From Gemmatimonadota bacterium (GTDB lineage: Bacteria > Gemmatimonadota > Gemmatimonadetes > Gemmatimonadales > GWC2-71-9): a stretch of 64,000 bases of DNA. The translations under genes were made by a program, and so were the position numbers. How positions within the stretch are numbered: position 1 is the first letter of the stretch; each line of letters opens with the position of its first letter. The stretch is from the NCBI GenBank assembly GCA_039587315.1, contig JBDHIS010000014.1, positions 678-64,677 on the forward strand, in the 5' to 3' direction. Positions 1 to 64,000 of this stretch are shown in pieces. The notes beneath the pieces are model-generated. The model worked only from the letters and a program-made list of their open reading frames with translations. It ran no database searches and was not told the DNA's origin.

Positions 1-443
1 TCCGGGATTCGCCCGTGCTGCTCCTCCCACGCAGTGATGTCTTGGACCGTGACCTGGTAGTCCGGGTTCGAAGCCGCCGCCGCACTCACATCCACCACCA
101 CTGCTGCACCTATCAGGCGCTCGACCGGAATCTCGTCGGCGGTGTGCCGTCCCTCGTAGAAGTGGATCGGTGCATCCAGGTGTGTGCCGCCGTGCTCAGC
201 CATGCAGAAGTTGTTGGCCGCGTAGTAGTATCCCGCCTCGGTCGGCCCGGCGGCGACCACTTCCAGCTCGAACGGCTGTGCCGTAGGCCAGAAGATCGCG
301 CTCTCGTCGTAAGCGTAGCTCATGTCTATCCACTCGGCGTCCGCGAACAGCTCGGCGATCAACGCGGAGTCGTCCGATCGGCATCCGGATAGAGCGAACG
401 CGACGGCTGCGCAGCCGATTGCGACAGCGCTCATGGGTTTCAT
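1..443 (-). CDS. cyclase family (kynurenine formamidase-like) metal-dependent hydrolase, putative lipoprotein; runs off the window edge
   Basis: Not in the ORF track; my translation from ATG at 443 (GGAGG upstream) gives MKPMSAVAIGCAAVAFALSGC...AEHGGTHLDAPIHF, the HxGTHxDAPxH cyclase motif, with a lipobox-like LSGC. Confidence 0.85.
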   Translation of the reverse strand, partial: MKPMSAVAIGCAAVAFALSGCRSDDSALIAELFADAEWIDMSYAYDESAIFWPTAQPFELEVVAAGPTEAGYYYAANNFCMAEHGGTHLDAPIHFYEGRHTADEIPVERLIGAAVVVDVSAAAASNPDYQVTVQDITAWEEQHGRIP

Positions 444-465
444 GCTTGCCTCCTGAGCCTTGCGC

Positions 466-1785
466 CTAGGTCGCTCTCGTCTTCGGTTTGGCCAGCGGAT
501 TGATGCCCGCCAGCGCCGCACCGATGAACGGCAGCACCACCCACCAGCTCACTCCCAGCCAGCCAGCGCCTCCGATGCCGAAGAGCGCCAGCAAAGACAG
601 TCCGCCGCACACCAGTCCGGCTCCCACCACCTGACGCCACGCCACAACCGCGGGGCCACCCGCCCCACCCCGCTCGAAGCGACCGAAGACGAGCGCGAAT
701 GGCACGAGAGCCACGAGGAATGAGGCCAACCACAGCGGACGCGCGCCCCACCACGCTCCGCTTCCCGGCTCGACGGCAAGACCGATGCCCCCGAGCTGAA
801 GCGCGAGGCCCGTAACGAGAGTTGAGGCAGTGAGGTGCCAAAGGAAGATCGTCATGATCATCCCGTTCACGAGCACCGTCGCTGTCCAAGGGGTCGCTCG
901 CTGGAGCCAACGCCGAAACGGCGTTTCGAGCGACAGCACGAGACCGATCTGGATCATACCGAGCAAGAGCATGGGGAGCTTGGGCGGGAGCGAGTTGCTC
1001 ACCTCCTCACCTGGCACGCTCACCATGCTGAGCGGGTGCGGTCCGACCGTTACGAGTCCGATCAGGATCGTGAGTCCGGCCGCCGTCCACGCCAGCGCCT
1101 TCCACCCCGACTGCAGCTTCCCGTCGCGCCACGCGTACCCCAGCTGGTGCACCGCAATCCAGATGAAAGCGTAGTTGAGCCAGCCCGCGCTCCTCAGCTC
1201 GGCGGCGAAGAAGAGCACGTCGTTCAACGCCACCAGGACGGCAAGCACCCAGAACGAGGCCATCCCGAAGCGCCGCCACGCGGCAAACGTCAGCGGCACC
1301 AGCACCACGACGCCCACGTAGACAGCCAAGAACCAGATCGGAATGAGAGCCAGCTGCGAGCCGACCTTTACCATCTCCGGCCGCACTCCGGCGAAGTGAC
1401 CCACGACGCCCAACACGGCCCACACAGCGAGTAGCGGCAGCACCGGTCCGGCGAGCCGCTGCATCCGGCCGTTCAGCCACTCTGAGTAACTCTTGCCGTC
1501 CCTCAGCGTGGCTTTCCAGGACACGCCGTTCGAGTACCCGCCCACGAAGAAGAACACCGGCATGACCTGGAACACCCACGAGAGGAGCTGCGTCCAGCGT
1601 TGATAGGCAAGCATGCTGCTGAGGGTGAGCTCTCCGTCCACCACGTACGGCGCGGCCACGAGCCAGTGGCCCGTGATGACCATCAAGATGGAGACCGCGC
1701 GCAGGAAGTCGACGTAGCGGTTGCGCGACTCGGGAGTGCGGGCCGCGACAGAGGCGGCGCGGGACCAGAGGGAGGGCTTCGGCAT
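466..1785 (-). CDS. acyltransferase family 3 membrane protein
   Basis: RNRYVDFLRAVSILMVITGHW and QVMPVFFFVGGY motifs; many hydrophobic segments. Confidence 0.85.
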   Translation of the reverse strand: MPKPSLWSRAASVAARTPESRNRYVDFLRAVSILMVITGHWLVAAPYVVDGELTLSSMLAYQRWTQLLSWVFQVMPVFFFVGGYSNGVSWKATLRDGKSYSEWLNGRMQRLAGPVLPLLAVWAVLGVVGHFAGVRPEMVKVGSQLALIPIWFLAVYVGVVVLVPLTFAAWRRFGMASFWVLAVLVALNDVLFFAAELRSAGWLNYAFIWIAVHQLGYAWRDGKLQSGWKALAWTAAGLTILIGLVTVGPHPLSMVSVPGEEVSNSLPPKLPMLLLGMIQIGLVLSLETPFRRWLQRATPWTATVLVNGMIMTIFLWHLTASTLVTGLALQLGGIGLAVEPGSGAWWGARPLWLASFLVALVPFALVFGRFERGGAGGPAVVAWRQVVGAGLVCGGLSLLALFGIGGAGWLGVSWWVVLPFIGAALAGINPLAKPKTRAT

Positions 1786-1908
1786 GGCGAATACGATAGG
1801 GCTTGTTGGTGCGGGCGGCTAGTTTCGGCCCCTCGCGCGGCGTTTGGGAACAGACCTGGATTGGCATACTTTATAGTGTGGAGCCGGCAGCAATCCACGG
1901 GAGACCAG

Positions 1909-2241
1909 ATGCCGGTTACCGCGAAATTCTCTGAGGAGTTCTACGCCAAGTTCGGCCACCGGGTCGTCGACGAACTCGTGGACTGGTTCAACAAAGTGGA
2001 CGTAGCCTACAGATCTGAGTTCCGGGAGCTGTTTGAGGTGAACTTCGCGCGGTTCGACGCGAAGCTCGAGCAGCGTATTGCGGAGCTGCGGACTGAGTTC
2101 AAGGCGGAGATCGCGGAGCTTCGAACGGAGTTCAGCGGCAGAATGGCCGCTCTCGAGACCCGTCTGATCCGCTGGATGTTTCTGTTCTGGATCGGCACGA
2201 TCGGGACGATGATCGGGCTGCTCAGATTCTGGGGCGGCTGA
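1909..2241 (+). CDS. DUF1640/CCDC90-like coiled-coil protein with C-terminal membrane anchor
   Basis: ATG at 1909 after GGAG; 11-aa repeat IAELRTEF x2; C-terminal LIRWMFLFWIG hydrophobic helix. Confidence 0.75.
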   Translation: MPVTAKFSEEFYAKFGHRVVDELVDWFNKVDVAYRSEFRELFEVNFARFDAKLEQRIAELRTEFKAEIAELRTEFSGRMAALETRLIRWMFLFWIGTIGTMIGLLRFWGG

Positions 2242-2266
2242 CCTGCAGCACCCTCGCGGGCTCGCT

Positions 2267-3886
2267 CTAGCCTGCGGCCACCGCCCTCATGCCCATCTGC
2301 ACCGGCTGCGGCTCATCCTGAGACGCCAGGTAGGCGTTGGGATCGTGCTCCAGCGCCCCTGCCGGCAACCAGTCCCACAGCGGTCCCAGGTCCTTGCGAA
2401 CGATGTCGTGGAAGAACTGCGGCAGCTCGGTGGTCTCCTGCTCGAAGAACGCGCGGAACTGGCGGTCGGAGTCGAGCAGCCGTCTCACGTCCGTGTGGTA
2501 CTTGATCCTGCCGAACCCTTCCGAGGAGACCGCACGGACCACGTTCATCCACTTCGGAATGGCGGTCTTCACGGCCCGGAAGCGATTGTAGATCGCGCGC
2601 CAGGAGAACGTGTACTTCGTCAGGCTGATCACCTGATCGTAGAAGTCCGGCCAGGAGTAGTTGGCCGGCTTCAAGTTCATGGCGTGATTGTTGTTCAGGA
2701 AGTGGAACGGGAACGGAATCACGCGGCCTGCGCTCTGGTACTCGAGATTGAGCGGCGCTGCCTGGCCGAACGAAGTCAGCAGCGAGTAGCCCGGGAACGA
2801 GGCGGGCGCCAGATCCACATACTTCTTCGTCAGCTCGAACGGCTCCGGTCCATCATCCGCATCCAGCCCCAGCACGAAGTTGGCCTGGAGGTAGGGGATG
2901 TACTGCTGGATCAGGTTCGTGTGCTCCGCGACTTGAATGACCTTCTGCATCCCTGAGCGCTTGCCGGTCTTCGACTTGTGGCCCAGCTCGTACCATGACT
3001 CGATGCCGGGGAGCATCGCCTTGAACCCATTGTGCTGCAGTCGCTTCAGGTGCGGCTCCGCCAGCAGCGAGAGGCTGCTCTCCGCGATGAAATCTACGCT
3101 CCCGGGCGGCACCGCATCCTCGATGGCGTCCAGGGTCTCGTCAAACCGGACACCGAAGTTGGGATCGTGCCACGCCACGTGCGGCTGCTTGAACTTCGTA
3201 CGGAGGAACCGGAGGTCCTCCTTCATCACGTCGTAGTCGAGCGGCTGGTACGGCACGGTCGAGTCGACGCAGAAACTACACGTGTACGGACACCCGAGGC
3301 TGCCGAGCATCGGCACGATCTTGAGGAGCGGAGCCTTCTTGAGCGTGAGCTCGATGAACTTCCAGCGCTCTCGCACTCCAGGGAGCGTCTCCGGCTGCTG
3401 CCCTGCCGCGAGGCGCCTGCCCAGCGGACGGTGAGGCGCACAGTCGGCGAGGACTTCATGGACGATATTCTTGTTGGTGAAGCCGAGGACGTAGTCGAAG
3501 TACTTCTGGGCGTCTTGCGGATAACACCGCGCGTGCGGACCGCCGAGCACCGTCACCGCACCTCTGGACCGGAACAGGTTGCTCAGCGAGTAGGCCAGCT
3601 GCGCCGACTGCGTGAAGGCGCCTATGAACACTACGTCGACGTCCGCCGGCAACTCCTCGACCAGGTTCTCGAACCCGGTGTAGCACACGAAGGTGACGTC
3701 GTGCCCTTCCTCTTCACACCACACCCCAAGGACCTGCGGCATGATGCTTACGAGATTCCCGCCCATCACCCGTTCGTACAGGGCTTTGGTCGGGCCTTTT
3801 GTAACGAGGTCGATTATTCCAACGCGAAGCTTGCGCAGCGGATCCCCCCAAAAGGCAATTCGGTAAACCTGTACCAGGGTGACCAC
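2267..3886 (-). CDS. radical SAM protein with N-terminal B12-binding-like domain
   Basis: GCPYTCSFC (CxxxCxxC), VLGGPHA, DPNF. True start is uncertain and may be near 3838 (LRKLRVGIIDLV). Confidence 0.8.
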   Translation of the reverse strand: MVTLVQVYRIAFWGDPLRKLRVGIIDLVTKGPTKALYERVMGGNLVSIMPQVLGVWCEEEGHDVTFVCYTGFENLVEELPADVDVVFIGAFTQSAQLAYSLSNLFRSRGAVTVLGGPHARCYPQDAQKYFDYVLGFTNKNIVHEVLADCAPHRPLGRRLAAGQQPETLPGVRERWKFIELTLKKAPLLKIVPMLGSLGCPYTCSFCVDSTVPYQPLDYDVMKEDLRFLRTKFKQPHVAWHDPNFGVRFDETLDAIEDAVPPGSVDFIAESSLSLLAEPHLKRLQHNGFKAMLPGIESWYELGHKSKTGKRSGMQKVIQVAEHTNLIQQYIPYLQANFVLGLDADDGPEPFELTKKYVDLAPASFPGYSLLTSFGQAAPLNLEYQSAGRVIPFPFHFLNNNHAMNLKPANYSWPDFYDQVISLTKYTFSWRAIYNRFRAVKTAIPKWMNVVRAVSSEGFGRIKYHTDVRRLLDSDRQFRAFFEQETTELPQFFHDIVRKDLGPLWDWLPAGALEHDPNAYLASQDEPQPVQMGMRAVAAG

Positions 3887-4096
3887 AATAGCAAGGACGG
3901 AGAGCCTGTTATCGGCGGCGCGGTTTCGGCGGGCGTGCCCTGGCCCGCCAATCGTAACCCGCTACAGGGTGGTGAGTTACGTGCGCAGTGCCGAGCGACA
4001 AACGCTGCCCAGGCGCTCCGTCCGAGTGACAGCCGTTACCGCCACGGTCGCCCCAACACCCCATATTGAGTTCACGCGCCCTACCAGGAGGTACTC

Positions 4097-4474
4097 GTGG
4101 CGAAGCTCCAAGGCTCAGCGCTAGCCAAGCAGGCTGCTCTGGAGGAAGTGAGAAGGAAGTGGGACCACGTGTACTCCCTGGTCAAACAGGCCCAGGCGCG
4201 GTCGGACATCGCCCTCATGAGGCAGATCAATCGCAGCGCCGCTGCCGTCGCCCGGGTGCTCTCGGAGAGTGGCTTCGGGGGATTGAGCCAGACCGTGGCG
4301 GAGCTCGAGGGCATGTCGCGCCGCGCCAAGGTCGACCCCGCCAAGCTTCGCACCATGGCTGAGCTGGTTGCGGGCGTGCGGAGCTTGCTCGATCAGGCGG
4401 AGCGCAAGCTGTACAAGCAGGCTGAGGAAGCCGCAGAGGAAGCCAAGGAAGCCAACGAGGCCGCCGAGGACTAG
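4097..4474 (+). CDS. hypothetical all-helical protein, HPt-like pattern without His
   Basis: GTG start after AGGAGG; amphipathic helices; stop overlaps the stop of the convergent SPFH gene. Confidence 0.7.
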   Translation: MAKLQGSALAKQAALEEVRRKWDHVYSLVKQAQARSDIALMRQINRSAAAVARVLSESGFGGLSQTVAELEGMSRRAKVDPAKLRTMAELVAGVRSLLDQAERKLYKQAEEAAEEAKEANEAAED

Positions 4475-5457
4475 TCCTCCTCACCCTCCTCGCCGGTCGG
4501 GGGCTTGGTCCCCGATGCCCCGGCTAGTCCCATGATCCCGGGCACGTTCAGCGAATCCGCCAGCCCGGACGGCACCACCATGAGCGAGCCCCGCTTCACG
4601 ATGCTCTCGTAGAGCATGTTCATCGCGCGCAGGTTGAGCGCGGCGGGGTGCTCACGGTATTGCTCTGCCGCCTCCACGAACTTGCTGGCGATCTCGGTCT
4701 CGGCCGTCCCCAGGATGATGCGCGCCTGGCGCTCCCTCTCCGCCTGCGCCTGGCGCGACATGGCCTCCTCCAGCGCCTTCGGGATTATCACGTCCCTGAT
4801 CTCCACCGACTGCACCTGGATCCCCCAGTCGTGCATCTTCGCGTCGAGGATGCGCTGCAGGCCCTCACCCAGCTCCTTGCGTGACTGGATCAACTCCGCA
4901 AGGTCGTGCTTGCCGATCGCGTCGCGCAGGGCGGTCTGGGCGGCGAGTACCACTGCCTGCTCGTACTGCTGCACCTCCAGGGCGGCGCGTTCCGCGTCGA
5001 ACACGATCCAGAACGCTATCGCGTCCACGTTCACCGGAACCGTGTCCTTCGTGAGACAGGATTCGGCACCGAAGTCGGTGGTGCGGATGCGCTGATCCAC
5101 GTGGTAGGAGATGCGATCGATGACCGGGATCACGTAGAACAGGCCGGGACCCCTGAGCCCCCTGTACCTGCCCAGGCGGAGCACGACGGCCTTCTCCCAC
5201 TGATCCGCGTACTTGATCGACGAGCCCACGAGGAGTGCCGTCAGCGACGCGAGCCCGGGGACCGCGATGGCTCGCCATAACTCCGAGGCGACTGGTATGA
5301 AGTACGTGATCAGTCCCGCCGCGGCGCCGGACAGCAATCCCGCGATCATGGCGGCCGGGGGGTATCTCGTGTCATTGGGGGATTTGGCCGGCATAGCTGA
5401 CCTCTGGCTCAGGCGCGTCTCGCGCTCGGTGCGGACGGGCAGGAATTCTTCACCCAT
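4471..5457 (-). CDS. SPFH/stomatin (slipin) family protein
   Basis: AVVLRLGR..GPGL, LTKDTVPVNVDA, AQTALRDAIG, AMSRQAQAERERQA. Confidence 0.92.
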   Translation of the reverse strand: MGEEFLPVRTERETRLSQRSAMPAKSPNDTRYPPAAMIAGLLSGAAAGLITYFIPVASELWRAIAVPGLASLTALLVGSSIKYADQWEKAVVLRLGRYRGLRGPGLFYVIPVIDRISYHVDQRIRTTDFGAESCLTKDTVPVNVDAIAFWIVFDAERAALEVQQYEQAVVLAAQTALRDAIGKHDLAELIQSRKELGEGLQRILDAKMHDWGIQVQSVEIRDVIIPKALEEAMSRQAQAERERQARIILGTAETEIASKFVEAAEQYREHPAALNLRAMNMLYESIVKRGSLMVVPSGLADSLNVPGIMGLAGASGTKPPTGEEGEED

Positions 5458-5893
5458 GAGTGCCCCTCCTGGAATCGCGTTCCCGCTCTGAAGTCTGCAG
5501 AGCGCTCAGCGTGTCGATGACGTCGTCCATGGAAAGCCCCAGCGCTCGGCACTGAGCGGCAACGTCCCCGCACAGCCGCTCGAGTCGCGCGCGCCGCTCC
5601 AGCGTACCGTGGTCGGGCGGTGCCAGGCCGATGTAGGTGCCCTTTCCCTGCCGCGTCACCAGCACGCCAAGCGTCTCCAACTCCTCGTACGCATGCTGGA
5701 CTGTATTGGGGTGGACCGACACGTCTATTGCGAGCTGCCGCACGGTGGGAAGCCGCTCGCCTGTCTCCAGTGTACCCGTAACGACCTCGAGCCATACCCG
5801 GTCCACGATCTGGCGGTGGAGCGGAGCGTCGTCGCTCGGATCGAGGTACAGGACGAGACGCTGCGCCAGGGTGGAAGGCTCGGTGCTCGACAC
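5450..5893 (-). CDS. GntR family transcriptional regulator (YtrA-like, short)
   Basis: PLHRQIV..GERLPTVRQLA..VHPNTVQHAYEELE..GKGTYI; GTG start at 5893 with GAGG. Confidence 0.88.
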   Translation of the reverse strand: MSSTEPSTLAQRLVLYLDPSDDAPLHRQIVDRVWLEVVTGTLETGERLPTVRQLAIDVSVHPNTVQHAYEELETLGVLVTRQGKGTYIGLAPPDHGTLERRARLERLCGDVAAQCRALGLSMDDVIDTLSALQTSERERDSRRGTHG

Positions 5894-6008
5894 GTGCGAC
5901 CTCACCGGGGGGGATACTCGAACGATACGCGGCGGTGCACGGCTGAGCCAGACGCACCCCGGGGAAGCGCGCCTGCCCTGCCCAGCGGTTGCCGTCGCCG
6001 CAGCGTGG

Positions 6009-7349
6009 TCATCCAACGGCACCGGTGTGGGGCGGCCGTGCCATCCGGGACCACCACTTGAACACGTAGTACACAGCGACCCCCACCAGCGTGAATATCA
6101 AACCCACCCACGCGTGCAGCGGACGCTGGACCAGCGTGTTGATCACGAACCAGAACGAGATGCCCACGAAGACCGCCGGCGTGACGGGATACCCGAACGT
6201 GCGGTAGGGCCGCTCGGCATCCTTCCGCGTGCGCCGCAGTATGAAGACGGCCGCGCCGGCCAACCCGAAGAACACCCAGTCCATGAACACGACGTAGGTG
6301 ATCACGTCCTCGAACGTCCCCCAGAACAGCAGCAGTACGATCGCCCATCCCGACTGGAGCAGGATCGCGTTGGCAGGAGTGCGAAATCGGGGGTGTACGT
6401 CCGCGAGCCTGCGGAAGAAGATCCCGTCCTCGGCCATCGCGTAGTAGATGCGCGGCGTGGACAGGGCGAATATGCCGGCCGTCCCGAACACGCTGATGGC
6501 TATCACGAGGGCGATGAGCGTGCCGCCAAACGGGATCACCGTGCCGACCGCGTCGGCCGCCACACTGCCGGACGCCGCGATCTCGGAGACCGGCAACAGG
6601 AACATGTATGCCAGGTTCGTGAGCAGGTAGACGAACGCGACGATCAGCGCCCCCAGGATCATCGCCCGTGGTACGGTGCGCTTCGCGTCTATGGCCTCGC
6701 CGGCAACGTAGCTGGCGTGCTGGAAGCCGCCGTAGGACCAGAGCACACCCACGAGCGCCAAGCCGAAGGCCGTCACGAAGCCCGTGGACGCGCTCGATGC
6801 CGCCGGCTCAACCCGCATGGTCTCCGGGGACCCCCACAGGAGCCCGACGATTATGAGCCCCCCGATGCCCAGTAGCTTGAGCCCCGTGAAGATGTTGGCC
6901 AACCAGCCGCCGGCCTTCACACGAGCGACGTTGACTGCGGTGACGACGACGATCACCAAAAGCGCCACCACCGTGATGGCCGTCTGACTCATCGGGAAGA
7001 TGAAGCCGAGGTAGTATGCGAACGCGATTGCGAGAGCGGCCATCGCTCCCGAGGTGATCACGAGCAGGTACGCCCACCCGTAAAGGAAGCCGAACAGGTC
7101 GCCGTACGCCTCACGCAGGTACACGTAGACGCCGCCCGCCTGCGGGAACATCGAGCCGAGCTCGGCAAAGGTGAGCGCGCCCGTTAGGGCGATGAACCCG
7201 CCCACGGCCCACACCAGCATGATCAACGCCGGCGAGGGCAAATGTCCTGCGATCTGCGACGGTGTGAGGAAGATCCCCGACCCGATGGACGAGCCGACGG
7301 CGACCATCGTGAGGCCGAAGAGCGTGAGTTCGCGGCGCAGTTGGGTCAT
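6009..7349 (-). CDS. APC superfamily amino acid permease
   Basis: IGSGIF, FAELGSMFPQAGGVYVYL, WSYGGF, HPRFRTP; about 12 TM segments. Confidence 0.92.
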   Translation of the reverse strand: MTQLRRELTLFGLTMVAVGSSIGSGIFLTPSQIAGHLPSPALIMLVWAVGGFIALTGALTFAELGSMFPQAGGVYVYLREAYGDLFGFLYGWAYLLVITSGAMAALAIAFAYYLGFIFPMSQTAITVVALLVIVVVTAVNVARVKAGGWLANIFTGLKLLGIGGLIIVGLLWGSPETMRVEPAASSASTGFVTAFGLALVGVLWSYGGFQHASYVAGEAIDAKRTVPRAMILGALIVAFVYLLTNLAYMFLLPVSEIAASGSVAADAVGTVIPFGGTLIALVIAISVFGTAGIFALSTPRIYYAMAEDGIFFRRLADVHPRFRTPANAILLQSGWAIVLLLFWGTFEDVITYVVFMDWVFFGLAGAAVFILRRTRKDAERPYRTFGYPVTPAVFVGISFWFVINTLVQRPLHAWVGLIFTLVGVAVYYVFKWWSRMARPPHTGAVG

Positions 7350-7460
7350 GTATTGTGGGGAGGGAAGATGCTCCGGGGTACCGCCCGGCGCGAGTAGAAA
7401 GTCCCGCGGCCCTCATTCAGACCGCGGGACTCCCTTGCTCTCAGCGCGCCGCGGCTCGAA

Positions 7461-8249
7461 TCAGCTGCCGCGAATCAGCGTGACGTTTCCGTTCACGGTC
7501 GTCAGGGTCAGCGCGCGCCCGCCGCTACCCAGGGTCCCGCGCCAATCCCCGGGACCAAACTCGGTGAGCGGGAAGTCGGACGTCACATCTCCGCTCACGG
7601 TCACGAGACGCGCATCGGCGTTTGTGGCAGCCGGGACGGTTACGGTCACGTTGCCGTTCACCGCCGTGAACGGGAGATCGCGGTTCGGGGTCGCCTGGCC
7701 AATGGCGGCGGTGATCGAGCCGTTCACTGTGGTCGCATCGGCCATCTGTGTAGTGGACACTGTCAGCCCGCCGTTCACGGTCCACAGGGACGCATTGCTC
7801 TCGAGGCCGTCGGCCGTGACGCCGCCGTTCACCGTCCAGCCCTCAAACGTCACGCCAGCCGGCAGGCTCACCGTGAACGTGACCTGGACGTCGTTGTCCT
7901 GCACGCTCATGTGGCCCCCGCCCGCCGCGCACTCGTTGGCGGGTTGGCCCGGCACGTCGGGATACACCGCGCAGATCGTCACTCCACCGGCGTGCTCCAC
8001 CACCTCGACGGTTACGGACGCGGGATCATCGCTGATCCCCTGCTTTGTGAAGGACACCGTGGCCTCGGACCCGGCCGCGGCCGCTGCGGAGATGCCGCCG
8101 TTGACGCCCCGGATCTCGAGCACGTCCCCCACCTCCATCTGGCCACTCCACTCGTCCTCGATGGGTATCCCGCCGGGTCCGGTGGAGTCGCCGCAGGCAA
8201 GCAGCGCGACACCCGCAGTCAACAGCGAGAAAGTCACTGTGGTTTTCAT
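7461..8249 (-). CDS. DUF4097 family beta-strand repeat lipoprotein
   Basis: MKTT..LLAC lipobox; repeated TVNG/TVSG motifs; GGAGG RBS. Confidence 0.8.
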   Translation of the reverse strand: MKTTVTFSLLTAGVALLACGDSTGPGGIPIEDEWSGQMEVGDVLEIRGVNGGISAAAAAGSEATVSFTKQGISDDPASVTVEVVEHAGGVTICAVYPDVPGQPANECAAGGGHMSVQDNDVQVTFTVSLPAGVTFEGWTVNGGVTADGLESNASLWTVNGGLTVSTTQMADATTVNGSITAAIGQATPNRDLPFTAVNGNVTVTVPAATNADARLVTVSGDVTSDFPLTEFGPGDWRGTLGSGGRALTLTTVNGNVTLIRGS

Positions 8250-8321
8250 GGCCCTCCTCCTCCCTACTGTCCCTACCACCGGGCGCCATCGCCAGTTCCC
8301 ACGCAACCGGCGGAGGAGCCC

Positions 8322-8558
8322 CTAGTCCGCGAAGGGCGACTTCTTCTTTCCGCGCCGCTCCTGCTCCCCAAGGGCCCGCTCCAGCATGCGCTGCAACTCC
8401 TCGGTGCTCAGCTCGAAGGGATCGCTCTCGTAACCGGGTGCAGCGGCTCTCACGGCCTTTCCCGCCCCCGATGCCGGCACGAACTCCCACTCCGAGCGGG
8501 AGACGTCCTTCACCTCCCACATCCCTCCTTTGCGGTCACCGAACCGGCGGTATCCCAT
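8322..8558 (-). CDS. hypothetical small protein
   Basis: ATG after GAGAGGTG; 78 aa; heads the minus-strand run ending at 4471. Confidence 0.65.
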   Translation of the reverse strand: MGYRRFGDRKGGMWEVKDVSRSEWEFVPASGAGKAVRAAAPGYESDPFELSTEELQRMLERALGEQERRGKKKSPFAD

Positions 8559-8685
8559 TGCTCACCTCTCCTCCAGAAACGAAGCTTACCGCGACTCCCG
8601 GCGCTCGGCCAGTCGCGCCACGCCGACCGAATGCGTGAAAGTCGAGGTTGCGCGGCGTGCTTCCCCGCGGTCACTTAGCTGTCCT

Positions 8686-10530
8686 ATGGCCGACTCATCG
8701 AGCACGATTTCGTCCGCACGGTTCATCGTCCGCGCCTTCGGGACCGTGCGCCGCAGCCTCTCGGCTATGCTGTGGTACGAGCTGTTCTTCAAGCTGCTCG
8801 CCGCAGCGGTCCTCGCGCCGCTCGCTGCGCGCTTGATGACGGCGTTCATCCGGTCCACCGGCAGCGTCGCCGTGTCGAACGAAGCCATAGTCGGGTTCCT
8901 CACGTCCCCACGCGGCCTCGCGGCCGTCGTCGTGGTGGGCGCCGTCTCGCTCGCGATCCTGTTCTTCGAGGTGGCGGGACTGATCCTGATTGCCGGTGCA
9001 ACCGAGCGCGGCGAGCGGGCCGACCCTTGGCGGACGCTGCGCGCGGTGGGACGGCGCTTCCCACGACTGGTGAACCTGGGAGCGCTCCTGCTCGTGGGCG
9101 TTCTGCTTGTTCTGGCACCGTTCGCTGCGGGCATCTGGCTGGTCAAGAGCCGGCTGCTCTCAGAGAGCGACATCTACTTCTACATTACCGTGCGGCCCCC
9201 GGAGTTCTGGGTGGCGGCTGGGCTCGCCGGCGTCATCGCGCTCGCCGGGTTCCTCGCCTTCGCGATGCTCTACGTGCGCTGGATCCTGGCGCTGCCGGTC
9301 CTGCTGTTCGAGAGCTCACGTCCGTGGTCCGCGCTGTGGCGCAGTTGGCGTCTGGTCCGGCCCGGCTGGAGGCCCGTCGCCGGAGCCATGATCGGCTGGC
9401 TCCTGATTGCCGTGGCGCTGGGGACTCTGGCGCAGTTCCTGTTCGATGCGAGCGCCGGGGGCGTGCTCGGTCTGGGTGGCGACCGCACCGGCTTCGTGAT
9501 CGCCGCGGTGGCCGGCCTCGTCGCGCTTCACGTCGTGGGCTCCGCCCTACTGTCGGCTTTGGTGCTCACCGTAGATGGGTCGCTCGTGGCGCACGTGTAC
9601 TTCGCGCTGGCCGAGCCGTCGGCCGAAGCACTCCCGGGCGACCTCTCGGCTCACCGTCCTCCGCGCACATCGTCCCTGCGGCTAGCTTGGCTGGCGGTGC
9701 TGGCCTTCCTCGCCGTGGCGGCGGTTGCGTCCGCCAGGGCGATCGGCCGCCTCGACCTCGACAGGCAGGTGGCCGTGACGGCGCACCGCGGCAGCTCCGT
9801 TACAGCCCCGGAGAACACGCTCTCCGCAGTCAGCCAGGCCATCGCTGACGGAGCGGACTACGCCGAGATCGACGTGCAGCTATCCGCCGACAGCGCAGTT
9901 GTCGTCATACACGACGTCGACGTGCGGCGCGTCGCCGGGATCAGCGGCTTGGTATCCGACATGACCCTCGCGGAGCTGCGCCAGCTCGACGTCGGCAGCT
10001 GGTTCTCGGCGGAGTTCGCCGGCGAGCCGCTGCCCACTCTGCAAGAGGTCATCGACCTCGCGCGGGGACGCATCAAGCTCAACATCGAGCTCAAGATGAC
10101 GGGTTCCCCGGAGGGGCTCGTGGAGCGCGTAGTGGCGCTGGTCGAGCGCAACGACTTCGGAGAGGAGTCCGTGATCACTTCGCTGAACGAGGCCGCGGTT
10201 CGAGCCGTGAAGCGGCGTGCCCCGGATCTGAGAGTTGGCTTCATCGTGGCGACCGCGATCGGGGATCCGACCAGAATGCAGGTGGATCTCCTCGCCGTCA
10301 GCACCCAGTTCCTGTCTGCCGGCCTCATCAGGAGGGCCCATCGCCGCAACATGGAAGTTCATGTCTGGACGGTTAACACCCGCCAGAGGATGTGGGCCAT
10401 GATCGAACGGGGAGTGGACAACATCATGACGGACTACCCCCCGCGCCTCCTCGAGGTAATCGAGGAGCGCGCAGAGCTGAACAACGCCGAGAAGGTGCTG
10501 CTGGCGTTCAGGAGTTGGTTGGCAGAGTAG
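8686..10530 (+). CDS. glycerophosphodiester phosphodiesterase with N-terminal membrane domain
   Basis: AHRG..APENT, EIDVQLSAD, HD, NIELK, VWTVN, IMTDYP; hydrophobic N-terminal half. Confidence 0.9.
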   Translation: MADSSSTISSARFIVRAFGTVRRSLSAMLWYELFFKLLAAAVLAPLAARLMTAFIRSTGSVAVSNEAIVGFLTSPRGLAAVVVVGAVSLAILFFEVAGLILIAGATERGERADPWRTLRAVGRRFPRLVNLGALLLVGVLLVLAPFAAGIWLVKSRLLSESDIYFYITVRPPEFWVAAGLAGVIALAGFLAFAMLYVRWILALPVLLFESSRPWSALWRSWRLVRPGWRPVAGAMIGWLLIAVALGTLAQFLFDASAGGVLGLGGDRTGFVIAAVAGLVALHVVGSALLSALVLTVDGSLVAHVYFALAEPSAEALPGDLSAHRPPRTSSLRLAWLAVLAFLAVAAVASARAIGRLDLDRQVAVTAHRGSSVTAPENTLSAVSQAIADGADYAEIDVQLSADSAVVVIHDVDVRRVAGISGLVSDMTLAELRQLDVGSWFSAEFAGEPLPTLQEVIDLARGRIKLNIELKMTGSPEGLVERVVALVERNDFGEESVITSLNEAAVRAVKRRAPDLRVGFIVATAIGDPTRMQVDLLAVSTQFLSAGLIRRAHRRNMEVHVWTVNTRQRMWAMIERGVDNIMTDYPPRLLEVIEERAELNNAEKVLLAFRSWLAE

Positions 10531-10595
10531 GTGTGGTCACAACTGAGGCGGCGCTCGCCGCGCCAGGAATCAGAGTGACCCGGGCCGAGCCGCTG

Positions 10596-11759
10596 TTACA
10601 CGGGATGACCCGCGCAGTGAGCGAATGGGCAGGCCGCTCGGGAGCCCGACCGCTGCGTCAAACTGTTCTTGAGACGAGCGGGCTGCCACTCGACACGCAT
10701 GTCATCGAGCCTTTCGCCGACGACCTGAATCCGATCCTCTCGGAGTTCCCCGAGCCCCATCTCGTACGCCATCTGTAGCTGGATCATTGCCGGCGCGTCA
10801 TGACTCATTATGCGCGCCGCGGTCGCGTCGGCGGCAACGAGATCCGTGGATGCGAGCAGCAACCACGATCCAAGTCGTTGACGCAGATCCACAGTGCGCC
10901 CGCTTCCCTGCCCTGCGCCGGGGCCGTCCCCCTCGACGCCATAGGAGAAGTCGATGATGGCGAGGTCGGGCTTCACCCCGTTCACAACGTCGAGGTAAAT
11001 CTCCGCTATCGACCGGGCGCTGCTGTGGTCGAGGACCCCACCCCGGTCCCAGTAGCCCCCGTCCTCTATCCACGTGCCGTAGCGCTCCAAGGATGTAACC
11101 CCGACGAAGTTCTTCAGCGACAGCGTGAGCTGCGCCCAGGAGTGGGTCTTGGCTACGGGTATCGAAATCACGCGATCAGCCCGTGCGACGAGACTGGAGA
11201 CGGCAATGGTGCCCAGGTAGGTGCGAGACGGAAGCTCCACCCAGCCGGGTGAATCCGCTTCGAGAGACGCCACCCGCACCTGTCCCTCGTAGATCGAGCT
11301 GAGCCGCGCCGCCTCGCGAACGAGATTGGTGGAGCCATCCAGCGTCGTCGCGAGGCTCCAGTCGAACGTCGGCATCTGCGATCCGTCGCCGATGACGACC
11401 TCCGCCGCGCCCGCGCGCAGGCACTCTTCAGCGACGGCTACGATGATCTCTGGCTTCGTACACTCACCGGCGATGAATCGGTTGCTCTGACCCGCCCACG
11501 GAAGCGTCACCATGTTGGGCTTGATGAAGACACTCTCGCCTTCGTGGACGACCCGCCCGATACCCCCCACGCCCTCCAGCACGTCACGGGTCATGTTATC
11601 CAGATTGTCGCCTCGGGAAGCTGCAACCAGTGCCGTCGGCTCTACCGGGCCGGTGGCCCCACAGCCACCGGCTGCCCCGAGTGCGGCGCCCCCCACTGCG
11701 AGAGCAGACGTGCGGACAAAATCCCGTCGAGTAATGCCAGAAGTGGAAGAGGTCGTCAC
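10596..11759 (-). CDS. DUF362 domain protein with Tat signal
   Basis: TRRDFVR twin-arginine, VFIKPN, PVAKTH, TLSLKN, DLVAADA; GTG at 11759 with GGAGG. Confidence 0.85.
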   Translation of the reverse strand: MTTSSTSGITRRDFVRTSALAVGGAALGAAGGCGATGPVEPTALVAASRGDNLDNMTRDVLEGVGGIGRVVHEGESVFIKPNMVTLPWAGQSNRFIAGECTKPEIIVAVAEECLRAGAAEVVIGDGSQMPTFDWSLATTLDGSTNLVREAARLSSIYEGQVRVASLEADSPGWVELPSRTYLGTIAVSSLVARADRVISIPVAKTHSWAQLTLSLKNFVGVTSLERYGTWIEDGGYWDRGGVLDHSSARSIAEIYLDVVNGVKPDLAIIDFSYGVEGDGPGAGQGSGRTVDLRQRLGSWLLLASTDLVAADATAARIMSHDAPAMIQLQMAYEMGLGELREDRIQVVGERLDDMRVEWQPARLKNSLTQRSGSRAACPFAHCAGHPV

Positions 11760-11970
11760 GGTCTGCCTCCGATCCTCCACGAGTGCCGCCGGCACGCTTC
11801 TTTGGTACCTCTACCCCAGAGTACAGCCGAGGTGCAGCCGGGGTTTCGCGGTCGGAGTGCGTCATTGGGATAGCCACGGTCGGTATTGGTTGGGAGGCGG
11901 GCCCGGCACGTGTCGCACTCCCTCGCGCGAGGATATGTTTGCGGGCGCCTGAGAAATCGAGGAGAATAGC

Positions 11971-13839
11971 ATGCTCCGGACAACCAGCCTTGCAGCGACC
12001 TGCATCCTGACGGCATGGTGCGTGGCTCTCACCGCTCCAGCCAGCGCCGCCCAGCAGGTCGAACGACTGGTCGGGCCTCCGATCCAGGTAGCAGACGATC
12101 AATTCGAGGTCACCGGAGAGTTGGGCGAGTTCCGGGCGCGTCTGCACTCGGAGCGGCCGGGACCGGGAATCCAGGTAGTGAGGGTCCGGATCGAATCGGC
12201 CACTGCGGCCGAGCCGCCGGAGTTCACCGTGAGGTGGAGCATCCCCTCCGTGGACATCGCCGCGTTCTGGAACACCAACCTCAACAACGACCGTATCAAC
12301 TACTACCGCACGGGCGTGGAATCCCGCGCGTCGAGCGGAGCACCGGTGATCGCGCTCTACAACAGCGCGGACGCGAATCGGATCACGGTCGCGGTATCCG
12401 ATGCGCTGAACAAGGTGAACATGCGGGCGTACCTGCGGGAGGAAGACGCCCGGTTCCACTACTCGATCACGTTTCTGCGGGAACGCAGCCCGGCGACGAC
12501 CGAATACGAGGCCGAGATCCGCATCGATACGAGGAGTATTCCTTATTATGAGGCGCTCTCAGGAGTGGCCGAATGGTGGGCCGGGAAACCCAACTACACG
12601 CCCGCCCCCGTCCCCGACGCCGCGCGCTGGCCCATGTACTCCACCTGGTATTCGTTCCATCAGAACCTGGATGTCGAGGAGGTGTTGGCGGAGCTCCGCA
12701 TCGCCAAGACGCTGGGATACGACGCGGTGATCGTGGACGACGGGTGGCAGACGCTGGACAGCCAGCGCGGTTACCGTTACACCGGCGACTGGGAGCCCGA
12801 GCGTATTCCCGACATGCGTGGGTTCGTAGACAGCGTCCACGCGCTCGGTATGGACTTCCTGCTCTGGTACTCGGTTCCGCTGGTCGGGGAGGAAGCCAGG
12901 AACTTCGAGCGCTTCCAAAGCATGTACCTGCGGCACTGGGAGAGCCAGGGCGCCTGGGTCCTGGATCCCCGCTACCCGGAGGTTCGGGAGTTCATCATCG
13001 GCACCTACGTTCGGGCAATGGAAGAGTGGGAACTCGACGGCTTCAAGCTGGACTTCATCGGTTTCTTCGCCGCGACGGACGAGACCGTTCTAGAGGCAGG
13101 TGACGGCCGGGATTACGCTTCGGTCAACGAGGCAGTGGACCGGCTCATGACCGACGTGATGGCGCGGCTGCGCGCGGAAAACCCGGAGGTGCTCGTCGAG
13201 TTCCGCCAGCCTTACGTCGGGCCCCTGATGCGCAAGTACGGCAACATGTTCCGGGGAGTCGACGCTCCGAACAACGCGATCGCCAACCGGGCCGAAGTCA
13301 CCAATATCCGCCTGTTGAGCGGCAACACCGCAGTTCATTCCGACATGCTGGAGTGGCACGCGGAGGACACGATGGAGTCGGCGGCGCTCCAGCTGCTCAA
13401 CATCATGTTCAGCGTGCCGCAACTCTCGGTACGACTAACGCAGGTGCCCGAAGATCACATCGAGATGATCTCCTTCTGGACCCATTATTGGCGCGACAAC
13501 CGCGCCGTGCTGTTGGACGGAAAGTTCGTCCCGGTTAATCCCGGGGCGATGTACCCCGTGATCACGGCGGCTCGTGACGGCACGGCGATCGTAGGTGTGT
13601 TCAACGACATGCTCGTGACGTTGCCCGAGGGTCAGTTCACGAGAGTGGACCTCATCAACGCGAAGGGGACGAGCACGCTGGCCGTCCTCATCCACAGGGA
13701 CATGGGCCCAATGGAGATCACAACGTACGATACCAGGGGTCGCCTTGTCGCCGAGGATACGCGCGAACTGGCAGCCGGCCTGCACCGGTTCGAGGCTCCC
13801 GCGTCCGGCCTGGTGAGCATCCGTGAAGTGGGAAGCTAG
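11971..13839 (+). CDS. secreted glycoside hydrolase family 36 (alpha-galactosidase-like)
   Basis: Signal peptide; YSTWYS, IVDDGWQ, GDW, GFKLDF (nucleophile Asp). Confidence 0.88.
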   Translation: MLRTTSLAATCILTAWCVALTAPASAAQQVERLVGPPIQVADDQFEVTGELGEFRARLHSERPGPGIQVVRVRIESATAAEPPEFTVRWSIPSVDIAAFWNTNLNNDRINYYRTGVESRASSGAPVIALYNSADANRITVAVSDALNKVNMRAYLREEDARFHYSITFLRERSPATTEYEAEIRIDTRSIPYYEALSGVAEWWAGKPNYTPAPVPDAARWPMYSTWYSFHQNLDVEEVLAELRIAKTLGYDAVIVDDGWQTLDSQRGYRYTGDWEPERIPDMRGFVDSVHALGMDFLLWYSVPLVGEEARNFERFQSMYLRHWESQGAWVLDPRYPEVREFIIGTYVRAMEEWELDGFKLDFIGFFAATDETVLEAGDGRDYASVNEAVDRLMTDVMARLRAENPEVLVEFRQPYVGPLMRKYGNMFRGVDAPNNAIANRAEVTNIRLLSGNTAVHSDMLEWHAEDTMESAALQLLNIMFSVPQLSVRLTQVPEDHIEMISFWTHYWRDNRAVLLDGKFVPVNPGAMYPVITAARDGTAIVGVFNDMLVTLPEGQFTRVDLINAKGTSTLAVLIHRDMGPMEITTYDTRGRLVAEDTRELAAGLHRFEAPASGLVSIREVGS

Positions 13840-14339
13840 CGGCCGTCGACTGTTTCGCCGAGCGGATGCTGCGCCAGACCCTCGCTGATCTTCGGGTGAG
13901 CGCGCCACAGATAATACCCAATACCGGCGGCCGCAATGAGGTTGCCAAGGGCAACCGCCCACCAGGCCAGCGCACCCAGGAGCGACTGGGCCACGACGGC
14001 CACTAGAACGTAGAACCCGAATTCGAAGATCGCGAAGAACACGACCGCCAGGAACAACGTCGAGGGAAAGCCCTCTGCAAGCGACGCCAGGCCGGCGGCG
14101 ATCGTGCCCACGACGCAGAACGCCAACAGGTGGATCATCGTGTATCCGATCACGGCGGCGAAGGTGACTTGCACCTGCGCCGGATCACGAGCTCCCCAGA
14201 AGACTGCGGACCCGAGCATGGCCGGCGTGAAGAACGGCCTGCCGGCCACCAGGTCGACGATCAGGAACCAGAGCGCGACCGCGGCGGCGCCGATCAGGCC
14301 GCCGACAAGGCCCTCCTTCAAGATCCGCTGTGATCCCAT
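13836..14339 (-). CDS. hypothetical membrane protein (about 4 TM)
   Basis: Hydrophobic ORF; stop overlaps the convergent GH36 stop. Confidence 0.7.
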   Translation of the reverse strand: MGSQRILKEGLVGGLIGAAAVALWFLIVDLVAGRPFFTPAMLGSAVFWGARDPAQVQVTFAAVIGYTMIHLLAFCVVGTIAAGLASLAEGFPSTLFLAVVFFAIFEFGFYVLVAVVAQSLLGALAWWAVALGNLIAAAGIGYYLWRAHPKISEGLAQHPLGETVDGR

Positions 14340-14474
14340 AAGCCCCCAGGGTTCAGAGACGAACCGTCGCCCCACGGCTCAAAACAAGAGTGAATCGGTA
14401 GGATACCATGTGGCCGGCCGGCAGAATTGGCAAGGCACTTCCCCCCGACGGCACAGTCGTCCGCCTCGTCCGGG

Positions 14475-15236
14475 CTACCGCTTGCGCTTCCTCGCGGCAT
14501 CCAGGTCCAGCATCTTCACGCCGCCGGCGTAGTCTGTGACCGGCGCCGCACTCAGCTCCGTGATGCGCTTTATGTCCTGCGCTATGCGGAGTCCGGCCTC
14601 GTGAACGCGTTTGGCCACGGCTCGCTGCTCCTCGTTCAGACCGGAATCCTCGGCTACCAGTTGCTGCGCGTCGGCGACTATCGTCGTCAGCGAGTTGTTC
14701 ACCTCGTGCCGGATAGTCACGGCCAGCTGCTCGACCGCCTCCACTCGCTCGGACTCCAGCAAAGCGTCTTCCGCACGCCTGCGCTCGGTGATGTCCTCGA
14801 CCATGGCCAGGCCATAGAGCGGCTTCCCTGACTCGTTGCGGATAACCGTTGCGGTGAGACTGGCCCAGACGGATGCGCCCGTCTTCGTCAGGTACCGCTT
14901 TTCGATCTGGTAGAACGGGATCTCGCCATCGAAGACGTGCTCGGCGAGTTTTACGTCCTTCTCGACATCGTCGGGGTGAGTGATCTGGGGGAACGTGACC
15001 CCTTCCAGCTCGGCCTCGGTGTAACCCAGCATCTCACGGAACCGGGCATTCACTCTGGTGAAACGGTAGTCCCTGTCCACCATGGCCATGCCCAGTGGCC
15101 CCTCGTCGAAGATGCGGCGGAACCGCTGTTCATCCTCGCGCAGCTCCGCCACGAGAGCCTCCAGCTCGGCAACGCGGCGCCGCAACACATCCAGCTCCTT
15201 CGAGTGCTCGCCGCTGGGTTTCTTTCTTGGGTTCAT
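14475..15236 (-). CDS. PAS/PAC sensor with HisKA-like H-box but no HATPase domain
   Basis: Coiled coil, PAS (VNARF..MLGY..ITHPDD), PAC (EDITER), H-box IRHEVNNSLT; the protein ends about 65 aa later. Confidence 0.85.
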   Translation of the reverse strand: MNPRKKPSGEHSKELDVLRRRVAELEALVAELREDEQRFRRIFDEGPLGMAMVDRDYRFTRVNARFREMLGYTEAELEGVTFPQITHPDDVEKDVKLAEHVFDGEIPFYQIEKRYLTKTGASVWASLTATVIRNESGKPLYGLAMVEDITERRRAEDALLESERVEAVEQLAVTIRHEVNNSLTTIVADAQQLVAEDSGLNEEQRAVAKRVHEAGLRIAQDIKRITELSAAPVTDYAGGVKMLDLDAARKRKR

Positions 15237-15403
15237 CCCAATCCTCACCAGTCCGCCGACGGGATCTCGCCCCGGCCGCTTCGCCGAGCGTACCAGACCG
15301 TAACCCTCCGGTGCGAATCAGTGCAAGTGCATCCGGTCCGGCCGGCAGTTGCACCTGGAGACCCGCCCGCTATCCTTCAGGCTGACTTCAAAGGAGAACC
15401 ACG

Positions 15404-15982
15404 GTGGGAGCATTGGATGTTCGAAAGCGGTCTCTTGGGACGCTCGCGGTCTCGGCCCTCGCGCTGGCCGCGGCCGCCTGTCAGGGCGGCCAGGCAGCCG
15501 GTGACGCCGGCCCGCTGCCCGCGGAAATTCACGGGATGGAACTCGTCGAGGTGCTGAGCGGCCCCGAAGCCGGCGGGATACTGGAGCACATGCACGCTTC
15601 TGGCACGGCGCCGGAGGCGGAGAACTACGTCGGCCACTACGGCACCGAGGAGATGGGCGCCGTCCTATACTGGAGCCGTTTCGCCACCGCCGACGAGGCC
15701 GGCGAACAGCGCGTCGCCATGGCGCGGGGGATACGCAGCGGGGTCGGAGGGTTCGGACACACGATCCGGTTCAGGGCCGGCTCAAAATGGGTGCAGATCA
15801 CCTTCGGACAGGGCAGAGTGCACTACTTCTGGGACGACGACGTAGACCTCGTCTGGCTCACGCTCAACGATGCGTCCGTGGCGCGCCCGGTGCTGGCCGA
15901 GATGCTGCAGACGACTGCGGATTCGGTTCCCACGTTCGAGGAGCTCATCTCCGGCCGCCCCACCGAGGAGGGCGGAACCTGA
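15404..15982 (+). CDS. hypothetical lipoprotein
   Basis: AAGGAG RBS; basic then hydrophobic N-terminus ending AAAC. Confidence 0.7.
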   Translation: MGALDVRKRSLGTLAVSALALAAAACQGGQAAGDAGPLPAEIHGMELVEVLSGPEAGGILEHMHASGTAPEAENYVGHYGTEEMGAVLYWSRFATADEAGEQRVAMARGIRSGVGGFGHTIRFRAGSKWVQITFGQGRVHYFWDDDVDLVWLTLNDASVARPVLAEMLQTTADSVPTFEELISGRPTEEGGT

Positions 15983-15998
15983 CCCGATAACATCAGCA

Positions 15999-17084
15999 AT
16001 GGGTGAACTCGAGCACCGCCTCGTACCACCGCCGACGCGCGGACATATCTCGGTCGCGCGGTTGGCCGGGTACTGGTACGTAGCGTGCCGGACTCCGGAG
16101 CTTCGCGACGCACCGTTGCGCCGCATACTCCTCGGTATCCCGATCGTGTTGTTCCGCGGCGGGCAGGGCGAAGTCGGCGCCCTGCTGGACCGTTGCCCGC
16201 ACCGCAATGTCCCACTCTCGCTCGGACGAGTCGTGGAGTCCGGCAACCTCGAGTGCCCCTACCACGGATGGCAATTCGACGGTGGCGGCGCCTGCAGGCT
16301 GGTGCCGGGGCTCGTCGGGGCCAGCGAAGCGAAGGGAAGGAGGGCCGATGCGTTTCCGGTCCGGGAGCAGGATGGACTGGTGTGGGTGTACGCGACTCCT
16401 GACTCACAGACGGAAACCGAGCCCTTCACACTACCTCTGACTTCCGAACGCGGCTATACGACGGTGGTGCGGGAGTTCGAGGTGAAGGGCTCGGTGCACG
16501 CCGCAGCCGAGAACGCCCTCGACGTGCCGCACACGGCGTTCCTGCACAAGGGACTCTTCCGCACCGGCAAGACGAAGAACCGGATCCGGGTGGAGGTGAA
16601 ACGCTGGCACGACCGGGTCGAGGCACAGTACCTCGACGAGCCACGCCCGCCCGGCCTCGCCGGCAGGCTCCTGTCGCCGAGCGGCGGCACGGTGGAGCAT
16701 TGGGATCGGTTCTTCCTCCCGTCCGTGACCCAGGTCGAGTACCGGCTGGGTTCCGAGAACCACGTGCTCGTCACCACGGCTCTGTCGCCCGTGACGGACT
16801 TCGTAACGCGTATGTTCGCCGTGATCAGCTTCAGGGTGCGACTTCCGGGTTGGCTGCTCAAGCCGATTCTCCAGCCGCTCGCCATGAAGATCTTTCGTCA
16901 GGACGCCGAGATCCTGGAGGCTCAGACGCGCACGATCCACGAATTCGGTGGCGAGCAATTCATGTCCACCGACGTGGACGTCCTGGGCCGCGAGATCTGG
17001 AGATTGTTGCGACAGGCGGAGCAGGGAGAGACGGCCGCTGCGGCGGGCTTGCCCGCGGTTCGACAGTTGGAGATGATGGTATAG
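15999..17084 (+). CDS. Rieske non-heme iron oxygenase alpha subunit (VanA/demethylase-like)
   Basis: DRCPHR..ECPYHGW Rieske motif; ENALDVPHTAFLH mononuclear Fe motif; C-terminal QD. Confidence 0.9.
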   Translation: MGELEHRLVPPPTRGHISVARLAGYWYVACRTPELRDAPLRRILLGIPIVLFRGGQGEVGALLDRCPHRNVPLSLGRVVESGNLECPYHGWQFDGGGACRLVPGLVGASEAKGRRADAFPVREQDGLVWVYATPDSQTETEPFTLPLTSERGYTTVVREFEVKGSVHAAAENALDVPHTAFLHKGLFRTGKTKNRIRVEVKRWHDRVEAQYLDEPRPPGLAGRLLSPSGGTVEHWDRFFLPSVTQVEYRLGSENHVLVTTALSPVTDFVTRMFAVISFRVRLPGWLLKPILQPLAMKIFRQDAEILEAQTRTIHEFGGEQFMSTDVDVLGREIWRLLRQAEQGETAAAAGLPAVRQLEMMV

Positions 17085-17133
17085 GCAAGACGGCATCCCT
17101 CATACGCTGAACACTTGTGGAGGAGGTGGTACG

Positions 17134-18534
17134 GTGGGTGGACTCTTCGGCGTTGCCTCCGCTGACGACTGCGTGGCGGATATCTTCTACGGCACGGACT
17201 ACCACTCTCATCTCGGCACCATGCGCGGCGGTCTCGCCGTTCGCAACGGCGGCGGCTTCGAGCGGTACATCCACGACATCACGAACGCGCAGTTCCGCAG
17301 CAAGTTCGAGGACGACCTTCCGAAGCTGAAGGGGGCGACGGGAATCGGAGTGATCAGCGACTTCGAGGATCAACCGCTGATCATAGGTTCCCACCACGGG
17401 GTCTACGCCATCGCCACAGTCGGGAAGGTGGACAACCTCGAGCCTCTGGTCTCGATGGCGCTGTCCAAGCCGGGACACCACTTCTCCGAGATGACCGGCG
17501 GCAACGTCAACCCGACCCAAGTCGTGGCCCACCTGATCGATCAGGGAGAGTCCTTCGAGGCGGGCATCGCGTACGCTCAGGAGGTCATCGAGGGCTCGTG
17601 CTCGATCCTGCTCCTGACCGACCGCGGGATCTACGCAGCCCGCGACCGCCTGGGACGAACGCCGCTGGCGATCGGTGAGAAGCAGGGCTCTTACGCCGTC
17701 ACCCTGGAGACCTGCGCGCTGCCCAACCTGGGGTTTCAGGTGTCTCGCTACCTCGGACCGGGAGAGATCGTCAGGGTAACGCAGGAGGGGGCCGAGCAGC
17801 TCGCGCCGCCGGGCAGTCGGATGCAGATCTGCGCCTTCCTCTGGGTCTACTACGGCTACCCCGCCTCGAGTTACGAGGACATCAACGTCGAGGCCACTCG
17901 CTATCGCTGCGGTCGGTTCCTGGCAGAGCGTGACGACCGGGAGGTAGACGTCGTCGCCGGAATCCCGGATTCAGGGGTGGCCCACGCCATCGGTTACGCC
18001 AACACGAAGGGGATCCCCTACCAGAGGCCCTTCGTGAAGTACACTCCCACGTGGCCCCGGAGCTTCATGCCGCAGGATCAGCGCGTGCGCGACCTGGTGG
18101 CCCGAATGAAGCTGATACCCATCCGGGAGTTGATAGAGCACAAACGGCTTCTCTTCTGTGAGGATTCCATCGTTCGGGGCACGCAACTCCAGGACATCAT
18201 CAGCCGGCTGTTCGATCACGGCGCCGACGAGATCCACATGCGTCCGGCGTGCCCGCCTCTCGTGTTCAGCTGCAAGTTCCTGAACTTCTCGCGCTCTCGC
18301 TCCGTGATGGATCTGGCGGGCCGAACGGCGGTGGCGGAGCTGGAGGGTGAGTCGACCGACAACCTCGCCGAGTTCGCGAATCCCGACACCGAGCGGCACT
18401 GCGCAATGGTGGAGAAGATCCGGGCGCGTCTCGGGCTGACGTCCCTTCAGTACCAACGGCTGGACGACCTCGTGGAGGCAATCGGACTACCCAAAGAGCA
18501 GGTCTGCACCTACTGCTGGGATGGTACCGAATAG
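17134..18534 (+). CDS. purF: amidophosphoribosyltransferase homologue lacking the N-terminal catalytic Cys
   Basis: ARDRLGRTPL, GIPDSG, RSFMP, EDSIVRGT PRPP loop, Fe-S Cys set (CAF, FSC, CTYC); N-terminus is MGGLFG rather than MCG. Confidence 0.85.
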   Translation: MGGLFGVASADDCVADIFYGTDYHSHLGTMRGGLAVRNGGGFERYIHDITNAQFRSKFEDDLPKLKGATGIGVISDFEDQPLIIGSHHGVYAIATVGKVDNLEPLVSMALSKPGHHFSEMTGGNVNPTQVVAHLIDQGESFEAGIAYAQEVIEGSCSILLLTDRGIYAARDRLGRTPLAIGEKQGSYAVTLETCALPNLGFQVSRYLGPGEIVRVTQEGAEQLAPPGSRMQICAFLWVYYGYPASSYEDINVEATRYRCGRFLAERDDREVDVVAGIPDSGVAHAIGYANTKGIPYQRPFVKYTPTWPRSFMPQDQRVRDLVARMKLIPIRELIEHKRLLFCEDSIVRGTQLQDIISRLFDHGADEIHMRPACPPLVFSCKFLNFSRSRSVMDLAGRTAVAELEGESTDNLAEFANPDTERHCAMVEKIRARLGLTSLQYQRLDDLVEAIGLPKEQVCTYCWDGTE

Positions 18535-18563
18535 CGGGGAGCGTCCGTAGACGCTGAGCGCTT

Positions 18564-20243
18564 CTACCTGAACGGACCCAGCACGGCTCCGTCCACGGTC
18601 TCGGGGAAGCCGACTCCGGCCAGGTACGCAAGAGTCGGAGCGACATCGATGGTTCGCGCCGCCCCCGTGAACACACCGGGCTCGACTCCCGTTCCGAGAA
18701 GCAGGATCGGCACTTCGCGATCGTACCGGTATGCCGACCCGTGGGTTGAGCGCGCCGACCACAGACCGTAGTTCTCGACGTACTCCACCATCACGCCGAA
18801 CGCCGCCGGATGTCTCGGCCCGACTGCGCCGCCGTAGATCATCTCCCGCGTCCAAAGGGGATAGGTGGTCGTGCGCCCCGGCATGTAGGCATTCCTGTAT
18901 GCACTCAACAGACCGTCGGCGGACCCGGTCGCGGCAAGCTCCGCGGCGGTCATCGCCCTCGCGACGAAGTCGGCCTGCTCGAGCTCGTTCGCTATGAGGT
19001 CCGGCAGGCCCTCCTCCGGCCCGGCATACCCTCGCACAACTCGATCGACACGAGCGAGTAGAGCCTCGACCTCGCCGTCGCCCACCCGGCGCCCGGCGCG
19101 CCCCTGCTCGAGATCGTACTCCACAACGTTGGGAGCTCCGTGGTCAGCCGAGATCACGACCACGTAGTTACCCCTGCCGATCGCTTCGTCGAGAAACTCG
19201 AGAAACGTTCCGAGTTCGCGATCGATACGGAGCACGTTGTCCAGCTGCTCCAGACTGTGGGGACCGTAGTCGTGCCCGATCCGGTCCACCGTCTTGACGG
19301 CGATGGTCAACAGATCGGGGACCTCGTCCTGGCCCAACGACAGCGACTCGACGGCCTGTCGTGCAAGCGCGAACAGAGCCTCGTTCTGCCCCGGACTGTA
19401 GTTGTAGAACCAGCGGTTGAACGCCACGGAATCGGCTTCCGTGGAGGGCCTCCCCAGTTGATCCTCGAACCGATGAGGGAAGGTCGTGTGCTGGCCGTCG
19501 CCCTCGAAGGGGTTCTCGTCGGCCCGCGCCAGGTGCCGGTACTCCTGTGGCACCGAGCTCTCCCACACCCTCGCTTCCATGTGTTGCGGCAGCTGGTCTT
19601 CGTTGAAACGGCGCACCCAGTCCGGATACTCATCCCGATAGTAGGTCGTGGTGATGAACTTGCCGAGCGACGACGCGAGCCAGTACACGTGATTTCGCTC
19701 GGACGGGCCCTCGGTCAGCCCACCGTACGTGACGGCGAGAGCAGGCCCCGTGCTCAGAGCAACGGTCTTCGCTTCGGGGTGCGCGCCTCGAAACCAGTCT
19801 GCGATGCCGCTGACCCGGATGTGGAGCGGCGAGGCACCCCACTGATCTGGGTGGTCCACGACGGCGTGATCCGGATCCACCATCGCGAGGGTCCTTTGCG
19901 GCTCACCATCCTCCGTCAGCGAGAACCACGCATTCGACACGATCCCGTGCGTGCGGGGATGAGCTCCAGTCGCGAGCGTCGTGTGGCCCGGCCACGACAG
20001 CGTGGGCGCGTGGTCGACGAGCGCGCGGTCCACCCGCAGCCCCTCATCCTTCAGCCTGCGGAAACCGCCCGTGAAGGCCTCGTCATATCGTTCCAGGTAG
20101 TCCGAGCGGAACTGATCGATCCCGATCATCACGGCGAGCTTCGGCGCATCGCCCCCACCAGATGACGAGCACGCCGTGCACAGCACCATCGCGGCGCCCA
20201 CCAGGAGGACCCTGCGCGGGTACACGCACACTGAGCGCTTCAC
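18564..20243 (-). CDS. alkaline phosphatase superfamily protein (PafA/NPP-like), putative lipoprotein
   Basis: IDQFRSDYL, TLSWPGHTTLATG, DRIGHDYGP, SADHG, THGS. Confidence 0.88.
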   Translation of the reverse strand: MKRSVCVYPRRVLLVGAAMVLCTACSSSGGGDAPKLAVMIGIDQFRSDYLERYDEAFTGGFRRLKDEGLRVDRALVDHAPTLSWPGHTTLATGAHPRTHGIVSNAWFSLTEDGEPQRTLAMVDPDHAVVDHPDQWGASPLHIRVSGIADWFRGAHPEAKTVALSTGPALAVTYGGLTEGPSERNHVYWLASSLGKFITTTYYRDEYPDWVRRFNEDQLPQHMEARVWESSVPQEYRHLARADENPFEGDGQHTTFPHRFEDQLGRPSTEADSVAFNRWFYNYSPGQNEALFALARQAVESLSLGQDEVPDLLTIAVKTVDRIGHDYGPHSLEQLDNVLRIDRELGTFLEFLDEAIGRGNYVVVISADHGAPNVVEYDLEQGRAGRRVGDGEVEALLARVDRVVRGYAGPEEGLPDLIANELEQADFVARAMTAAELAATGSADGLLSAYRNAYMPGRTTTYPLWTREMIYGGAVGPRHPAAFGVMVEYVENYGLWSARSTHGSAYRYDREVPILLLGTGVEPGVFTGAARTIDVAPTLAYLAGVGFPETVDGAVLGPFR

Positions 20244-21427
20244 TGCGAATCCCGTTGGCCCGTTTCCTCGGCGACCAGTTGCGCCAGCTCCAGCAGCATC
20301 CGTCCGGGAGACATCTCCAGCCGTGGGAAGTCGCTGGAGTTGATCTGCACGGCCACGGCGATCCCGTAATCGGGGAAGTACGCCATCTCGGTCAGGTAGC
20401 CCGGGAAGAAACCACTGTGACCCCAGCTCGTGCCGAGCGGGGTGGTTCGGACGATGACTCCCAATCCGTACTCAGCGCCGGGCCCCAACCGGGCCGGAAC
20501 CGCTTCCAGCATTACGGGCAACATCGACGGATCGAATGCCCTGCCCTCGTACAGCGCCATGGCCCAGCGCGCCAGATCCTCGGACGTGGACGCGATTCCG
20601 CCTCCGGTCCACTCGAACTGCGGGTTGATGACGAACTCGCCGTCGACGATCACTTGATCGGGAACTCCGAGGGGATTCCCCACACCGGCATACCCCTGCA
20701 CCAGGCCGGGAACGCGGCGGGAGTTCGACGGCACGGTGTTCTCGAGCGCCAGCGGATCGAGCACCCGGCGCTGCATCTCGTCGTAATACGTGTTTCCGGT
20801 CAGCCGCTCGATGATCATCCCGAGGATTATGTAGTTGGTGTCGGAGTAGTCCCACCCCTCGCCGGCTGGAAACGGAGCTTCCGTGTCGAACAGGTACGCG
20901 AGCTGTTCCTCAGGCCGCCACACCCGGTCCGGATCGGCCAGCAAGTCCACGAGAAACTGGTCGTTGAACTCGTAGCGGATTATCCCGCTCGTGTGGTTCA
21001 TGAGCTGTCGTATGGTGATGTCCGCATGGTTGGGCAATCGCGTGTACCATGGCTCATCGCCGAGGTAGTGCGATACCGGCGCGTCGAGGTCGAGCAGTCC
21101 CTCGTACACCAGCTGCATGGCAACAGCCGCCACATAGGTCTTTCCGACGCTGCCCTGGAGCAGTCTGCTCGACTCCGTCATCTCGACGCCCAGAAGCGTG
21201 TCTGCTACACCGGCAGCGAGCGCGAACACGGTGCCGTCCGCCAGCACGACACCTGCGGTAGCGCCCGGCGCGCCGCTCCCCGCCTGTAGCTGGGCCAGCC
21301 TCGACTCGAGCCTCCGCTGGAGCCGTGCATTGTCGACCTCCTGAGACTGCTGCGCTTCCAGAGCCGCAATCGAAATGAGCAATCCGATCGCGGGAAGGCC
21401 GGCCCTAATGAGTGATCTCGCCATCAT
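20240..21427 (-). CDS. secreted serine hydrolase, beta-lactamase/D-Ala-peptidase family
   Basis: SVGK (SxxK), YSD (YxN-equivalent), HSG; signal peptide. Confidence 0.88.
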   Translation of the reverse strand: MMARSLIRAGLPAIGLLISIAALEAQQSQEVDNARLQRRLESRLAQLQAGSGAPGATAGVVLADGTVFALAAGVADTLLGVEMTESSRLLQGSVGKTYVAAVAMQLVYEGLLDLDAPVSHYLGDEPWYTRLPNHADITIRQLMNHTSGIIRYEFNDQFLVDLLADPDRVWRPEEQLAYLFDTEAPFPAGEGWDYSDTNYIILGMIIERLTGNTYYDEMQRRVLDPLALENTVPSNSRRVPGLVQGYAGVGNPLGVPDQVIVDGEFVINPQFEWTGGGIASTSEDLARWAMALYEGRAFDPSMLPVMLEAVPARLGPGAEYGLGVIVRTTPLGTSWGHSGFFPGYLTEMAYFPDYGIAVAVQINSSDFPRLEMSPGRMLLELAQLVAEETGQRDSQ

Positions 21428-21455
21428 CTCTCACTCCTGGTGTTCGCGCCGGTCA

Positions 21456-23294
21456 TCAACGTGCACCGTCCACGATACCGTACTCCGCAACAGCCCGAAT
21501 GGCCGGCAGATCATCGATCCTGGGCTCTCTTATCGTCAAGCTCACGAATCCCGTTCCGGGAGGCCCGCCGTAGCTCTTGACCCATGCTGCGGCCCGCCCG
21601 TTCTCGTCCTCGGCCAGCACCTCGATGCCGTCCGATGCGTCGATCGAGAGCCAACTCACCCAGGACGGTGGAACGCCCCAGGCATGCCCCGTCTCGGTCG
21701 CCGCCGCACCGTAGAAGTCGAAGTTGAGGCTCGAGTGGTCCACCCCCAGAAGCGCAGTGGGCCACGCGCGGTCCAATCCTACGAACCCGCCGCTCTCCGG
21801 ATCGCGTTCGATCAGGGCTGGTTGCAGTCCGAGCCACACCACCTTGCCGCCGGCATCGAGATAGCGCCGAAAGAGAGTCGTATCGGAGGGTTCGGCGGCG
21901 ACGACTGCTGGAAGGTGGTCCATTGCGAACACGACCACGCTGGGAACGCCATCGGCGAGACGCGCCAGAAGGAAACCGGCCAGCGCATCCGAATCAAGCA
22001 CCTCATACCCCTGCTGCTCCAGGTAGCGCCGCGTCTCCACGTCCGAAGCATAGTAGCTGAAGTCGGTAAGTTCCTCGTCCCAGAACACGGCTCGCCGCGC
22101 GAGCTGCCCCTCGCCGTGCAGCGCGTACACGTTGCCGTCGTCGCTGCCGAAGAAGACGACGCCGTCGGACACGACCGGGCTGGAATAGATGCCGAGTCCG
22201 ACCTGGTAGCTCCATAACTGCTCGCCGGTCTCCCGATCCAGCGCTTGCAGGTAACCACCACCGTCACCGATGTAGACGGTACTCCCGACGACGACCGGAG
22301 AAGACCAGGTGTACCCCGCTGCCGAGAACCGCCATAGCTCATCGCCGGAGGCCGCGTCCAGGGCGTGAACGAACGACCCATCGGAGGTTCCGCTGTATAC
22401 CCTGCCACCCACCACCGCGGGGGAGGACATCGCCCAGGAGCCCTCGTGATCGGCTCGCCATCTGCGCTCGCCGGTCGCCTGGTCCAGCGAGTAGAGATAA
22501 CCGTCGCGAGAGCCCACGTAGACCGCACCGGCGACTACCGTCGGCGGGGTGATGATCGACTTCCGGTCCACGCCCAGGTCGGCGGAGTGGAGCGACGCCC
22601 CGTCGGTCTCGTGCGTCCAGCGCACTTCCCCCGAGAGCAGATCTGCCGCGTACACCACTCCGTCGGTGCTGCCAACGAACACCGTTCCATCGGCAACCGC
22701 CGGTGTGGAGCGGATCCGCCCCCCGGTCGGCAACCGCCACAGCTCCCCGCCGCTCTCGAGCTCGAGGGCATAGAGGACGCCGTCGCCGGCACCAAACAGA
22801 ACGGTCGTGTCGACAACGACCGGAGAGGAGGTGTACACGTCCCAGCCTTCGAATCCCCACTCCCACGGGATCAACTCCCCCGTCTCGTGCCTCCAGCGCT
22901 GCGCGCCACTCCTGGCGTCAAGTGCGAAGAAGGCTCCGTCACGGGAGCCGAAAACGACCAGCCCGCGCGCCACCGCAGGAGACGAGTTGACGGGGCCGCC
23001 CGCGTCGAACCGCCAGCGCTCGGAGCCGCTCGCCCGGTCCAGTGCGTAGAGGTTTCCGTCGCCGCTACCGACGAACACAGCGTCTCCCACCACCGCCGCA
23101 GTGGAGCGGACCGGCCCCCCGGTCTCGAACCGCCACAGCTCGCCGCCGAGTTGGTCCACGCCCGTGGTCCGATAGACTCCGCTGTGCTCAGGATCGCCGC
23201 GGAACATCACGGCATCGTGTGATGGCGTGGGCCCGCTGCAGGCAGCGCAGTAGCAGGCCAGCGCCAGCGACGGCATCCGGAATCCGAGCTTCAT
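21456..23294 (-). CDS. PQQ-binding-like beta-propeller (BamB-like) lipoprotein with extra C-terminal domain
   Basis: About 8 repeats of S(S/T)PxV..GSxDGxxYALD..GxxxW; AAC lipobox. Confidence 0.85.
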   Translation of the reverse strand: MKLGFRMPSLALACYCAACSGPTPSHDAVMFRGDPEHSGVYRTTGVDQLGGELWRFETGGPVRSTAAVVGDAVFVGSGDGNLYALDRASGSERWRFDAGGPVNSSPAVARGLVVFGSRDGAFFALDARSGAQRWRHETGELIPWEWGFEGWDVYTSSPVVVDTTVLFGAGDGVLYALELESGGELWRLPTGGRIRSTPAVADGTVFVGSTDGVVYAADLLSGEVRWTHETDGASLHSADLGVDRKSIITPPTVVAGAVYVGSRDGYLYSLDQATGERRWRADHEGSWAMSSPAVVGGRVYSGTSDGSFVHALDAASGDELWRFSAAGYTWSSPVVVGSTVYIGDGGGYLQALDRETGEQLWSYQVGLGIYSSPVVSDGVVFFGSDDGNVYALHGEGQLARRAVFWDEELTDFSYYASDVETRRYLEQQGYEVLDSDALAGFLLARLADGVPSVVVFAMDHLPAVVAAEPSDTTLFRRYLDAGGKVVWLGLQPALIERDPESGGFVGLDRAWPTALLGVDHSSLNFDFYGAAATETGHAWGVPPSWVSWLSIDASDGIEVLAEDENGRAAAWVKSYGGPPGTGFVSLTIREPRIDDLPAIRAVAEYGIVDGAR

Positions 23295-23414
23295 CTCACT
23301 CCTCCCCTGCGTGATCGCGCTGGGTCCCACCGAGCTGTTACCACCCCGTCTCTCCAGCCTAAACCCCGGAGGGGACCTGCAGGTTGCGCTCCCTCAAGCC
23401 GCGGCGGTGCTGCC

Positions 23415-25775
23415 CTAGAACCCCTCGTGTTCGGTCCGGGCGATGATCTCGTTCTGGAGCTCGACGGAGAGATCGCAGAAGTAGTCGCTGTAGCCGGCGA
23501 CGCGTACGATGAGGTCCCTGTGGGACGCCGGGTCGTCCTGGGCCTCCCGCAGCGTCTCGGCGCTGACCACGTTGAACTGCATGTGGTGGCCGTCGAGCTT
23601 GAAGTAGGAGCGAACCAACCCGGCGACGCTTGTCAGGCCCTCTTCACCGGCCAGGAGGGAGGGTGTGAACTTCATGTTGAGCAGCGTTCCACCCGTCTTG
23701 ATATGGTCCATCTTGGCGGCCGACTTCACCACCGCGGTGGGGCCCTTGCGGTCGGTCCCTTGCACCGGCGAGATCCCCTCGGACAGAGGCAGCCCCGCCT
23801 TGCGCCCGTCCGGCATGGCGCCGGTCACCGAGCCGAAGTACACGTGTGACGTGGTCGGCAGCATTTCCAACCGGTACGCGCCGCCGCGGGCAGTAGGACG
23901 CCCGTCTATCATGTCGAATAGAGCTTCGAAGACACTGACCATCAGATCGTCGGCCGCATCGTCGTCGTTGCCGTACTTGGGCGTCTTGTTGACCAGCCAT
24001 TGGCGCAGCGGCTCCGACTTCGCAAAATCCTGATCGAGGGCCGCCACCAGCTCCCTCAGTGTGAGGCTGGACTCATCGAAGACTACACTCCGGATCGCGG
24101 CGAGGCTGTCCGTGACGCTTCCGATTCCGACTGCCTGAATGAAGCTGTTGTTGTAGCGCGCCCCTCCGGCGTTGTAGTCCTTGCCGTTCTGGATGCAGTC
24201 GTCGATCAAGACAGACAGGAACGGGGCCGGCATCTCGGTGGCGTAGATCCGCTCTATGACCTGGTTCCCGCGGATCTTCATGTCTATGAAGTGACGCAGT
24301 TGTTGCAGGAACGCGTCGAAGAGTTGCTCGAAGCTCTCGAACGACGCCGGAACGCCGGTCTGCAGACCCAGTTGCTCACCGGTGCGGGGATCTACGCCGT
24401 CGTGCAGTGTCAGCTCCAGGATCTTCACGAGGTTGAAATATCCCGTCAGGATGTAGGCTTCCTTGCCGAACGCTCCTACCTCGACGCATCCCGAGCAGCC
24501 GCCCGCCCGCGCGTCCTCCACGGACTTGCCCTGTCGAATCTGCTCCTCCACCACGGCGTCGGCGTTGAACACCGAGGGAAAGCCATACCCCTTGCTGATC
24601 ACGCGCAGGGCGTGCCTCAGAAATGCTTCCGGGCTCTTGCGCGACAGCTGGATGTTCGAGGACGGCTGCAGCAGGTGCATCTCATCCACGATGTCCAGTA
24701 GAATGTGCGACACCGCGTTGGAACCATCGGAGCCATCGGCTAGAAGCCCCCCCAGATTGATGTTCGCAAAATCGGTATACGTACCGCTCTCCGCCGCCGT
24801 AACGCCCACTTTCGGTGGAGACGTGTGGTTGTTGAACTTGACGAAGAACGCCTCGAGCAGCTCACGCGCACTGTCCTCGGTGAGCGTACCCTCCTCGAGC
24901 CCCTTCTCGTAGAACGGCAACAGGTGTTGATCCAGATGCCCGGGACTGAAAGCGTCCCAGCCGTTCAGCTCAGTTATCACTCCCAGGTGACAGAACCAGT
25001 AGTACTGCAGCGCCTCTTGAAAATCGCGTGGCGCGTTCGCCGGCACGTGGCGGCAAGTCTCCGCGATCTTGAGGAGCTCGGCCTTGCGATGGCCGTCCTT
25101 TTCCGTCTTCGCGCGCCACTCCGCCAGCTCGGCATGCCGCTCGGCAAACAGGATCACCGCATCACAGGCGATGTCCATGCCCCGCAGCGCTTCCCTCTTG
25201 TCGAGTGCCTCCGGATCCGCCGCGTAGTCGAGCCGCGCCAACGCATCGGCGATGTCCCGCTTGAAGTCGAGCATCCCCATGCTGTAGATCTTGTCGTCCA
25301 GCACGGTGTGCCCAGGCGCCCGCTGCTCCATGAACTCCGTGAAGACTCCCGCCTCGTACGCCTTGTGCCATTCATCCGGCAGCGCGGCGAAGATCCGGTC
25401 CCGCAGCGACCTGCCTCGCCAGAACGGTACGATCTCTTCCTCGTAGACGGTGAGGCACTCCTCGGGCACTGCGTAGCTCGTCTTGGGCCTGGAGTCGAGA
25501 ATCCGCAGGTCCTCGAGGCTGTGGCAGGTGAGCTCCGGGAACGTCGGGACCGACTTGGGTTTGGGGCCCCGCTCGCCGACGATCAACTCGTCGTCTCCCA
25601 GATACAGCGTCTTGTTCTCGCACAGATGGCGGAACGCCAACGCCCGCATCACCGGCGCCGAGTGCTTGCCCAGTTCATCGCCGTAGAACGAGGTCATCAA
25701 CTCGGCCCGCTCGCTGGATATCGACGGGATAGCCTCCAGGGTCCCACACCGCAGTCGCTGAGTTCGCTCGTTCAT
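23415..25775 (-). CDS. hypD: glycyl radical enzyme, trans-4-hydroxy-L-proline dehydratase type
   Basis: RVAGYS glycyl loop and SGCVE Cys loop; HypD-type motifs as I recall them: FMEQRAPGHT, WDAF, ESGTYTDF, LTGY, MLPTT. Confidence 0.85.
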   Translation of the reverse strand: MNERTQRLRCGTLEAIPSISSERAELMTSFYGDELGKHSAPVMRALAFRHLCENKTLYLGDDELIVGERGPKPKSVPTFPELTCHSLEDLRILDSRPKTSYAVPEECLTVYEEEIVPFWRGRSLRDRIFAALPDEWHKAYEAGVFTEFMEQRAPGHTVLDDKIYSMGMLDFKRDIADALARLDYAADPEALDKREALRGMDIACDAVILFAERHAELAEWRAKTEKDGHRKAELLKIAETCRHVPANAPRDFQEALQYYWFCHLGVITELNGWDAFSPGHLDQHLLPFYEKGLEEGTLTEDSARELLEAFFVKFNNHTSPPKVGVTAAESGTYTDFANINLGGLLADGSDGSNAVSHILLDIVDEMHLLQPSSNIQLSRKSPEAFLRHALRVISKGYGFPSVFNADAVVEEQIRQGKSVEDARAGGCSGCVEVGAFGKEAYILTGYFNLVKILELTLHDGVDPRTGEQLGLQTGVPASFESFEQLFDAFLQQLRHFIDMKIRGNQVIERIYATEMPAPFLSVLIDDCIQNGKDYNAGGARYNNSFIQAVGIGSVTDSLAAIRSVVFDESSLTLRELVAALDQDFAKSEPLRQWLVNKTPKYGNDDDAADDLMVSVFEALFDMIDGRPTARGGAYRLEMLPTTSHVYFGSVTGAMPDGRKAGLPLSEGISPVQGTDRKGPTAVVKSAAKMDHIKTGGTLLNMKFTPSLLAGEEGLTSVAGLVRSYFKLDGHHMQFNVVSAETLREAQDDPASHRDLIVRVAGYSDYFCDLSVELQNEIIARTEHEGF

Positions 25776-25776
25776 C

Positions 25777-26685
25777 TCAGGCCCCTATCGTCGCGAGCAC
25801 ACCGGCGTCTTCGACCACCGCCGCCAGCTCCTGCAGGCGCACTTCCGAGGGCGACCTCAGGTCGCTCATCCCGGCCGGCTGTCCCACGTTGTCCCGCTTC
25901 CCGTTGCCCATGGGGTGGTAGGGCAACAGGCTCACGCGACGCACCGCCGGAATCGAGGCAGCGAGCTTGCCGGTCACCGCGAAGTTCTCCGTGCAGTCGT
26001 TCACTCCCGGAATGACCGGCACCCGCAGCCAGATGGCTCCGTGCTCCCGGCCCAACGCCTCCAGATTCTCGAGGATGCGCTGGTTGGACACGCCGGTGTA
26101 CTTGCGGTGGACCTCGTCGTCGGTTGCCTTGATATCGTACAGGAAGAGATCGGTCAGGGGCGCCACCGAGAGAAGTGCCGCCCGCGGCGCGTGGCCGCAC
26201 GTGTCCACGGCCGTATGGATGCCCTCGGCCTTGCATGCATCCAGAGCGGCCAGCAGGAACCCGGCCTGACTCAGCGGCTCGCCGCCGGAGAACGTGACTC
26301 CGCCGCCCGACTCGTCGTAGAAGACCCGGTCCTTGAGCACCTCGGCCAAGACCTCGTCCACCGTCATGCTGTGGCCGACTACCTGGCGCGCCTCGGTGGG
26401 GCAGACACCGACGCAGGTACCGCAGACCGTGCAGTCCGCCCGGTTGCCCGCGAACCCCGTCCCGTCGCCGCTGGGCAGGTCCCGTGGACAGGCCTCAACA
26501 CACTCGCCACACCGGATGCACCGGTTCCCGACTATCACGACCTCAGGCTCGAACGACATGCCCTCGGGGTTGTGACACCAGGCGCACGCCAGCGGGCAGC
26601 CCTTCAGGAAGACGGTGGTCCGAATCCCGGGGCCATCGTGCAGCGAGAATCGCTGGATGTTGAAGACCGTGCCCTGCTCCGCCAT
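25777..26685 (-). CDS. glycyl-radical enzyme activating enzyme (radical SAM with ferredoxin insert)
   Basis: HDGPGIRT, GCPLACAWCHNPE, two CxxCxxCxxxCP motifs, SGGEP; directly upstream of the GRE. Confidence 0.95.
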   Translation of the reverse strand: MAEQGTVFNIQRFSLHDGPGIRTTVFLKGCPLACAWCHNPEGMSFEPEVVIVGNRCIRCGECVEACPRDLPSGDGTGFAGNRADCTVCGTCVGVCPTEARQVVGHSMTVDEVLAEVLKDRVFYDESGGGVTFSGGEPLSQAGFLLAALDACKAEGIHTAVDTCGHAPRAALLSVAPLTDLFLYDIKATDDEVHRKYTGVSNQRILENLEALGREHGAIWLRVPVIPGVNDCTENFAVTGKLAASIPAVRRVSLLPYHPMGNGKRDNVGQPAGMSDLRSPSEVRLQELAAVVEDAGVLATIGA

Positions 26686-26773
26686 CAACCCATTCCCATG
26701 CAAACGCTGCGGCCGGGGAGGAGCGGCCGAGAAGGCACCGGCCGGGAGTCGGGACCCGGCCGGACGCTTATGG

Positions 26774-26802
26774 AATATGACTCACTCGGGTTTCGTTGTC
26801 AG
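26774..26802 (-). promoter_or_regulatory. putative sigma70 promoter for the activase-hypD operon
   Basis: Minus strand CTGACA-N17-CATATT about 90 nt upstream of ATG 26685; a 9-bp GC hairpin (26738-26763) lies in the predicted leader. Confidence 0.4.
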
Positions 26803-26821
26803 GGGGGACGGGGGCCGGGCC

Positions 26822-28054
26822 TCAGCCCCCTGCGGTCGTACCTTTCATCAGCTCATACAGCTGCACGTGCTGGACGTCCAGCTCGTCGCGCCAGATGCCG
26901 AGCACGAAGTCCTCGCCGATCTCGGTGACCTCGAGGCCGGCTGGCGTCGTGACACTGCCCAGCATGCGCCCCGAGCCGTCGAACACGACCCACTCGGAGG
27001 GAGCGTCGCCGTCGAGTTGGTAATCCCGAACCCAGAGGTTCCCGGCGGCATCCACCACCAGGTCCTCGTAGACCGGCATCGTCTCCGGCACCGGCATCGC
27101 CTCGAGGCGCTGTCTGGCTTCCTGCTCGTTCTCTCCCTCGTCCAGCTCCTGGAGTCGCCGTTCGATGAAACGCTCTAAATCGGCCTCCGTGACACGCCGG
27201 CTCGGCCTGTCGAGCCGGATGAGACGGACCAGCTCGCCGGTCTTCTCGTGGCACTCGATCTCGTACGAGTCGCCCGACCCGAAGAAGAACTGCGTGCCGT
27301 GCACTGCCCTTGCAGGCATGCGCCCGAAGGGCGGCGTCGTAACGGCCACGAAGCGATTGCCGCTTCCACTGCCCGTGCGAATGAACTGGTCCGGTCCCGG
27401 GAACTCCCCAATGCTGTCCGCCAACTCGCCAGTGTTCGAGTAGGTGTGGAACACCTCGGGCTTGCGACTCATCCCGTCACCGAAGCCACCCGCGAAGATG
27501 AGCGGAGAGCGCGCCAGTACCGTGCCGTCTGAGAATGCGTCCGTGCCGATCACGAATCCCATCTCGCCCATGGGCTGGATCTGGAACGAGCGGCCGAACT
27601 CTCCTTCCGAGTCGAATATCGAGACGCGGACCAGCGAGTAGTCGTAGGCGAGCAGCGAGTCGCCCGGATAGGGCCTGAGCCAGCCGAGACCCTCGAATTC
27701 ACCCGGCCCACTGCCCTTGCCTCCGGACGTCAGCAGGTAAGCACCTTGGTCGTCAAAGAACCTCAACTCACCAGAGCCGGCGTCGGCGATGACGATACGG
27801 CCGTCTCTCATGCGGCGCGCGTCCCGGGCATCGAACAGCTGGTACTCGGGAGCGCCCTCGAGGACTCCGATACGCACGGATGGCTCCTGCGCCAAACGCC
27901 AGGCGTCCCCGTCCATCCACGATCCGCGCCGGCTGACCGCGATCTCTATGCCCGCGGAGTCGCTCACGGTGAAACCCGCTCCCGCGCCGTCCCCACCCAC
28001 GCAGCCCGCCAACATCGCCATGGTGGCAACCACCATCACACTTGCACTTCTCAT
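26822..28054 (-). CDS. 6-bladed beta-propeller lipoprotein
   Basis: LAGC lipobox; GxGPGEF, DSLLAYD, DAAGNLWVR, DELDVQHV. Confidence 0.8.
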   Translation of the reverse strand: MRSASVMVVATMAMLAGCVGGDGAGAGFTVSDSAGIEIAVSRRGSWMDGDAWRLAQEPSVRIGVLEGAPEYQLFDARDARRMRDGRIVIADAGSGELRFFDDQGAYLLTSGGKGSGPGEFEGLGWLRPYPGDSLLAYDYSLVRVSIFDSEGEFGRSFQIQPMGEMGFVIGTDAFSDGTVLARSPLIFAGGFGDGMSRKPEVFHTYSNTGELADSIGEFPGPDQFIRTGSGSGNRFVAVTTPPFGRMPARAVHGTQFFFGSGDSYEIECHEKTGELVRLIRLDRPSRRVTEADLERFIERRLQELDEGENEQEARQRLEAMPVPETMPVYEDLVVDAAGNLWVRDYQLDGDAPSEWVVFDGSGRMLGSVTTPAGLEVTEIGEDFVLGIWRDELDVQHVQLYELMKGTTAGG

Positions 28055-28055
28055 C

Positions 28056-29576
28056 TCAACCCTCCAGCGATCCGACTTCAGCCTCGACCGCGTCCAGGAT
28101 GTCACACGACTCGACCAGCTCCGCCATGCGCGTGTGGTCCGGGTATAGCGGCCGGTCCTCACCCAGGTACTCCACATGCTCGCGGATGACAGCGTGGGCC
28201 GCTGCCACGCCCTTGCCCATCTCGTGCCCTCGTATGTCCAATGCCTGCGCCGCCGCCATGAACTCGATTCCGAGTACCCCGAACGCGTTCCTCAGAATCT
28301 GGCCGTTCTTGATCGCGGTGTTCATCCCCATGCTCACGAAATCCTCCTGATCGGCAGCCGCCGGAATGGAGGCGTTCGCCGCAGGAGCCGACAGTATCCG
28401 CTGCTCGACTATCAGGGTCCCCGCCGTGTACTGGCTCAACATGAAACCACTGTACAAACCGGGCTTCTCCGCCAGGAACGGCGGCAGTCCCACCGAAAGC
28501 GCCGGGTTGAGCACGCGGTTCAGTCGCCGCTCCGACAGCACCGAGATCATCGTGACGGAGGTGCCGACCATCTCCATCGGAAGCGACACCGGAGTGCCCT
28601 GGAAGTTGGCGCCTGTGAGCACCAGATCGTCTTCCGGGAAGAAGACCGGGTTGTCTCCCACGCCGTTGAGTTCGATCTCCACCTGGCTCCGCGCGTAGGC
28701 GACCGCGTCGTGCGCCGCGCCGATCACCTGCGGCGTGGAGCGCATCGAGTAGGCGTCCTGCACCCGCTTCTTGCCGCGCAGAACTTCACTTCCCGCCACG
28801 CACTTGGTGATGGCCTTGGCACTGCGCACGGCTCCCGCAAAGCCCCGCTCCTCGTGGAGTCGCGAGTCGTACGGCTTCATGTTGGCGTTCAGCGCCTCCA
28901 ACGTCATCGCGGCGGCGATCTCCGCCTGCTTGAGCCACCGATTGACGTCGTACAGATGGAGCGCGTTCATGCCGTTCATGAAGTTGGAGCCGTTGATCGT
29001 GGCGAGGCCGTCTCGCGCGTGCAGCACGACCGGCTCGAGTCCGGCACGGGCGAGCGCTTCGGCACTGGGAAGCAGCTCGCCTTCGTACCACGCCTGCCCC
29101 TCGCCCATCACCGCGAGCGCTATCTGCGACATCGGCGCCAGGTCACCGCACGCGCCGACCGAACCCTTCTGGCACACGTAGGGAGTCACCCCGCGATTGA
29201 GCATCTCGGTGAGGAGCTTGGGGATCTCCACCCTGAGACCGGAGCGGCCGTGCGCATGCACGTTGACCCGGGCCAACATCGCCGCGCGTACGTACTCGAT
29301 CGGGGCCGGATCGCCGATGCCGGCAGCGTGGTTATAGATGAGGTACTTCTGGAACTGCTTTACTTCCTCGTCGCTCAGTACGGTCTCCGAGAACTCACCG
29401 ATGCCGGTGTTGACCCCATACATCAGTTCGTGCGCCTCGAGCTTGCGCTCGATCATCGCCCGGCAGTCCCGGATACGCTGTTCAGCCTCGGCTGACAGCT
29501 CGACCTTGGCGCCACCCCGGGCAACCTGAACGACGTCCGCTATGTGGAGATTGGATCCATCCAGCTTGAGCACCAT
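28056..29576 (-). CDS. MIO-dependent ammonia-lyase (HAL/PAL family, HAL-like), Ala-Cys-Gly variant
   Basis: YGVNTGIG, GSVGACGDLAP, QDAYSMRSTPQV, DNP, GANF, QEDFVSMG. Confidence 0.88.
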   Translation of the reverse strand: MVLKLDGSNLHIADVVQVARGGAKVELSAEAEQRIRDCRAMIERKLEAHELMYGVNTGIGEFSETVLSDEEVKQFQKYLIYNHAAGIGDPAPIEYVRAAMLARVNVHAHGRSGLRVEIPKLLTEMLNRGVTPYVCQKGSVGACGDLAPMSQIALAVMGEGQAWYEGELLPSAEALARAGLEPVVLHARDGLATINGSNFMNGMNALHLYDVNRWLKQAEIAAAMTLEALNANMKPYDSRLHEERGFAGAVRSAKAITKCVAGSEVLRGKKRVQDAYSMRSTPQVIGAAHDAVAYARSQVEIELNGVGDNPVFFPEDDLVLTGANFQGTPVSLPMEMVGTSVTMISVLSERRLNRVLNPALSVGLPPFLAEKPGLYSGFMLSQYTAGTLIVEQRILSAPAANASIPAAADQEDFVSMGMNTAIKNGQILRNAFGVLGIEFMAAAQALDIRGHEMGKGVAAAHAVIREHVEYLGEDRPLYPDHTRMAELVESCDILDAVEAEVGSLEG

Positions 29577-29655
29577 GGCACCCTCATCGGTAGACAAGGC
29601 CCCGCAGGTTCCTGGCGGATCCGTGCGGGGCCAATTGCCCGTAGTGTCGATCCGG

Positions 29656-31002
<1,347 letters not shown>

Positions 31003-31103
31003 TGCGCTTCTCCTCACATCCGCGTCACATCACCGACTTCGTTTGTCCGGCTCCGGGTAGGTGGGAGCCGCGGTTTGACAGCTGACGAAGAATACCCAGG
31101 AGA

Positions 31104-32102
31104 TCACGCCAACAGAATCTCCCGCAGCGTCTCGGCGTAGCGGCCACTCTCCGGGTCGCCCGTCACGATCTCCACCCTCTCGGGGCCGTCCACGCCGATG
31201 CCCAGCTCCGCGGCCCGCGCGATCTGCTCCAGGCCGAAGACCGATCCCCGCGACACATCGGGCGTCGTTCCCTTCTCTCTTAGAATGGCGACCCCGACCG
31301 CGTCGAGTGCCACGCGGTCGGTCGAGGCCAGAATCACGTTGGGCTGCGCCACCGTACCCACGTCGGGCCCCCGGTCTACGAAGCACTCGATCGCGTCCAT
31401 CACGACGAGCGCCGGCTCGTAGCACAGATTGAGCTCCGCTATCATGCGCCGCTGGTCGCGCGAGGTGTGTAGCTCCCGCATGAAGTTGTGGTCCACCCCC
31501 GGCACCGTCTTCGCAACCATCCCCACGGTGTTCTTGAGCGACAGCGTGAAGTGCCCCCCGAACCGGTGCGTCTTGAGACAGCAGGTCTGCACGATCGCGT
31601 CAGCCTCCCGGAAGAGGCTGGCCACGTGAAAGCCCTGGCTCCAGTGGAGATCCGGATGCTGGATCGAGTGCCAGCCGGCGGGCGGCAGGTCCTGCAGGGG
31701 GAGCGCCTCGAAGTCCAGGGCCTGCGCCTGGAGCAGGACTCCATTGTGCTCCATCACCTCACGCGAGTCTCCCATCCCGCTGCGGTCGGCCACGGTGATG
31801 CGTCCCGCGCCCTGCTCCCTGAGGATCTCCACGAGCGCCTCGAGAGTCTTGGGGTGCGTGGAGCCGGGAAACGGATCGGCGGAGTTGTAGTTGGGCTTGA
31901 GGGCGACCCACTTGGCACTCACATCGGGCATCCCGACCAGCTCTATCGCGCGCCGGATCGCCTCCTCACGCTCGCCCGAGACGGCGTGGACTAGGCTCAC
32001 CTGTGCCTTCGAAGGAGGTGGCCATCCCAACCTGCCGGTCGCCATGACCGCCAGGCCCGTCGCCGATGTCTTCACGAATTCCCTGCGGGTCCAGTCACGC
32101 AT
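31104..32102 (-). CDS. DUF362 domain protein with Tat signal
   Basis: WTRREFVK, LKPNYNS, CLKTH, TLSLKN, DRVALDA; GGAGG RBS. Confidence 0.85.
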   Translation of the reverse strand: MRDWTRREFVKTSATGLAVMATGRLGWPPPSKAQVSLVHAVSGEREEAIRRAIELVGMPDVSAKWVALKPNYNSADPFPGSTHPKTLEALVEILREQGAGRITVADRSGMGDSREVMEHNGVLLQAQALDFEALPLQDLPPAGWHSIQHPDLHWSQGFHVASLFREADAIVQTCCLKTHRFGGHFTLSLKNTVGMVAKTVPGVDHNFMRELHTSRDQRRMIAELNLCYEPALVVMDAIECFVDRGPDVGTVAQPNVILASTDRVALDAVGVAILREKGTTPDVSRGSVFGLEQIARAAELGIGVDGPERVEIVTGDPESGRYAETLREILLA

Positions 32103-32178
32103 GGTCGCCTCCTGGAATCTTTTCAACATACCCACCGATCGACCGGCGAGTTGCCCGCCGCCCGGCAGCCGCCCACAC

Positions 32179-33162
32179 TCAGCGCACCAGCCGCTCCCGG
32201 ATGGCACGGATGTGCCGCGGCCCGGTGCGGCAGCAACCCCCGATCAGCCTGGCTCCGGACGCGTGCCACTGCTCGCCGGAGCGGCCGAAATCGGGCGCGC
32301 TCGTCTCTCCCAGCCAGCGTCTTGCCGCAGCGTCATAGGTCTCGCCCGAGTTGGGGTAGGCGACGACGGGCTTCGCAGTCACCCCGACCGCGGCCGCAAT
32401 CAGATCGGGGACGAGCACGGGCGAGGTGCAGTTGATTCCTACCGCGATGATCCGGGCCTCGTCCTCGAGCTCCGCCAGCATCTCGGCGAGTGGGGTGCCG
32501 TCGCTGAGCCGTTCCCCGTCCCGACAGGTGAAGCTGAACCAGGCGAAGGCGTCGAGTGTCTCGCGCAGCAGCGCCAGGAGCACTTGCCCCTCTTCGCGTG
32601 AGGGGATCGTCTCGCACGCCAGGATGTCGGCGTCGCTCCCCGCCAGAATCTCCCAGCGGTCCTGGTGAAACGCGCGGAGCGCAGCCGCGCTCAATCCGTA
32701 GTGTCCCGTGTACTCCGAGCCGTCAGCCAGGTATGCCCCGTAGGGGCCGACGCTCGCTGCCACCAATGGCCGCAGACGCCCCACGCGGTTGCCGGGCTCG
32801 GACCAGAAGGCGTCACGGGCCTCGACGGCCAGCTCCACCGAGCGCTCGAGCAGCCTTCTCGCCTCCGCGGCACCGAGCCCGCGCTCCTGGAACCGCTGCA
32901 TCGTCGCCTGATAACTGGCACTCACGATGCAATCCGCGCCCGCCCTGAGGTAGTCGCCGTGAACCTGCTGGATGAGATCGGGATCCTCCATGAGCACCCG
33001 CGCCGACCACAATGGGTCGTTCAGGTCGCAGCCGCGGGCCTCGAGCTCGGTGGCCAACCCACCGTCGAGCAGCAGCACGCCCTGCTGCCGGAGGAAGGGG
33101 CCGATCGGGTCAGCCACGCGCGACTCCGCGGTGACGCGCGGAGTCAGTCGGCCGTCCGCCAC
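32179..33162 (-). CDS. mmuM: homocysteine S-methyltransferase
   Basis: LDGGLATELE, PLWSA, SVGPYGAYLADGSEY, GINC, YPNSG, GGCC Zn ligands. Start may be the GTG at 33117. Confidence 0.92.
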   Translation of the reverse strand: MADGRLTPRVTAESRVADPIGPFLRQQGVLLLDGGLATELEARGCDLNDPLWSARVLMEDPDLIQQVHGDYLRAGADCIVSASYQATMQRFQERGLGAAEARRLLERSVELAVEARDAFWSEPGNRVGRLRPLVAASVGPYGAYLADGSEYTGHYGLSAAALRAFHQDRWEILAGSDADILACETIPSREEGQVLLALLRETLDAFAWFSFTCRDGERLSDGTPLAEMLAELEDEARIIAVGINCTSPVLVPDLIAAAVGVTAKPVVAYPNSGETYDAAARRWLGETSAPDFGRSGEQWHASGARLIGGCCRTGPRHIRAIRERLVR

Positions 33163-33503
33163 GCATTGCAGAACCGAGTCAGCGCCTCGCTCAGCCTGTA
33201 CACGTGGGGGTGCGGAGTCTTCTCCTCGCGCAGCTGCGCCATCATGTGATCGCGGGTCCGCCCCAACAGAAACTCTCCCTCCCGCCGGTCATCCCAGGCC
33301 ATGAAGAGGGCATGGGCCATTAGGCCGCGCCCGACGAGATCCTCCCCCGCGATCCCGGCGATGAGATCGGGATGCGCGGCGGCTCTCACGTCCTTGAACG
33401 CCTCGAACACGCTCGCGTGGAGGGCGTCGTTGACGAGGTCCTTGTCGCTGGGGGCGAGCTGCTTGCTCAGCGCGGCGAATGCCTCTGGTGCGGACTTCCC
33501 CAT
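33144..33503 (-). CDS. hypothetical protein
   Basis: ATG after GGAGG; 119 aa; co-oriented with mmuM. Confidence 0.6.
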   Translation of the reverse strand: MGKSAPEAFAALSKQLAPSDKDLVNDALHASVFEAFKDVRAAAHPDLIAGIAGEDLVGRGLMAHALFMAWDDRREGEFLLGRTRDHMMAQLREEKTPHPHVYRLSEALTRFCNAWRTAD

Positions 33504-33675
33504 GAACACCTCCGTGTGGCCGCTCCGCCTGGGCTGGGCGGGCGTCAACAGGGAGTTTGCCTACCTGGCACTGGTGCCGTCAAACCGGGATCGCGCCGAC
33601 ACGGGAGCGACTCGATGAGTAACTTGATTGGGCAAGTCAGGATCCGATGTCACCCGTAATGAAGAGCCGCACACG

Positions 33676-34530
33676 ATGACTGCCGACTGGGCGCTCCTGG
33701 GAGCGCCGCCCCCCGCGACGCTGACCGAGCCGCGCCTGCAGCTCCACCGCGCAATGCAGCTCGTCGCGGCCGTGGGACAAGCCTACGTGCGGCCAGCCAA
33801 GGACTACAGTCACTCCGCAGCCCAGTGGTCCGGCGAGCATCGAGTGCTGATCGGGAATCCCACCGACACCGACCCGGTGCTGCGCGTCGGGCTGGCGCCG
33901 GCGCAACTCGCCCTGGTGGTTCACGACGATGGCGGGACCGAGCTCATGCGCTACATGCTCGACGGGAGTTCCCTCGAGGAGTCCTGCGCCTGGCTGCAGT
34001 CGGTGATCGCCCAGCGACTCCGCTCCCACCCCAAGACCCTGGCCCGCTCGGAGCCGGACCTGCCGCCCGGTCCCGGGGCTGGGGCAAGCCCGTTCATGCT
34101 CGATGCGGCGCCCGCCTTCGAGGAACTCGCGCGGTGGTACGGCAACGCCAACCTGTTGCTGACGGCGCTACGCCAGAGCATCCCGGCAGCGACGGCGGTC
34201 CGTTGCTGGCCCCATCATTTCGACATCGCGTTCGGCATTCTGGTCGACGGGGACCCCACCAAGGACGACTCGCGCTCGATCGGCGTGGGCATGACGCCGG
34301 GCGACGAATCCTACGCCGTGCCCTACTGGTACGTGACCCCGTGGCCCTATCCGGAGAGCCCCCGCCCGCCCGAGCTGCCCGCGGGTGGGGAGTGGCACAC
34401 CCAGGATTGGGTCGGGGCGGTCCTCACGGCCGACCGGCTGACGAGAAGCTCGGCCGGGGAGCAGCAGCGACAGGTGGAGGACTTCACGGCGACAGCCGTC
34501 GAGGCCTGCCGCGAGATGCTCCTGAGCTAA
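33676..34530 (+). CDS. hypothetical protein (DUF5996-like)
   Basis: RLQLHRAMQL, WPHHFDIA, GMTPGD..PYWYVTPWP. Confidence 0.7.
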   Translation: MTADWALLGAPPPATLTEPRLQLHRAMQLVAAVGQAYVRPAKDYSHSAAQWSGEHRVLIGNPTDTDPVLRVGLAPAQLALVVHDDGGTELMRYMLDGSSLEESCAWLQSVIAQRLRSHPKTLARSEPDLPPGPGAGASPFMLDAAPAFEELARWYGNANLLLTALRQSIPAATAVRCWPHHFDIAFGILVDGDPTKDDSRSIGVGMTPGDESYAVPYWYVTPWPYPESPRPPELPAGGEWHTQDWVGAVLTADRLTRSSAGEQQRQVEDFTATAVEACREMLLS

Positions 34531-34788
34531 CCCGTTGCCGCCCAACGCTATGGCCGTTGCGGGCCCGTCTCCGGGCCCGCGCGGATCATCGTAACCACAT
34601 ACTTCGCAACATCTTACACCAGCCGCCAACGCCACCCTAACGCACCGTCTTTCCAGCCCTAACGCCCTGGCCCTAGCGTAGTGGCCAAGCAGGTGTAGGA
34701 TATGTCTTAGTGGCCGGACGCCACGCAGTAATCGCGTGGTCGCAGACGCGAACGCCCTACGCGGCTCAGCCCCCGGTGGTCCTTCTAG

Positions 34789-35862
34789 GTGACATCGCAG
34801 CGCAGTAACGGCACGTCACCCCGGCGTGTGTTTTCGCGTCTCCGCCGGAAAGACGGCATAGCACTGCCGCTCACGATCTTCGCGGTCGCGATCGTCACAC
34901 TGATGCTCTCGACGGTGATGGTCCGCGTGCGCACGGACCTGGGCCTGGCAGTGAGCAGCAGCGACGTCACCGAAGGACTCGTAATCGCCCAGAACGGGCT
35001 CCGCGCCTACATGGCATCCACCGCCGACCGGCCTGACGACGGCGACTCCATCCGAATAAACGTGCAGGGTGGATACGCCATGTTAGTGGCCCACCTGGTA
35101 CAACGGCCGACCGACACCTTGGACAACTGGCGTTTCGTGATCCGCTCCACGGGTTATGTGATCAAGCCCGACGAGGGGTCGGATCCACGGGCGATTCGCA
35201 CCGTTGCGCAGTTCGCGGATTGGCAGCACGGTGCCATCTACACGAGCGCGGCCCTCACCGCCATAAACGGGATCGACTACACCAGCGGAACGGATATCAT
35301 CGTAAACGGGAACGACAACTGCAGCGCCGAGGGGGTTGCGGGACTGCGGGCCCCGAGCGGCTCCGATAGCCCGGACAGCACGTATGGATCGCCCGCGGCG
35401 AGGATCCAGGACAGTTGGTCGGAAGTCGCCAACGAGACGCGAGTGAACTGGGCCGCGATCGTCGGCGGCGAGTTCGAGGCGGACCACACGACACCGGTAT
35501 TCGACACGACGTACTCCTCGTACTATCTCGAGGGCAACGTCTACCTGGAGAACGTCTCCGGGACGGGTCTCCTCATCGTGACTGGGGAGCTGGACACCGA
35601 GGGATACTACTTCGGGTGGGATGGAGTGGTGCTGGTGGGCGGCAAGTTCGATCCTGATGCCGATTCCACTCAGATCACCGGGATGTTGATCTCCGGCCTC
35701 AACAAGACGCTTGGCACGGCAGTCGGAAAGAATGACTTCACGGAGTCCGCCGATCGCCTGTTCATGTCCTACGGCTCGTGCGACATAGACGAGACGCTGG
35801 AAGAGGCCAGGGGATTCATCCCGATGGAGAACACCTGGATGGACAACTGGGCCACGAACTGA
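34789..35862 (+). CDS. PilX-like minor pilin / pilus assembly protein
   Basis: RRKDG|IALPLTIF prepilin-like cleavage site plus hydrophobic helix; C-terminal GLLIVTG/GVVLVGG beta repeats. Confidence 0.7.
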   Translation: MTSQRSNGTSPRRVFSRLRRKDGIALPLTIFAVAIVTLMLSTVMVRVRTDLGLAVSSSDVTEGLVIAQNGLRAYMASTADRPDDGDSIRINVQGGYAMLVAHLVQRPTDTLDNWRFVIRSTGYVIKPDEGSDPRAIRTVAQFADWQHGAIYTSAALTAINGIDYTSGTDIIVNGNDNCSAEGVAGLRAPSGSDSPDSTYGSPAARIQDSWSEVANETRVNWAAIVGGEFEADHTTPVFDTTYSSYYLEGNVYLENVSGTGLLIVTGELDTEGYYFGWDGVVLVGGKFDPDADSTQITGMLISGLNKTLGTAVGKNDFTESADRLFMSYGSCDIDETLEEARGFIPMENTWMDNWATN

Positions 35863-35882
35863 GGTCTGGACGCCAACAGTGC

Positions 35883-35917
35883 AGAGGCCCCGCCGTCACC
35901 CGGACGGCGGGGCCTCT
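35883..35917. terminator. intrinsic terminator hairpin between convergent genes
   Basis: Perfect 15-bp stem AGAGGCCCCGCCGTC / GACGGCGGGGCCTCT, 5-nt loop, followed by TCTTGTT. Confidence 0.8.
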
Positions 35918-35935
35918 TCTTGTTGGGGAAAGGGG

Positions 35936-37681
35936 TCAGTTCCGTTTCCTGCTCCCCCGGATCTCTGATCCCGTCTGGCGCATTGTGAAGCCAGTCACCC
36001 TGCCCTGTTCGTCGACCGTGAATTCCATCTCGGACCCCGCCTCGGGAAGCCGAAATCTGGTCTCGCTGAGCGGGTGCAACTCCACCGGATCGTCGCCCTC
36101 CACCAGCGCCATCAACCGTCCGCCCTCCAGAGTCACGGTGACCTGCACGCCGCCCTGGAACTCGTATCTGCCGACGTAGCGCTGGAGGACCTCCAGCGGC
36201 ACTTCGATCGCTTCCGGCGGCGCTTCGTCCGCCACCTGCACACCCATGCGGCGCAGCATTTCACGCGCATTGTCGTTGTCGGGATCGAGCTCGAGCGACT
36301 TCTGGTAGTTCGCAATGGCCTCGTCCTCATCGCCCGCCGTCATGTAGGCTTCGCCCAGGCTGTCGTAGGTATTCGCGCTCTCAGGGTAGGCCTCGACGTT
36401 GAGCGCGAAAACTTCGATTGCGGTTCGGGCGGAACCTCCGCCCAAATAGTAGTACCCCAGACGGTTCAGCTCCCGCTCAGCAAAGTCGTAGGCGTCGGCT
36501 TCGGTCTCCTTGAGCTCCCAATAGCGGGCTACCGCCACATCCATTCCGTCCGCAGCGATGGCGTCATACATGACCTGGGCAATGGACTGGACGGGCTCGG
36601 CCGGCTCCTCGCCGTAGAGTATGTTCGCGATGCCCCGCGAGATCGCGCCGACCCGGTTCCCCTCGGTGTTGTCCATCACGATGATCGTGTGCTCGTCGTC
36701 CACGAGCCGCCAAAACCCCGTGACAAAGCCATTGATGCCGCCGCCGTGCGAGATGAGCCTGGTCGTCGTGTCGCCGACGCTGAGGTCACGCACGCCCCAA
36801 CCATACGCGTAATTGTTCAGGAACGGCGTGAACATCGTCTCCTTCGTTCCGGCGCTGTCGAACACGCGGTCGGTGTACAGGATCCGATCCCACTCGAACA
36901 GGTCCCGCACCGTCGAGTACATCGAGCCGGCGGCATAAGGCAGTGACGTATCCAGATAGTCCGCGTTCTCGTATCCAGCGAACGTCCAGCTGTAGCCAGC
37001 GGCGCGCCGCGGGAGCACGTCGCTGAAGTGGTCGTATCCCGTGTCATCCAGTTCCAGCGGATCCAGCACCATATCCCGCAGGGCCCGATCGTACGGCATC
37101 CCGGTTACCTCCTCGATGATCACGCCGAGGAGGAAGTACCCGGAGTTGTTGTAGCGCCAATCCGACCCCGGCTCGAACTCGAGCTGCAGACCTGAGAACA
37201 CCGCCACCAACTCGTCCGGAGTGTACGGGTCGCGGCTGTGCTCTCTCATGAAACCGGACAGGCCAGTGTAGCTCGGAATGCCGGATGTGTGGGTGAGGAG
37301 GTGATGTATCGTGACCTGATCTCCGGTCTCGGCCGGATAGTCGGGCAGGTAGTCGGTAATCTTGCCGTCGAGGGAGATGACACCGGCCTCTACCAGCTTC
37401 AGGATCATTACAGCCGTGAACTGCTTGGTCACGGACCCGATGCGGAACTTGGTGTCCGGGGCGTTTGGAATCGACCACTCCATATCGGCATAGCCGAACC
37501 CCTTCTGGAAGATCACTTCGCCACCCTGCGCAACGAGTACCGCTCCGCTGAACTGGCCCAGCTCGTGATAGCGACTCACGAGGGCGTCGATCTCTTCGGC
37601 GACACCCTGCGCAAGCGCGACGCCGGGAAGACTGAGCGAGACAGTCAGCAGTGCCCATAGGATGCGATTTGGCTTTCTCAT
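35936..37681 (-). CDS. secreted serine hydrolase (beta-lactamase family) with TPR and DUF3471-like C-terminal domain
   Basis: SVTK, YNN, HGG; TPR (NTYDSLGEAY); LQRYVGRY C-terminal domain. Confidence 0.9.
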   Translation of the reverse strand: MRKPNRILWALLTVSLSLPGVALAQGVAEEIDALVSRYHELGQFSGAVLVAQGGEVIFQKGFGYADMEWSIPNAPDTKFRIGSVTKQFTAVMILKLVEAGVISLDGKITDYLPDYPAETGDQVTIHHLLTHTSGIPSYTGLSGFMREHSRDPYTPDELVAVFSGLQLEFEPGSDWRYNNSGYFLLGVIIEEVTGMPYDRALRDMVLDPLELDDTGYDHFSDVLPRRAAGYSWTFAGYENADYLDTSLPYAAGSMYSTVRDLFEWDRILYTDRVFDSAGTKETMFTPFLNNYAYGWGVRDLSVGDTTTRLISHGGGINGFVTGFWRLVDDEHTIIVMDNTEGNRVGAISRGIANILYGEEPAEPVQSIAQVMYDAIAADGMDVAVARYWELKETEADAYDFAERELNRLGYYYLGGGSARTAIEVFALNVEAYPESANTYDSLGEAYMTAGDEDEAIANYQKSLELDPDNDNAREMLRRMGVQVADEAPPEAIEVPLEVLQRYVGRYEFQGGVQVTVTLEGGRLMALVEGDDPVELHPLSETRFRLPEAGSEMEFTVDEQGRVTGFTMRQTGSEIRGSRKRN

Positions 37682-37805
37682 CTCGTGCCTCGGCGGTCCA
37701 CGACCTGAAGGAAGAGCCGGCCCTGACCGGCGCGGGAGGTTCCTCGTCCACTACGCGTCACTCAGTTGAAAAGATGCACGCCGGGACACCGCGGGGCGAG
37801 CGTGA

Positions 37806-37840
37806 AGAGCCCCACGGCCGCTCGGCGACCATGGGGCTCT
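37806..37840 (-). terminator. possible terminator hairpin after DPP-IV copy 1
   Basis: AGAGCCCCA..TGGGGCTCT imperfect stem downstream of stop 37865. Confidence 0.4.
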
Positions 37841-37864
37841 GTTAAAGCAATGGAGCTCGCGGGG

Positions 37865-40156
37865 TCAGGTGCGCGGCTTCCCGCCCGGCGGCAGGTTCTC
37901 CTTGAGATACCGCGTCATCAACCCGTACAGGTGGCGCGTGGTTCCGCGGCCCTCCCAGATGCCGTGGGATCGGTTGGGATACGCCATCATCGTGAAGTGT
38001 TTGTTGGCCTCGATCAGCCTGTTAATCAGCGCCTCGGCACCCTGGTAGTGCACGTTGTCGTCGCCCGTACCGTGGACTATCAGGAGGTTCCCCTCGAGCC
38101 CGTCCGCGTATGTGATCGGAGAGGCCCGCTCGTAGTCCGCCGCGTTGTCCGACGGCAGGCCCATGTAGCGCTCCTGATAGATCGTGTCGTAGTAGCGCTG
38201 GTCGGGCACGGAGGCCACCGCGATGCCGGTACTGTAGATGTCAGGGTAGCGGAACAACGCCTGCAGCGTGCTGGACCCTCCGCCGCTCCAACCCCAGATA
38301 CCGATCCGGTCCGAGTCTACGAATGGGAAGCTGTCGGCGACAGCCTTCACGGCATTCGCCTGGTCCTGCGACGAGATCACGCCGATCTGGCGGTAGACGA
38401 TCTTGCGCCAGTCGCGCCCGCGCGGCACCGGCGTTCCCCGGTTGTCGATGCTCACCACGAGGTAGCCGAGCTGGGTCAGGTACTGGTGCCACAGCATGCC
38501 CGTGCCGCCGAACCGGTCGGCTACCGTCGTGCCCCACGGCTCGCCGTACACGTAGAACAGCACGGGGTACTTCTTCGACGGATCGAAGTCGTTGGGCTTC
38601 ATCATCCAGCCGTCGAGGATCACCCCTTCGCCTACGTCCACACGGAAGAACTCCGTCGGAACCTGCTTGACCGCCTCGATCTTCGCCTTGAGCTCCGCAT
38701 TGTCTACGAACGTTTTCTGCACATCGTGATCCGGGAGCGCAACCAGCGAGATGACCGCAGGCGTCTCGGTCGTCGAGAACGTATGGAAGGCCCACTGCCC
38801 GTTCGGCGCGATCTGGTAGCTGTGCCAGCCGGCCATGTCGGCGGGCGACACCCGCTCCGCCCGCATCGAGCCGTCCAGCGGCACCCTGTACAGGTAGCGG
38901 CGCGTCGGCTCCTCCGGCGACGCGATGTAGTAGAGCCAGCCTCCGTCGTCATCCAGCAGCCGAACCGACATCACGTCCTCCCCCGCGGGGGAGATTGGCC
39001 TGATCTCACCGCCGTCACGGCTCACGACATACATGCGGCGCCAGCCGTCGCGCTCGCTCATCCAGGTGAAGCTCTCACCGCCGTCGAGCCAGTAGATATC
39101 GTCGATCGCGTCGGTCCATGCTTCGTCGGTTTCGGTGAGGATCGTCCTCACCGAGCCGTCGCGTGCCGACCCCAGCATCACCCTGTTCGTGTTCTGCAGC
39201 CGGTTGAGGTGTTGGATCATCACTTCGTCGGAGTTGTCGGCCCACATCATGCGCGCGATGTAGGTGTCGCGCGGGTCGGCGTCGATCTGGAGCCAGGTCG
39301 TCTCGCCACCGCCGGCGGACACTACTCCCACACGCCCGGCCGAGTTAGTCGTTCCCGCCTTGGGGTACTGCACCGGAATCGTGTAGGAGTACAGCGAGTC
39401 GGTGTTGTTGATCATCAGAAAGACACCGATCCCCTCGGCATCCAACTGCCAGTAGGCGATCCTGGTTCCGTCAGGGCTCCAACGCCAACCGTCCGCGCCG
39501 AAGCGCGAGCCCATGAAGAACTCCTCCTCGTACACCCAGTCGAAGCGGCCGTTGAGGATCGTCTCCGACCCGTCGTAGGTGAGCTGCGTGACCGCCCCGC
39601 TCTCGATGTCCTCCACGAACAGGTTGTTCTCACTCACGTATCCGACCCTGGTTCCGTCAGGCGAGAACTTGGCGTACATGAGAGACGACTCGGGCCGGTC
39701 CACGCCTACCTGGGCGAGGTCGCCGCTCTCCAGGTCGAGCACCCAGTAGTCACCCATGGTGTTGAAGCGCCACACCCTCGTCGTGTTCGTGAAGATCAGC
39801 AACCTGGTGCCGTCGTCGGACCAGCCGTAGTTGGATAGTGACAGCGCGCGCTCGGCCCCCTCGGGAGTGAGCATGGCGGCGGAGACCATTACGTCACGTT
39901 CGCCGGTCGCCGGGTCGTAGCGCACTATCTCCCGCGCCCCGTTCGCCTCCGCGGACCGCTCCAGCGTGGTGTAGGTGCCGTCCTCTAGCCAGCGAGCCGG
40001 CCCGAACCGCTCACCGCGGAACTCGTACCGCCCGAAGATCCTGTCCAGGTCGAGTGTTTCCGCCTGCTGTGCCGGTAGAGCAGGGACCAGCACCAGCGCC
40101 GCGGCCAGCCACAGAATGGGGCGCGCGACAGCGAATCCCCTACGTTGGTGTCTCAT
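37865..40156 (-). CDS. S9B dipeptidyl-peptidase IV family, secreted (copy 1)
   Basis: DWVYEEE, YPKAG, GWSGGG, DDNVH, RSHG catalytic triad; signal peptide. Confidence 0.93.
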   Translation of the reverse strand: MRHQRRGFAVARPILWLAAALVLVPALPAQQAETLDLDRIFGRYEFRGERFGPARWLEDGTYTTLERSAEANGAREIVRYDPATGERDVMVSAAMLTPEGAERALSLSNYGWSDDGTRLLIFTNTTRVWRFNTMGDYWVLDLESGDLAQVGVDRPESSLMYAKFSPDGTRVGYVSENNLFVEDIESGAVTQLTYDGSETILNGRFDWVYEEEFFMGSRFGADGWRWSPDGTRIAYWQLDAEGIGVFLMINNTDSLYSYTIPVQYPKAGTTNSAGRVGVVSAGGGETTWLQIDADPRDTYIARMMWADNSDEVMIQHLNRLQNTNRVMLGSARDGSVRTILTETDEAWTDAIDDIYWLDGGESFTWMSERDGWRRMYVVSRDGGEIRPISPAGEDVMSVRLLDDDGGWLYYIASPEEPTRRYLYRVPLDGSMRAERVSPADMAGWHSYQIAPNGQWAFHTFSTTETPAVISLVALPDHDVQKTFVDNAELKAKIEAVKQVPTEFFRVDVGEGVILDGWMMKPNDFDPSKKYPVLFYVYGEPWGTTVADRFGGTGMLWHQYLTQLGYLVVSIDNRGTPVPRGRDWRKIVYRQIGVISSQDQANAVKAVADSFPFVDSDRIGIWGWSGGGSSTLQALFRYPDIYSTGIAVASVPDQRYYDTIYQERYMGLPSDNAADYERASPITYADGLEGNLLIVHGTGDDNVHYQGAEALINRLIEANKHFTMMAYPNRSHGIWEGRGTTRHLYGLMTRYLKENLPPGGKPRT

Positions 40157-40262
40157 CTCGAAATCCCTTCCTCACGTTTTCAACCAAGGCGACCGGCAGC
40201 CCGCTCGGACCACGGCCGCGCCCTCCGGATGAATCTACCCAGCGGACAACAGGGCGCGAGAA

Positions 40263-40294
40263 GGCCCCGCAGCCGCCGGGGCAGCTGCGGGGCC
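40263..40294 (-). terminator. hairpin between the two DPP-IV genes
   Basis: 11-bp stem GGCCCCGCAGC / GCTGCGGGGCC. Confidence 0.5.
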
Positions 40295-40316
40295 GAGTGC
40301 CTCTAACACCCTGTCG

Positions 40317-42611
40317 TCAGGTCCTGGGCTTCCCACCCGGCGGCAGGTTCTCCTTCAGGTAGCGAGTCAACAGCCCAAACAGATGACGCGTCGTGCCGCG
40401 CCCCTCGTAGATGCCGTGGCTCCGGTTGGGATACGCCATCATCGTGAAGTGCTTGTTGTGCTCGATCAGTGCGTTGATGAGCAGCTCAGCACCCTGGTAG
40501 TGCACGTTATCGTCACCCGTGCCGTGAACGATCAGGAGGTTCCCTTCCAGTCCGTCCGCGAAGTTGACTGGCGAGGCGAGCTCGTAACCTTCCGCGTTCT
40601 CGTCCGGCAGCCCCATGTACCGTTCCATGTAGATCGTGTCGTAGTACCGAAGATCGGGCAGAGACGCGACCGCCAGTCCGGTGTGGTACACGTCGGGATA
40701 GCGGAACAGCGCGTTCAGCGTGTTCACGCCTCCACCACTCCAACCCCAAATGCCAATCCGATCCGGGTCAACGAACGGGAAGCTGTCGGCCACGGCCTTC
40801 ACTGCGTTCGCCTGATCCTGGGACGGAATCACCCCTGCCTGGCCGTAGACCACCTTGCGCCACTCGCGGCCGCGCGGCACCGGCGTCCCCCGGTTCTCGA
40901 TGCTCATGACCAGGTAGCCGATCTGCGTGAGGTACTGGTGCCACATCATCTGCATGCCGCCCCAGCGATCCGCTACCGTGGCTCCCGCCGGCTCGCCATA
41001 CACGAAGAACAGCACGGGGTACTTCTTCGACGGGTCGAAGTCGTTGGGCTTCATCATCCAGCCGTCGAGGATCAGGCCGTCGCCGACGTCGACCCGGAAG
41101 AACTCGGAGGGCACGCGCCTCACTGCCTCGACCCTCGCCTTGAGCTCCGCGTTCTCGACCAACGTCTTCCGCACGCTGTGGTCGGGCAGCGTGACGAGCG
41201 AGATGACCGCGGGCGTGTTGTACGTGGAGTACGTGTGGAACGCCCACTGCGCGTTCGGCGAGATCTGGTAGCCGTGCCAACCGGGCATGTCCGCCGGCGA
41301 CACCCGCTCCGCCTGCATCGAGCCGTCCAGCGGCACGCGGTACAGATACAGCCGCACCGGATCGTCGGGCGAAGCGGTGTAGTACAGCCAGCCACCTTCG
41401 TCGTCGAGCAGCTGTACCGACACGACGTCGAGATTCGGCGGCGAAATCGGCGTCATCTCACCGCCGTCGCGGCTCACCAGATACATGCGCCTCCAGCCGT
41501 CCTGCTCGCTCACCCAGGTGAAGCTCTCACCGCCGTCGAGCCAGTAGACATCGTCTATCGCGTCGGTCCACGCCTCGTCGGTTTCGGTGACCACCGTGCG
41601 AACCGAACCGTCTCGGGCCGAGCCCAGCATCACGCGATTCGTGTTCTGCAGCCGGTTCAGGTGCTGGATCATCACCTCGTCGGAGTTATCCGCCCACTCC
41701 ATCCGCGCGATGTAGGTATCCCGTGGATCTGCATCGATCCGGAGCCAGGTCGTCTCGCCGCCGCCGGCCGAAACGATGCCCATGCGCGCGGCGGAGTTGG
41801 TGGTGCCGGCCTTCGGGTACTGCACGGGGATCGTGTAGGAGTACAGGGAGTCCGTGTTGTTGATCATCAGGAAGACGCCGATCCCCTCTGCGTCCAGCTG
41901 CCAGTAGGCGATCTTCGTTCCGTCCGGGCTCCAGCGCCAACCGTCGGCACCAGGGCGCGAGCCGAGGAAGAACTCCTCCTCGTACACCCAGTCGAAGCGG
42001 CCGTTGAGGATCGTCACCGAGCCATCGTAAGTCAGCTGTGTGACTGCCCCGCTCTCGATGTCCTCAACGAAGAGATTGTTCTCACTCACGTAACCGACCC
42101 GAGTGCCGTCGGGCGAGAACTTGGCGTACATGAGGGACGACTCTGGTCTGTCCCCGCCTACCTGGGCCAGCTCGCCGCTCTCCAGGTTCAGCACCCAGTA
42201 GTCGCCCATGGTGTTGAAGCGCCACACCCTCGTCGTATTCGTGAAGATCAGCAGCTTGGTGCCGTCCTCCGACCACCGATAGTCAGACATTCCCAGGGCC
42301 TGCTCGGCGCCATCCGGGATCATCATCGACGCCGGGACCATGACCTCGCGCTCGTCCGTAGCGGGATCGTAGCGCACGATCTCGCGCGCCCCCTGCACCT
42401 CCTCGGACCGCTCCAGCGTGGTGTAGGTGCCGTCCTCGAGCCAACGCGCCGGCCCGAACCGCTCACCGAAGAACTCGAACCGGCTGAATATCCGGTCCAG
42501 ATCCAGTGAATCGGCCTGTTGCGCCGGGAGCGCCGGCGCCAGCATCAGGAGCGCGACGGCCAGCACCGCCGCTCCCCGCATGAACCCAATCGATTTCACA
42601 CTGTGTCGCAT
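40317..42611 (-). CDS. S9B dipeptidyl-peptidase IV family, secreted (copy 2)
   Basis: Same motifs, colinear with copy 1; ATG at 42611 (MRHSVK). Confidence 0.93.
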   Translation of the reverse strand: MRHSVKSIGFMRGAAVLAVALLMLAPALPAQQADSLDLDRIFSRFEFFGERFGPARWLEDGTYTTLERSEEVQGAREIVRYDPATDEREVMVPASMMIPDGAEQALGMSDYRWSEDGTKLLIFTNTTRVWRFNTMGDYWVLNLESGELAQVGGDRPESSLMYAKFSPDGTRVGYVSENNLFVEDIESGAVTQLTYDGSVTILNGRFDWVYEEEFFLGSRPGADGWRWSPDGTKIAYWQLDAEGIGVFLMINNTDSLYSYTIPVQYPKAGTTNSAARMGIVSAGGGETTWLRIDADPRDTYIARMEWADNSDEVMIQHLNRLQNTNRVMLGSARDGSVRTVVTETDEAWTDAIDDVYWLDGGESFTWVSEQDGWRRMYLVSRDGGEMTPISPPNLDVVSVQLLDDEGGWLYYTASPDDPVRLYLYRVPLDGSMQAERVSPADMPGWHGYQISPNAQWAFHTYSTYNTPAVISLVTLPDHSVRKTLVENAELKARVEAVRRVPSEFFRVDVGDGLILDGWMMKPNDFDPSKKYPVLFFVYGEPAGATVADRWGGMQMMWHQYLTQIGYLVMSIENRGTPVPRGREWRKVVYGQAGVIPSQDQANAVKAVADSFPFVDPDRIGIWGWSGGGVNTLNALFRYPDVYHTGLAVASLPDLRYYDTIYMERYMGLPDENAEGYELASPVNFADGLEGNLLIVHGTGDDNVHYQGAELLINALIEHNKHFTMMAYPNRSHGIYEGRGTTRHLFGLLTRYLKENLPPGGKPRT

Positions 42612-42759
42612 CTCAAGACCCCTTCCCTCACGATGAACCGATTTGCGTGCCCCTCCCGAAGAGGAAAAGCTAACCACGCGTTGCCACACTCTCTACAGCG
42701 CAGCTCTCCCCCCGGTTGCGCCAAATCCGGCCCCCCGGCATGGCCGCCGGACCCCTCCC

Positions 42760-42805
42760 TTGACATCAACTTACCCACCGTTCAAATTTTGAACATCTGT
42801 TCAAA
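42760..42805 (+). promoter_or_regulatory. sigma70 promoter with overlapping palindromic operator, probably the TetR site
   Basis: TTGACA (42760-42765)-N17-CAAATT; perfect inverted repeat TTTGAACA-TC-TGTTCAAA (42788-42805) and overlapping GTTCAA-ATT-TTGAAC (42780-42794). Confidence 0.75.
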
Positions 42806-42825
42806 CTTGCTTGCCGGAGCCAGAC

Positions 42826-43440
42826 ATGCCCGACGGCGGCGCCACACCGAAGACCTCCCCCCACGTCCGCGAGAAGCGGCAACGCAGGCGTCAGGAGATC
42901 CTCCACGCGGCGCTACGGGCGTTCAAGGAGCGGGGATACCACGCCACGACACTCGACGACATCGCCGAGCGCATAGGCGTCCGCAAGACTGCCCTGTACC
43001 ACTACTTCCCGGACAAGGAAGCGATCCTCTACGAGTGCCACCGCGAGTCGCTGAACGAGATCGAGCGGCTCATGAAGGAGGCGCGGGAGCTGGAGACGGC
43101 CTCCGAGCAGCTCGCCCACGTGGTCCGCGAGCACGTGAGGGTGATGACCGATACTCTCGAGGGCTCCCCCCTGGCATTCGAGGTCACCGCATTCTCCCCG
43201 GAGCGGCAGAAAGAGATGATCGCCGCCCGCGACCGCTACGAGCGCGAGCTGAGGCGCATCATCGACCGCGGAATCAAGGAAGGGGAATTCCGCCGGGTTG
43301 ACTCGAAGATCGCTGTGTTCGCCGTGCTCGGAGCGATCAACTGGATCGCCAGATGGTACAGCCCGGAAGGCTCCGTCCACGCGCCGGAGCTGGGAGCGCA
43401 GTTCGCCGATCACCTCGTCGGAGGACTCACGTGCGGATGA
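42826..43440 (+). CDS. TetR/AcrR family regulator (KstR2/PaaR-like C-terminus)
   Basis: ILHAA..F.ERGYHATTLDDIA..GV.KTALYHYFPDKEAIL; GAINWIARWY. Confidence 0.93.
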   Translation: MPDGGATPKTSPHVREKRQRRRQEILHAALRAFKERGYHATTLDDIAERIGVRKTALYHYFPDKEAILYECHRESLNEIERLMKEARELETASEQLAHVVREHVRVMTDTLEGSPLAFEVTAFSPERQKEMIAARDRYERELRRIIDRGIKEGEFRRVDSKIAVFAVLGAINWIARWYSPEGSVHAPELGAQFADHLVGGLTCG

Positions 43441-43468
43441 AGAGGCTACGAAGCGGAGGGAAGGGACG

Positions 43469-44521
43469 ATGAAGGCCATCCGGTTCACTGCGGTCAAGGA
43501 GCCGCTCGAGGTTCAGGAAGTCGACATGCCCCGACCGGGCGACGACCAAGTAATAGTCCAGGTCGCCGGCTGCGGCGTGTGCCACACCGACATCGGCTTC
43601 TGGATCGACGGCGTTCCGACGAAGCAGCCCCTGCCGCTGACTCTCGGGCACGAGATCAGCGGAACGGTGGTGGAAGCGGGATCCGGCTACAAGAGCCTGG
43701 TGGGCCGGGAGGTGATCGTACCCGCCGTGATCCCGTGCGGCTCATGTGACCTGTGCTCGCAGGGGCGCGGCAACGTGTGCCGCCGGCAGATGATGCCCGG
43801 CAACGATATCGATGGAGGCTTCGCCGAATACGTGGCGGTGCCCGGAGCCGGGCTGTGCGAGGTGACCGACCGAACGGGATACGAGCTCTCCGATCTGTCG
43901 GTCGTCGCGGACGCGGTGACCACCCCGTATCAGGCCATCGTCCGCAGCGGTCTCGAGGCCGGTGACTTCGCAATCGTGATCGGGGTCGGGGGCGTAGGGA
44001 CCTACGGCGTGCAGATAGCTGCCGCCCTCGGAGCCAAGGTGGTGGCCATAGACGTGGACCAGAGCAAGCTGGATGGCGTCGCCGAGCACGGGGCGGCACT
44101 CACGGTGAACTCGGCCGAGACCGACTTCAAGAGCCTGAAGAAGCAGGTGAAGGGCGCCGCCAAGGACTGGGGCTGCACGAGCCACTCCTGGAAGATCTAC
44201 GAGTGCTCCGGACATCCCGGGGGACAGGAGACTGCGTACGGGCTACTCACGCACGCCTCCACCCTGATGGTGGTGGGGTTCACCCTCGGAAAGATCGAAG
44301 TGCGCCTCAGCAACCTCATGGCCTTCGACGCGACCGTCCAGGGCACGTGGGGGTGCAAGCCGGAGCTCTACCCCGCCGCCCTCGGGATGCTCACGGACCA
44401 GAAGATCACATTGAAACCGTTCATCGAGGCGCATCCCATGAGCCGGGCACCCGAAGTTCTGCAGCGGGTGGCCGACCACGAGATCCACAAGCGCGCGATA
44501 CTAGTGCCGGACTGGGAGTGA
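43469..44521 (+). CDS. had: 6-hydroxycyclohex-1-ene-1-carbonyl-CoA dehydrogenase (Zn-ADH family)
   Basis: GCGVCHTD, GHEISG, PAVIPCGSCDLC, ADAVTTPYQA, RLSNLMAFDA..GTWGC; adjacent to oah. Confidence 0.88.
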   Translation: MKAIRFTAVKEPLEVQEVDMPRPGDDQVIVQVAGCGVCHTDIGFWIDGVPTKQPLPLTLGHEISGTVVEAGSGYKSLVGREVIVPAVIPCGSCDLCSQGRGNVCRRQMMPGNDIDGGFAEYVAVPGAGLCEVTDRTGYELSDLSVVADAVTTPYQAIVRSGLEAGDFAIVIGVGGVGTYGVQIAAALGAKVVAIDVDQSKLDGVAEHGAALTVNSAETDFKSLKKQVKGAAKDWGCTSHSWKIYECSGHPGGQETAYGLLTHASTLMVVGFTLGKIEVRLSNLMAFDATVQGTWGCKPELYPAALGMLTDQKITLKPFIEAHPMSRAPEVLQRVADHEIHKRAILVPDWE

Positions 44522-44543
44522 GGCACGGAGGGAGGATGGAGTC

Positions 44544-45635
44544 ATGCTGAAGAGTCACACCCTCGTAGACGGTGGCGGATACGACGAGATCATCTACGAG
44601 CTCAAGCCGGTGCTGGATCCGTCAGGCAACGAGGCGAAGGGCCTGTTCAACGCCTGGATCACGCTCAATAACCCAAAGCAGTACAACAGCTACACGACGG
44701 AAGCTGTGAAGGAAGTGATTCTCGCGTTCCGTCAGGCCAGCATGGACCGCAGCGTCGTCGCAGTGGTGTTCACGGCGGTCGGGGACAAGGCGTTCTGCAC
44801 CGGCGGGAATACGAAGGAGTACGCCGAGTACTACTCCGGCAACCCGCAGGAGTACAAGCAGTACATGCGGCTGTTCAACGACATGATCGACGCCATCCTC
44901 CGCTGTGACAAGCCGGTCATCAACCGCGTCAACGGAATGCGCCTGGCCGGCGGCCAGGAAATCGGAATGGCGTGTGACTTCACGATCGCGGTGGATACCG
45001 CGCAGTTCGGTCAGGCCGGACCGAAGCACGGCTCCGCCCCCGACGGCGGCTCCACCGACTTCCTGCCGCTGTACGTCGGCTTCTCGCGGGCCATGGAGAG
45101 CGGCGTGCTGTGCGAGATGTGGAGCGCACACAAGGCGCTGTTCATAGGCCTCATCAACCAGATCGTGCCGGCGCTGAAGGTGGACGGGAATTGGATCCCC
45201 AATCCGATGGCGATCACGGATCGCTTCCTGGACGACTTCGGGAACGTCGTGTACGGCGACTTCAAGACCGGCGACGAGCGCAAGGCAGCGAAGGAGACCC
45301 TGGCCAAGGCCGAGACCGACCTGACCAAGCTCGACGAGGCCGTGGACGGGTTGTGCACCAAGATCCTGATGCTGATGCCCGACTGCGTGTCGAAGACCGT
45401 CAACGGACTGCGCAAACACAAGCAGTGGCACTGGGACAACACGAGCGTCACCAACCGCGAATGGCTGGCCCTCAACATGATGACAGAGGCCAAGGCCGGG
45501 TTCCGCGCCTTCAACGAGGGACCGAAGGGAAAGCGGGAGGTGGACTTCATCAAGCTGCGTCAGATGCTCGCCGACGGGCATCCGTGGGATGACGAGCTCC
45601 TCAGGGCCATCTCGCCCCAGTACCAGGAAGGCTGA
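44544..45635 (+). CDS. oah: 6-oxocyclohex-1-ene-1-carbonyl-CoA hydrolase (ring-opening, BamA/BzdY)
   Basis: NPKQYNSYTT, FCTGGNTKEYAEYY, GQAGPKHGSAPDGGSTDFL, WLALNMMTEA. Confidence 0.95.
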   Translation: MLKSHTLVDGGGYDEIIYELKPVLDPSGNEAKGLFNAWITLNNPKQYNSYTTEAVKEVILAFRQASMDRSVVAVVFTAVGDKAFCTGGNTKEYAEYYSGNPQEYKQYMRLFNDMIDAILRCDKPVINRVNGMRLAGGQEIGMACDFTIAVDTAQFGQAGPKHGSAPDGGSTDFLPLYVGFSRAMESGVLCEMWSAHKALFIGLINQIVPALKVDGNWIPNPMAITDRFLDDFGNVVYGDFKTGDERKAAKETLAKAETDLTKLDEAVDGLCTKILMLMPDCVSKTVNGLRKHKQWHWDNTSVTNREWLALNMMTEAKAGFRAFNEGPKGKREVDFIKLRQMLADGHPWDDELLRAISPQYQEG

Positions 45636-45644
45636 GGAACCGAC

Positions 45645-46394
45645 ATGGATCTGGGCCTCACGGGAAAGAGCGCACTCGTAACCGGCGGACGCACCGGAAT
45701 CGGCGCCGCCATCGCTGTGGCACTGGCGGGCGAGGGATGCGACGTCGCGATCGTGGATCGAGTCCACGACGAGACCGCCGACACGGTGGTCGGGAAGATC
45801 GCCGACCTGGGCCGCCGCGGGCTCGTGATACAGGCAGACGTCGCCGACCACGCGGCAGCACACGAGGCCATCGCGACCGTCGTGACGGATTTCGGGCGGC
45901 TCGACATCGTCGTGTGCAACGCCGGGATCAACTGGGACGGCGTGATCTGGAAGATGACCGAGGAGCAATGGGACTCCGTCATCACGGTCAACCTCAAGGG
46001 CTACTTCAACTACAACCAGGCTGCCGCGAACGTCTTCAAGGACCAACGGAGCGGCAAGATCGTGAACATCTCATCCATCAACGGTCTGCGCGGCAAGCAC
46101 GCGCAGACGAATTACGCTGCGTCCAAGGGCGGCGAGATCGCGCTCACGAAGTCGTTGGCACGAGAGCTGGGGAAGTTCAACGTCAACGTGAACGCCGTCG
46201 CCCCCGGAATGGTCCTGACCGAGATGGCACAGGACCTGGCACCCGAGTTCATCCACAAGGCGGCCGACGAGACCGTGTTGGGTCGCATCGCCGAGTCGCA
46301 GGACATAGCCGACGCGGTGGTATTCCTCTGCTCGGACCGAGCACGGCACATAACCGGCGAAGTCATCAAGGTCGATGGCGGCCAGTACATGTAG
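45645..46394 (+). CDS. SDR family 3-hydroxyacyl-CoA/3-oxoacyl dehydrogenase
   Basis: TGGRTGIG, NAG, S..YAASK, VDGG. Confidence 0.88.
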   Translation: MDLGLTGKSALVTGGRTGIGAAIAVALAGEGCDVAIVDRVHDETADTVVGKIADLGRRGLVIQADVADHAAAHEAIATVVTDFGRLDIVVCNAGINWDGVIWKMTEEQWDSVITVNLKGYFNYNQAAANVFKDQRSGKIVNISSINGLRGKHAQTNYAASKGGEIALTKSLARELGKFNVNVNAVAPGMVLTEMAQDLAPEFIHKAADETVLGRIAESQDIADAVVFLCSDRARHITGEVIKVDGGQYM

Positions 46395-46400
46395 CGGCGC

Positions 46401-47555
46401 ATGACACGAGTCGGGATCGTCGGGATCGGACACACGGCGTTCGGCCGCCGCAGCGACGCCACGGTGCAGGAGCTGGCGTTCGAGGCGTTCCGGGAGGCCG
46501 TGCTGGATGCGGGCATCGAGCGCGATGACATCGACGCGTCCGTCATCGGCGCCGTGCCCGAGTACCACAAGCAGCGCTCCCTGGCCGGCGTGGTGCAGGA
46601 GTACCTGGGCCTGGCTCCCAAACCGACGTGGCTGACGGAGGTCGCGTGTGCCTCCGGGAGCGCCGCGATGCGAACCGCCTGGCTCGCCATCAAGGCCGGC
46701 GTGCACGACGTGGTCGCTGTAATCGGTTGCCAGAAGATGACCGAGCTCTCCACGCCGGAGATTCTGGCGCTGATGGGCCGCGTGGGTGAGGTGCAGTGGG
46801 AGTCGGGCTTCGGGACGACGTTCCCGGCGTACTACGCGATGTTCGCCAAGCGACACATGCACGAGTTCGGCACCACGCACGAGCAGCTGCTCGAGGTGGC
46901 GGTGAAGAACCACCACTACGGGGCCCTCAACCCCAAGGCGCTGTTCCGCAAGGAGATCACGATGGAGAAGGCGGCGGCGTCGGAGGACGTGGCTACGCCG
47001 CTCCAGGTCTACGACTGCTGCGCCAACGCCGACGGCGCCGCGTGCGTGATTCTGGCGAGCGAGGAGCGCGCCCGCGAGATCTCCGACAAGCCGGTCTGGC
47101 TCGCCGGGATGGGCTGCGCCACGGCCAGCATGTCGGTGCTGCGGCGCCCCAACCTCGTCGGTTTGCCGAGCGCCGAGCAGGCGGCCCGAGAGGCCTATGC
47201 GATGGCCGGGATCGAGCCGCGAGATGTGAAGGTGGCGGACGTGCACGACTGTTTCACCGTTGCCGAGATAATGGCGTACGAGGATCTGGGGTTCTGCGCC
47301 AAGGGAGACGGCGGACCGTTCGTCGCGGACCGGCAAACGTACATCGGGGGCGACGTAGCCGTGAACGTGGACGGAGGCCTCAAGGCCAAGGGCCATCCGA
47401 TCGGCGCCACCGGGACGTCCATGACACACGAGATCGTGCTGCAGCTGCGCGGAGAAGCGGGTGAGCGGCAGGTCCCGGACGCAGACGTGGGGCTCACTCA
47501 CAACGTGGGGGGGATCGGGCAGTACTGCTTCGTCCAGGTCCTCACACGGGAGTAG
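46401..47555 (+). CDS. SCP2-type (HDCF) thiolase-family protein
   Basis: ACASG, HDCF, GHPIGATG, HNVGG; followed by a DUF35 partner. Confidence 0.9.
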   Translation: MTRVGIVGIGHTAFGRRSDATVQELAFEAFREAVLDAGIERDDIDASVIGAVPEYHKQRSLAGVVQEYLGLAPKPTWLTEVACASGSAAMRTAWLAIKAGVHDVVAVIGCQKMTELSTPEILALMGRVGEVQWESGFGTTFPAYYAMFAKRHMHEFGTTHEQLLEVAVKNHHYGALNPKALFRKEITMEKAAASEDVATPLQVYDCCANADGAACVILASEERAREISDKPVWLAGMGCATASMSVLRRPNLVGLPSAEQAAREAYAMAGIEPRDVKVADVHDCFTVAEIMAYEDLGFCAKGDGGPFVADRQTYIGGDVAVNVDGGLKAKGHPIGATGTSMTHEIVLQLRGEAGERQVPDADVGLTHNVGGIGQYCFVQVLTRE

Positions 47556-47559
47556 AGCG

Positions 47560-48000
47560 ATGTTCAAGTGGTTCGGCCGCGTCAACTACGCACCCTTCAC
47601 CAAGGTGGGGGACTTCGCGCAGCACCTGAAGGACGGCCGCTTGATGGCGAGCCGCTGCAAGCAGTGCGGCGCGACCTCCTTTCCGCCGAGGGCCGACTGC
47701 GAAGCGTGCCTGAGCGGCGAGTTCGAGTTCACGGAGCTGAGTGGGCGCGGGCGGCTGCACACGTACACCAAGATCGTCGCCGCGCCGACCGGCTTCGAGG
47801 ACGTGGCGCCGTACACCGTAGGCGTGGTCGACTTGGAAGAGGGCGGTCGCGCCGTGGCCTGGTTCGGCGAGAGCATCCCGGAAGAGAGCATCGAGATCGA
47901 CATGGAGCTGCAGGTCGTCCCCCGCATCTTCGAGGAGCTGGAGGAGATCCGGGTCTTCTACAGTCTGGAGCGGCCGGGCACGACCTGGGCGAAGACGTAA
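47560..48000 (+). CDS. DUF35 Zn-ribbon/OB-fold protein (thiolase partner)
   Basis: [34 protein letters not shown]. Confidence 0.9.
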
Positions 48001-48058
48001 CACCCCCGACGAGATCAGCCGACTGCGGTCGTGGAGTGAAGAGAGGGAGCGGAGTGGT

Positions 48059-49255
48059 ATGAGCACAAAGGCGACTATGGATGGCGGGATTGCGACTCAG
48101 GTGTTCCCCGAGTGGCGCGGTCAGCCGCTGGACGAGATCCTGTATCACTGCAGGGAGCTCGCCGAAGACGAGGATTTCCCCACCGTGCGCCGCTGGCGTG
48201 AGGCAGGCGGAAGGGTGGTGGGCCACTTCCAGGTGTACTTCCCCGAGGAGATCGCCCATGCGGCGGGCATGCTCCCGTTCAAGCTGCGGGGCGCCTCCGT
48301 CGAGGCGACCCAGGCCGACTCCCGCTTCGGGTCGTACCTCTGCTCCATCCTGAAGACGTCACTCGAGCTCGCTCTCAGCCGTCGCATCGAGCTCGAGATG
48401 TTCGTAACGCACCCGATCTGTGACGCGGCGCGCAACCTGGCCGCGGTGTGGGGTCGCAACTTCCCCTATCCCTGCCAGATCCTCTATCTGCCGCAGAACG
48501 CGAACTCGCCACACGCCGCCGAGTACCTGCGCGGTGAGTACGATCGCGTGAAGCGGGCAATCGAGGGAATCGCCGGCCGGGAAGTGACCGAGAGTGACCT
48601 GCAACGCTCCCTCGGGGTGTTCAACGAGAACCGGGCGTTGCTGAGGGAGCTGTATGTCATCAAGCGCGAGGCGCCGTGGCTCATCTCCGCCGAGGATGCA
48701 TACGTGCTGGTGGCAATCGGAGGCATGATCCCGCGGGAGGAGCACAACGAGCTGCTGCGCGCGGTGCTTCCCCTCATACGCGAGCGCGGCGCCAAGCGCC
48801 AGGATCGCATTCGCGTGGTGTTCGAAGGCGGATTCTGCGAGCAGCCGCCGCTGGATCTCATCCGGGCGATCGGCCGTTCGTGCTACGTCGTGGACGACGA
48901 CCTCTTTATCGGTTTGCGCTGGATCCTGGAGGACGTGCCGCTCGACGGCGACCCGCTGCTCGCACTCGCCACGGCCTATCTCGAGAGCTCCTCGTACAGC
49001 CCGGTGCAGCATGACCTTCGCAAGCCCAAGGAGGAGATGCTGCTCGAGCGCATCGCTGCGTCCGATGCCCAGGCCGCGATAATCACGGCAGCCAAGATGT
49101 GCGAGCCGGGTCTGGAGGAGCAGGTCGCCTACACTCGAGCGCTCGACGAGAAGAACGTGCCCTACTTCGTGAGCGAGTTCGAGGAGAAAATGACCAGCTT
49201 CGATCATCTGGAGATCCAGCTGGAGACATTCATCGAGAACCTCCTGTTCGAGTGA
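48059..49255 (+). CDS. bcrC: class I benzoyl-CoA reductase subunit C (BcrC/BadD/HgdB family)
   Basis: [41 protein letters not shown]; colinear with BcrC as I recall it; had/oah context. Confidence 0.85.
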
Positions 49256-49263
49256 GTGATACG

Positions 49264-50562
49264 ATGGCAGACCATGCAGTCGATACGATCGTGGGGCGCG
49301 GCAACAAGGACGGCGCCGACCTGTTCCGGCAGTGGTTCGGGGAGCTGACCGAGGCGGCAGCGGAGGATCGCCGCGCGGCCTACGTCTTCGTGATGGGCAG
49401 CTTTTGTGAGCTGCTGCAGGTGTTCGACCTCCCGATCGTCTTTCCGGAGATCAACTCACTCCAGACGGCGGTCCGCCGAGTGGCGCACGAGTACCTCAAC
49501 GAAGCCGAGGACTACGGCTACTCGCCCGACATCTGCGGCTACGTGAAGGCCGACGTCGCTACGCAACTGCGCGGCGGCGAGCTGCCGATGGGCCGCATCC
49601 CCAAGCCCGCCATCGCCGTCTATACGAACGCTTGCAACACCTACATCAAGTGGGCGGAGATCTGGGAGCGGATGTACGGCGTCCCGACATTCGTGCTGGA
49701 CGTGCCCGGCTCACGCGCCGCCGGCGCGCAGACCTGGCCCGGTGACCCGGACTTCGAGAACGACCGTCGCTACGTCGCCGCGCAGATCAAGGAGCTGATC
49801 CCGGTGCTCGAGAAGGTCACCGGTATCGGATTCGACATAGACAAGCTGCGCGAGACCATGGGGCACGCTAACTCCATGAACCGCTCGTGGAAGCGCGTGT
49901 TGGAGCTGAATCGGAGCAAGCCGTCGCTGTTCAACGCACTGTCCGATGGCACGATCTACCTGGGAGTGGCGAACGGCTTCCGGGGCACCTCAGCGGGCGC
50001 GGCCTATTTCGAGGACCTCGTCGAGGAGATGGAGCACAAGGCTGCAGAGGGAATCGGGACGCTGACCGAGGAGCTGTACCGTCTCCTCTTCGTGGGCGTG
50101 CCGTGCTATCCCATCTTCCGCCGCTTCACGGAGTTGTTCACAGAGCTGGGTGGCACGTTCGTCAACTCCACCTACCTGTGGTTTGCCTCCGGCGGGTCCA
50201 ACGTCGGATTCCAGTACGACCTCGACGATCCTGTCGAGAGCCTGGCCGAAGGCGTGTTGATCAGCGTGCGCGACGCGATGGACAGCATGTTCTTCCAGAC
50301 GCAGATCCTGTCCGACATGATCGACGACTTCGGGGCCCACGGCGTCGTGTATCACCCCATCAAGAGCTGCCGCACCGTTTCCACCGGCCTCGCGGACAAC
50401 CGCCGGGACCTGATGGCGCAGCGTGACATCCCGAGCCTCTTCATCGAGTCCGACATGATGGACAAGCGGGTCGTGTCCGAAGCGCAGCTCAAGAACCGGG
50501 TGGACGCGTTCTTCGAAGGACTGGCCACACGCCGGCACCAGGCCGCGATCCAGCAGCCGTAA
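49264..50562 (+). CDS. bcrB: class I benzoyl-CoA reductase subunit B
   Basis: [45 protein letters not shown]. Confidence 0.85.
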
Positions 50563-50582
50563 CGGAACGGGGAAGGAAGCTC

Positions 50583-51398
50583 ATGGCTTACGCAGCGGGC
50601 GTGGACGTCGGATCCACCCAAACCAAGGCAGTCATCATCGACGAGCAGAAGCGGATCGTGAGCCGCGCGCTGACCGACACCGGCGCCAACGTGATCCGCG
50701 CGGCCGAGAGCGCATTCGCCGAGGCCCTCGGAAACGGTGATCTCCGCGAGGAAGAAGTCGAGTACGTCGTCGGCACCGGCTACGGCCGCTATAAAGTGAC
50801 GTTCGGCAACACGCAGGTGACCGAGATCAGCTGCCACGGGCGGGGCGCAGTCCATATGTTCCCCGAGACGCGCACGGTCGTGGACATGGGCGGCCAGGAT
50901 ACGAAGGCGATCCGCGTGTCCGCCACGGGTGAGATCGTCGACTTCTGCATGAACGACAAATGCGCGGCCGGAACGGGCAGGTTCCTGGGCGCCGCGTCCG
51001 CCGCGTTGGAGATCCCCCTCGACAAGCTGGGTCCGACGGCACTCGACGGCGAGCGGCCCGTGAAGATCAGCACGACGTGCACCGTGTTCGCGGAGTCGGA
51101 GGTGCTGTCCTGGCTGGGCAAGGGCAAGAAGATCGAGGACATCCTGCTCGGCGTACACCAGTCGATAGCGGCCCGCTCGGCGGGGCTGCTCCGCCGAGTC
51201 GGCGTCGAGGACGAAGTCACGTTCACGGGGGGCGTGGCCAAGAACACGGCTATGATCTCGACACTCAACGAGCGGCTGAACCTGGAAGTCAACGTGAGCG
51301 ACGACTCCCACTACATGGGGGCGCTGGGCGCCGCGCTCTTCGCGCTGGACCACATCCTGGCCAGCCGGGCGCCGGCGAAAGCGAGGCAGGACGCATGA
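50583..51398 (+). CDS. benzoyl-CoA reductase ATP-dependent activase subunit (ASKHA, BcrA/D family)
   Basis: [41 protein letters not shown]. Confidence 0.9.
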
Positions 51399-52222
51399 TC
51401 TACACCGCTGGAATCGACGTCGGCTCGACCTACACCAAGGCGGTCGTGCTGAGTGCAGAGAACGAGATCGTGGGCCGCGCGATGGAGCCCACCGGGTTCA
51501 AGCTGACCGAGGTGGCGAGCCGGGTGCGTGACACCGCCGTTGCGGAGGCTGGGCTCTCGGGCCAGGACGTGACCTACACGGTGGCGACCGGCTTCGGGAG
51601 ACACCAGGCCGACGTGAGCGACGTGCAGGTTACCGACCTGACCGCGGCCGCGCGCGGGACCACGTTCCTCTTCCCCGGCACCCGTACGATCCTGGACGTC
51701 GGCGGACAGACGATGAAGGCGACCCGGCTCGGAGACGGCGCCAAGGTCAAGTCGTTCCGACTCAACGACAAGTGCGCCGCCGGGACCGGCGCGTTCCTCG
51801 AAAAGACCGCCCGCTACATGGGATACAGCACGGAGGAGATCGGCCCGCTGGTCCAAACCTCCAAGGAGCCCACGTCGATCTCGGGCGTGTGCGCCGTGTT
51901 CGCCGAATCGGAGGTGATCAACCACCTCTCGCAGGGGGTGGCGCCCGCCGACATCATGCACGGAGCCATCGTCTCTCTGGTGGGCCGCTCGGTGCAGCTC
52001 ATGAAGCGGGTGCGCATGGAGCCCGAGTTCACACTCATCGGCGGCATCCTGCGTTTCGAGCGGATGGCCGACGTGGTTCGGCACGAGCTCCAGGCCGAAG
52101 TGAACGTGCCCGAGGGTGACCTGGTCCAGTTCACGTCGGCTCTAGGAGCAGCGATCCTCGGCCATCGCCGGCTCGAGAAGCTCCAGCAGGAGGGCGCCCC
52201 GGCCGGCGCCTCCGATGAATAG
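51395..52222 (+). CDS. second benzoyl-CoA reductase activase subunit (ASKHA, BcrA/D family)
   Basis: ATGA overlap with the previous gene; [38 protein letters not shown]. Confidence 0.9.
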
Positions 52223-52237
52223 CCGCACCGCGCAACG

Positions 52238-52552
52238 ATGACGGATTCCGACACCCCGAAGAAGGGCGCCTCCAGGCGCCTCGCCGTGCTGGTGGAGCAG
52301 GAGGCGCGGCGGATGCTCTCGGAGGCCGCGCTCGAGGGGGACCCGGAGTTGCTGGCCGACGGGTGGGAGCGGCGCTTCATGGCCGACGCGGAGCGCGCCA
52401 GAGAAGCGGTGGAGCTCTATGAGGAGCTGGGCTACGAGGTGCGCAGCGAGGCGGTCCGCGCCGAGGACGTCGCAGACGACTGCGAGGACTGCCAACTCCT
52501 GATGCTGCTCAAGTTCCAGACGATCTACACGCGCAAGGACGCCGCCCGATAA
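52238..52552 (+). CDS. small acidic CxxC protein of unknown function, last gene of the bcr operon
   Basis: 15 nt after the activase stop; GWERRF..ELYEELGYEV..CEDC..IYTRK. Confidence 0.75.
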   Translation: MTDSDTPKKGASRRLAVLVEQEARRMLSEAALEGDPELLADGWERRFMADAERAREAVELYEELGYEVRSEAVRAEDVADDCEDCQLLMLLKFQTIYTRKDAAR

Positions 52553-52566
52553 ACCGCGGCCCCGCC

Positions 52567-53646
52567 TCAGCCCTTCCGCAACTCGTTCACTACCATGTCA
52601 CCCATGTCGGAGGTGGAAATCCCGCTCCGCGCGTCGGCAGAAGGCACCGCACCACTGCCGAGGAGCCGCGCGATGGCACCTTCCACGCGCGCAGCGGCCG
52701 AGGTCTCTCCCAGAAAGTCCAGCATCATCGAGACCGAGCTGACCGCACCCAGCGGACATGCCACGTTCTTGCCCGCGTACTTGGGAGCCGAGCCGTGGAT
52801 CGGCTCGAACATGGACGTCTTGCCGGGGTGGATGTTCCCCGAAGCCGCTATACCCATCCCGCCCTGCAGCATGGCGCCGAGGTCCGTGATGATGTCGCCG
52901 AACAGGTTCGTCGTCACTGCCACGTCGAACCACTCCGGGTTCTTGATCATCCACATGCAGCAGGCATCCACGTACGCGTGATCGGTCTCGACTTCGGGAA
53001 AGTCCCGAGCCACTTCGGCAAAGGCGCGGGTCCAGATGTCCTGCGGCCTGACCGCGTTGGCCTTGTCCACCAACATCACGCTCGGCTTGTGTCCCGCGCC
53101 GCGCTCCTGCGCCCGCTTGCGGGCCAGCTCGAAGGCGTAGCGCGAAGCCCGCTCGCACCCCTTCCAGGTGTACACGCCGTTCACGATGGCGACCTCGTCG
53201 GGTGTGCCCTTCTTGAGGTGCCCCCCGATCTGTGAGTAGATGCCCTCGGTGTTCTCACGCACCACTACGAAGTCGATGTCGTCGGGACCCTTGTCCTTGA
53301 GGGGGCATAGGTGCTCGGCGTACAGCTTGATGGGACGGAGATTGATGTACAGATCGAGACCGAAGCGCAGCCCCAGGATCACCGACCGCTCCACCAGTCC
53401 GGTCTCCACGCCGGGATGTCCGATGGCGCCCAGCAGCACGGCATCGAGCGTGCGCCACTCGTCGATCACCGAGTCGGAAACCAGCTCCTTGGTCTTGAGG
53501 TAATACTCCCCGCTGTAGGGATACTCGACGAGCTCGTACTCGAAGCCCTCCATGGCGGCGACCGCCTCGAGCGCCTTGAGCCCCTCTCGCGTCACCTCCG
53601 GTCCGATTCCGTCTCCGGGAAGCACACCGATGTTGTAGCTGGCCAT
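52567..53646 (-). CDS. leuB: 3-isopropylmalate dehydrogenase-family beta-decarboxylating dehydrogenase
   Basis: [50 protein letters not shown]. Confidence 0.8.
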
Positions 53647-53846
53647 CCGACCTCCCTCCGGGTTCCATCTCGGCCCCGGAAGCTCCGGGGCTCAACATCC
53701 AATACTGGAGGGCGGGCGCCCGCGGCGCGAGTGCCCCCTCCTGACAACGGATCCGGGGCGGCGCGTTGAAGGTAGCCAGCCGAGAGGCCATCTTATTGAG
53801 AGGGAAAGGGGAGCCGAATCAGCAGTCCGGCAAGGAGATGACGACG

Positions 53847-54551
53847 ATGCGATGCACCAGATGTGGCCACGAGTCAGCCGACACTGACAAGTTCTGCGCC
53901 GAATGCGGCTTGTTTCTGCGCGATGCCTACATAGATCACCGCCTGCTCCATGCCCTGGTCCAGGAGACCGAGGGCAGCCACCGGGACGCCCGCCGCGAGC
54001 TGGAGCGCCTGGTGGAGGCCGAACCCGACAACGTGCTGGCAAATCACCTGCTGGGGCACGTCTACTATCACCAGGGGACGCTGGACCAGGCCATTGCGCG
54101 CTACGAGCGTGCGCTGGAGCTGGCTCCGAACTTCGTGGAGTGCTCATACGACCTCGGGGTCGCCTACTACCATCGCGGCAACATGCCGGGAGCCATCCGC
54201 GCCTACCGGCGCTGCCTCGAGATAGACCCCAACTACAACGCAGCGCACTACCGGCTGGCAATCGCCCTGTTCCACGCCGGCGAGCTAGACCTGGCGCTGG
54301 AGCATTTCGAGAAGTGCACGGCGCTCACGCCCGAGTACCTGATGGCCCGCTACCACATCGGCGTCATCTACGAGCGGATGGAAGACTTCGACGCGGCGGC
54401 CAGGGAGTTTCAACGCAGCGCCGACGACGTAGTCGAAGAGGTGAGCAGCCTCTACCACCTGGCGCAGATATACAAATCCAGGGGGGATGAGACCGCAGCG
54501 AACAAGCTGCTGGAGCGCGCCCGGCAGTTCGGCCGCGCACAGGTCTCCTGA
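53847..54551 (+). CDS. zinc-ribbon plus TPR protein
   Basis: CTRC..FCAEC N-terminus; about 5 TPR repeats; AAGGAG RBS. Confidence 0.85.
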   Translation: MRCTRCGHESADTDKFCAECGLFLRDAYIDHRLLHALVQETEGSHRDARRELERLVEAEPDNVLANHLLGHVYYHQGTLDQAIARYERALELAPNFVECSYDLGVAYYHRGNMPGAIRAYRRCLEIDPNYNAAHYRLAIALFHAGELDLALEHFEKCTALTPEYLMARYHIGVIYERMEDFDAAAREFQRSADDVVEEVSSLYHLAQIYKSRGDETAANKLLERARQFGRAQVS

Positions 54552-54559
54552 GGCCCGGC

Positions 54560-55813
54560 ATGGCGACCGCTCCCACCGAAGACCGCCTCATCCACGATTG
54601 GGCCGCTGCGGACGAGCGCCAGGAGCCCAAGCGTCTGGCAATGCTAGACGACGAGACGCTGCGGGACGGGCTGCAGAGCCCGTCGGTGACCGATCCGCCC
54701 ACGGACGTGAAGGTCAAGATCCTCCACCTCATGAACGACCTCGGGATCGAGACCGCCGACATCGGACTTCCCGGAGCTGGACCCAGACAGCGGGACGCGG
54801 TCGAGCGCCTCTGCCGCGAGATCGCGGATAGCCGACTGAGCATCAATGCCAACTGCGCCGCACGCACGATGATCGTGGACATTCAGCCCATCGCCGACGT
54901 GGTGCAGAAGACCGGCGTGCCGATCGAGGCGTGTGTGTTCATCGGCAGCAGTCCCATCCGGCAGTACGCCGAGGAGTGGGACCTGGAGCACATCCTGCGG
55001 CACACGAAGGAGGCGGTGGGCTTCGCCGTTCGTGAGGGTCTCGACGTCATGTACGTCACAGAGGACACGATCCGAGCGAGGCCGGAGGACCTACGCATCC
55101 TGCTGAGCGCGGGTGTCGAAGCCGGCGCCAAACGACTGTGCCTGTGTGACACGGTCGGGGCGGCCGTACCGCAAGGCGTGCGCAACCTGGTGGCGTGGGT
55201 CGGGCAGTTGTTGGAGGATCTGGGCGTTGCAGGCGACGTCGGCATAGACTGGCACGGCCACCGGGACCGGGGGCTGGACGTCGCCAACACGCTGGCTGCG
55301 ATCGAGGCCGGCGCCACGCGCGTGCACGGAACGGCGCTCGGGGTGGGCGAGCGGGTCGGCAACACGCCGATGGAGCAGTTGCTGGTGAACCTCAAGCTGT
55401 TCGGATGGCGCGACGACGATCTGTCGTGCCTGCCCGAGTACGTGCAGACCGTTTCACAGGCCGTCGGCGTTCCCATCCCCGTGAACACTCCGATCGTCGG
55501 GAGGGACGCTTTCCGCACGGCGACGGGCGTCCACGCCGCCGCCGTCATCAAGGCCAAGCGCAAGGGCCAGGCGTGGCTGGCCGACCGGGTTTATTCCGGA
55601 GTGCCGGCCAGTTGGATCGGACGCGAGCAGGAGATCGAGGTGGGTCACATGTCGGGTGGCTCGAACGTGTTGTTCTTCCTGCGCGCGCGCGGCCTGCCGG
55701 ACGGCCCCGAGGTAGTCGAGGCCGTGATGGCCGCCGCGAAGAAGTCCGAGCGCCTCCTCACGGAGGAGGAGATCCGAGAGGCGGTGGAATCAGTCGCCGG
55801 AAAGGACGTGTGA
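54560..55813 (+). CDS. LeuA/homocitrate synthase family (DRE-TIM) 2-oxoacid:acetyl-CoA condensing enzyme, no regulatory domain
   Basis: DETLRDGLQ, LCDTVG, HGHRDRG, GVGERVGN; only 417 aa. Confidence 0.88.
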   Translation: MATAPTEDRLIHDWAAADERQEPKRLAMLDDETLRDGLQSPSVTDPPTDVKVKILHLMNDLGIETADIGLPGAGPRQRDAVERLCREIADSRLSINANCAARTMIVDIQPIADVVQKTGVPIEACVFIGSSPIRQYAEEWDLEHILRHTKEAVGFAVREGLDVMYVTEDTIRARPEDLRILLSAGVEAGAKRLCLCDTVGAAVPQGVRNLVAWVGQLLEDLGVAGDVGIDWHGHRDRGLDVANTLAAIEAGATRVHGTALGVGERVGNTPMEQLLVNLKLFGWRDDDLSCLPEYVQTVSQAVGVPIPVNTPIVGRDAFRTATGVHAAAVIKAKRKGQAWLADRVYSGVPASWIGREQEIEVGHMSGGSNVLFFLRARGLPDGPEVVEAVMAAAKKSERLLTEEEIREAVESVAGKDV

Positions 55814-55816
55814 GGT

Positions 55817-56485
55817 ACGGGACAGAGATACCTCGGACCTACGCGGTTCATCGATAGCGACCACCCCGAGGTAGTCGACTTCGCGAAGGGTGTAATCGGC
55901 CGCCAGACGGGTGAGGTGGACAAGGCCGTAGCGCTCTACTATGCCGTGCGCGACGGCATCCGCTACGATCCCTACTACATAGACCTCCGGCCCGGCGCGA
56001 TGCGAGCAAGCGCCGTGCTGAAACGCGGTTCCGGCTTCTGTGTAGCCAAGGCAGTCGTGCTGGCGGCCGCAGCCCGGACACACGGAATCGCCAGCCGGCT
56101 CGGCTTCGCCGACGTGCGGAACCACCTCACGACCGAGCGGATGCGCCGCGCGATGCGCACCGACCTATTCGTGTTTCACGGATATGCCGAACTGCTGGTG
56201 GAGGGTCGTTGGGTGAAGGCTACCCCGGCCTTCAACATATCGCTGTGCGAGCGGTTCGACGTGACACCACTCGAGTTCGACGGACGGCGGGATTCCCTGT
56301 TTCAGCAGTACGACCGAGAGGGCAATCGCCATATGGAGTACGTGCGGGACCGCGGGCACTTTTCGGATCTGCCCCTCGACGAGATGCTGGAGGCTTTCGA
56401 GGAGCACTATCCCTGGCTGATGGCAGGGGGCGTCTACAACATCAGGGGTAGTATGGACGCCGATCTGGAGGAGATGAGACGGTGA
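55817..56485 (+). CDS. transglutaminase-like protein with non-canonical 5' end
   Basis: YLGPTRFIDSDHP, YYAVRDGIRYDPY, GFCVAKA (Cys), DVRNHL, HGY, WVKATPAFN. First standard in-frame start is GTG 55916; the start given here (ACG) is a guess. Confidence 0.75.
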   Translation, partial: TGQRYLGPTRFIDSDHPEVVDFAKGVIGRQTGEVDKAVALYYAVRDGIRYDPYYIDLRPGAMRASAVLKRGSGFCVAKAVVLAAAARTHGIASRLGFADVRNHLTTERMRRAMRTDLFVFHGYAELLVEGRWVKATPAFNISLCERFDVTPLEFDGRRDSLFQQYDREGNRHMEYVRDRGHFSDLPLDEMLEAFEEHYPWLMAGGVYNIRGSMDADLEEMRR

Positions 56486-58215
56486 GCAGGCTCATGTCCG
56501 GCAACGACGCGGTGGCCCAGGGCGCCTGGGAGGCCGGAGTCTCGTTCGCCGCGGGGTACCCGGGTACGCCGAGCACGGAGGTGCTGGAGCGCCTGGCCAC
56601 CTACGCGGAGATCGATGCGCATTGGTCGACCAACGAGAAGGTCGCCTTCGAGGAGGGCATGGGAGCCGCGCTCGGCGGACTCCGCACGATGGTGACGATG
56701 AAGCACGTGGGCCTCAACGTGGCCGCCGATCCCTTCATGGTGTTTCCCTACTCCGGCACCAACGCCGGTTTCGTGGTGCTGGTGGCCGACGACCCCGGCA
56801 TGTACTCGTCGCAGAACGAGCAGGACAGTCGCTACTTTGCCAGGCTGGCCAAGGTGCCGATGCTGGAACCGGCGGACGCGGCTCAGGCCAGGGAGCTGAC
56901 CGGTATCGCATTCGATCTGAGCGAACAGTTCCTGACACCGGTAATGCTGCGCACGACGACGCGGCTGGCACATACGCGCGGCGTCGTGGACCCGGGCGAC
57001 CGCACTGAGGCCCCACGCAAGCCGTTCTCACGCAAGGTCAGCCAGTACGCGATTCCCGTATACGCGCGGTTCCGCCGGCCCGAACTGGAGGAGAAGCTCC
57101 AGGGGATGTGCCAGTTCGCCGAAGAGTTCGAGGGCAACGTGATCGAAGAGGGTGACTCGCGGATCGGAGTGGTCACCCACGGCATGCCATATCAGTACGT
57201 GAAGGAGGTGTGCCCCGACGCCACGGTGTTCAAACTGGGGATGATCTACCCGCTGCCCGAGAAACGGCTTCGAGAGTTCTGCGCCCGCTTCGACACCGTG
57301 TTCGTGGTGGAGGAGAGCGAGGGCTTCATCCAGCAGGAGATGGCCGGCTTCGGCATCAGCAACCTCGAGGGCAAGGAGCGTTTCACCAACATCGGCGAGC
57401 TGTCCGTAGACCTGGTCGCGGCCGGGATCTCCGGCAAGTCAGTGCCGCCGGACTTCAGCAGCGAGACAGTCATCCTGCCGCGGCCGCCCGTGCTGTGTGC
57501 AGGTTGCCCGCACCGCGGGGTGTTCAACACACTCAAGAAGCTCGGTGTCCTCGTGACCGGCGACATCGGCTGCTACACTCTGGGCTGCCTGCCGCCGTAC
57601 GAGGCGATCCATACGACCTTCTGCATGGGTGCCAGCATAGGCAACGCTACCGGATTCAGCAGGGCCGGCGAGGAGCGGGTCGCTGCGGTGATCGGTGACT
57701 CCACCTTCCTGCATGGAGGCCTTCCCGGTCTGGTGAGCGCGGTATACAACCGCGTCCCCACTACGACGATCCTGCTGGACAACGGCACTACCGGAATGAC
57801 GGGCCAACAGGAGCATCCGGGGACTGGGCACGACCTCAAGGGAGAGGACGCCCCGTCGGTGGACTACGAGGCGCTGATCCGGTCGGTCGGTGTGGAGCAT
57901 GTAACCGTGGTGGACCCGTGGAACCTGGAGGAAACCGAGCAGGCGATTACGGCCGGCCTCGACCACCCGGGCCCGGCCGTGATCATCGCGCGGCGGAGCT
58001 GCCAGTTGCTTCCCGTGGAGAAGGCGGCTGCGCGCACTCCCTACCGGGTGGAGTTGGAAGAGTGCGTGCTGTGCGAGGAGTGCATGGAGTCGGGATGCCC
58101 TGCTCTCGTGTGGAAGGAGGACGGACCCCACGTCCGAGAGTGGGAGTGCGTGGGCTGCGCCCTGTGCGCCCAGCTCTGCCCGACGGACGCCATCGGTGCG
58201 GTGGAGGTGGCCTGA
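56482..58215 (+). CDS. iorA: indolepyruvate (aryl-pyruvate):ferredoxin oxidoreductase alpha subunit
   Basis: GYPGTPSTE, NEKVA, MKHVGLNVAADP, SSQNEQDSR, LCAGCPHR, GDIGCY, GDSTFLHGG; C-terminal 2x[4Fe-4S] motifs. Confidence 0.95.
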   Translation: MSRLMSGNDAVAQGAWEAGVSFAAGYPGTPSTEVLERLATYAEIDAHWSTNEKVAFEEGMGAALGGLRTMVTMKHVGLNVAADPFMVFPYSGTNAGFVVLVADDPGMYSSQNEQDSRYFARLAKVPMLEPADAAQARELTGIAFDLSEQFLTPVMLRTTTRLAHTRGVVDPGDRTEAPRKPFSRKVSQYAIPVYARFRRPELEEKLQGMCQFAEEFEGNVIEEGDSRIGVVTHGMPYQYVKEVCPDATVFKLGMIYPLPEKRLREFCARFDTVFVVEESEGFIQQEMAGFGISNLEGKERFTNIGELSVDLVAAGISGKSVPPDFSSETVILPRPPVLCAGCPHRGVFNTLKKLGVLVTGDIGCYTLGCLPPYEAIHTTFCMGASIGNATGFSRAGEERVAAVIGDSTFLHGGLPGLVSAVYNRVPTTTILLDNGTTGMTGQQEHPGTGHDLKGEDAPSVDYEALIRSVGVEHVTVVDPWNLEETEQAITAGLDHPGPAVIIARRSCQLLPVEKAAARTPYRVELEECVLCEECMESGCPALVWKEDGPHVREWECVGCALCAQLCPTDAIGAVEVA

Positions 58216-58788
58216 GTGGCGACGACCAACGTCCTGGTGGCCGGTGTCGGCGGACAGGGAGCGATCCTCGCCAGCGAGTTGCTCGCTCTGGCCGCCCTGG
58301 GCGCCGGTTACGACGTGAAGCAGGGGGAGTTCCACGGTGTGGCGCAGCGGGGCGGGGCCGTCTTCAGCCACGTGCGGTTCGGGGATCGAGTTCACTCTCC
58401 CGTGACCCGGCGCGGTGAGGTGGACTACCTGCTTGCGCTGGAGAAGCTGGAGGCGCTGCGGTACGCGCACTTCGTGAAGCCCGGAGGCACGATCATCGTC
58501 AATGAGATGGAGGTAGAGCCGATCCGAGTGGCCGACGAGCGCCCCTACCCCGACGACGCGATCGGCTTCCTCGAGGGAAAGGGCTTCAACGTGGTAGCCA
58601 TGAAGGCGACCGAGGAGGCGATCGACCTGGGCAGCCATCGCGCTGCCAACGTCGTGCTGCTGGGTGCGCTGGCAGCTTCGCTCGACATCCCGCAAGACAC
58701 TTGGGATGAGACCCTCGGAAAGCGCATCCCGGGACCATTGCTAGACCTCAACCGGAAGGCGTTCGCCGCCGGCAGGGACTCACTGTAA
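58216..58788 (+). CDS. iorB: indolepyruvate:ferredoxin oxidoreductase beta subunit
   Basis: GVGGQG, HGVAQRGG.V.SHVRFG, LEALR, NVVLLGA, N.KAF..G. Confidence 0.93.
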   Translation: MATTNVLVAGVGGQGAILASELLALAALGAGYDVKQGEFHGVAQRGGAVFSHVRFGDRVHSPVTRRGEVDYLLALEKLEALRYAHFVKPGGTIIVNEMEVEPIRVADERPYPDDAIGFLEGKGFNVVAMKATEEAIDLGSHRAANVVLLGALAASLDIPQDTWDETLGKRIPGPLLDLNRKAFAAGRDSL

Positions 58789-58791
58789 GCA

Positions 58792-58815
58792 AGCGGGCGC
58801 CGATCGGCGCCCGCT
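58792..58815. terminator. perfect 24-bp palindrome between convergent genes
   Basis: AGCGGGCGCCGATCGGCGCCCGCT, between iorB stop (58788) and stop 58842. Confidence 0.65.
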
Positions 58816-58841
58816 CTCACTGCTCAACATCGCCTTCGAAT

Positions 58842-60932
58842 TCAGACAGCCATCGTCTTTGTGTACTCCGTTCCGACCATTCCTCCACGGCACTCGGCCG
58901 ACAGCATGAACTCCGCCGAGTGCTTCGCCTGGGTGGCGAGAGCGTCCGCCAGGCTCACGTGACAAGCGGCGTCTATGCACTGCACGATCGCCTTCCTCGC
59001 GGCTTCGCTCTCGGGCGAGTCCGCAGGGGGTAGACCGGCGATCTCGCGCGGCACGCCGTCCAACGCCCCGCTCTCGACGCTCCTCGCCTTCAAGCCGTGG
59101 TCGGCGCCGGTCGCCACCTTCCAGGCGGTCTGTAGCGCCTCCTCCAGCGGTCCCGCATAGTCGATGAGCCAGCCGACTGCATCGCCGGCCCTGACCGGTC
59201 TCCCACCCAACAGCAACTGCAGCAGCTTGGGCCAGTCCTCGGCCCGCGCTTTGCGGAACGGCCAGTGGCATCCCTCCATGCCGGGTACGACGGGGAGCGT
59301 CACCTCGGGCATCCCGAACTGCGCGCCGTCCACCGCCATCAGGTAGTGGCAGTGCAGCATCAGCTCCAGCATGCCACCCAGGCAACGCTTTCCGTTCACG
59401 AACCCGACCGACACCTCGAAGTCGTCGGCGAACCGTCTGGCGGTGCGGGACCAGTCACTCGCAATGCGCGATCCGGCCTCGGCGGCCTCGAGCGCGGGGA
59501 AGAACTCGCTGGTGTCGGCTCCCACCATCTGCGTCGAGAGGTGGAAGTCACCGGTCAGTATCACCCGCTCGATCCGCTCTGCCTTGAGCCAGTCCAACGC
59601 CCGGTTGAGCTCCTGGTCCACGTCGCCGTTGTAGCTCTCCCTGCTCAACGTCACCACACCGACTTCTCCGTTGTGCTCGGCGTTGACGTAGAGCTGTTGC
59701 CACTCCGGCGAATCCATGTTGTTGAACGCACCCGGGTACCAAGCGCTCTGCGCTGCCTCCGGTTGCAGCCGATGATACGCCCGGACGGTCTTCGCCACGG
59801 TGTCGGGACCCAGGTCGCGCACGACGGCCAGGATGCCGCTGCGGAACTGCGCGCACAATTCGCCGATGGCGTTGAGATGCGTCAGGTGGCCGCGCTTCTC
59901 GTGGAGCATGAGGCTCGTCATCTGGAACATCGGCCCCAGAATCCACGCCCTGAAATCCTCGTCGGCTGACTCGTCCAGCGACCAGTTCACGAGCGGGCGG
60001 AAGTGGTTGGGCGGATACCAGGTCTGGCCGGTGTCCTTCCGTTCGGTCAGCGCGGCGGTGGGCTTGAACACGTCGCCGTACATCTCCGCCAGGTGGTGCA
60101 GGCACGACCAGGTGAGGAAGTTGGCGCCTTTCGCCCCAATCGCGTCGTGTGCGCGGAACGGGTTGGGCCCCATGAGCTTCCGCACGAACTTGTCGATCTT
60201 CCAGAACGGCATGTTGCTGGCGTCATGATAGCGCAGACCGGCCAGGGTCACGCCGCAGAAAAGCACGTCGAGCACGAACGACCAGTTGTCGCTCACCGGC
60301 ACCGGTATGAGCCCCAGCGCCCAGAGGAGCTGCGTTATGGCCGACGGCTCGGGCTCGACTATCTCCCAGATCTTGTTGATCTCGTGGGGGAATGCCGGAT
60401 GCGCGACGCCTACTCCCAACTCGGAGCTCGGGAAGCCGGACGTCACCGAGCGGATCTCGATGTCCGGGAACGACCCGCGGAACAGCTCATAATGAGCCCG
60501 CTTGATCTCCAGGATCTCCGGAATCGCCTCGAGCAGGAACCGCGGTTTGAGCTGCTGGAGCTCGCTCGGAAGGCGAGTGCCGTCGTAGCTCAGCCGCACG
60601 ATGTTCTGCATGATGGCCGCGGCGCCCTCGGGGCCGAATGCCTGAACCAGTCCGGGGTACTGCTTTCCGATTCCGTCGGGGGCACCCGGGAAGTCCAGGG
60701 CGACCACTCGCACGTCGTAGGGCTGCAGCCTCGAGCCGAGCTGCATCGTCTTCCCGGCGCCCACTATTCCGTTGGCGCCCGAGATGACCATCGAGCCCCG
60801 TTTCTTTTGTTTGCCGAAGACCTCGTCCACGAGGTCGGCGGCGGCGGCGGGCATTTGCCCGCGCTCGAAGATGTCGATGACGTTTCCCAGCCCCAGCGTC
60901 TGGAGGGTCGTTTCCCGCATCACCTTGGTCAT
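58842..60932 (-). CDS. divergent 3-hydroxyacyl-CoA dehydrogenase / enoyl-CoA hydratase fusion (HCDH N-terminal, crotonase C-terminal)
   Basis: GANGIVG Rossmann motif, EAIPEILEIK; C-terminal GAD, CLGGMLE, FGMPEV..PG with both crotonase glutamates. Confidence 0.8.
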   Translation of the reverse strand: MTKVMRETTLQTLGLGNVIDIFERGQMPAAAADLVDEVFGKQKKRGSMVISGANGIVGAGKTMQLGSRLQPYDVRVVALDFPGAPDGIGKQYPGLVQAFGPEGAAAIMQNIVRLSYDGTRLPSELQQLKPRFLLEAIPEILEIKRAHYELFRGSFPDIEIRSVTSGFPSSELGVGVAHPAFPHEINKIWEIVEPEPSAITQLLWALGLIPVPVSDNWSFVLDVLFCGVTLAGLRYHDASNMPFWKIDKFVRKLMGPNPFRAHDAIGAKGANFLTWSCLHHLAEMYGDVFKPTAALTERKDTGQTWYPPNHFRPLVNWSLDESADEDFRAWILGPMFQMTSLMLHEKRGHLTHLNAIGELCAQFRSGILAVVRDLGPDTVAKTVRAYHRLQPEAAQSAWYPGAFNNMDSPEWQQLYVNAEHNGEVGVVTLSRESYNGDVDQELNRALDWLKAERIERVILTGDFHLSTQMVGADTSEFFPALEAAEAGSRIASDWSRTARRFADDFEVSVGFVNGKRCLGGMLELMLHCHYLMAVDGAQFGMPEVTLPVVPGMEGCHWPFRKARAEDWPKLLQLLLGGRPVRAGDAVGWLIDYAGPLEEALQTAWKVATGADHGLKARSVESGALDGVPREIAGLPPADSPESEAARKAIVQCIDAACHVSLADALATQAKHSAEFMLSAECRGGMVGTEYTKTMAV

Positions 60933-60945
60933 CGTCCCACCCTCC

Positions 60946-62142
60946 CTAGGAGACCTTCAGAATGGCCGAGATACCCACGTCGCCCGCGGCGCAGCCGAAG
61001 ACGAGCACGTGGCCGCCACCCAAGTCCACCGCCTCTTCCAGGGCCTCGATCACCACGCGGGTGAGAGTCGGACCCTGTGGGTGGCCCCACACGAGAGGGG
61101 AACCAGTGTTGTTCATGCAGTTCCAGTCGTAATCCAGCATCCGCGCGAAGATCGCGTCGTTCACCGCGAATGGGTTGTGGTTCTTGACCACCTTCATGTC
61201 CGACATCGTGAGGCCCGTGCGCTCGAGCAGCTTCTGCACCGCCATCGCGGGCGCCTCGGGCATGAGGCTCGGATGGGTGCGCACCTCGGCCTTGGCGACG
61301 AACCGAATGTCCACCTCGGGCTGGGGGCTCAGCTCCCTGGCCTTCTCGGGGGTCGCGACGAGGAGGCAGGCCATCCCGTCGGATGCATGGGTCTGCGTCC
61401 CACCCGTAACGCAAGTGTCGAGCTCATTCATCGCGCTCAAGCTGCCCAGTGTCAGCTCCCGCACGCCGACGTCGTCGTCGATGCGGCCCAACGTGCGGCC
61501 CTGGAGGTTGAGCACCTCGAGGGGGACGAGCGTGCGGTCCAGGAAGCCCGACCGCTTCGAGTCGAAGTACTGCTGGTGGCGACGGAACGCGATCTCGTCG
61601 GTCTCCTTGCGGCCGATCTTGTACTTGCGGGCCGCGATGCCGGCCGTCGTGATCATCGCGTTGCCGGTGGCCGGATCGAAGCCGAAGTTGTCCCACACGT
61701 CTGCGAGCGGCACGGTGCGCTGGTGCGCACGGCGCTCGGGAAACACGCCCACGGGCGAGTCACTGGTCCGGTCGAACGTCAGCACCCCCACCACGTCGTT
61801 GGCTCCCGAGTCGACCTCGGCACCCGCCAGGAGAGTGGCCTGCAGCCCGGTGGCGCAGGCCTGCTCCATGTGGTAGCCCGGAATGCGCTCGCCGAGGCAG
61901 CTCGCCACGAGCGGCGCGTTCCAGAACTTCCAGTGCCACGGAACGGTGGACCCGATGATGAGGTAGTCCAGTTCGGTCTTCGGCACCTTTCTGAGCCCGA
62001 GGATCCGATTCATGGACTCGCCCGCGAACTGGCCGATGTTCACCTCGGCGAGCGCGGAAGTCTGCCACGCCGGGAAATAGCTGCTGCCCCAGGTGCCGTA
62101 GGGAATCCTCGCCCTGGAGTACATGCCGTTGTTCTGACTCAT
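60946..62142 (-). CDS. thiolase family protein (atypical HNPF motif)
   Basis: QACATG, DDVGVR, SDG, NHNPFAVN, WGHPQGPT, GCAAG. Confidence 0.85.
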   Translation of the reverse strand: MSQNNGMYSRARIPYGTWGSSYFPAWQTSALAEVNIGQFAGESMNRILGLRKVPKTELDYLIIGSTVPWHWKFWNAPLVASCLGERIPGYHMEQACATGLQATLLAGAEVDSGANDVVGVLTFDRTSDSPVGVFPERRAHQRTVPLADVWDNFGFDPATGNAMITTAGIAARKYKIGRKETDEIAFRRHQQYFDSKRSGFLDRTLVPLEVLNLQGRTLGRIDDDVGVRELTLGSLSAMNELDTCVTGGTQTHASDGMACLLVATPEKARELSPQPEVDIRFVAKAEVRTHPSLMPEAPAMAVQKLLERTGLTMSDMKVVKNHNPFAVNDAIFARMLDYDWNCMNNTGSPLVWGHPQGPTLTRVVIEALEEAVDLGGGHVLVFGCAAGDVGISAILKVS

Positions 62143-62397
62143 GGTCTCCCCTCTCTCAGCCCATCACTGTGAGCTTACCCGCCGGCCCTGGAATCGCAAT
62201 GGGTTCGCCGGTCGAGCGGCTGCACACCTGAGCGATTCACTCACCTTTCGAAAAAACGCTATGCGGCCGCACGAGTTCCACCCCGGTAGTCCCGCCTCGA
62301 CCCGCGCTGGGCATCCGCGCATTGACGGCCGGCTGTCGGAGCCACTGATTGCAGCGATCGTGCATTCTGCGCGTCGCGCGACGAGAGGGTCCACTAC

Positions 62398-63966
62398 ATG
62401 ACGGATGGGTCGTTCGACAATCCCAATCACGGCGAAGCGACGCACCCAACGCCGCTGGACGGCGGCGTATTCGCATCGCTGGTTGGGATCAAGCTGCTGC
62501 TGCACGTGGCCACAGGGCTGTTCTCTCCGTATGGCTTCCACCGCGACGAGTTTCTCTACATCGCGATGGGTACACACCTGCGCCTCTGGCACATGGACTT
62601 CCCTCCCCTCATAGCCATCCTGGCGAAACTCGTGCATGCGCTTGCCGGCCCCTCGCTCTTCGCGACCAGGCTCGTACCGGCCGTGGCGGGTACGCTCGTG
62701 CTGGTGCTCGCCGTCCTGGCCGCGCGCGAGATGGGCGGCAGGCGCTCCGCGCAGCTATTGGCCGGCCTGGCAGTACTCTGCACCCCGCTGTTCCTGAGAT
62801 CCGCCAACCTGTTCCAGCCGGTCGTGCTCGACCAGCTCTGGTGGACACTCGGTCTCTTCGCGCTCCTGAGGCTGCGCAACTCAGGCGAGCAGAGGTGGTG
62901 GATCGTGCTCGGCGTTGCCGGAGGCCTGGGACTGCTCACGAAGTTCAGCATCCTGTTCTTCGGGCTCGCCGTGCTGATCGGCCTGCTCCTGACACCGAAT
63001 CGGCGCGCCTTCATGACGCGCTGGCCGTGGCTCGCGATCGGAATCGCTCTCGTAATCGGCGCACCCAGCATCGTCGGGCAGATCACCCTCGGCTTCCCTG
63101 TGTTGGGCCAGATGAGGGTGTTGAGCGGGACCCAGTTGGCCCGTACCACTACGGCCGAGTTCATTCTGGGCCAGGTGCTGTGGGGTCCGGGCGTCGTGCT
63201 GGCGGCTGCCGGACTCGCGGCACTGCTCGTGCGCTCTTCGCTGCGACGCTACCGCGAAGTCGGCTGGACCGCGCTGGCCGCCTTCGTGATTCTCGCCGCG
63301 CTGCACGGCAAGTCCTACTACGTCGGGCCGATATACCCGGTGCTGTTCGCGGCCGGAGCCGTCCTGCTCGAGGGAATACAGGGGCGCGGCCCGCGGCTCG
63401 CACTCCAGTGGAGCGCCGCGGCTACCATCATCGGCTACGGCGTCCTCACGCTGCCTCTTGGCATCCCCATCCTCCCGCCCGAGAGGATGGCCCGCTATGC
63501 AGCCGCCCTGGGTGTCACCGCGGCGGTTACCACGAATCGGGGGGAGATGCTGCCGCTACCCCAGGACTATGCCGACATGTTGGGCTGGGAGGAGCAGGTC
63601 GAGGCCGTCGCCCGGGTTTACGCGGCCCTCCCACTCGTGGAACAGCGGCAGGCCGTGCTGTTCGGTGGCAACTACGGTCGGGCCGGGGCGCTCGAGCTGT
63701 TCGGCCCTCACTACGACCTGCCGCCCGTGGTGAGCATAGTGGGCAGCTTCTACTTCTTCGGACCGGGTGAGCGACCGGGCACGGTGACGATCTTCGTGGG
63801 GTTGTCCGAGGGAGATTTGAGCGATCACTGCGGCTCGCTCGAGCTGGCGGCGCGATCGACAAACTCGTGGGGCGTGCCTGAAGAGCGCGACGTGCCGATA
63901 TGGGTGTGCCGCTCGCCGCGAGAAACGCTGCAGGAGATCTGGCCATCCCTGGCGGGCATCAACTAG
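62398..63966 (+). CDS. GT-C membrane glycosyltransferase (family 39/ArnT-PMT-like)
   Basis: YGFHRDEFLY, DFPPL, GLLTKF, GKSYY, NYGRAGALE; many TM segments. Confidence 0.85.
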   Translation: MTDGSFDNPNHGEATHPTPLDGGVFASLVGIKLLLHVATGLFSPYGFHRDEFLYIAMGTHLRLWHMDFPPLIAILAKLVHALAGPSLFATRLVPAVAGTLVLVLAVLAAREMGGRRSAQLLAGLAVLCTPLFLRSANLFQPVVLDQLWWTLGLFALLRLRNSGEQRWWIVLGVAGGLGLLTKFSILFFGLAVLIGLLLTPNRRAFMTRWPWLAIGIALVIGAPSIVGQITLGFPVLGQMRVLSGTQLARTTTAEFILGQVLWGPGVVLAAAGLAALLVRSSLRRYREVGWTALAAFVILAALHGKSYYVGPIYPVLFAAGAVLLEGIQGRGPRLALQWSAAATIIGYGVLTLPLGIPILPPERMARYAAALGVTAAVTTNRGEMLPLPQDYADMLGWEEQVEAVARVYAALPLVEQRQAVLFGGNYGRAGALELFGPHYDLPPVVSIVGSFYFFGPGERPGTVTIFVGLSEGDLSDHCGSLELAARSTNSWGVPEERDVPIWVCRSPRETLQEIWPSLAGIN

Positions 63967-64000
63967 GACAAAGAGGGCAAAAAAAGGGCGACCCGCTCAC

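Follow-up and report, generated by a model that had tools for sequence, protein, structure and literature searches.

The operon at positions 42826-52552 of the analysed stretch of 64,000 nucleotides (the window), which comes from the genome of an uncultured marine-sediment Gemmatimonadota bacterium, appears to encode an ATP-dependent class I aryl-CoA reductase of the MBR (methylbenzoyl-CoA reductase) type together with ring-opening and product-shortening enzymes, a reading to which we assign a probability of about 70%. Judged by its gene content, the operon can be described as an MBR-type variant without the hydratase, ligase and ferredoxin genes that usually accompany such a reductase; the reductase type itself is already known. 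Work on class I benzoyl-CoA reductases is not known to extend beyond a few denitrifying Proteobacteria and one archaeon, and MBR is the least-studied type. If the clade described below is active, uncultured Gemmatimonadota, Acidobacteriota and their kin may carry out a large share of the aromatic ring reduction that is driven by ATP in soils and marine sediments.

An eleven-gene operon with a predicted MBR-type reductase

The eleven genes are all intact and form a single tight operon on the plus strand with intergenic gaps of -4 to 58 nt. Searches with Pfam and NCBIfam models recovered every gene named in the initial annotation, in the order given there. A TetR-family regulator gene, tetR (42826-43440; PF00440 and PF17932), is followed by had (43469-44521), encoding 6-hydroxycyclohex-1-ene-1-carbonyl-CoA dehydrogenase (TIGR03201, 476 bits against a cut-off of 338.65), and by oah (44544-45635), encoding the ring-opening 6-oxocyclohex-1-ene-1-carbonyl-CoA hydrolase (TIGR03200, 577.8 bits against 464.45). 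The SDR gene (45645-46394; PF13561/PF00106), flanked by oah and the thiolase gene, is by this location a candidate for 3-hydroxypimelyl-CoA dehydrogenase, and the SCP2-type thiolase (46401-47555; NF004720, 488 bits against 420) is a putative 3-oxopimelyl-CoA thiolase with a DUF35 protein (zinc ribbon and OB fold; 47560-48000; PF12172 and PF01796) as its partner. The DUF35 gene is read in a different frame from the ORF at 47568-48062. The four reductase genes come next, and the operon ends with a gene for an acidic CxxC protein of 104 aa (52238-52552).

The reductase genes (48059-52222) are two adjacent HGD-D genes (PF06050), gamma (48059-49255) and beta (49264-50562), followed by two different BcrAD_BadFG ATPase genes (PF01869), alpha (50583-51398) and delta (51395-52222). 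Among solved structures the four subunits have full-length, one-to-one best matches to MbdN (9g87_B, 561.7 bits, residues 12-398), MbdO (9g87_A, 514.2 bits, residues 8-428), MbdQ (9gai_D, 414 bits) and MbdP (9gai_C, 318.5 bits), respectively, whereas the next best solved family reaches only 107-226 bits; the 2-hydroxyisocaproyl-CoA dehydratase subunits score 107-130 bits and BzdN/BzdO 87-106 bits. Because each subunit matches one MbdNOQP subunit from end to end (318-562 bits), we assign the predicted enzyme to MBR, the known third type among class I benzoyl-CoA reductases and one of the types named in PMC11971306. The dearomatising class I cluster proposed earlier thus gains support from both the subunit families and the had and oah equivalogs, but the reductase of this "variant" module is not an unclassified one and belongs to a described type. 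All models of the Thauera (BCR) type stay below cut-off (TIGR02263, TIGR02260, TIGR02259 and TIGR02261 with 256, 212, 221 and 132 bits against 421, 487, 578 and 313), and so do those of the Azoarcus (BZD) type (TIGR03190, TIGR03191 and TIGR03192 with 101, 97 and 187 bits against 454, 449 and 380).

Reading the alignment against PMC11971306, Cys91, Cys124 and Cys369 of the predicted catalytic beta subunit align with Cys95, Cys128 and Cys380 of BzdO, the three ligands of its catalytic [4Fe-4S] cluster (PMC11971306, section 8). At the position aligned with BzdO His131 the window protein has Tyr and MbdO has Phe. Gamma and beta are the sole HGD-D pair in the genome, which encodes no other reductase of this family.

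Compared with MbdNOQP (PDB 9g87, 9gai, 9gal, 9gba), the window set has one-to-one subunits, ATPase subunits that are equally short (about 270 aa) and shared cysteines in gamma as well as in beta, but the sequences are no more than about 55-62% identical (an estimate by eye on the alignments), and the host is a Gemmatimonadota bacterium instead of a denitrifying betaproteobacterium. A TetR-type regulator presumably heads the mbd cluster too; the window protein is not an orthologue of MbdR (4uds, 41 bits only), its nearest solved structures being 3vpr and 3dcf. The mbd cluster also has ligase, ferredoxin, hydratase and 2-oxoglutarate oxidoreductase genes, none of which is present in the window operon. 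With the Thauera aromatica cluster (bcrCBAD-fdx with dch, had and oah) the operon shares the subunit order gamma-beta-alpha-delta, the had and oah equivalogs and a small gene directly 3' of delta, but the BcrC, BcrB, BcrA and BcrD scores are far under cut-off and dch is lacking. The position after delta, presumably held by fdx in Thauera, here holds a gene for a two-cysteine protein and not for a 2[4Fe-4S] ferredoxin. The bzdNOPQ system of Aromatoleum/Azoarcus (PDB 8s02) has the superfamily and the catalytic cluster cysteines in common with the window proteins (PMC11971306), but it is matched with 87-106 bits only, and the BzdN, BzdO and BzdQ models remain below cut-off.

From these assignments a pathway can be proposed in which the alpha-delta ATPase pair would activate electrons and the gamma-beta pair would reduce benzoyl-CoA or a close analogue. 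The dienoyl-CoA product would then be hydrated, Had would oxidise the 6-hydroxy-enoyl-CoA, and Oah would hydrolyse the ring to give 3-hydroxypimelyl-CoA, from which the SDR and then the thiolase with its DUF35 partner may form glutaryl-CoA and acetyl-CoA. The TetR protein presumably keeps the operon repressed as long as no acyl-CoA inducer is present.

Hydratase, ligase and ferredoxin genes

The initial annotation had pointed out that a CoA ligase, a stand-alone dienoyl-CoA hydratase (dch) and a free ferredoxin were missing from the window; in the genome, which is 97.7% complete, dch, benzoate-CoA ligase and a small [4Fe-4S] ferredoxin were likewise not found. No AMP-forming ligase, stand-alone dch-type crotonase or free ferredoxin was found among 49 window ORFs scanned, a set that leaves out the ORFs at 3-521, 2007-2198, 8322-8558 and 15377-15637 and the stretch 26704-28055. 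In the genome, the best match to the dch model TIGR03189 has 145 bits against a cut-off of 292.5, and the protein concerned is a housekeeping crotonase.

In related loci a dch-like hydratase gene is usually part of the cluster. In 47 of 70 loci it immediately precedes gamma, a place that DUF35 takes in four, and by our reading of coordinates 54 of 65 carrier genomes have it on the same contig as the reductase. It has been lost in the genus of the window (g1; 4/4 genomes) and in a second genus (g27; 3/4), as two separate losses on the subunit tree (supports 0.90-1.0). The dch-less junction between DUF35 and the reductase recurs in five other loci (L014, L015, L031, L043 and L055), and a 391-nt metagenome contig (run X2, possibly the source sample) spans the window junction without dch and with 0 differences. 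The genus of the window has deleted a dch-like gene that its relatives normally carry immediately upstream of the reductase. Within the dch-less clade dN/dS is 0.05-0.27 at dS 0.5-1.2 for all operon genes; the remaining genes are thus under purifying selection after the loss of dch.

With the dch-like gene deleted, hydration would have to be taken over by a housekeeping crotonase or by Oah. The dch-less genomes have no orthologue of the cluster-type gene, their best match being a crotonase that is 38-41% identical to it. Two dch-bearing genomes (G006 and G007) carry orthologues of this crotonase with 70-80% identity, and it is therefore a housekeeping enzyme. Passages of PMC5742626 describe hydration of a fluorinated dienoyl-CoA by the Oah of T. 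aromatica, with negligible conversion of the plain dienoyl-CoA. The operon raises the question of how strong selection on had, oah and the reductase persists in a lineage that has deleted the hydratase linking them.

The best match to the benzoate-CoA ligase model TIGR02262 in the genome has 199 bits against a cut-off of 375 and resembles a generic fatty-acid ligase. In the phylum a benzoate-CoA ligase over cut-off is found in 35 of 65 carrier genomes, and in none of the four genomes in each of the two genera that lost dch. A search of the window's genome found no family III CoA-transferase and no phenylacetate-CoA ligase. Regex motif scans of the genome in six frames, directed at small [4Fe-4S] ferredoxins and not at [2Fe-2S] ferredoxins or flavodoxins, gave no candidate, and the BzdM-like ferredoxin that relatives encode has no homologue in the genome.

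Neighbouring genes and alternative explanations

Downstream of the operon, leuB (52567-53646, minus strand) converges on the operon end and is over the cut-off for isopropylmalate dehydrogenase (IPMDH; NF002898, 416.6 bits against 393). It is followed by a separate unit on the plus strand: a TPR protein gene (53766-54551), a gene for a LeuA-like HMGL-family synthase (54560-55813), a transglutaminase-like gene (55916-56485), iorA (56482-58215) and iorB (58216-58788). The two ior products, predicted subunits of a 2-oxoacid:ferredoxin oxidoreductase (IOR), have the expected Pfam domains but score slightly under the NCBIfam equivalog cut-offs for indolepyruvate:ferredoxin oxidoreductase (TIGR03336, 641.1 against 650.9 bits; NF005322, 214.1 against 237 bits). 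Beyond them, on the minus strand, lies the convergent beta-oxidation pair of the initial annotation, in which the thiolase (60946-62142; PF00108/PF02803) is confirmed and the label of the other gene as HCDH-ECH (58842-60932) stands on weak matches (ECH_1, E 5.9e-6; 3HCDH, E 0.065) of a divergent protein of 696 aa. The window also encodes peptidases and HypD.

The leu and ior genes had been described as enclosed with the reductase genes, in a module where IOR and the LeuA/LeuB-family enzymes turn aromatic amino acids into the aryl-CoA that feeds the reductase, with IOR also giving reducing power; a ligase would not be needed if IOR makes the aryl-CoA. Such a module would account for iorAB lying 3.9 kb downstream of the operon and for a second arrangement in locus L057, where the iorAB pair is a different one (48% and 42% identity) and lies upstream of tetR. 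It would also suit a genome that has neither benzoate-CoA ligase nor family III CoA-transferase, so that thioesters must arise otherwise, and Thauera and Azoarcus encode a 2-oxoacid:ferredoxin oxidoreductase together with the reductase genes. However, the opposite-strand leuB divides the region into separate transcription units, and of the 42 related loci whose downstream sequence extends for 6.5 kb or more, 15 have the LeuA-like gene, 9 iorA and 6 leuB, a minority that is in all cases labelled Gemmatimonadota and that inherited gene order would produce. A tblastn search found no HMGL-family gene in the genome besides the LeuA-like one, which together with the leuB score makes a housekeeping role the simpler reading. 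From established biochemistry, moreover, the product of IOR is arylacetyl-CoA and not benzoyl-CoA; no route from the one to the other was identified, and none of the eight Mo-bisPGD enzymes encoded in the genome was assigned to this conversion. We regard the amino acid-fed module as unlikely and the leuB, LeuA-like and iorAB genes as probably mere neighbours of the operon; it is possible that iorAB serves as a source of reductant or thioester for the reductase.

A reductase specialised for substituted or other aryl-CoAs (benzoyl-CoA with a methyl, halo or hydroxy substituent, or a further aryl or cyclic dienoyl thioester) in place of benzoyl-CoA itself is an option that we consider doubtful. 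The closest characterised relative is named 3-methylbenzoyl-CoA reductase, the His131 position differs from BzdO as mentioned above, and BZD- and MBR-type reductases adjoin each other in four loci (see below), suggesting that the two are not redundant; the divergent dch-like, had-like and oah-like genes of type 2 clusters point the same way. On the other hand, had and oah of the window pass equivalog cut-offs built on the unsubstituted pathway, and the operon reductase is the only one of its family in the genome. Tiedt et al. (2018) reportedly found that the MBR enzyme of Thauera chlorobenzoica reduces benzoyl-CoA as well. That the operon became a non-functional remnant, or was put to an unrelated use, after the loss of dch would fit the combined absence of dch, ligase and ferredoxin, and a benzoate-CoA ligase over cut-off is also missing from both genera that lost dch. 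We find this improbable in view of eleven intact, tightly spaced genes, the low dN/dS, and a dch-less state that the four genomes sampled from the genus all show and that has two separate origins. Least of all do we expect a 2-hydroxyacyl-CoA dehydratase with its activator, serving amino-acid fermentation by a peptide scavenger. HadBC with HadI ((R)-2-hydroxyisocaproyl-CoA dehydratase; PDB 3o3m, 4eht) share the superfamily, the HGD-D fold and the BcrAD_BadFG ATPase with the window proteins, NCBI gives relatives a dehydratase name, and peptidases and HypD would suit such a host. But HadB and HadC reach 107 and 130 bits compared with 514-562 for MbdO and MbdN, a single activator gene stands against two different ATPase genes, and the reductase genes share their operon with had and oah.

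A widespread clade and its CxxC protein

The MBR-type operon is part of an environmental clade that is widespread and evolves slowly. Relatives are encoded by 540 of 599 candidate stretches in species genomes, which places them in at least 540 species genomes, and 80 that were examined come mostly from Gemmatimonadota, with others from Acidobacteriota, Eisenbacteria and Chloroflexota. In a sample of 401 Gemmatimonadota genomes from 147 genera, the reductase is carried by 65 genomes from 39 genera. The suspicion of a Gemmatimonadota-like host agrees with the closest loci (95% and 90% identity of the beta subunit), both labelled as such. The accompanying remark that this group is not associated with characterised Birch-type ring reduction is weakened, since passages of two metagenome papers (PMC11704145; bioRxiv 10.1101/2025.11.25.690425) already mention class I BCR genes in MAGs of Gemmatimonadota, Acidobacteriota and Eisenbacteria.

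In 52 loci with enough upstream sequence we distinguished 25 clusters of type 1 (had/oah), 14 of type 2, where divergent oah-like and had-like genes accompany the reductase along with a divergent dch-like gene, and 13 of neither type; a TetR gene heads 33 of the 39 clusters of types 1 and 2. Four relatives (L016, L022, L024 and L035) carry a true BZD-type reductase beside the MBR-type set (BzdN 508 against 454 bits, BzdO 693 against 449, BzdQ 430 against 380), with a ferredoxin and a BzdV-like gene that have no counterpart in the window, a hint that the MBR-type enzyme may prefer a different substrate. NCBI names relatives "2-hydroxyacyl-CoA dehydratase family protein". The NCBIfam equivalog models miss the MBR type altogether, and a warning is due wherever its members pass as dehydratases.

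The 104-aa CxxC protein had no match in Pfam, NCBIfam or PDB, but appears to be a conserved accessory of the reductase. Its gene lies 3' of delta in 63 of 65 loci, and of the 65 genomes that carry the beta subunit 61 also encode the CxxC protein, compared with 1 of 336 non-carriers. This strict co-occurrence raises the question of its role for a Birch-type reductase. One rather speculative answer is that the MBR-type enzyme of the uncultured clade has five components, with the CxxC protein as a fifth subunit or as a new electron-donor adaptor replacing ferredoxin, and that two Gemmatimonadota genera manage without a dedicated hydratase by means of Oah or a generalist crotonase; this would amount to a benzoyl-CoA pathway that runs without ligase, ferredoxin or Dch. 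The invariant residues of the protein are G42, W43, R45, R46, Y61, G65, C82, C85, Y97, T98 and R99.

The reductase operon and its type

The window has a GC content of about 65%. Its genes were called from an ORF listing, with start codons inspected and protein families scanned, and the gene list of the initial annotation was right. Positions 42826-52552 hold a tight plus-strand operon with gaps between the genes of -4 to 58 nt. It begins with tetR (42826-43440; PF00440 and PF17932), followed by the ring-processing genes had (43469-44521; TIGR03201, 476 bits against a cut-off of 338.65) and oah (44544-45635; TIGR03200, 577.8 bits against 464.45), an SDR gene (45645-46394; PF13561/PF00106), an SCP2-type thiolase gene (46401-47555; NF004720, 488 bits against 420) and a DUF35 gene (47560-48000; PF12172 and PF01796). 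Then come the reductase genes, namely the HGD-D subunits gamma (48059-49255) and beta (49264-50562), both PF06050, and the ATPase subunits alpha (50583-51398) and delta (51395-52222), both PF01869, and the last gene (52238-52552) encodes an acidic protein of 104 aa with a single CxxC motif and no family. A scan for promoters and terminators gave no more sites than shuffled sequence did. Sequencing run X20, which we guess to be RNA and which may contain DNA, has short contigs that match had, DUF35 and delta exactly.

One account of the class I enzymes distinguishes the BCR type (Thauera), the MBR type (methylbenzoyl-CoA reductase) and the BZD type (Azoarcus) (PMC11971306). Against the NCBIfam equivalog models, both the Thauera-type BcrC/B/A/D and the Azoarcus-type BzdN/O/Q, all four window subunits score far under the cut-offs. 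Among solved structures the top match of each is one subunit of 3-methylbenzoyl-CoA reductase, full-length and one-to-one: gamma with MbdN (561.7 bits), beta with MbdO (514.2 bits), alpha with MbdQ (414 bits) and delta with MbdP (318.5 bits), compared with 107-130 bits for hydroxyisocaproyl-CoA dehydratase subunits and 87-106 bits for BzdO/BzdN. In alignments read by eye, Cys91, Cys124 and Cys369 of beta lie opposite the three cluster cysteines of BzdO, and the position of BzdO His131 is occupied by Tyr in the window beta and by Phe in MbdO. Judged by these comparisons, the window reductase is of MBR type. Attempts to place it in the BCR type, the BZD type or the hydroxyacyl-CoA dehydratases all failed, and no further HGD-D genes were found in the window's own genome. 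Taken at the level of sequence, the operon belongs to, and would work like, the class I benzoyl-CoA reductase systems of MBR type. Four features set it apart from the proteobacterial clusters studied so far: its host phylum; a genus in which no ligase, ferredoxin or dch (cyclohexa-1,5-dienecarbonyl-CoA hydratase) gene was found; a TetR regulator that is not orthologous to MbdR (a match of only 41 bits); and a conserved CxxC gene.

This CxxC gene lies immediately after delta in 63 of the 65 related loci with room for it, and is absent from L059 and L077. Its product has no match in Pfam, NCBIfam or PDB. A profile search gave 1584 homologues, and among the best 120 of these none carries a Pfam domain and all given names are "hypothetical protein"; the residues G42, W43, R45, R46, Y61, G65, C82, C85, Y97, T98 and R99 are invariant. 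An AlphaFold2 model (pLDDT 79) has a small alpha/beta domain with the CxxC motif at the start of a helix. With this model Foldseek gave no match at E <= 0.001 and VIA no convincing structural neighbour (best Z 5.5, to designed mini-proteins), and the ESM Atlas held only "hypothetical protein" clusters. In the phylum sample the protein occurs in 61 of 65 carriers of the beta subunit against 1 of 336 non-carriers, counts in which related genomes are not independent samples. The co-occurrence marks the CxxC protein as an accessory specific to this reductase clade.

The lost hydratase and the search for a ligase and a ferredoxin

The initial annotation found no dch, ligase or ferredoxin gene in the window, and none was found in the genome either, which is 97.7% complete. 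With regard to the hydratase, 70 of the related loci extend 900 nt or more beyond the start of gamma, and in 47 of these a crotonase whose best NCBIfam match is dch stands directly before it; the two scanned, L033 and L022, score 187-193 bits against a cut-off of 292.5. DUF35 instead abuts gamma, the arrangement that we call dch-less, in the window, L015, L055, L031 and L043, and also in L014, which has only 776 nt upstream; the other 19 of the 70 loci have a different gene, or one without assignment, before gamma. In a FastTree of concatenated gamma, beta and alpha (69 rows, 12 loci with incomplete subunits dropped) the dch-less loci form two clades, both of which have a sister that bears dch (supports 0.90, 0.93 and 1.0), which means that the gene was lost twice. 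In the phylum sample, with coordinates read by eye, 54 of 65 carriers have a dch-like gene on the reductase contig. It is lacking in all four genomes of the window's genus, in three of four of a second genus and in G017 and G267, and also in G272 and G091, which look like assembly breaks. A metagenome contig identical to the window sequence spans the dch-less junction itself. All operon genes have a dN/dS of 0.05-0.27 at dS 0.5-1.2 when compared within the dch-less clade, and the operon is not decaying there.

A hydratase encoded elsewhere could replace the lost one. The best matches to the cluster hydratase in four dch-less genomes, the window's own included, are only 38-41% identical. The match in the own genome, a crotonase at C40:16054-16974, has orthologues of 70-80% identity in the dch-less genomes G001 and G004. 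Of three dch-bearing genomes examined, G006 and G007 have orthologues of 70-80% identity too (the best match in G008 is 39%), so the C40 crotonase is taken to be housekeeping and is ruled out as a dedicated replacement. For the Oah of T. aromatica, one report describes hydration of fluorinated dienoyl-CoAs and negligible conversion of the natural dienoyl-CoA (PMC5742626).

The best benzoate-CoA ligase match in the own genome reaches 199 bits against a cut-off of 375, in a protein that looks like a generic fatty-acid ligase; neither a phenylacetate-CoA ligase nor a family III CoA-transferase was found there. Across the phylum sample a benzoate-CoA ligase above the cut-off is present in 35 of the 65 carriers, and in the two genera with dch lost in 0 of 4 and 0 of 4. 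Another possible feeder is a two-gene enzyme of the xanthine dehydrogenase family in the own genome (C25:57963-61034, equal to L100:7964-11035), the alpha subunit of which (C25:58611-60845) is closest to 4-hydroxybenzoyl-CoA reductase, at 846 bits against a cut-off of 995. A like sub-threshold match is present in 188 of the 401 phylum genomes, mostly without the reductase (a tally including the unpublished G105, G165 and G190), so the enzyme is phylum-wide and was set aside as a feeder. A PadBCD-type search gave eight Mo-bisPGD matches, and a search for glutaryl-CoA dehydrogenase gave six acyl-CoA dehydrogenase matches (on C40, C57, C16, C64, C36 and C2), of which the first four, those scanned, are all under a specific cut-off.

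Six-frame motif scans of the own genome found no small [4Fe-4S] ferredoxin, and no homologue of the BzdM-like ferredoxin of the relatives was found there. Since alpha genes of 2-oxoacid oxidoreductases occur five times in the genome, the host must have an electron acceptor of low potential.

Spread and cluster types

Relatives are encoded in at least 540 of 599 candidate stretches, with one genome per species, and the best 80 of these (L014-L093) are 75-95% identical. The best 80 are mostly labelled Gemmatimonadota, but also Eisenbacteria, Acidobacteriota, Chloroflexota and a few others. NCBI names the relatives "2-hydroxyacyl-CoA dehydratase family protein" or "hypothetical", and JGI "benzoyl-CoA reductase subunit B". 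The beta subunit occurs in 65 of the 401 genomes and 39 of the 147 genera of the phylum sample, and the window's genus has it in each of its four genomes; in a plasmid collection no MBR-type relative was found (best match 28% identical). Beta is 75-80% identical across MAGs labelled Gemmatimonadota, Acidobacteriota, Eisenbacteria and Chloroflexota. This likeness reflects either unusually slow evolution or transfer between phyla, and mis-binning of some contigs is possible, for instance L057, labelled Akkermansiaceae. Surveys already mention genes for class I BCR in MAGs of Gemmatimonadota, Acidobacteriota and Eisenbacteria (PMC11704145; bioRxiv 10.1101/2025.11.25.690425); our literature search found no paper that assigns the clade to the MBR type or that describes its fifth gene or an operon without dch.

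Synteny was followed by tblastn in the 80 loci, with proteins of the window and of L033 as queries. All four subunits were found in 66 loci, and the others are cut by contig ends. Typing of the 52 loci that have 4.5 kb or more of upstream sequence gave 25 of type 1 (tetR-had-oah-SDR, 11 of them with thiolase-DUF35 too), 14 of type 2, in which the oah-like, dch-like and had-like genes are divergent, and 13 of neither type. In the type 2 locus L033 (6307-8815 and 13204-14295) these three genes reach 215, 187 and 241 bits, all under the equivalog cut-offs, and type 2 clusters may serve a pathway for a substituted ring. Four Gemmatimonadota relatives (L016, L022, L024 and L035) have a genuine BZD-type reductase (BzdN 508 bits against 454, BzdO 693 against 449, BzdQ 430 against 380), accompanied by a ferredoxin of 93 aa and a BzdV-like oxidoreductase of 843 aa. 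The whole group is inserted between the dch-like gene and the MBR-type reductase genes (e.g. L022:768-8550), which gives two class I reductases per cluster.

Neighbouring genes

Downstream, leuB (52567-53646, minus strand) converges on the operon end and passes the isopropylmalate dehydrogenase cut-off; a second transcription unit on the plus strand (53766-58788) holds the TPR, LeuA-like, transglutaminase-like, iorA and iorB genes, and a divergent HCDH-ECH-like gene with a thiolase gene (58842-62142, minus strand) converges from the other side. The initial annotation had enclosed the ior and leu genes in the reductase region. They do adjoin it, but as separate units, and the linkage is seen in a minority of the 42 loci that extend 6.5 kb or more beyond delta (LeuA-like in 15, iorA in 9 and leuB in 6), all those with the linkage being labelled Gemmatimonadota. 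In L057 another iorAB pair stands before tetR. By tblastn the own genome has no HMGL-family gene besides the LeuA-like one, and on contig C19 an aconitase-family gene adjoins a leuB paralogue. We read leuB, the LeuA-like gene and iorAB as neighbours from amino-acid biosynthesis and peptide catabolism; the IOR is a possible reductant or thioester source for the reductase.

Immediately upstream of the operon lie two tandem DPP IV / S9 peptidase genes (37865-42689, minus strand), which fit a peptide-scavenging lifestyle. At 23415-26703 (minus strand) a glycyl radical enzyme scores above the cut-off for HypD (trans-4-hydroxy-L-proline dehydratase; 1246.6 bits against 1100), with a radical-SAM activase adjoining; the HypD gene marks anaerobic peptide and collagen catabolism. 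The stretch 28056-31017 (minus strand) encodes a member of the histidine ammonia-lyase subfamily (536 bits against 524), by the models used no phenylalanine or tyrosine ammonia-lyase, and an NADP-isocitrate dehydrogenase (571 bits against 567). Finally, a 539-aa protein encoded at 2267-3886 (minus strand) weakly matches B12-binding and radical-SAM families (E about 1e-4).
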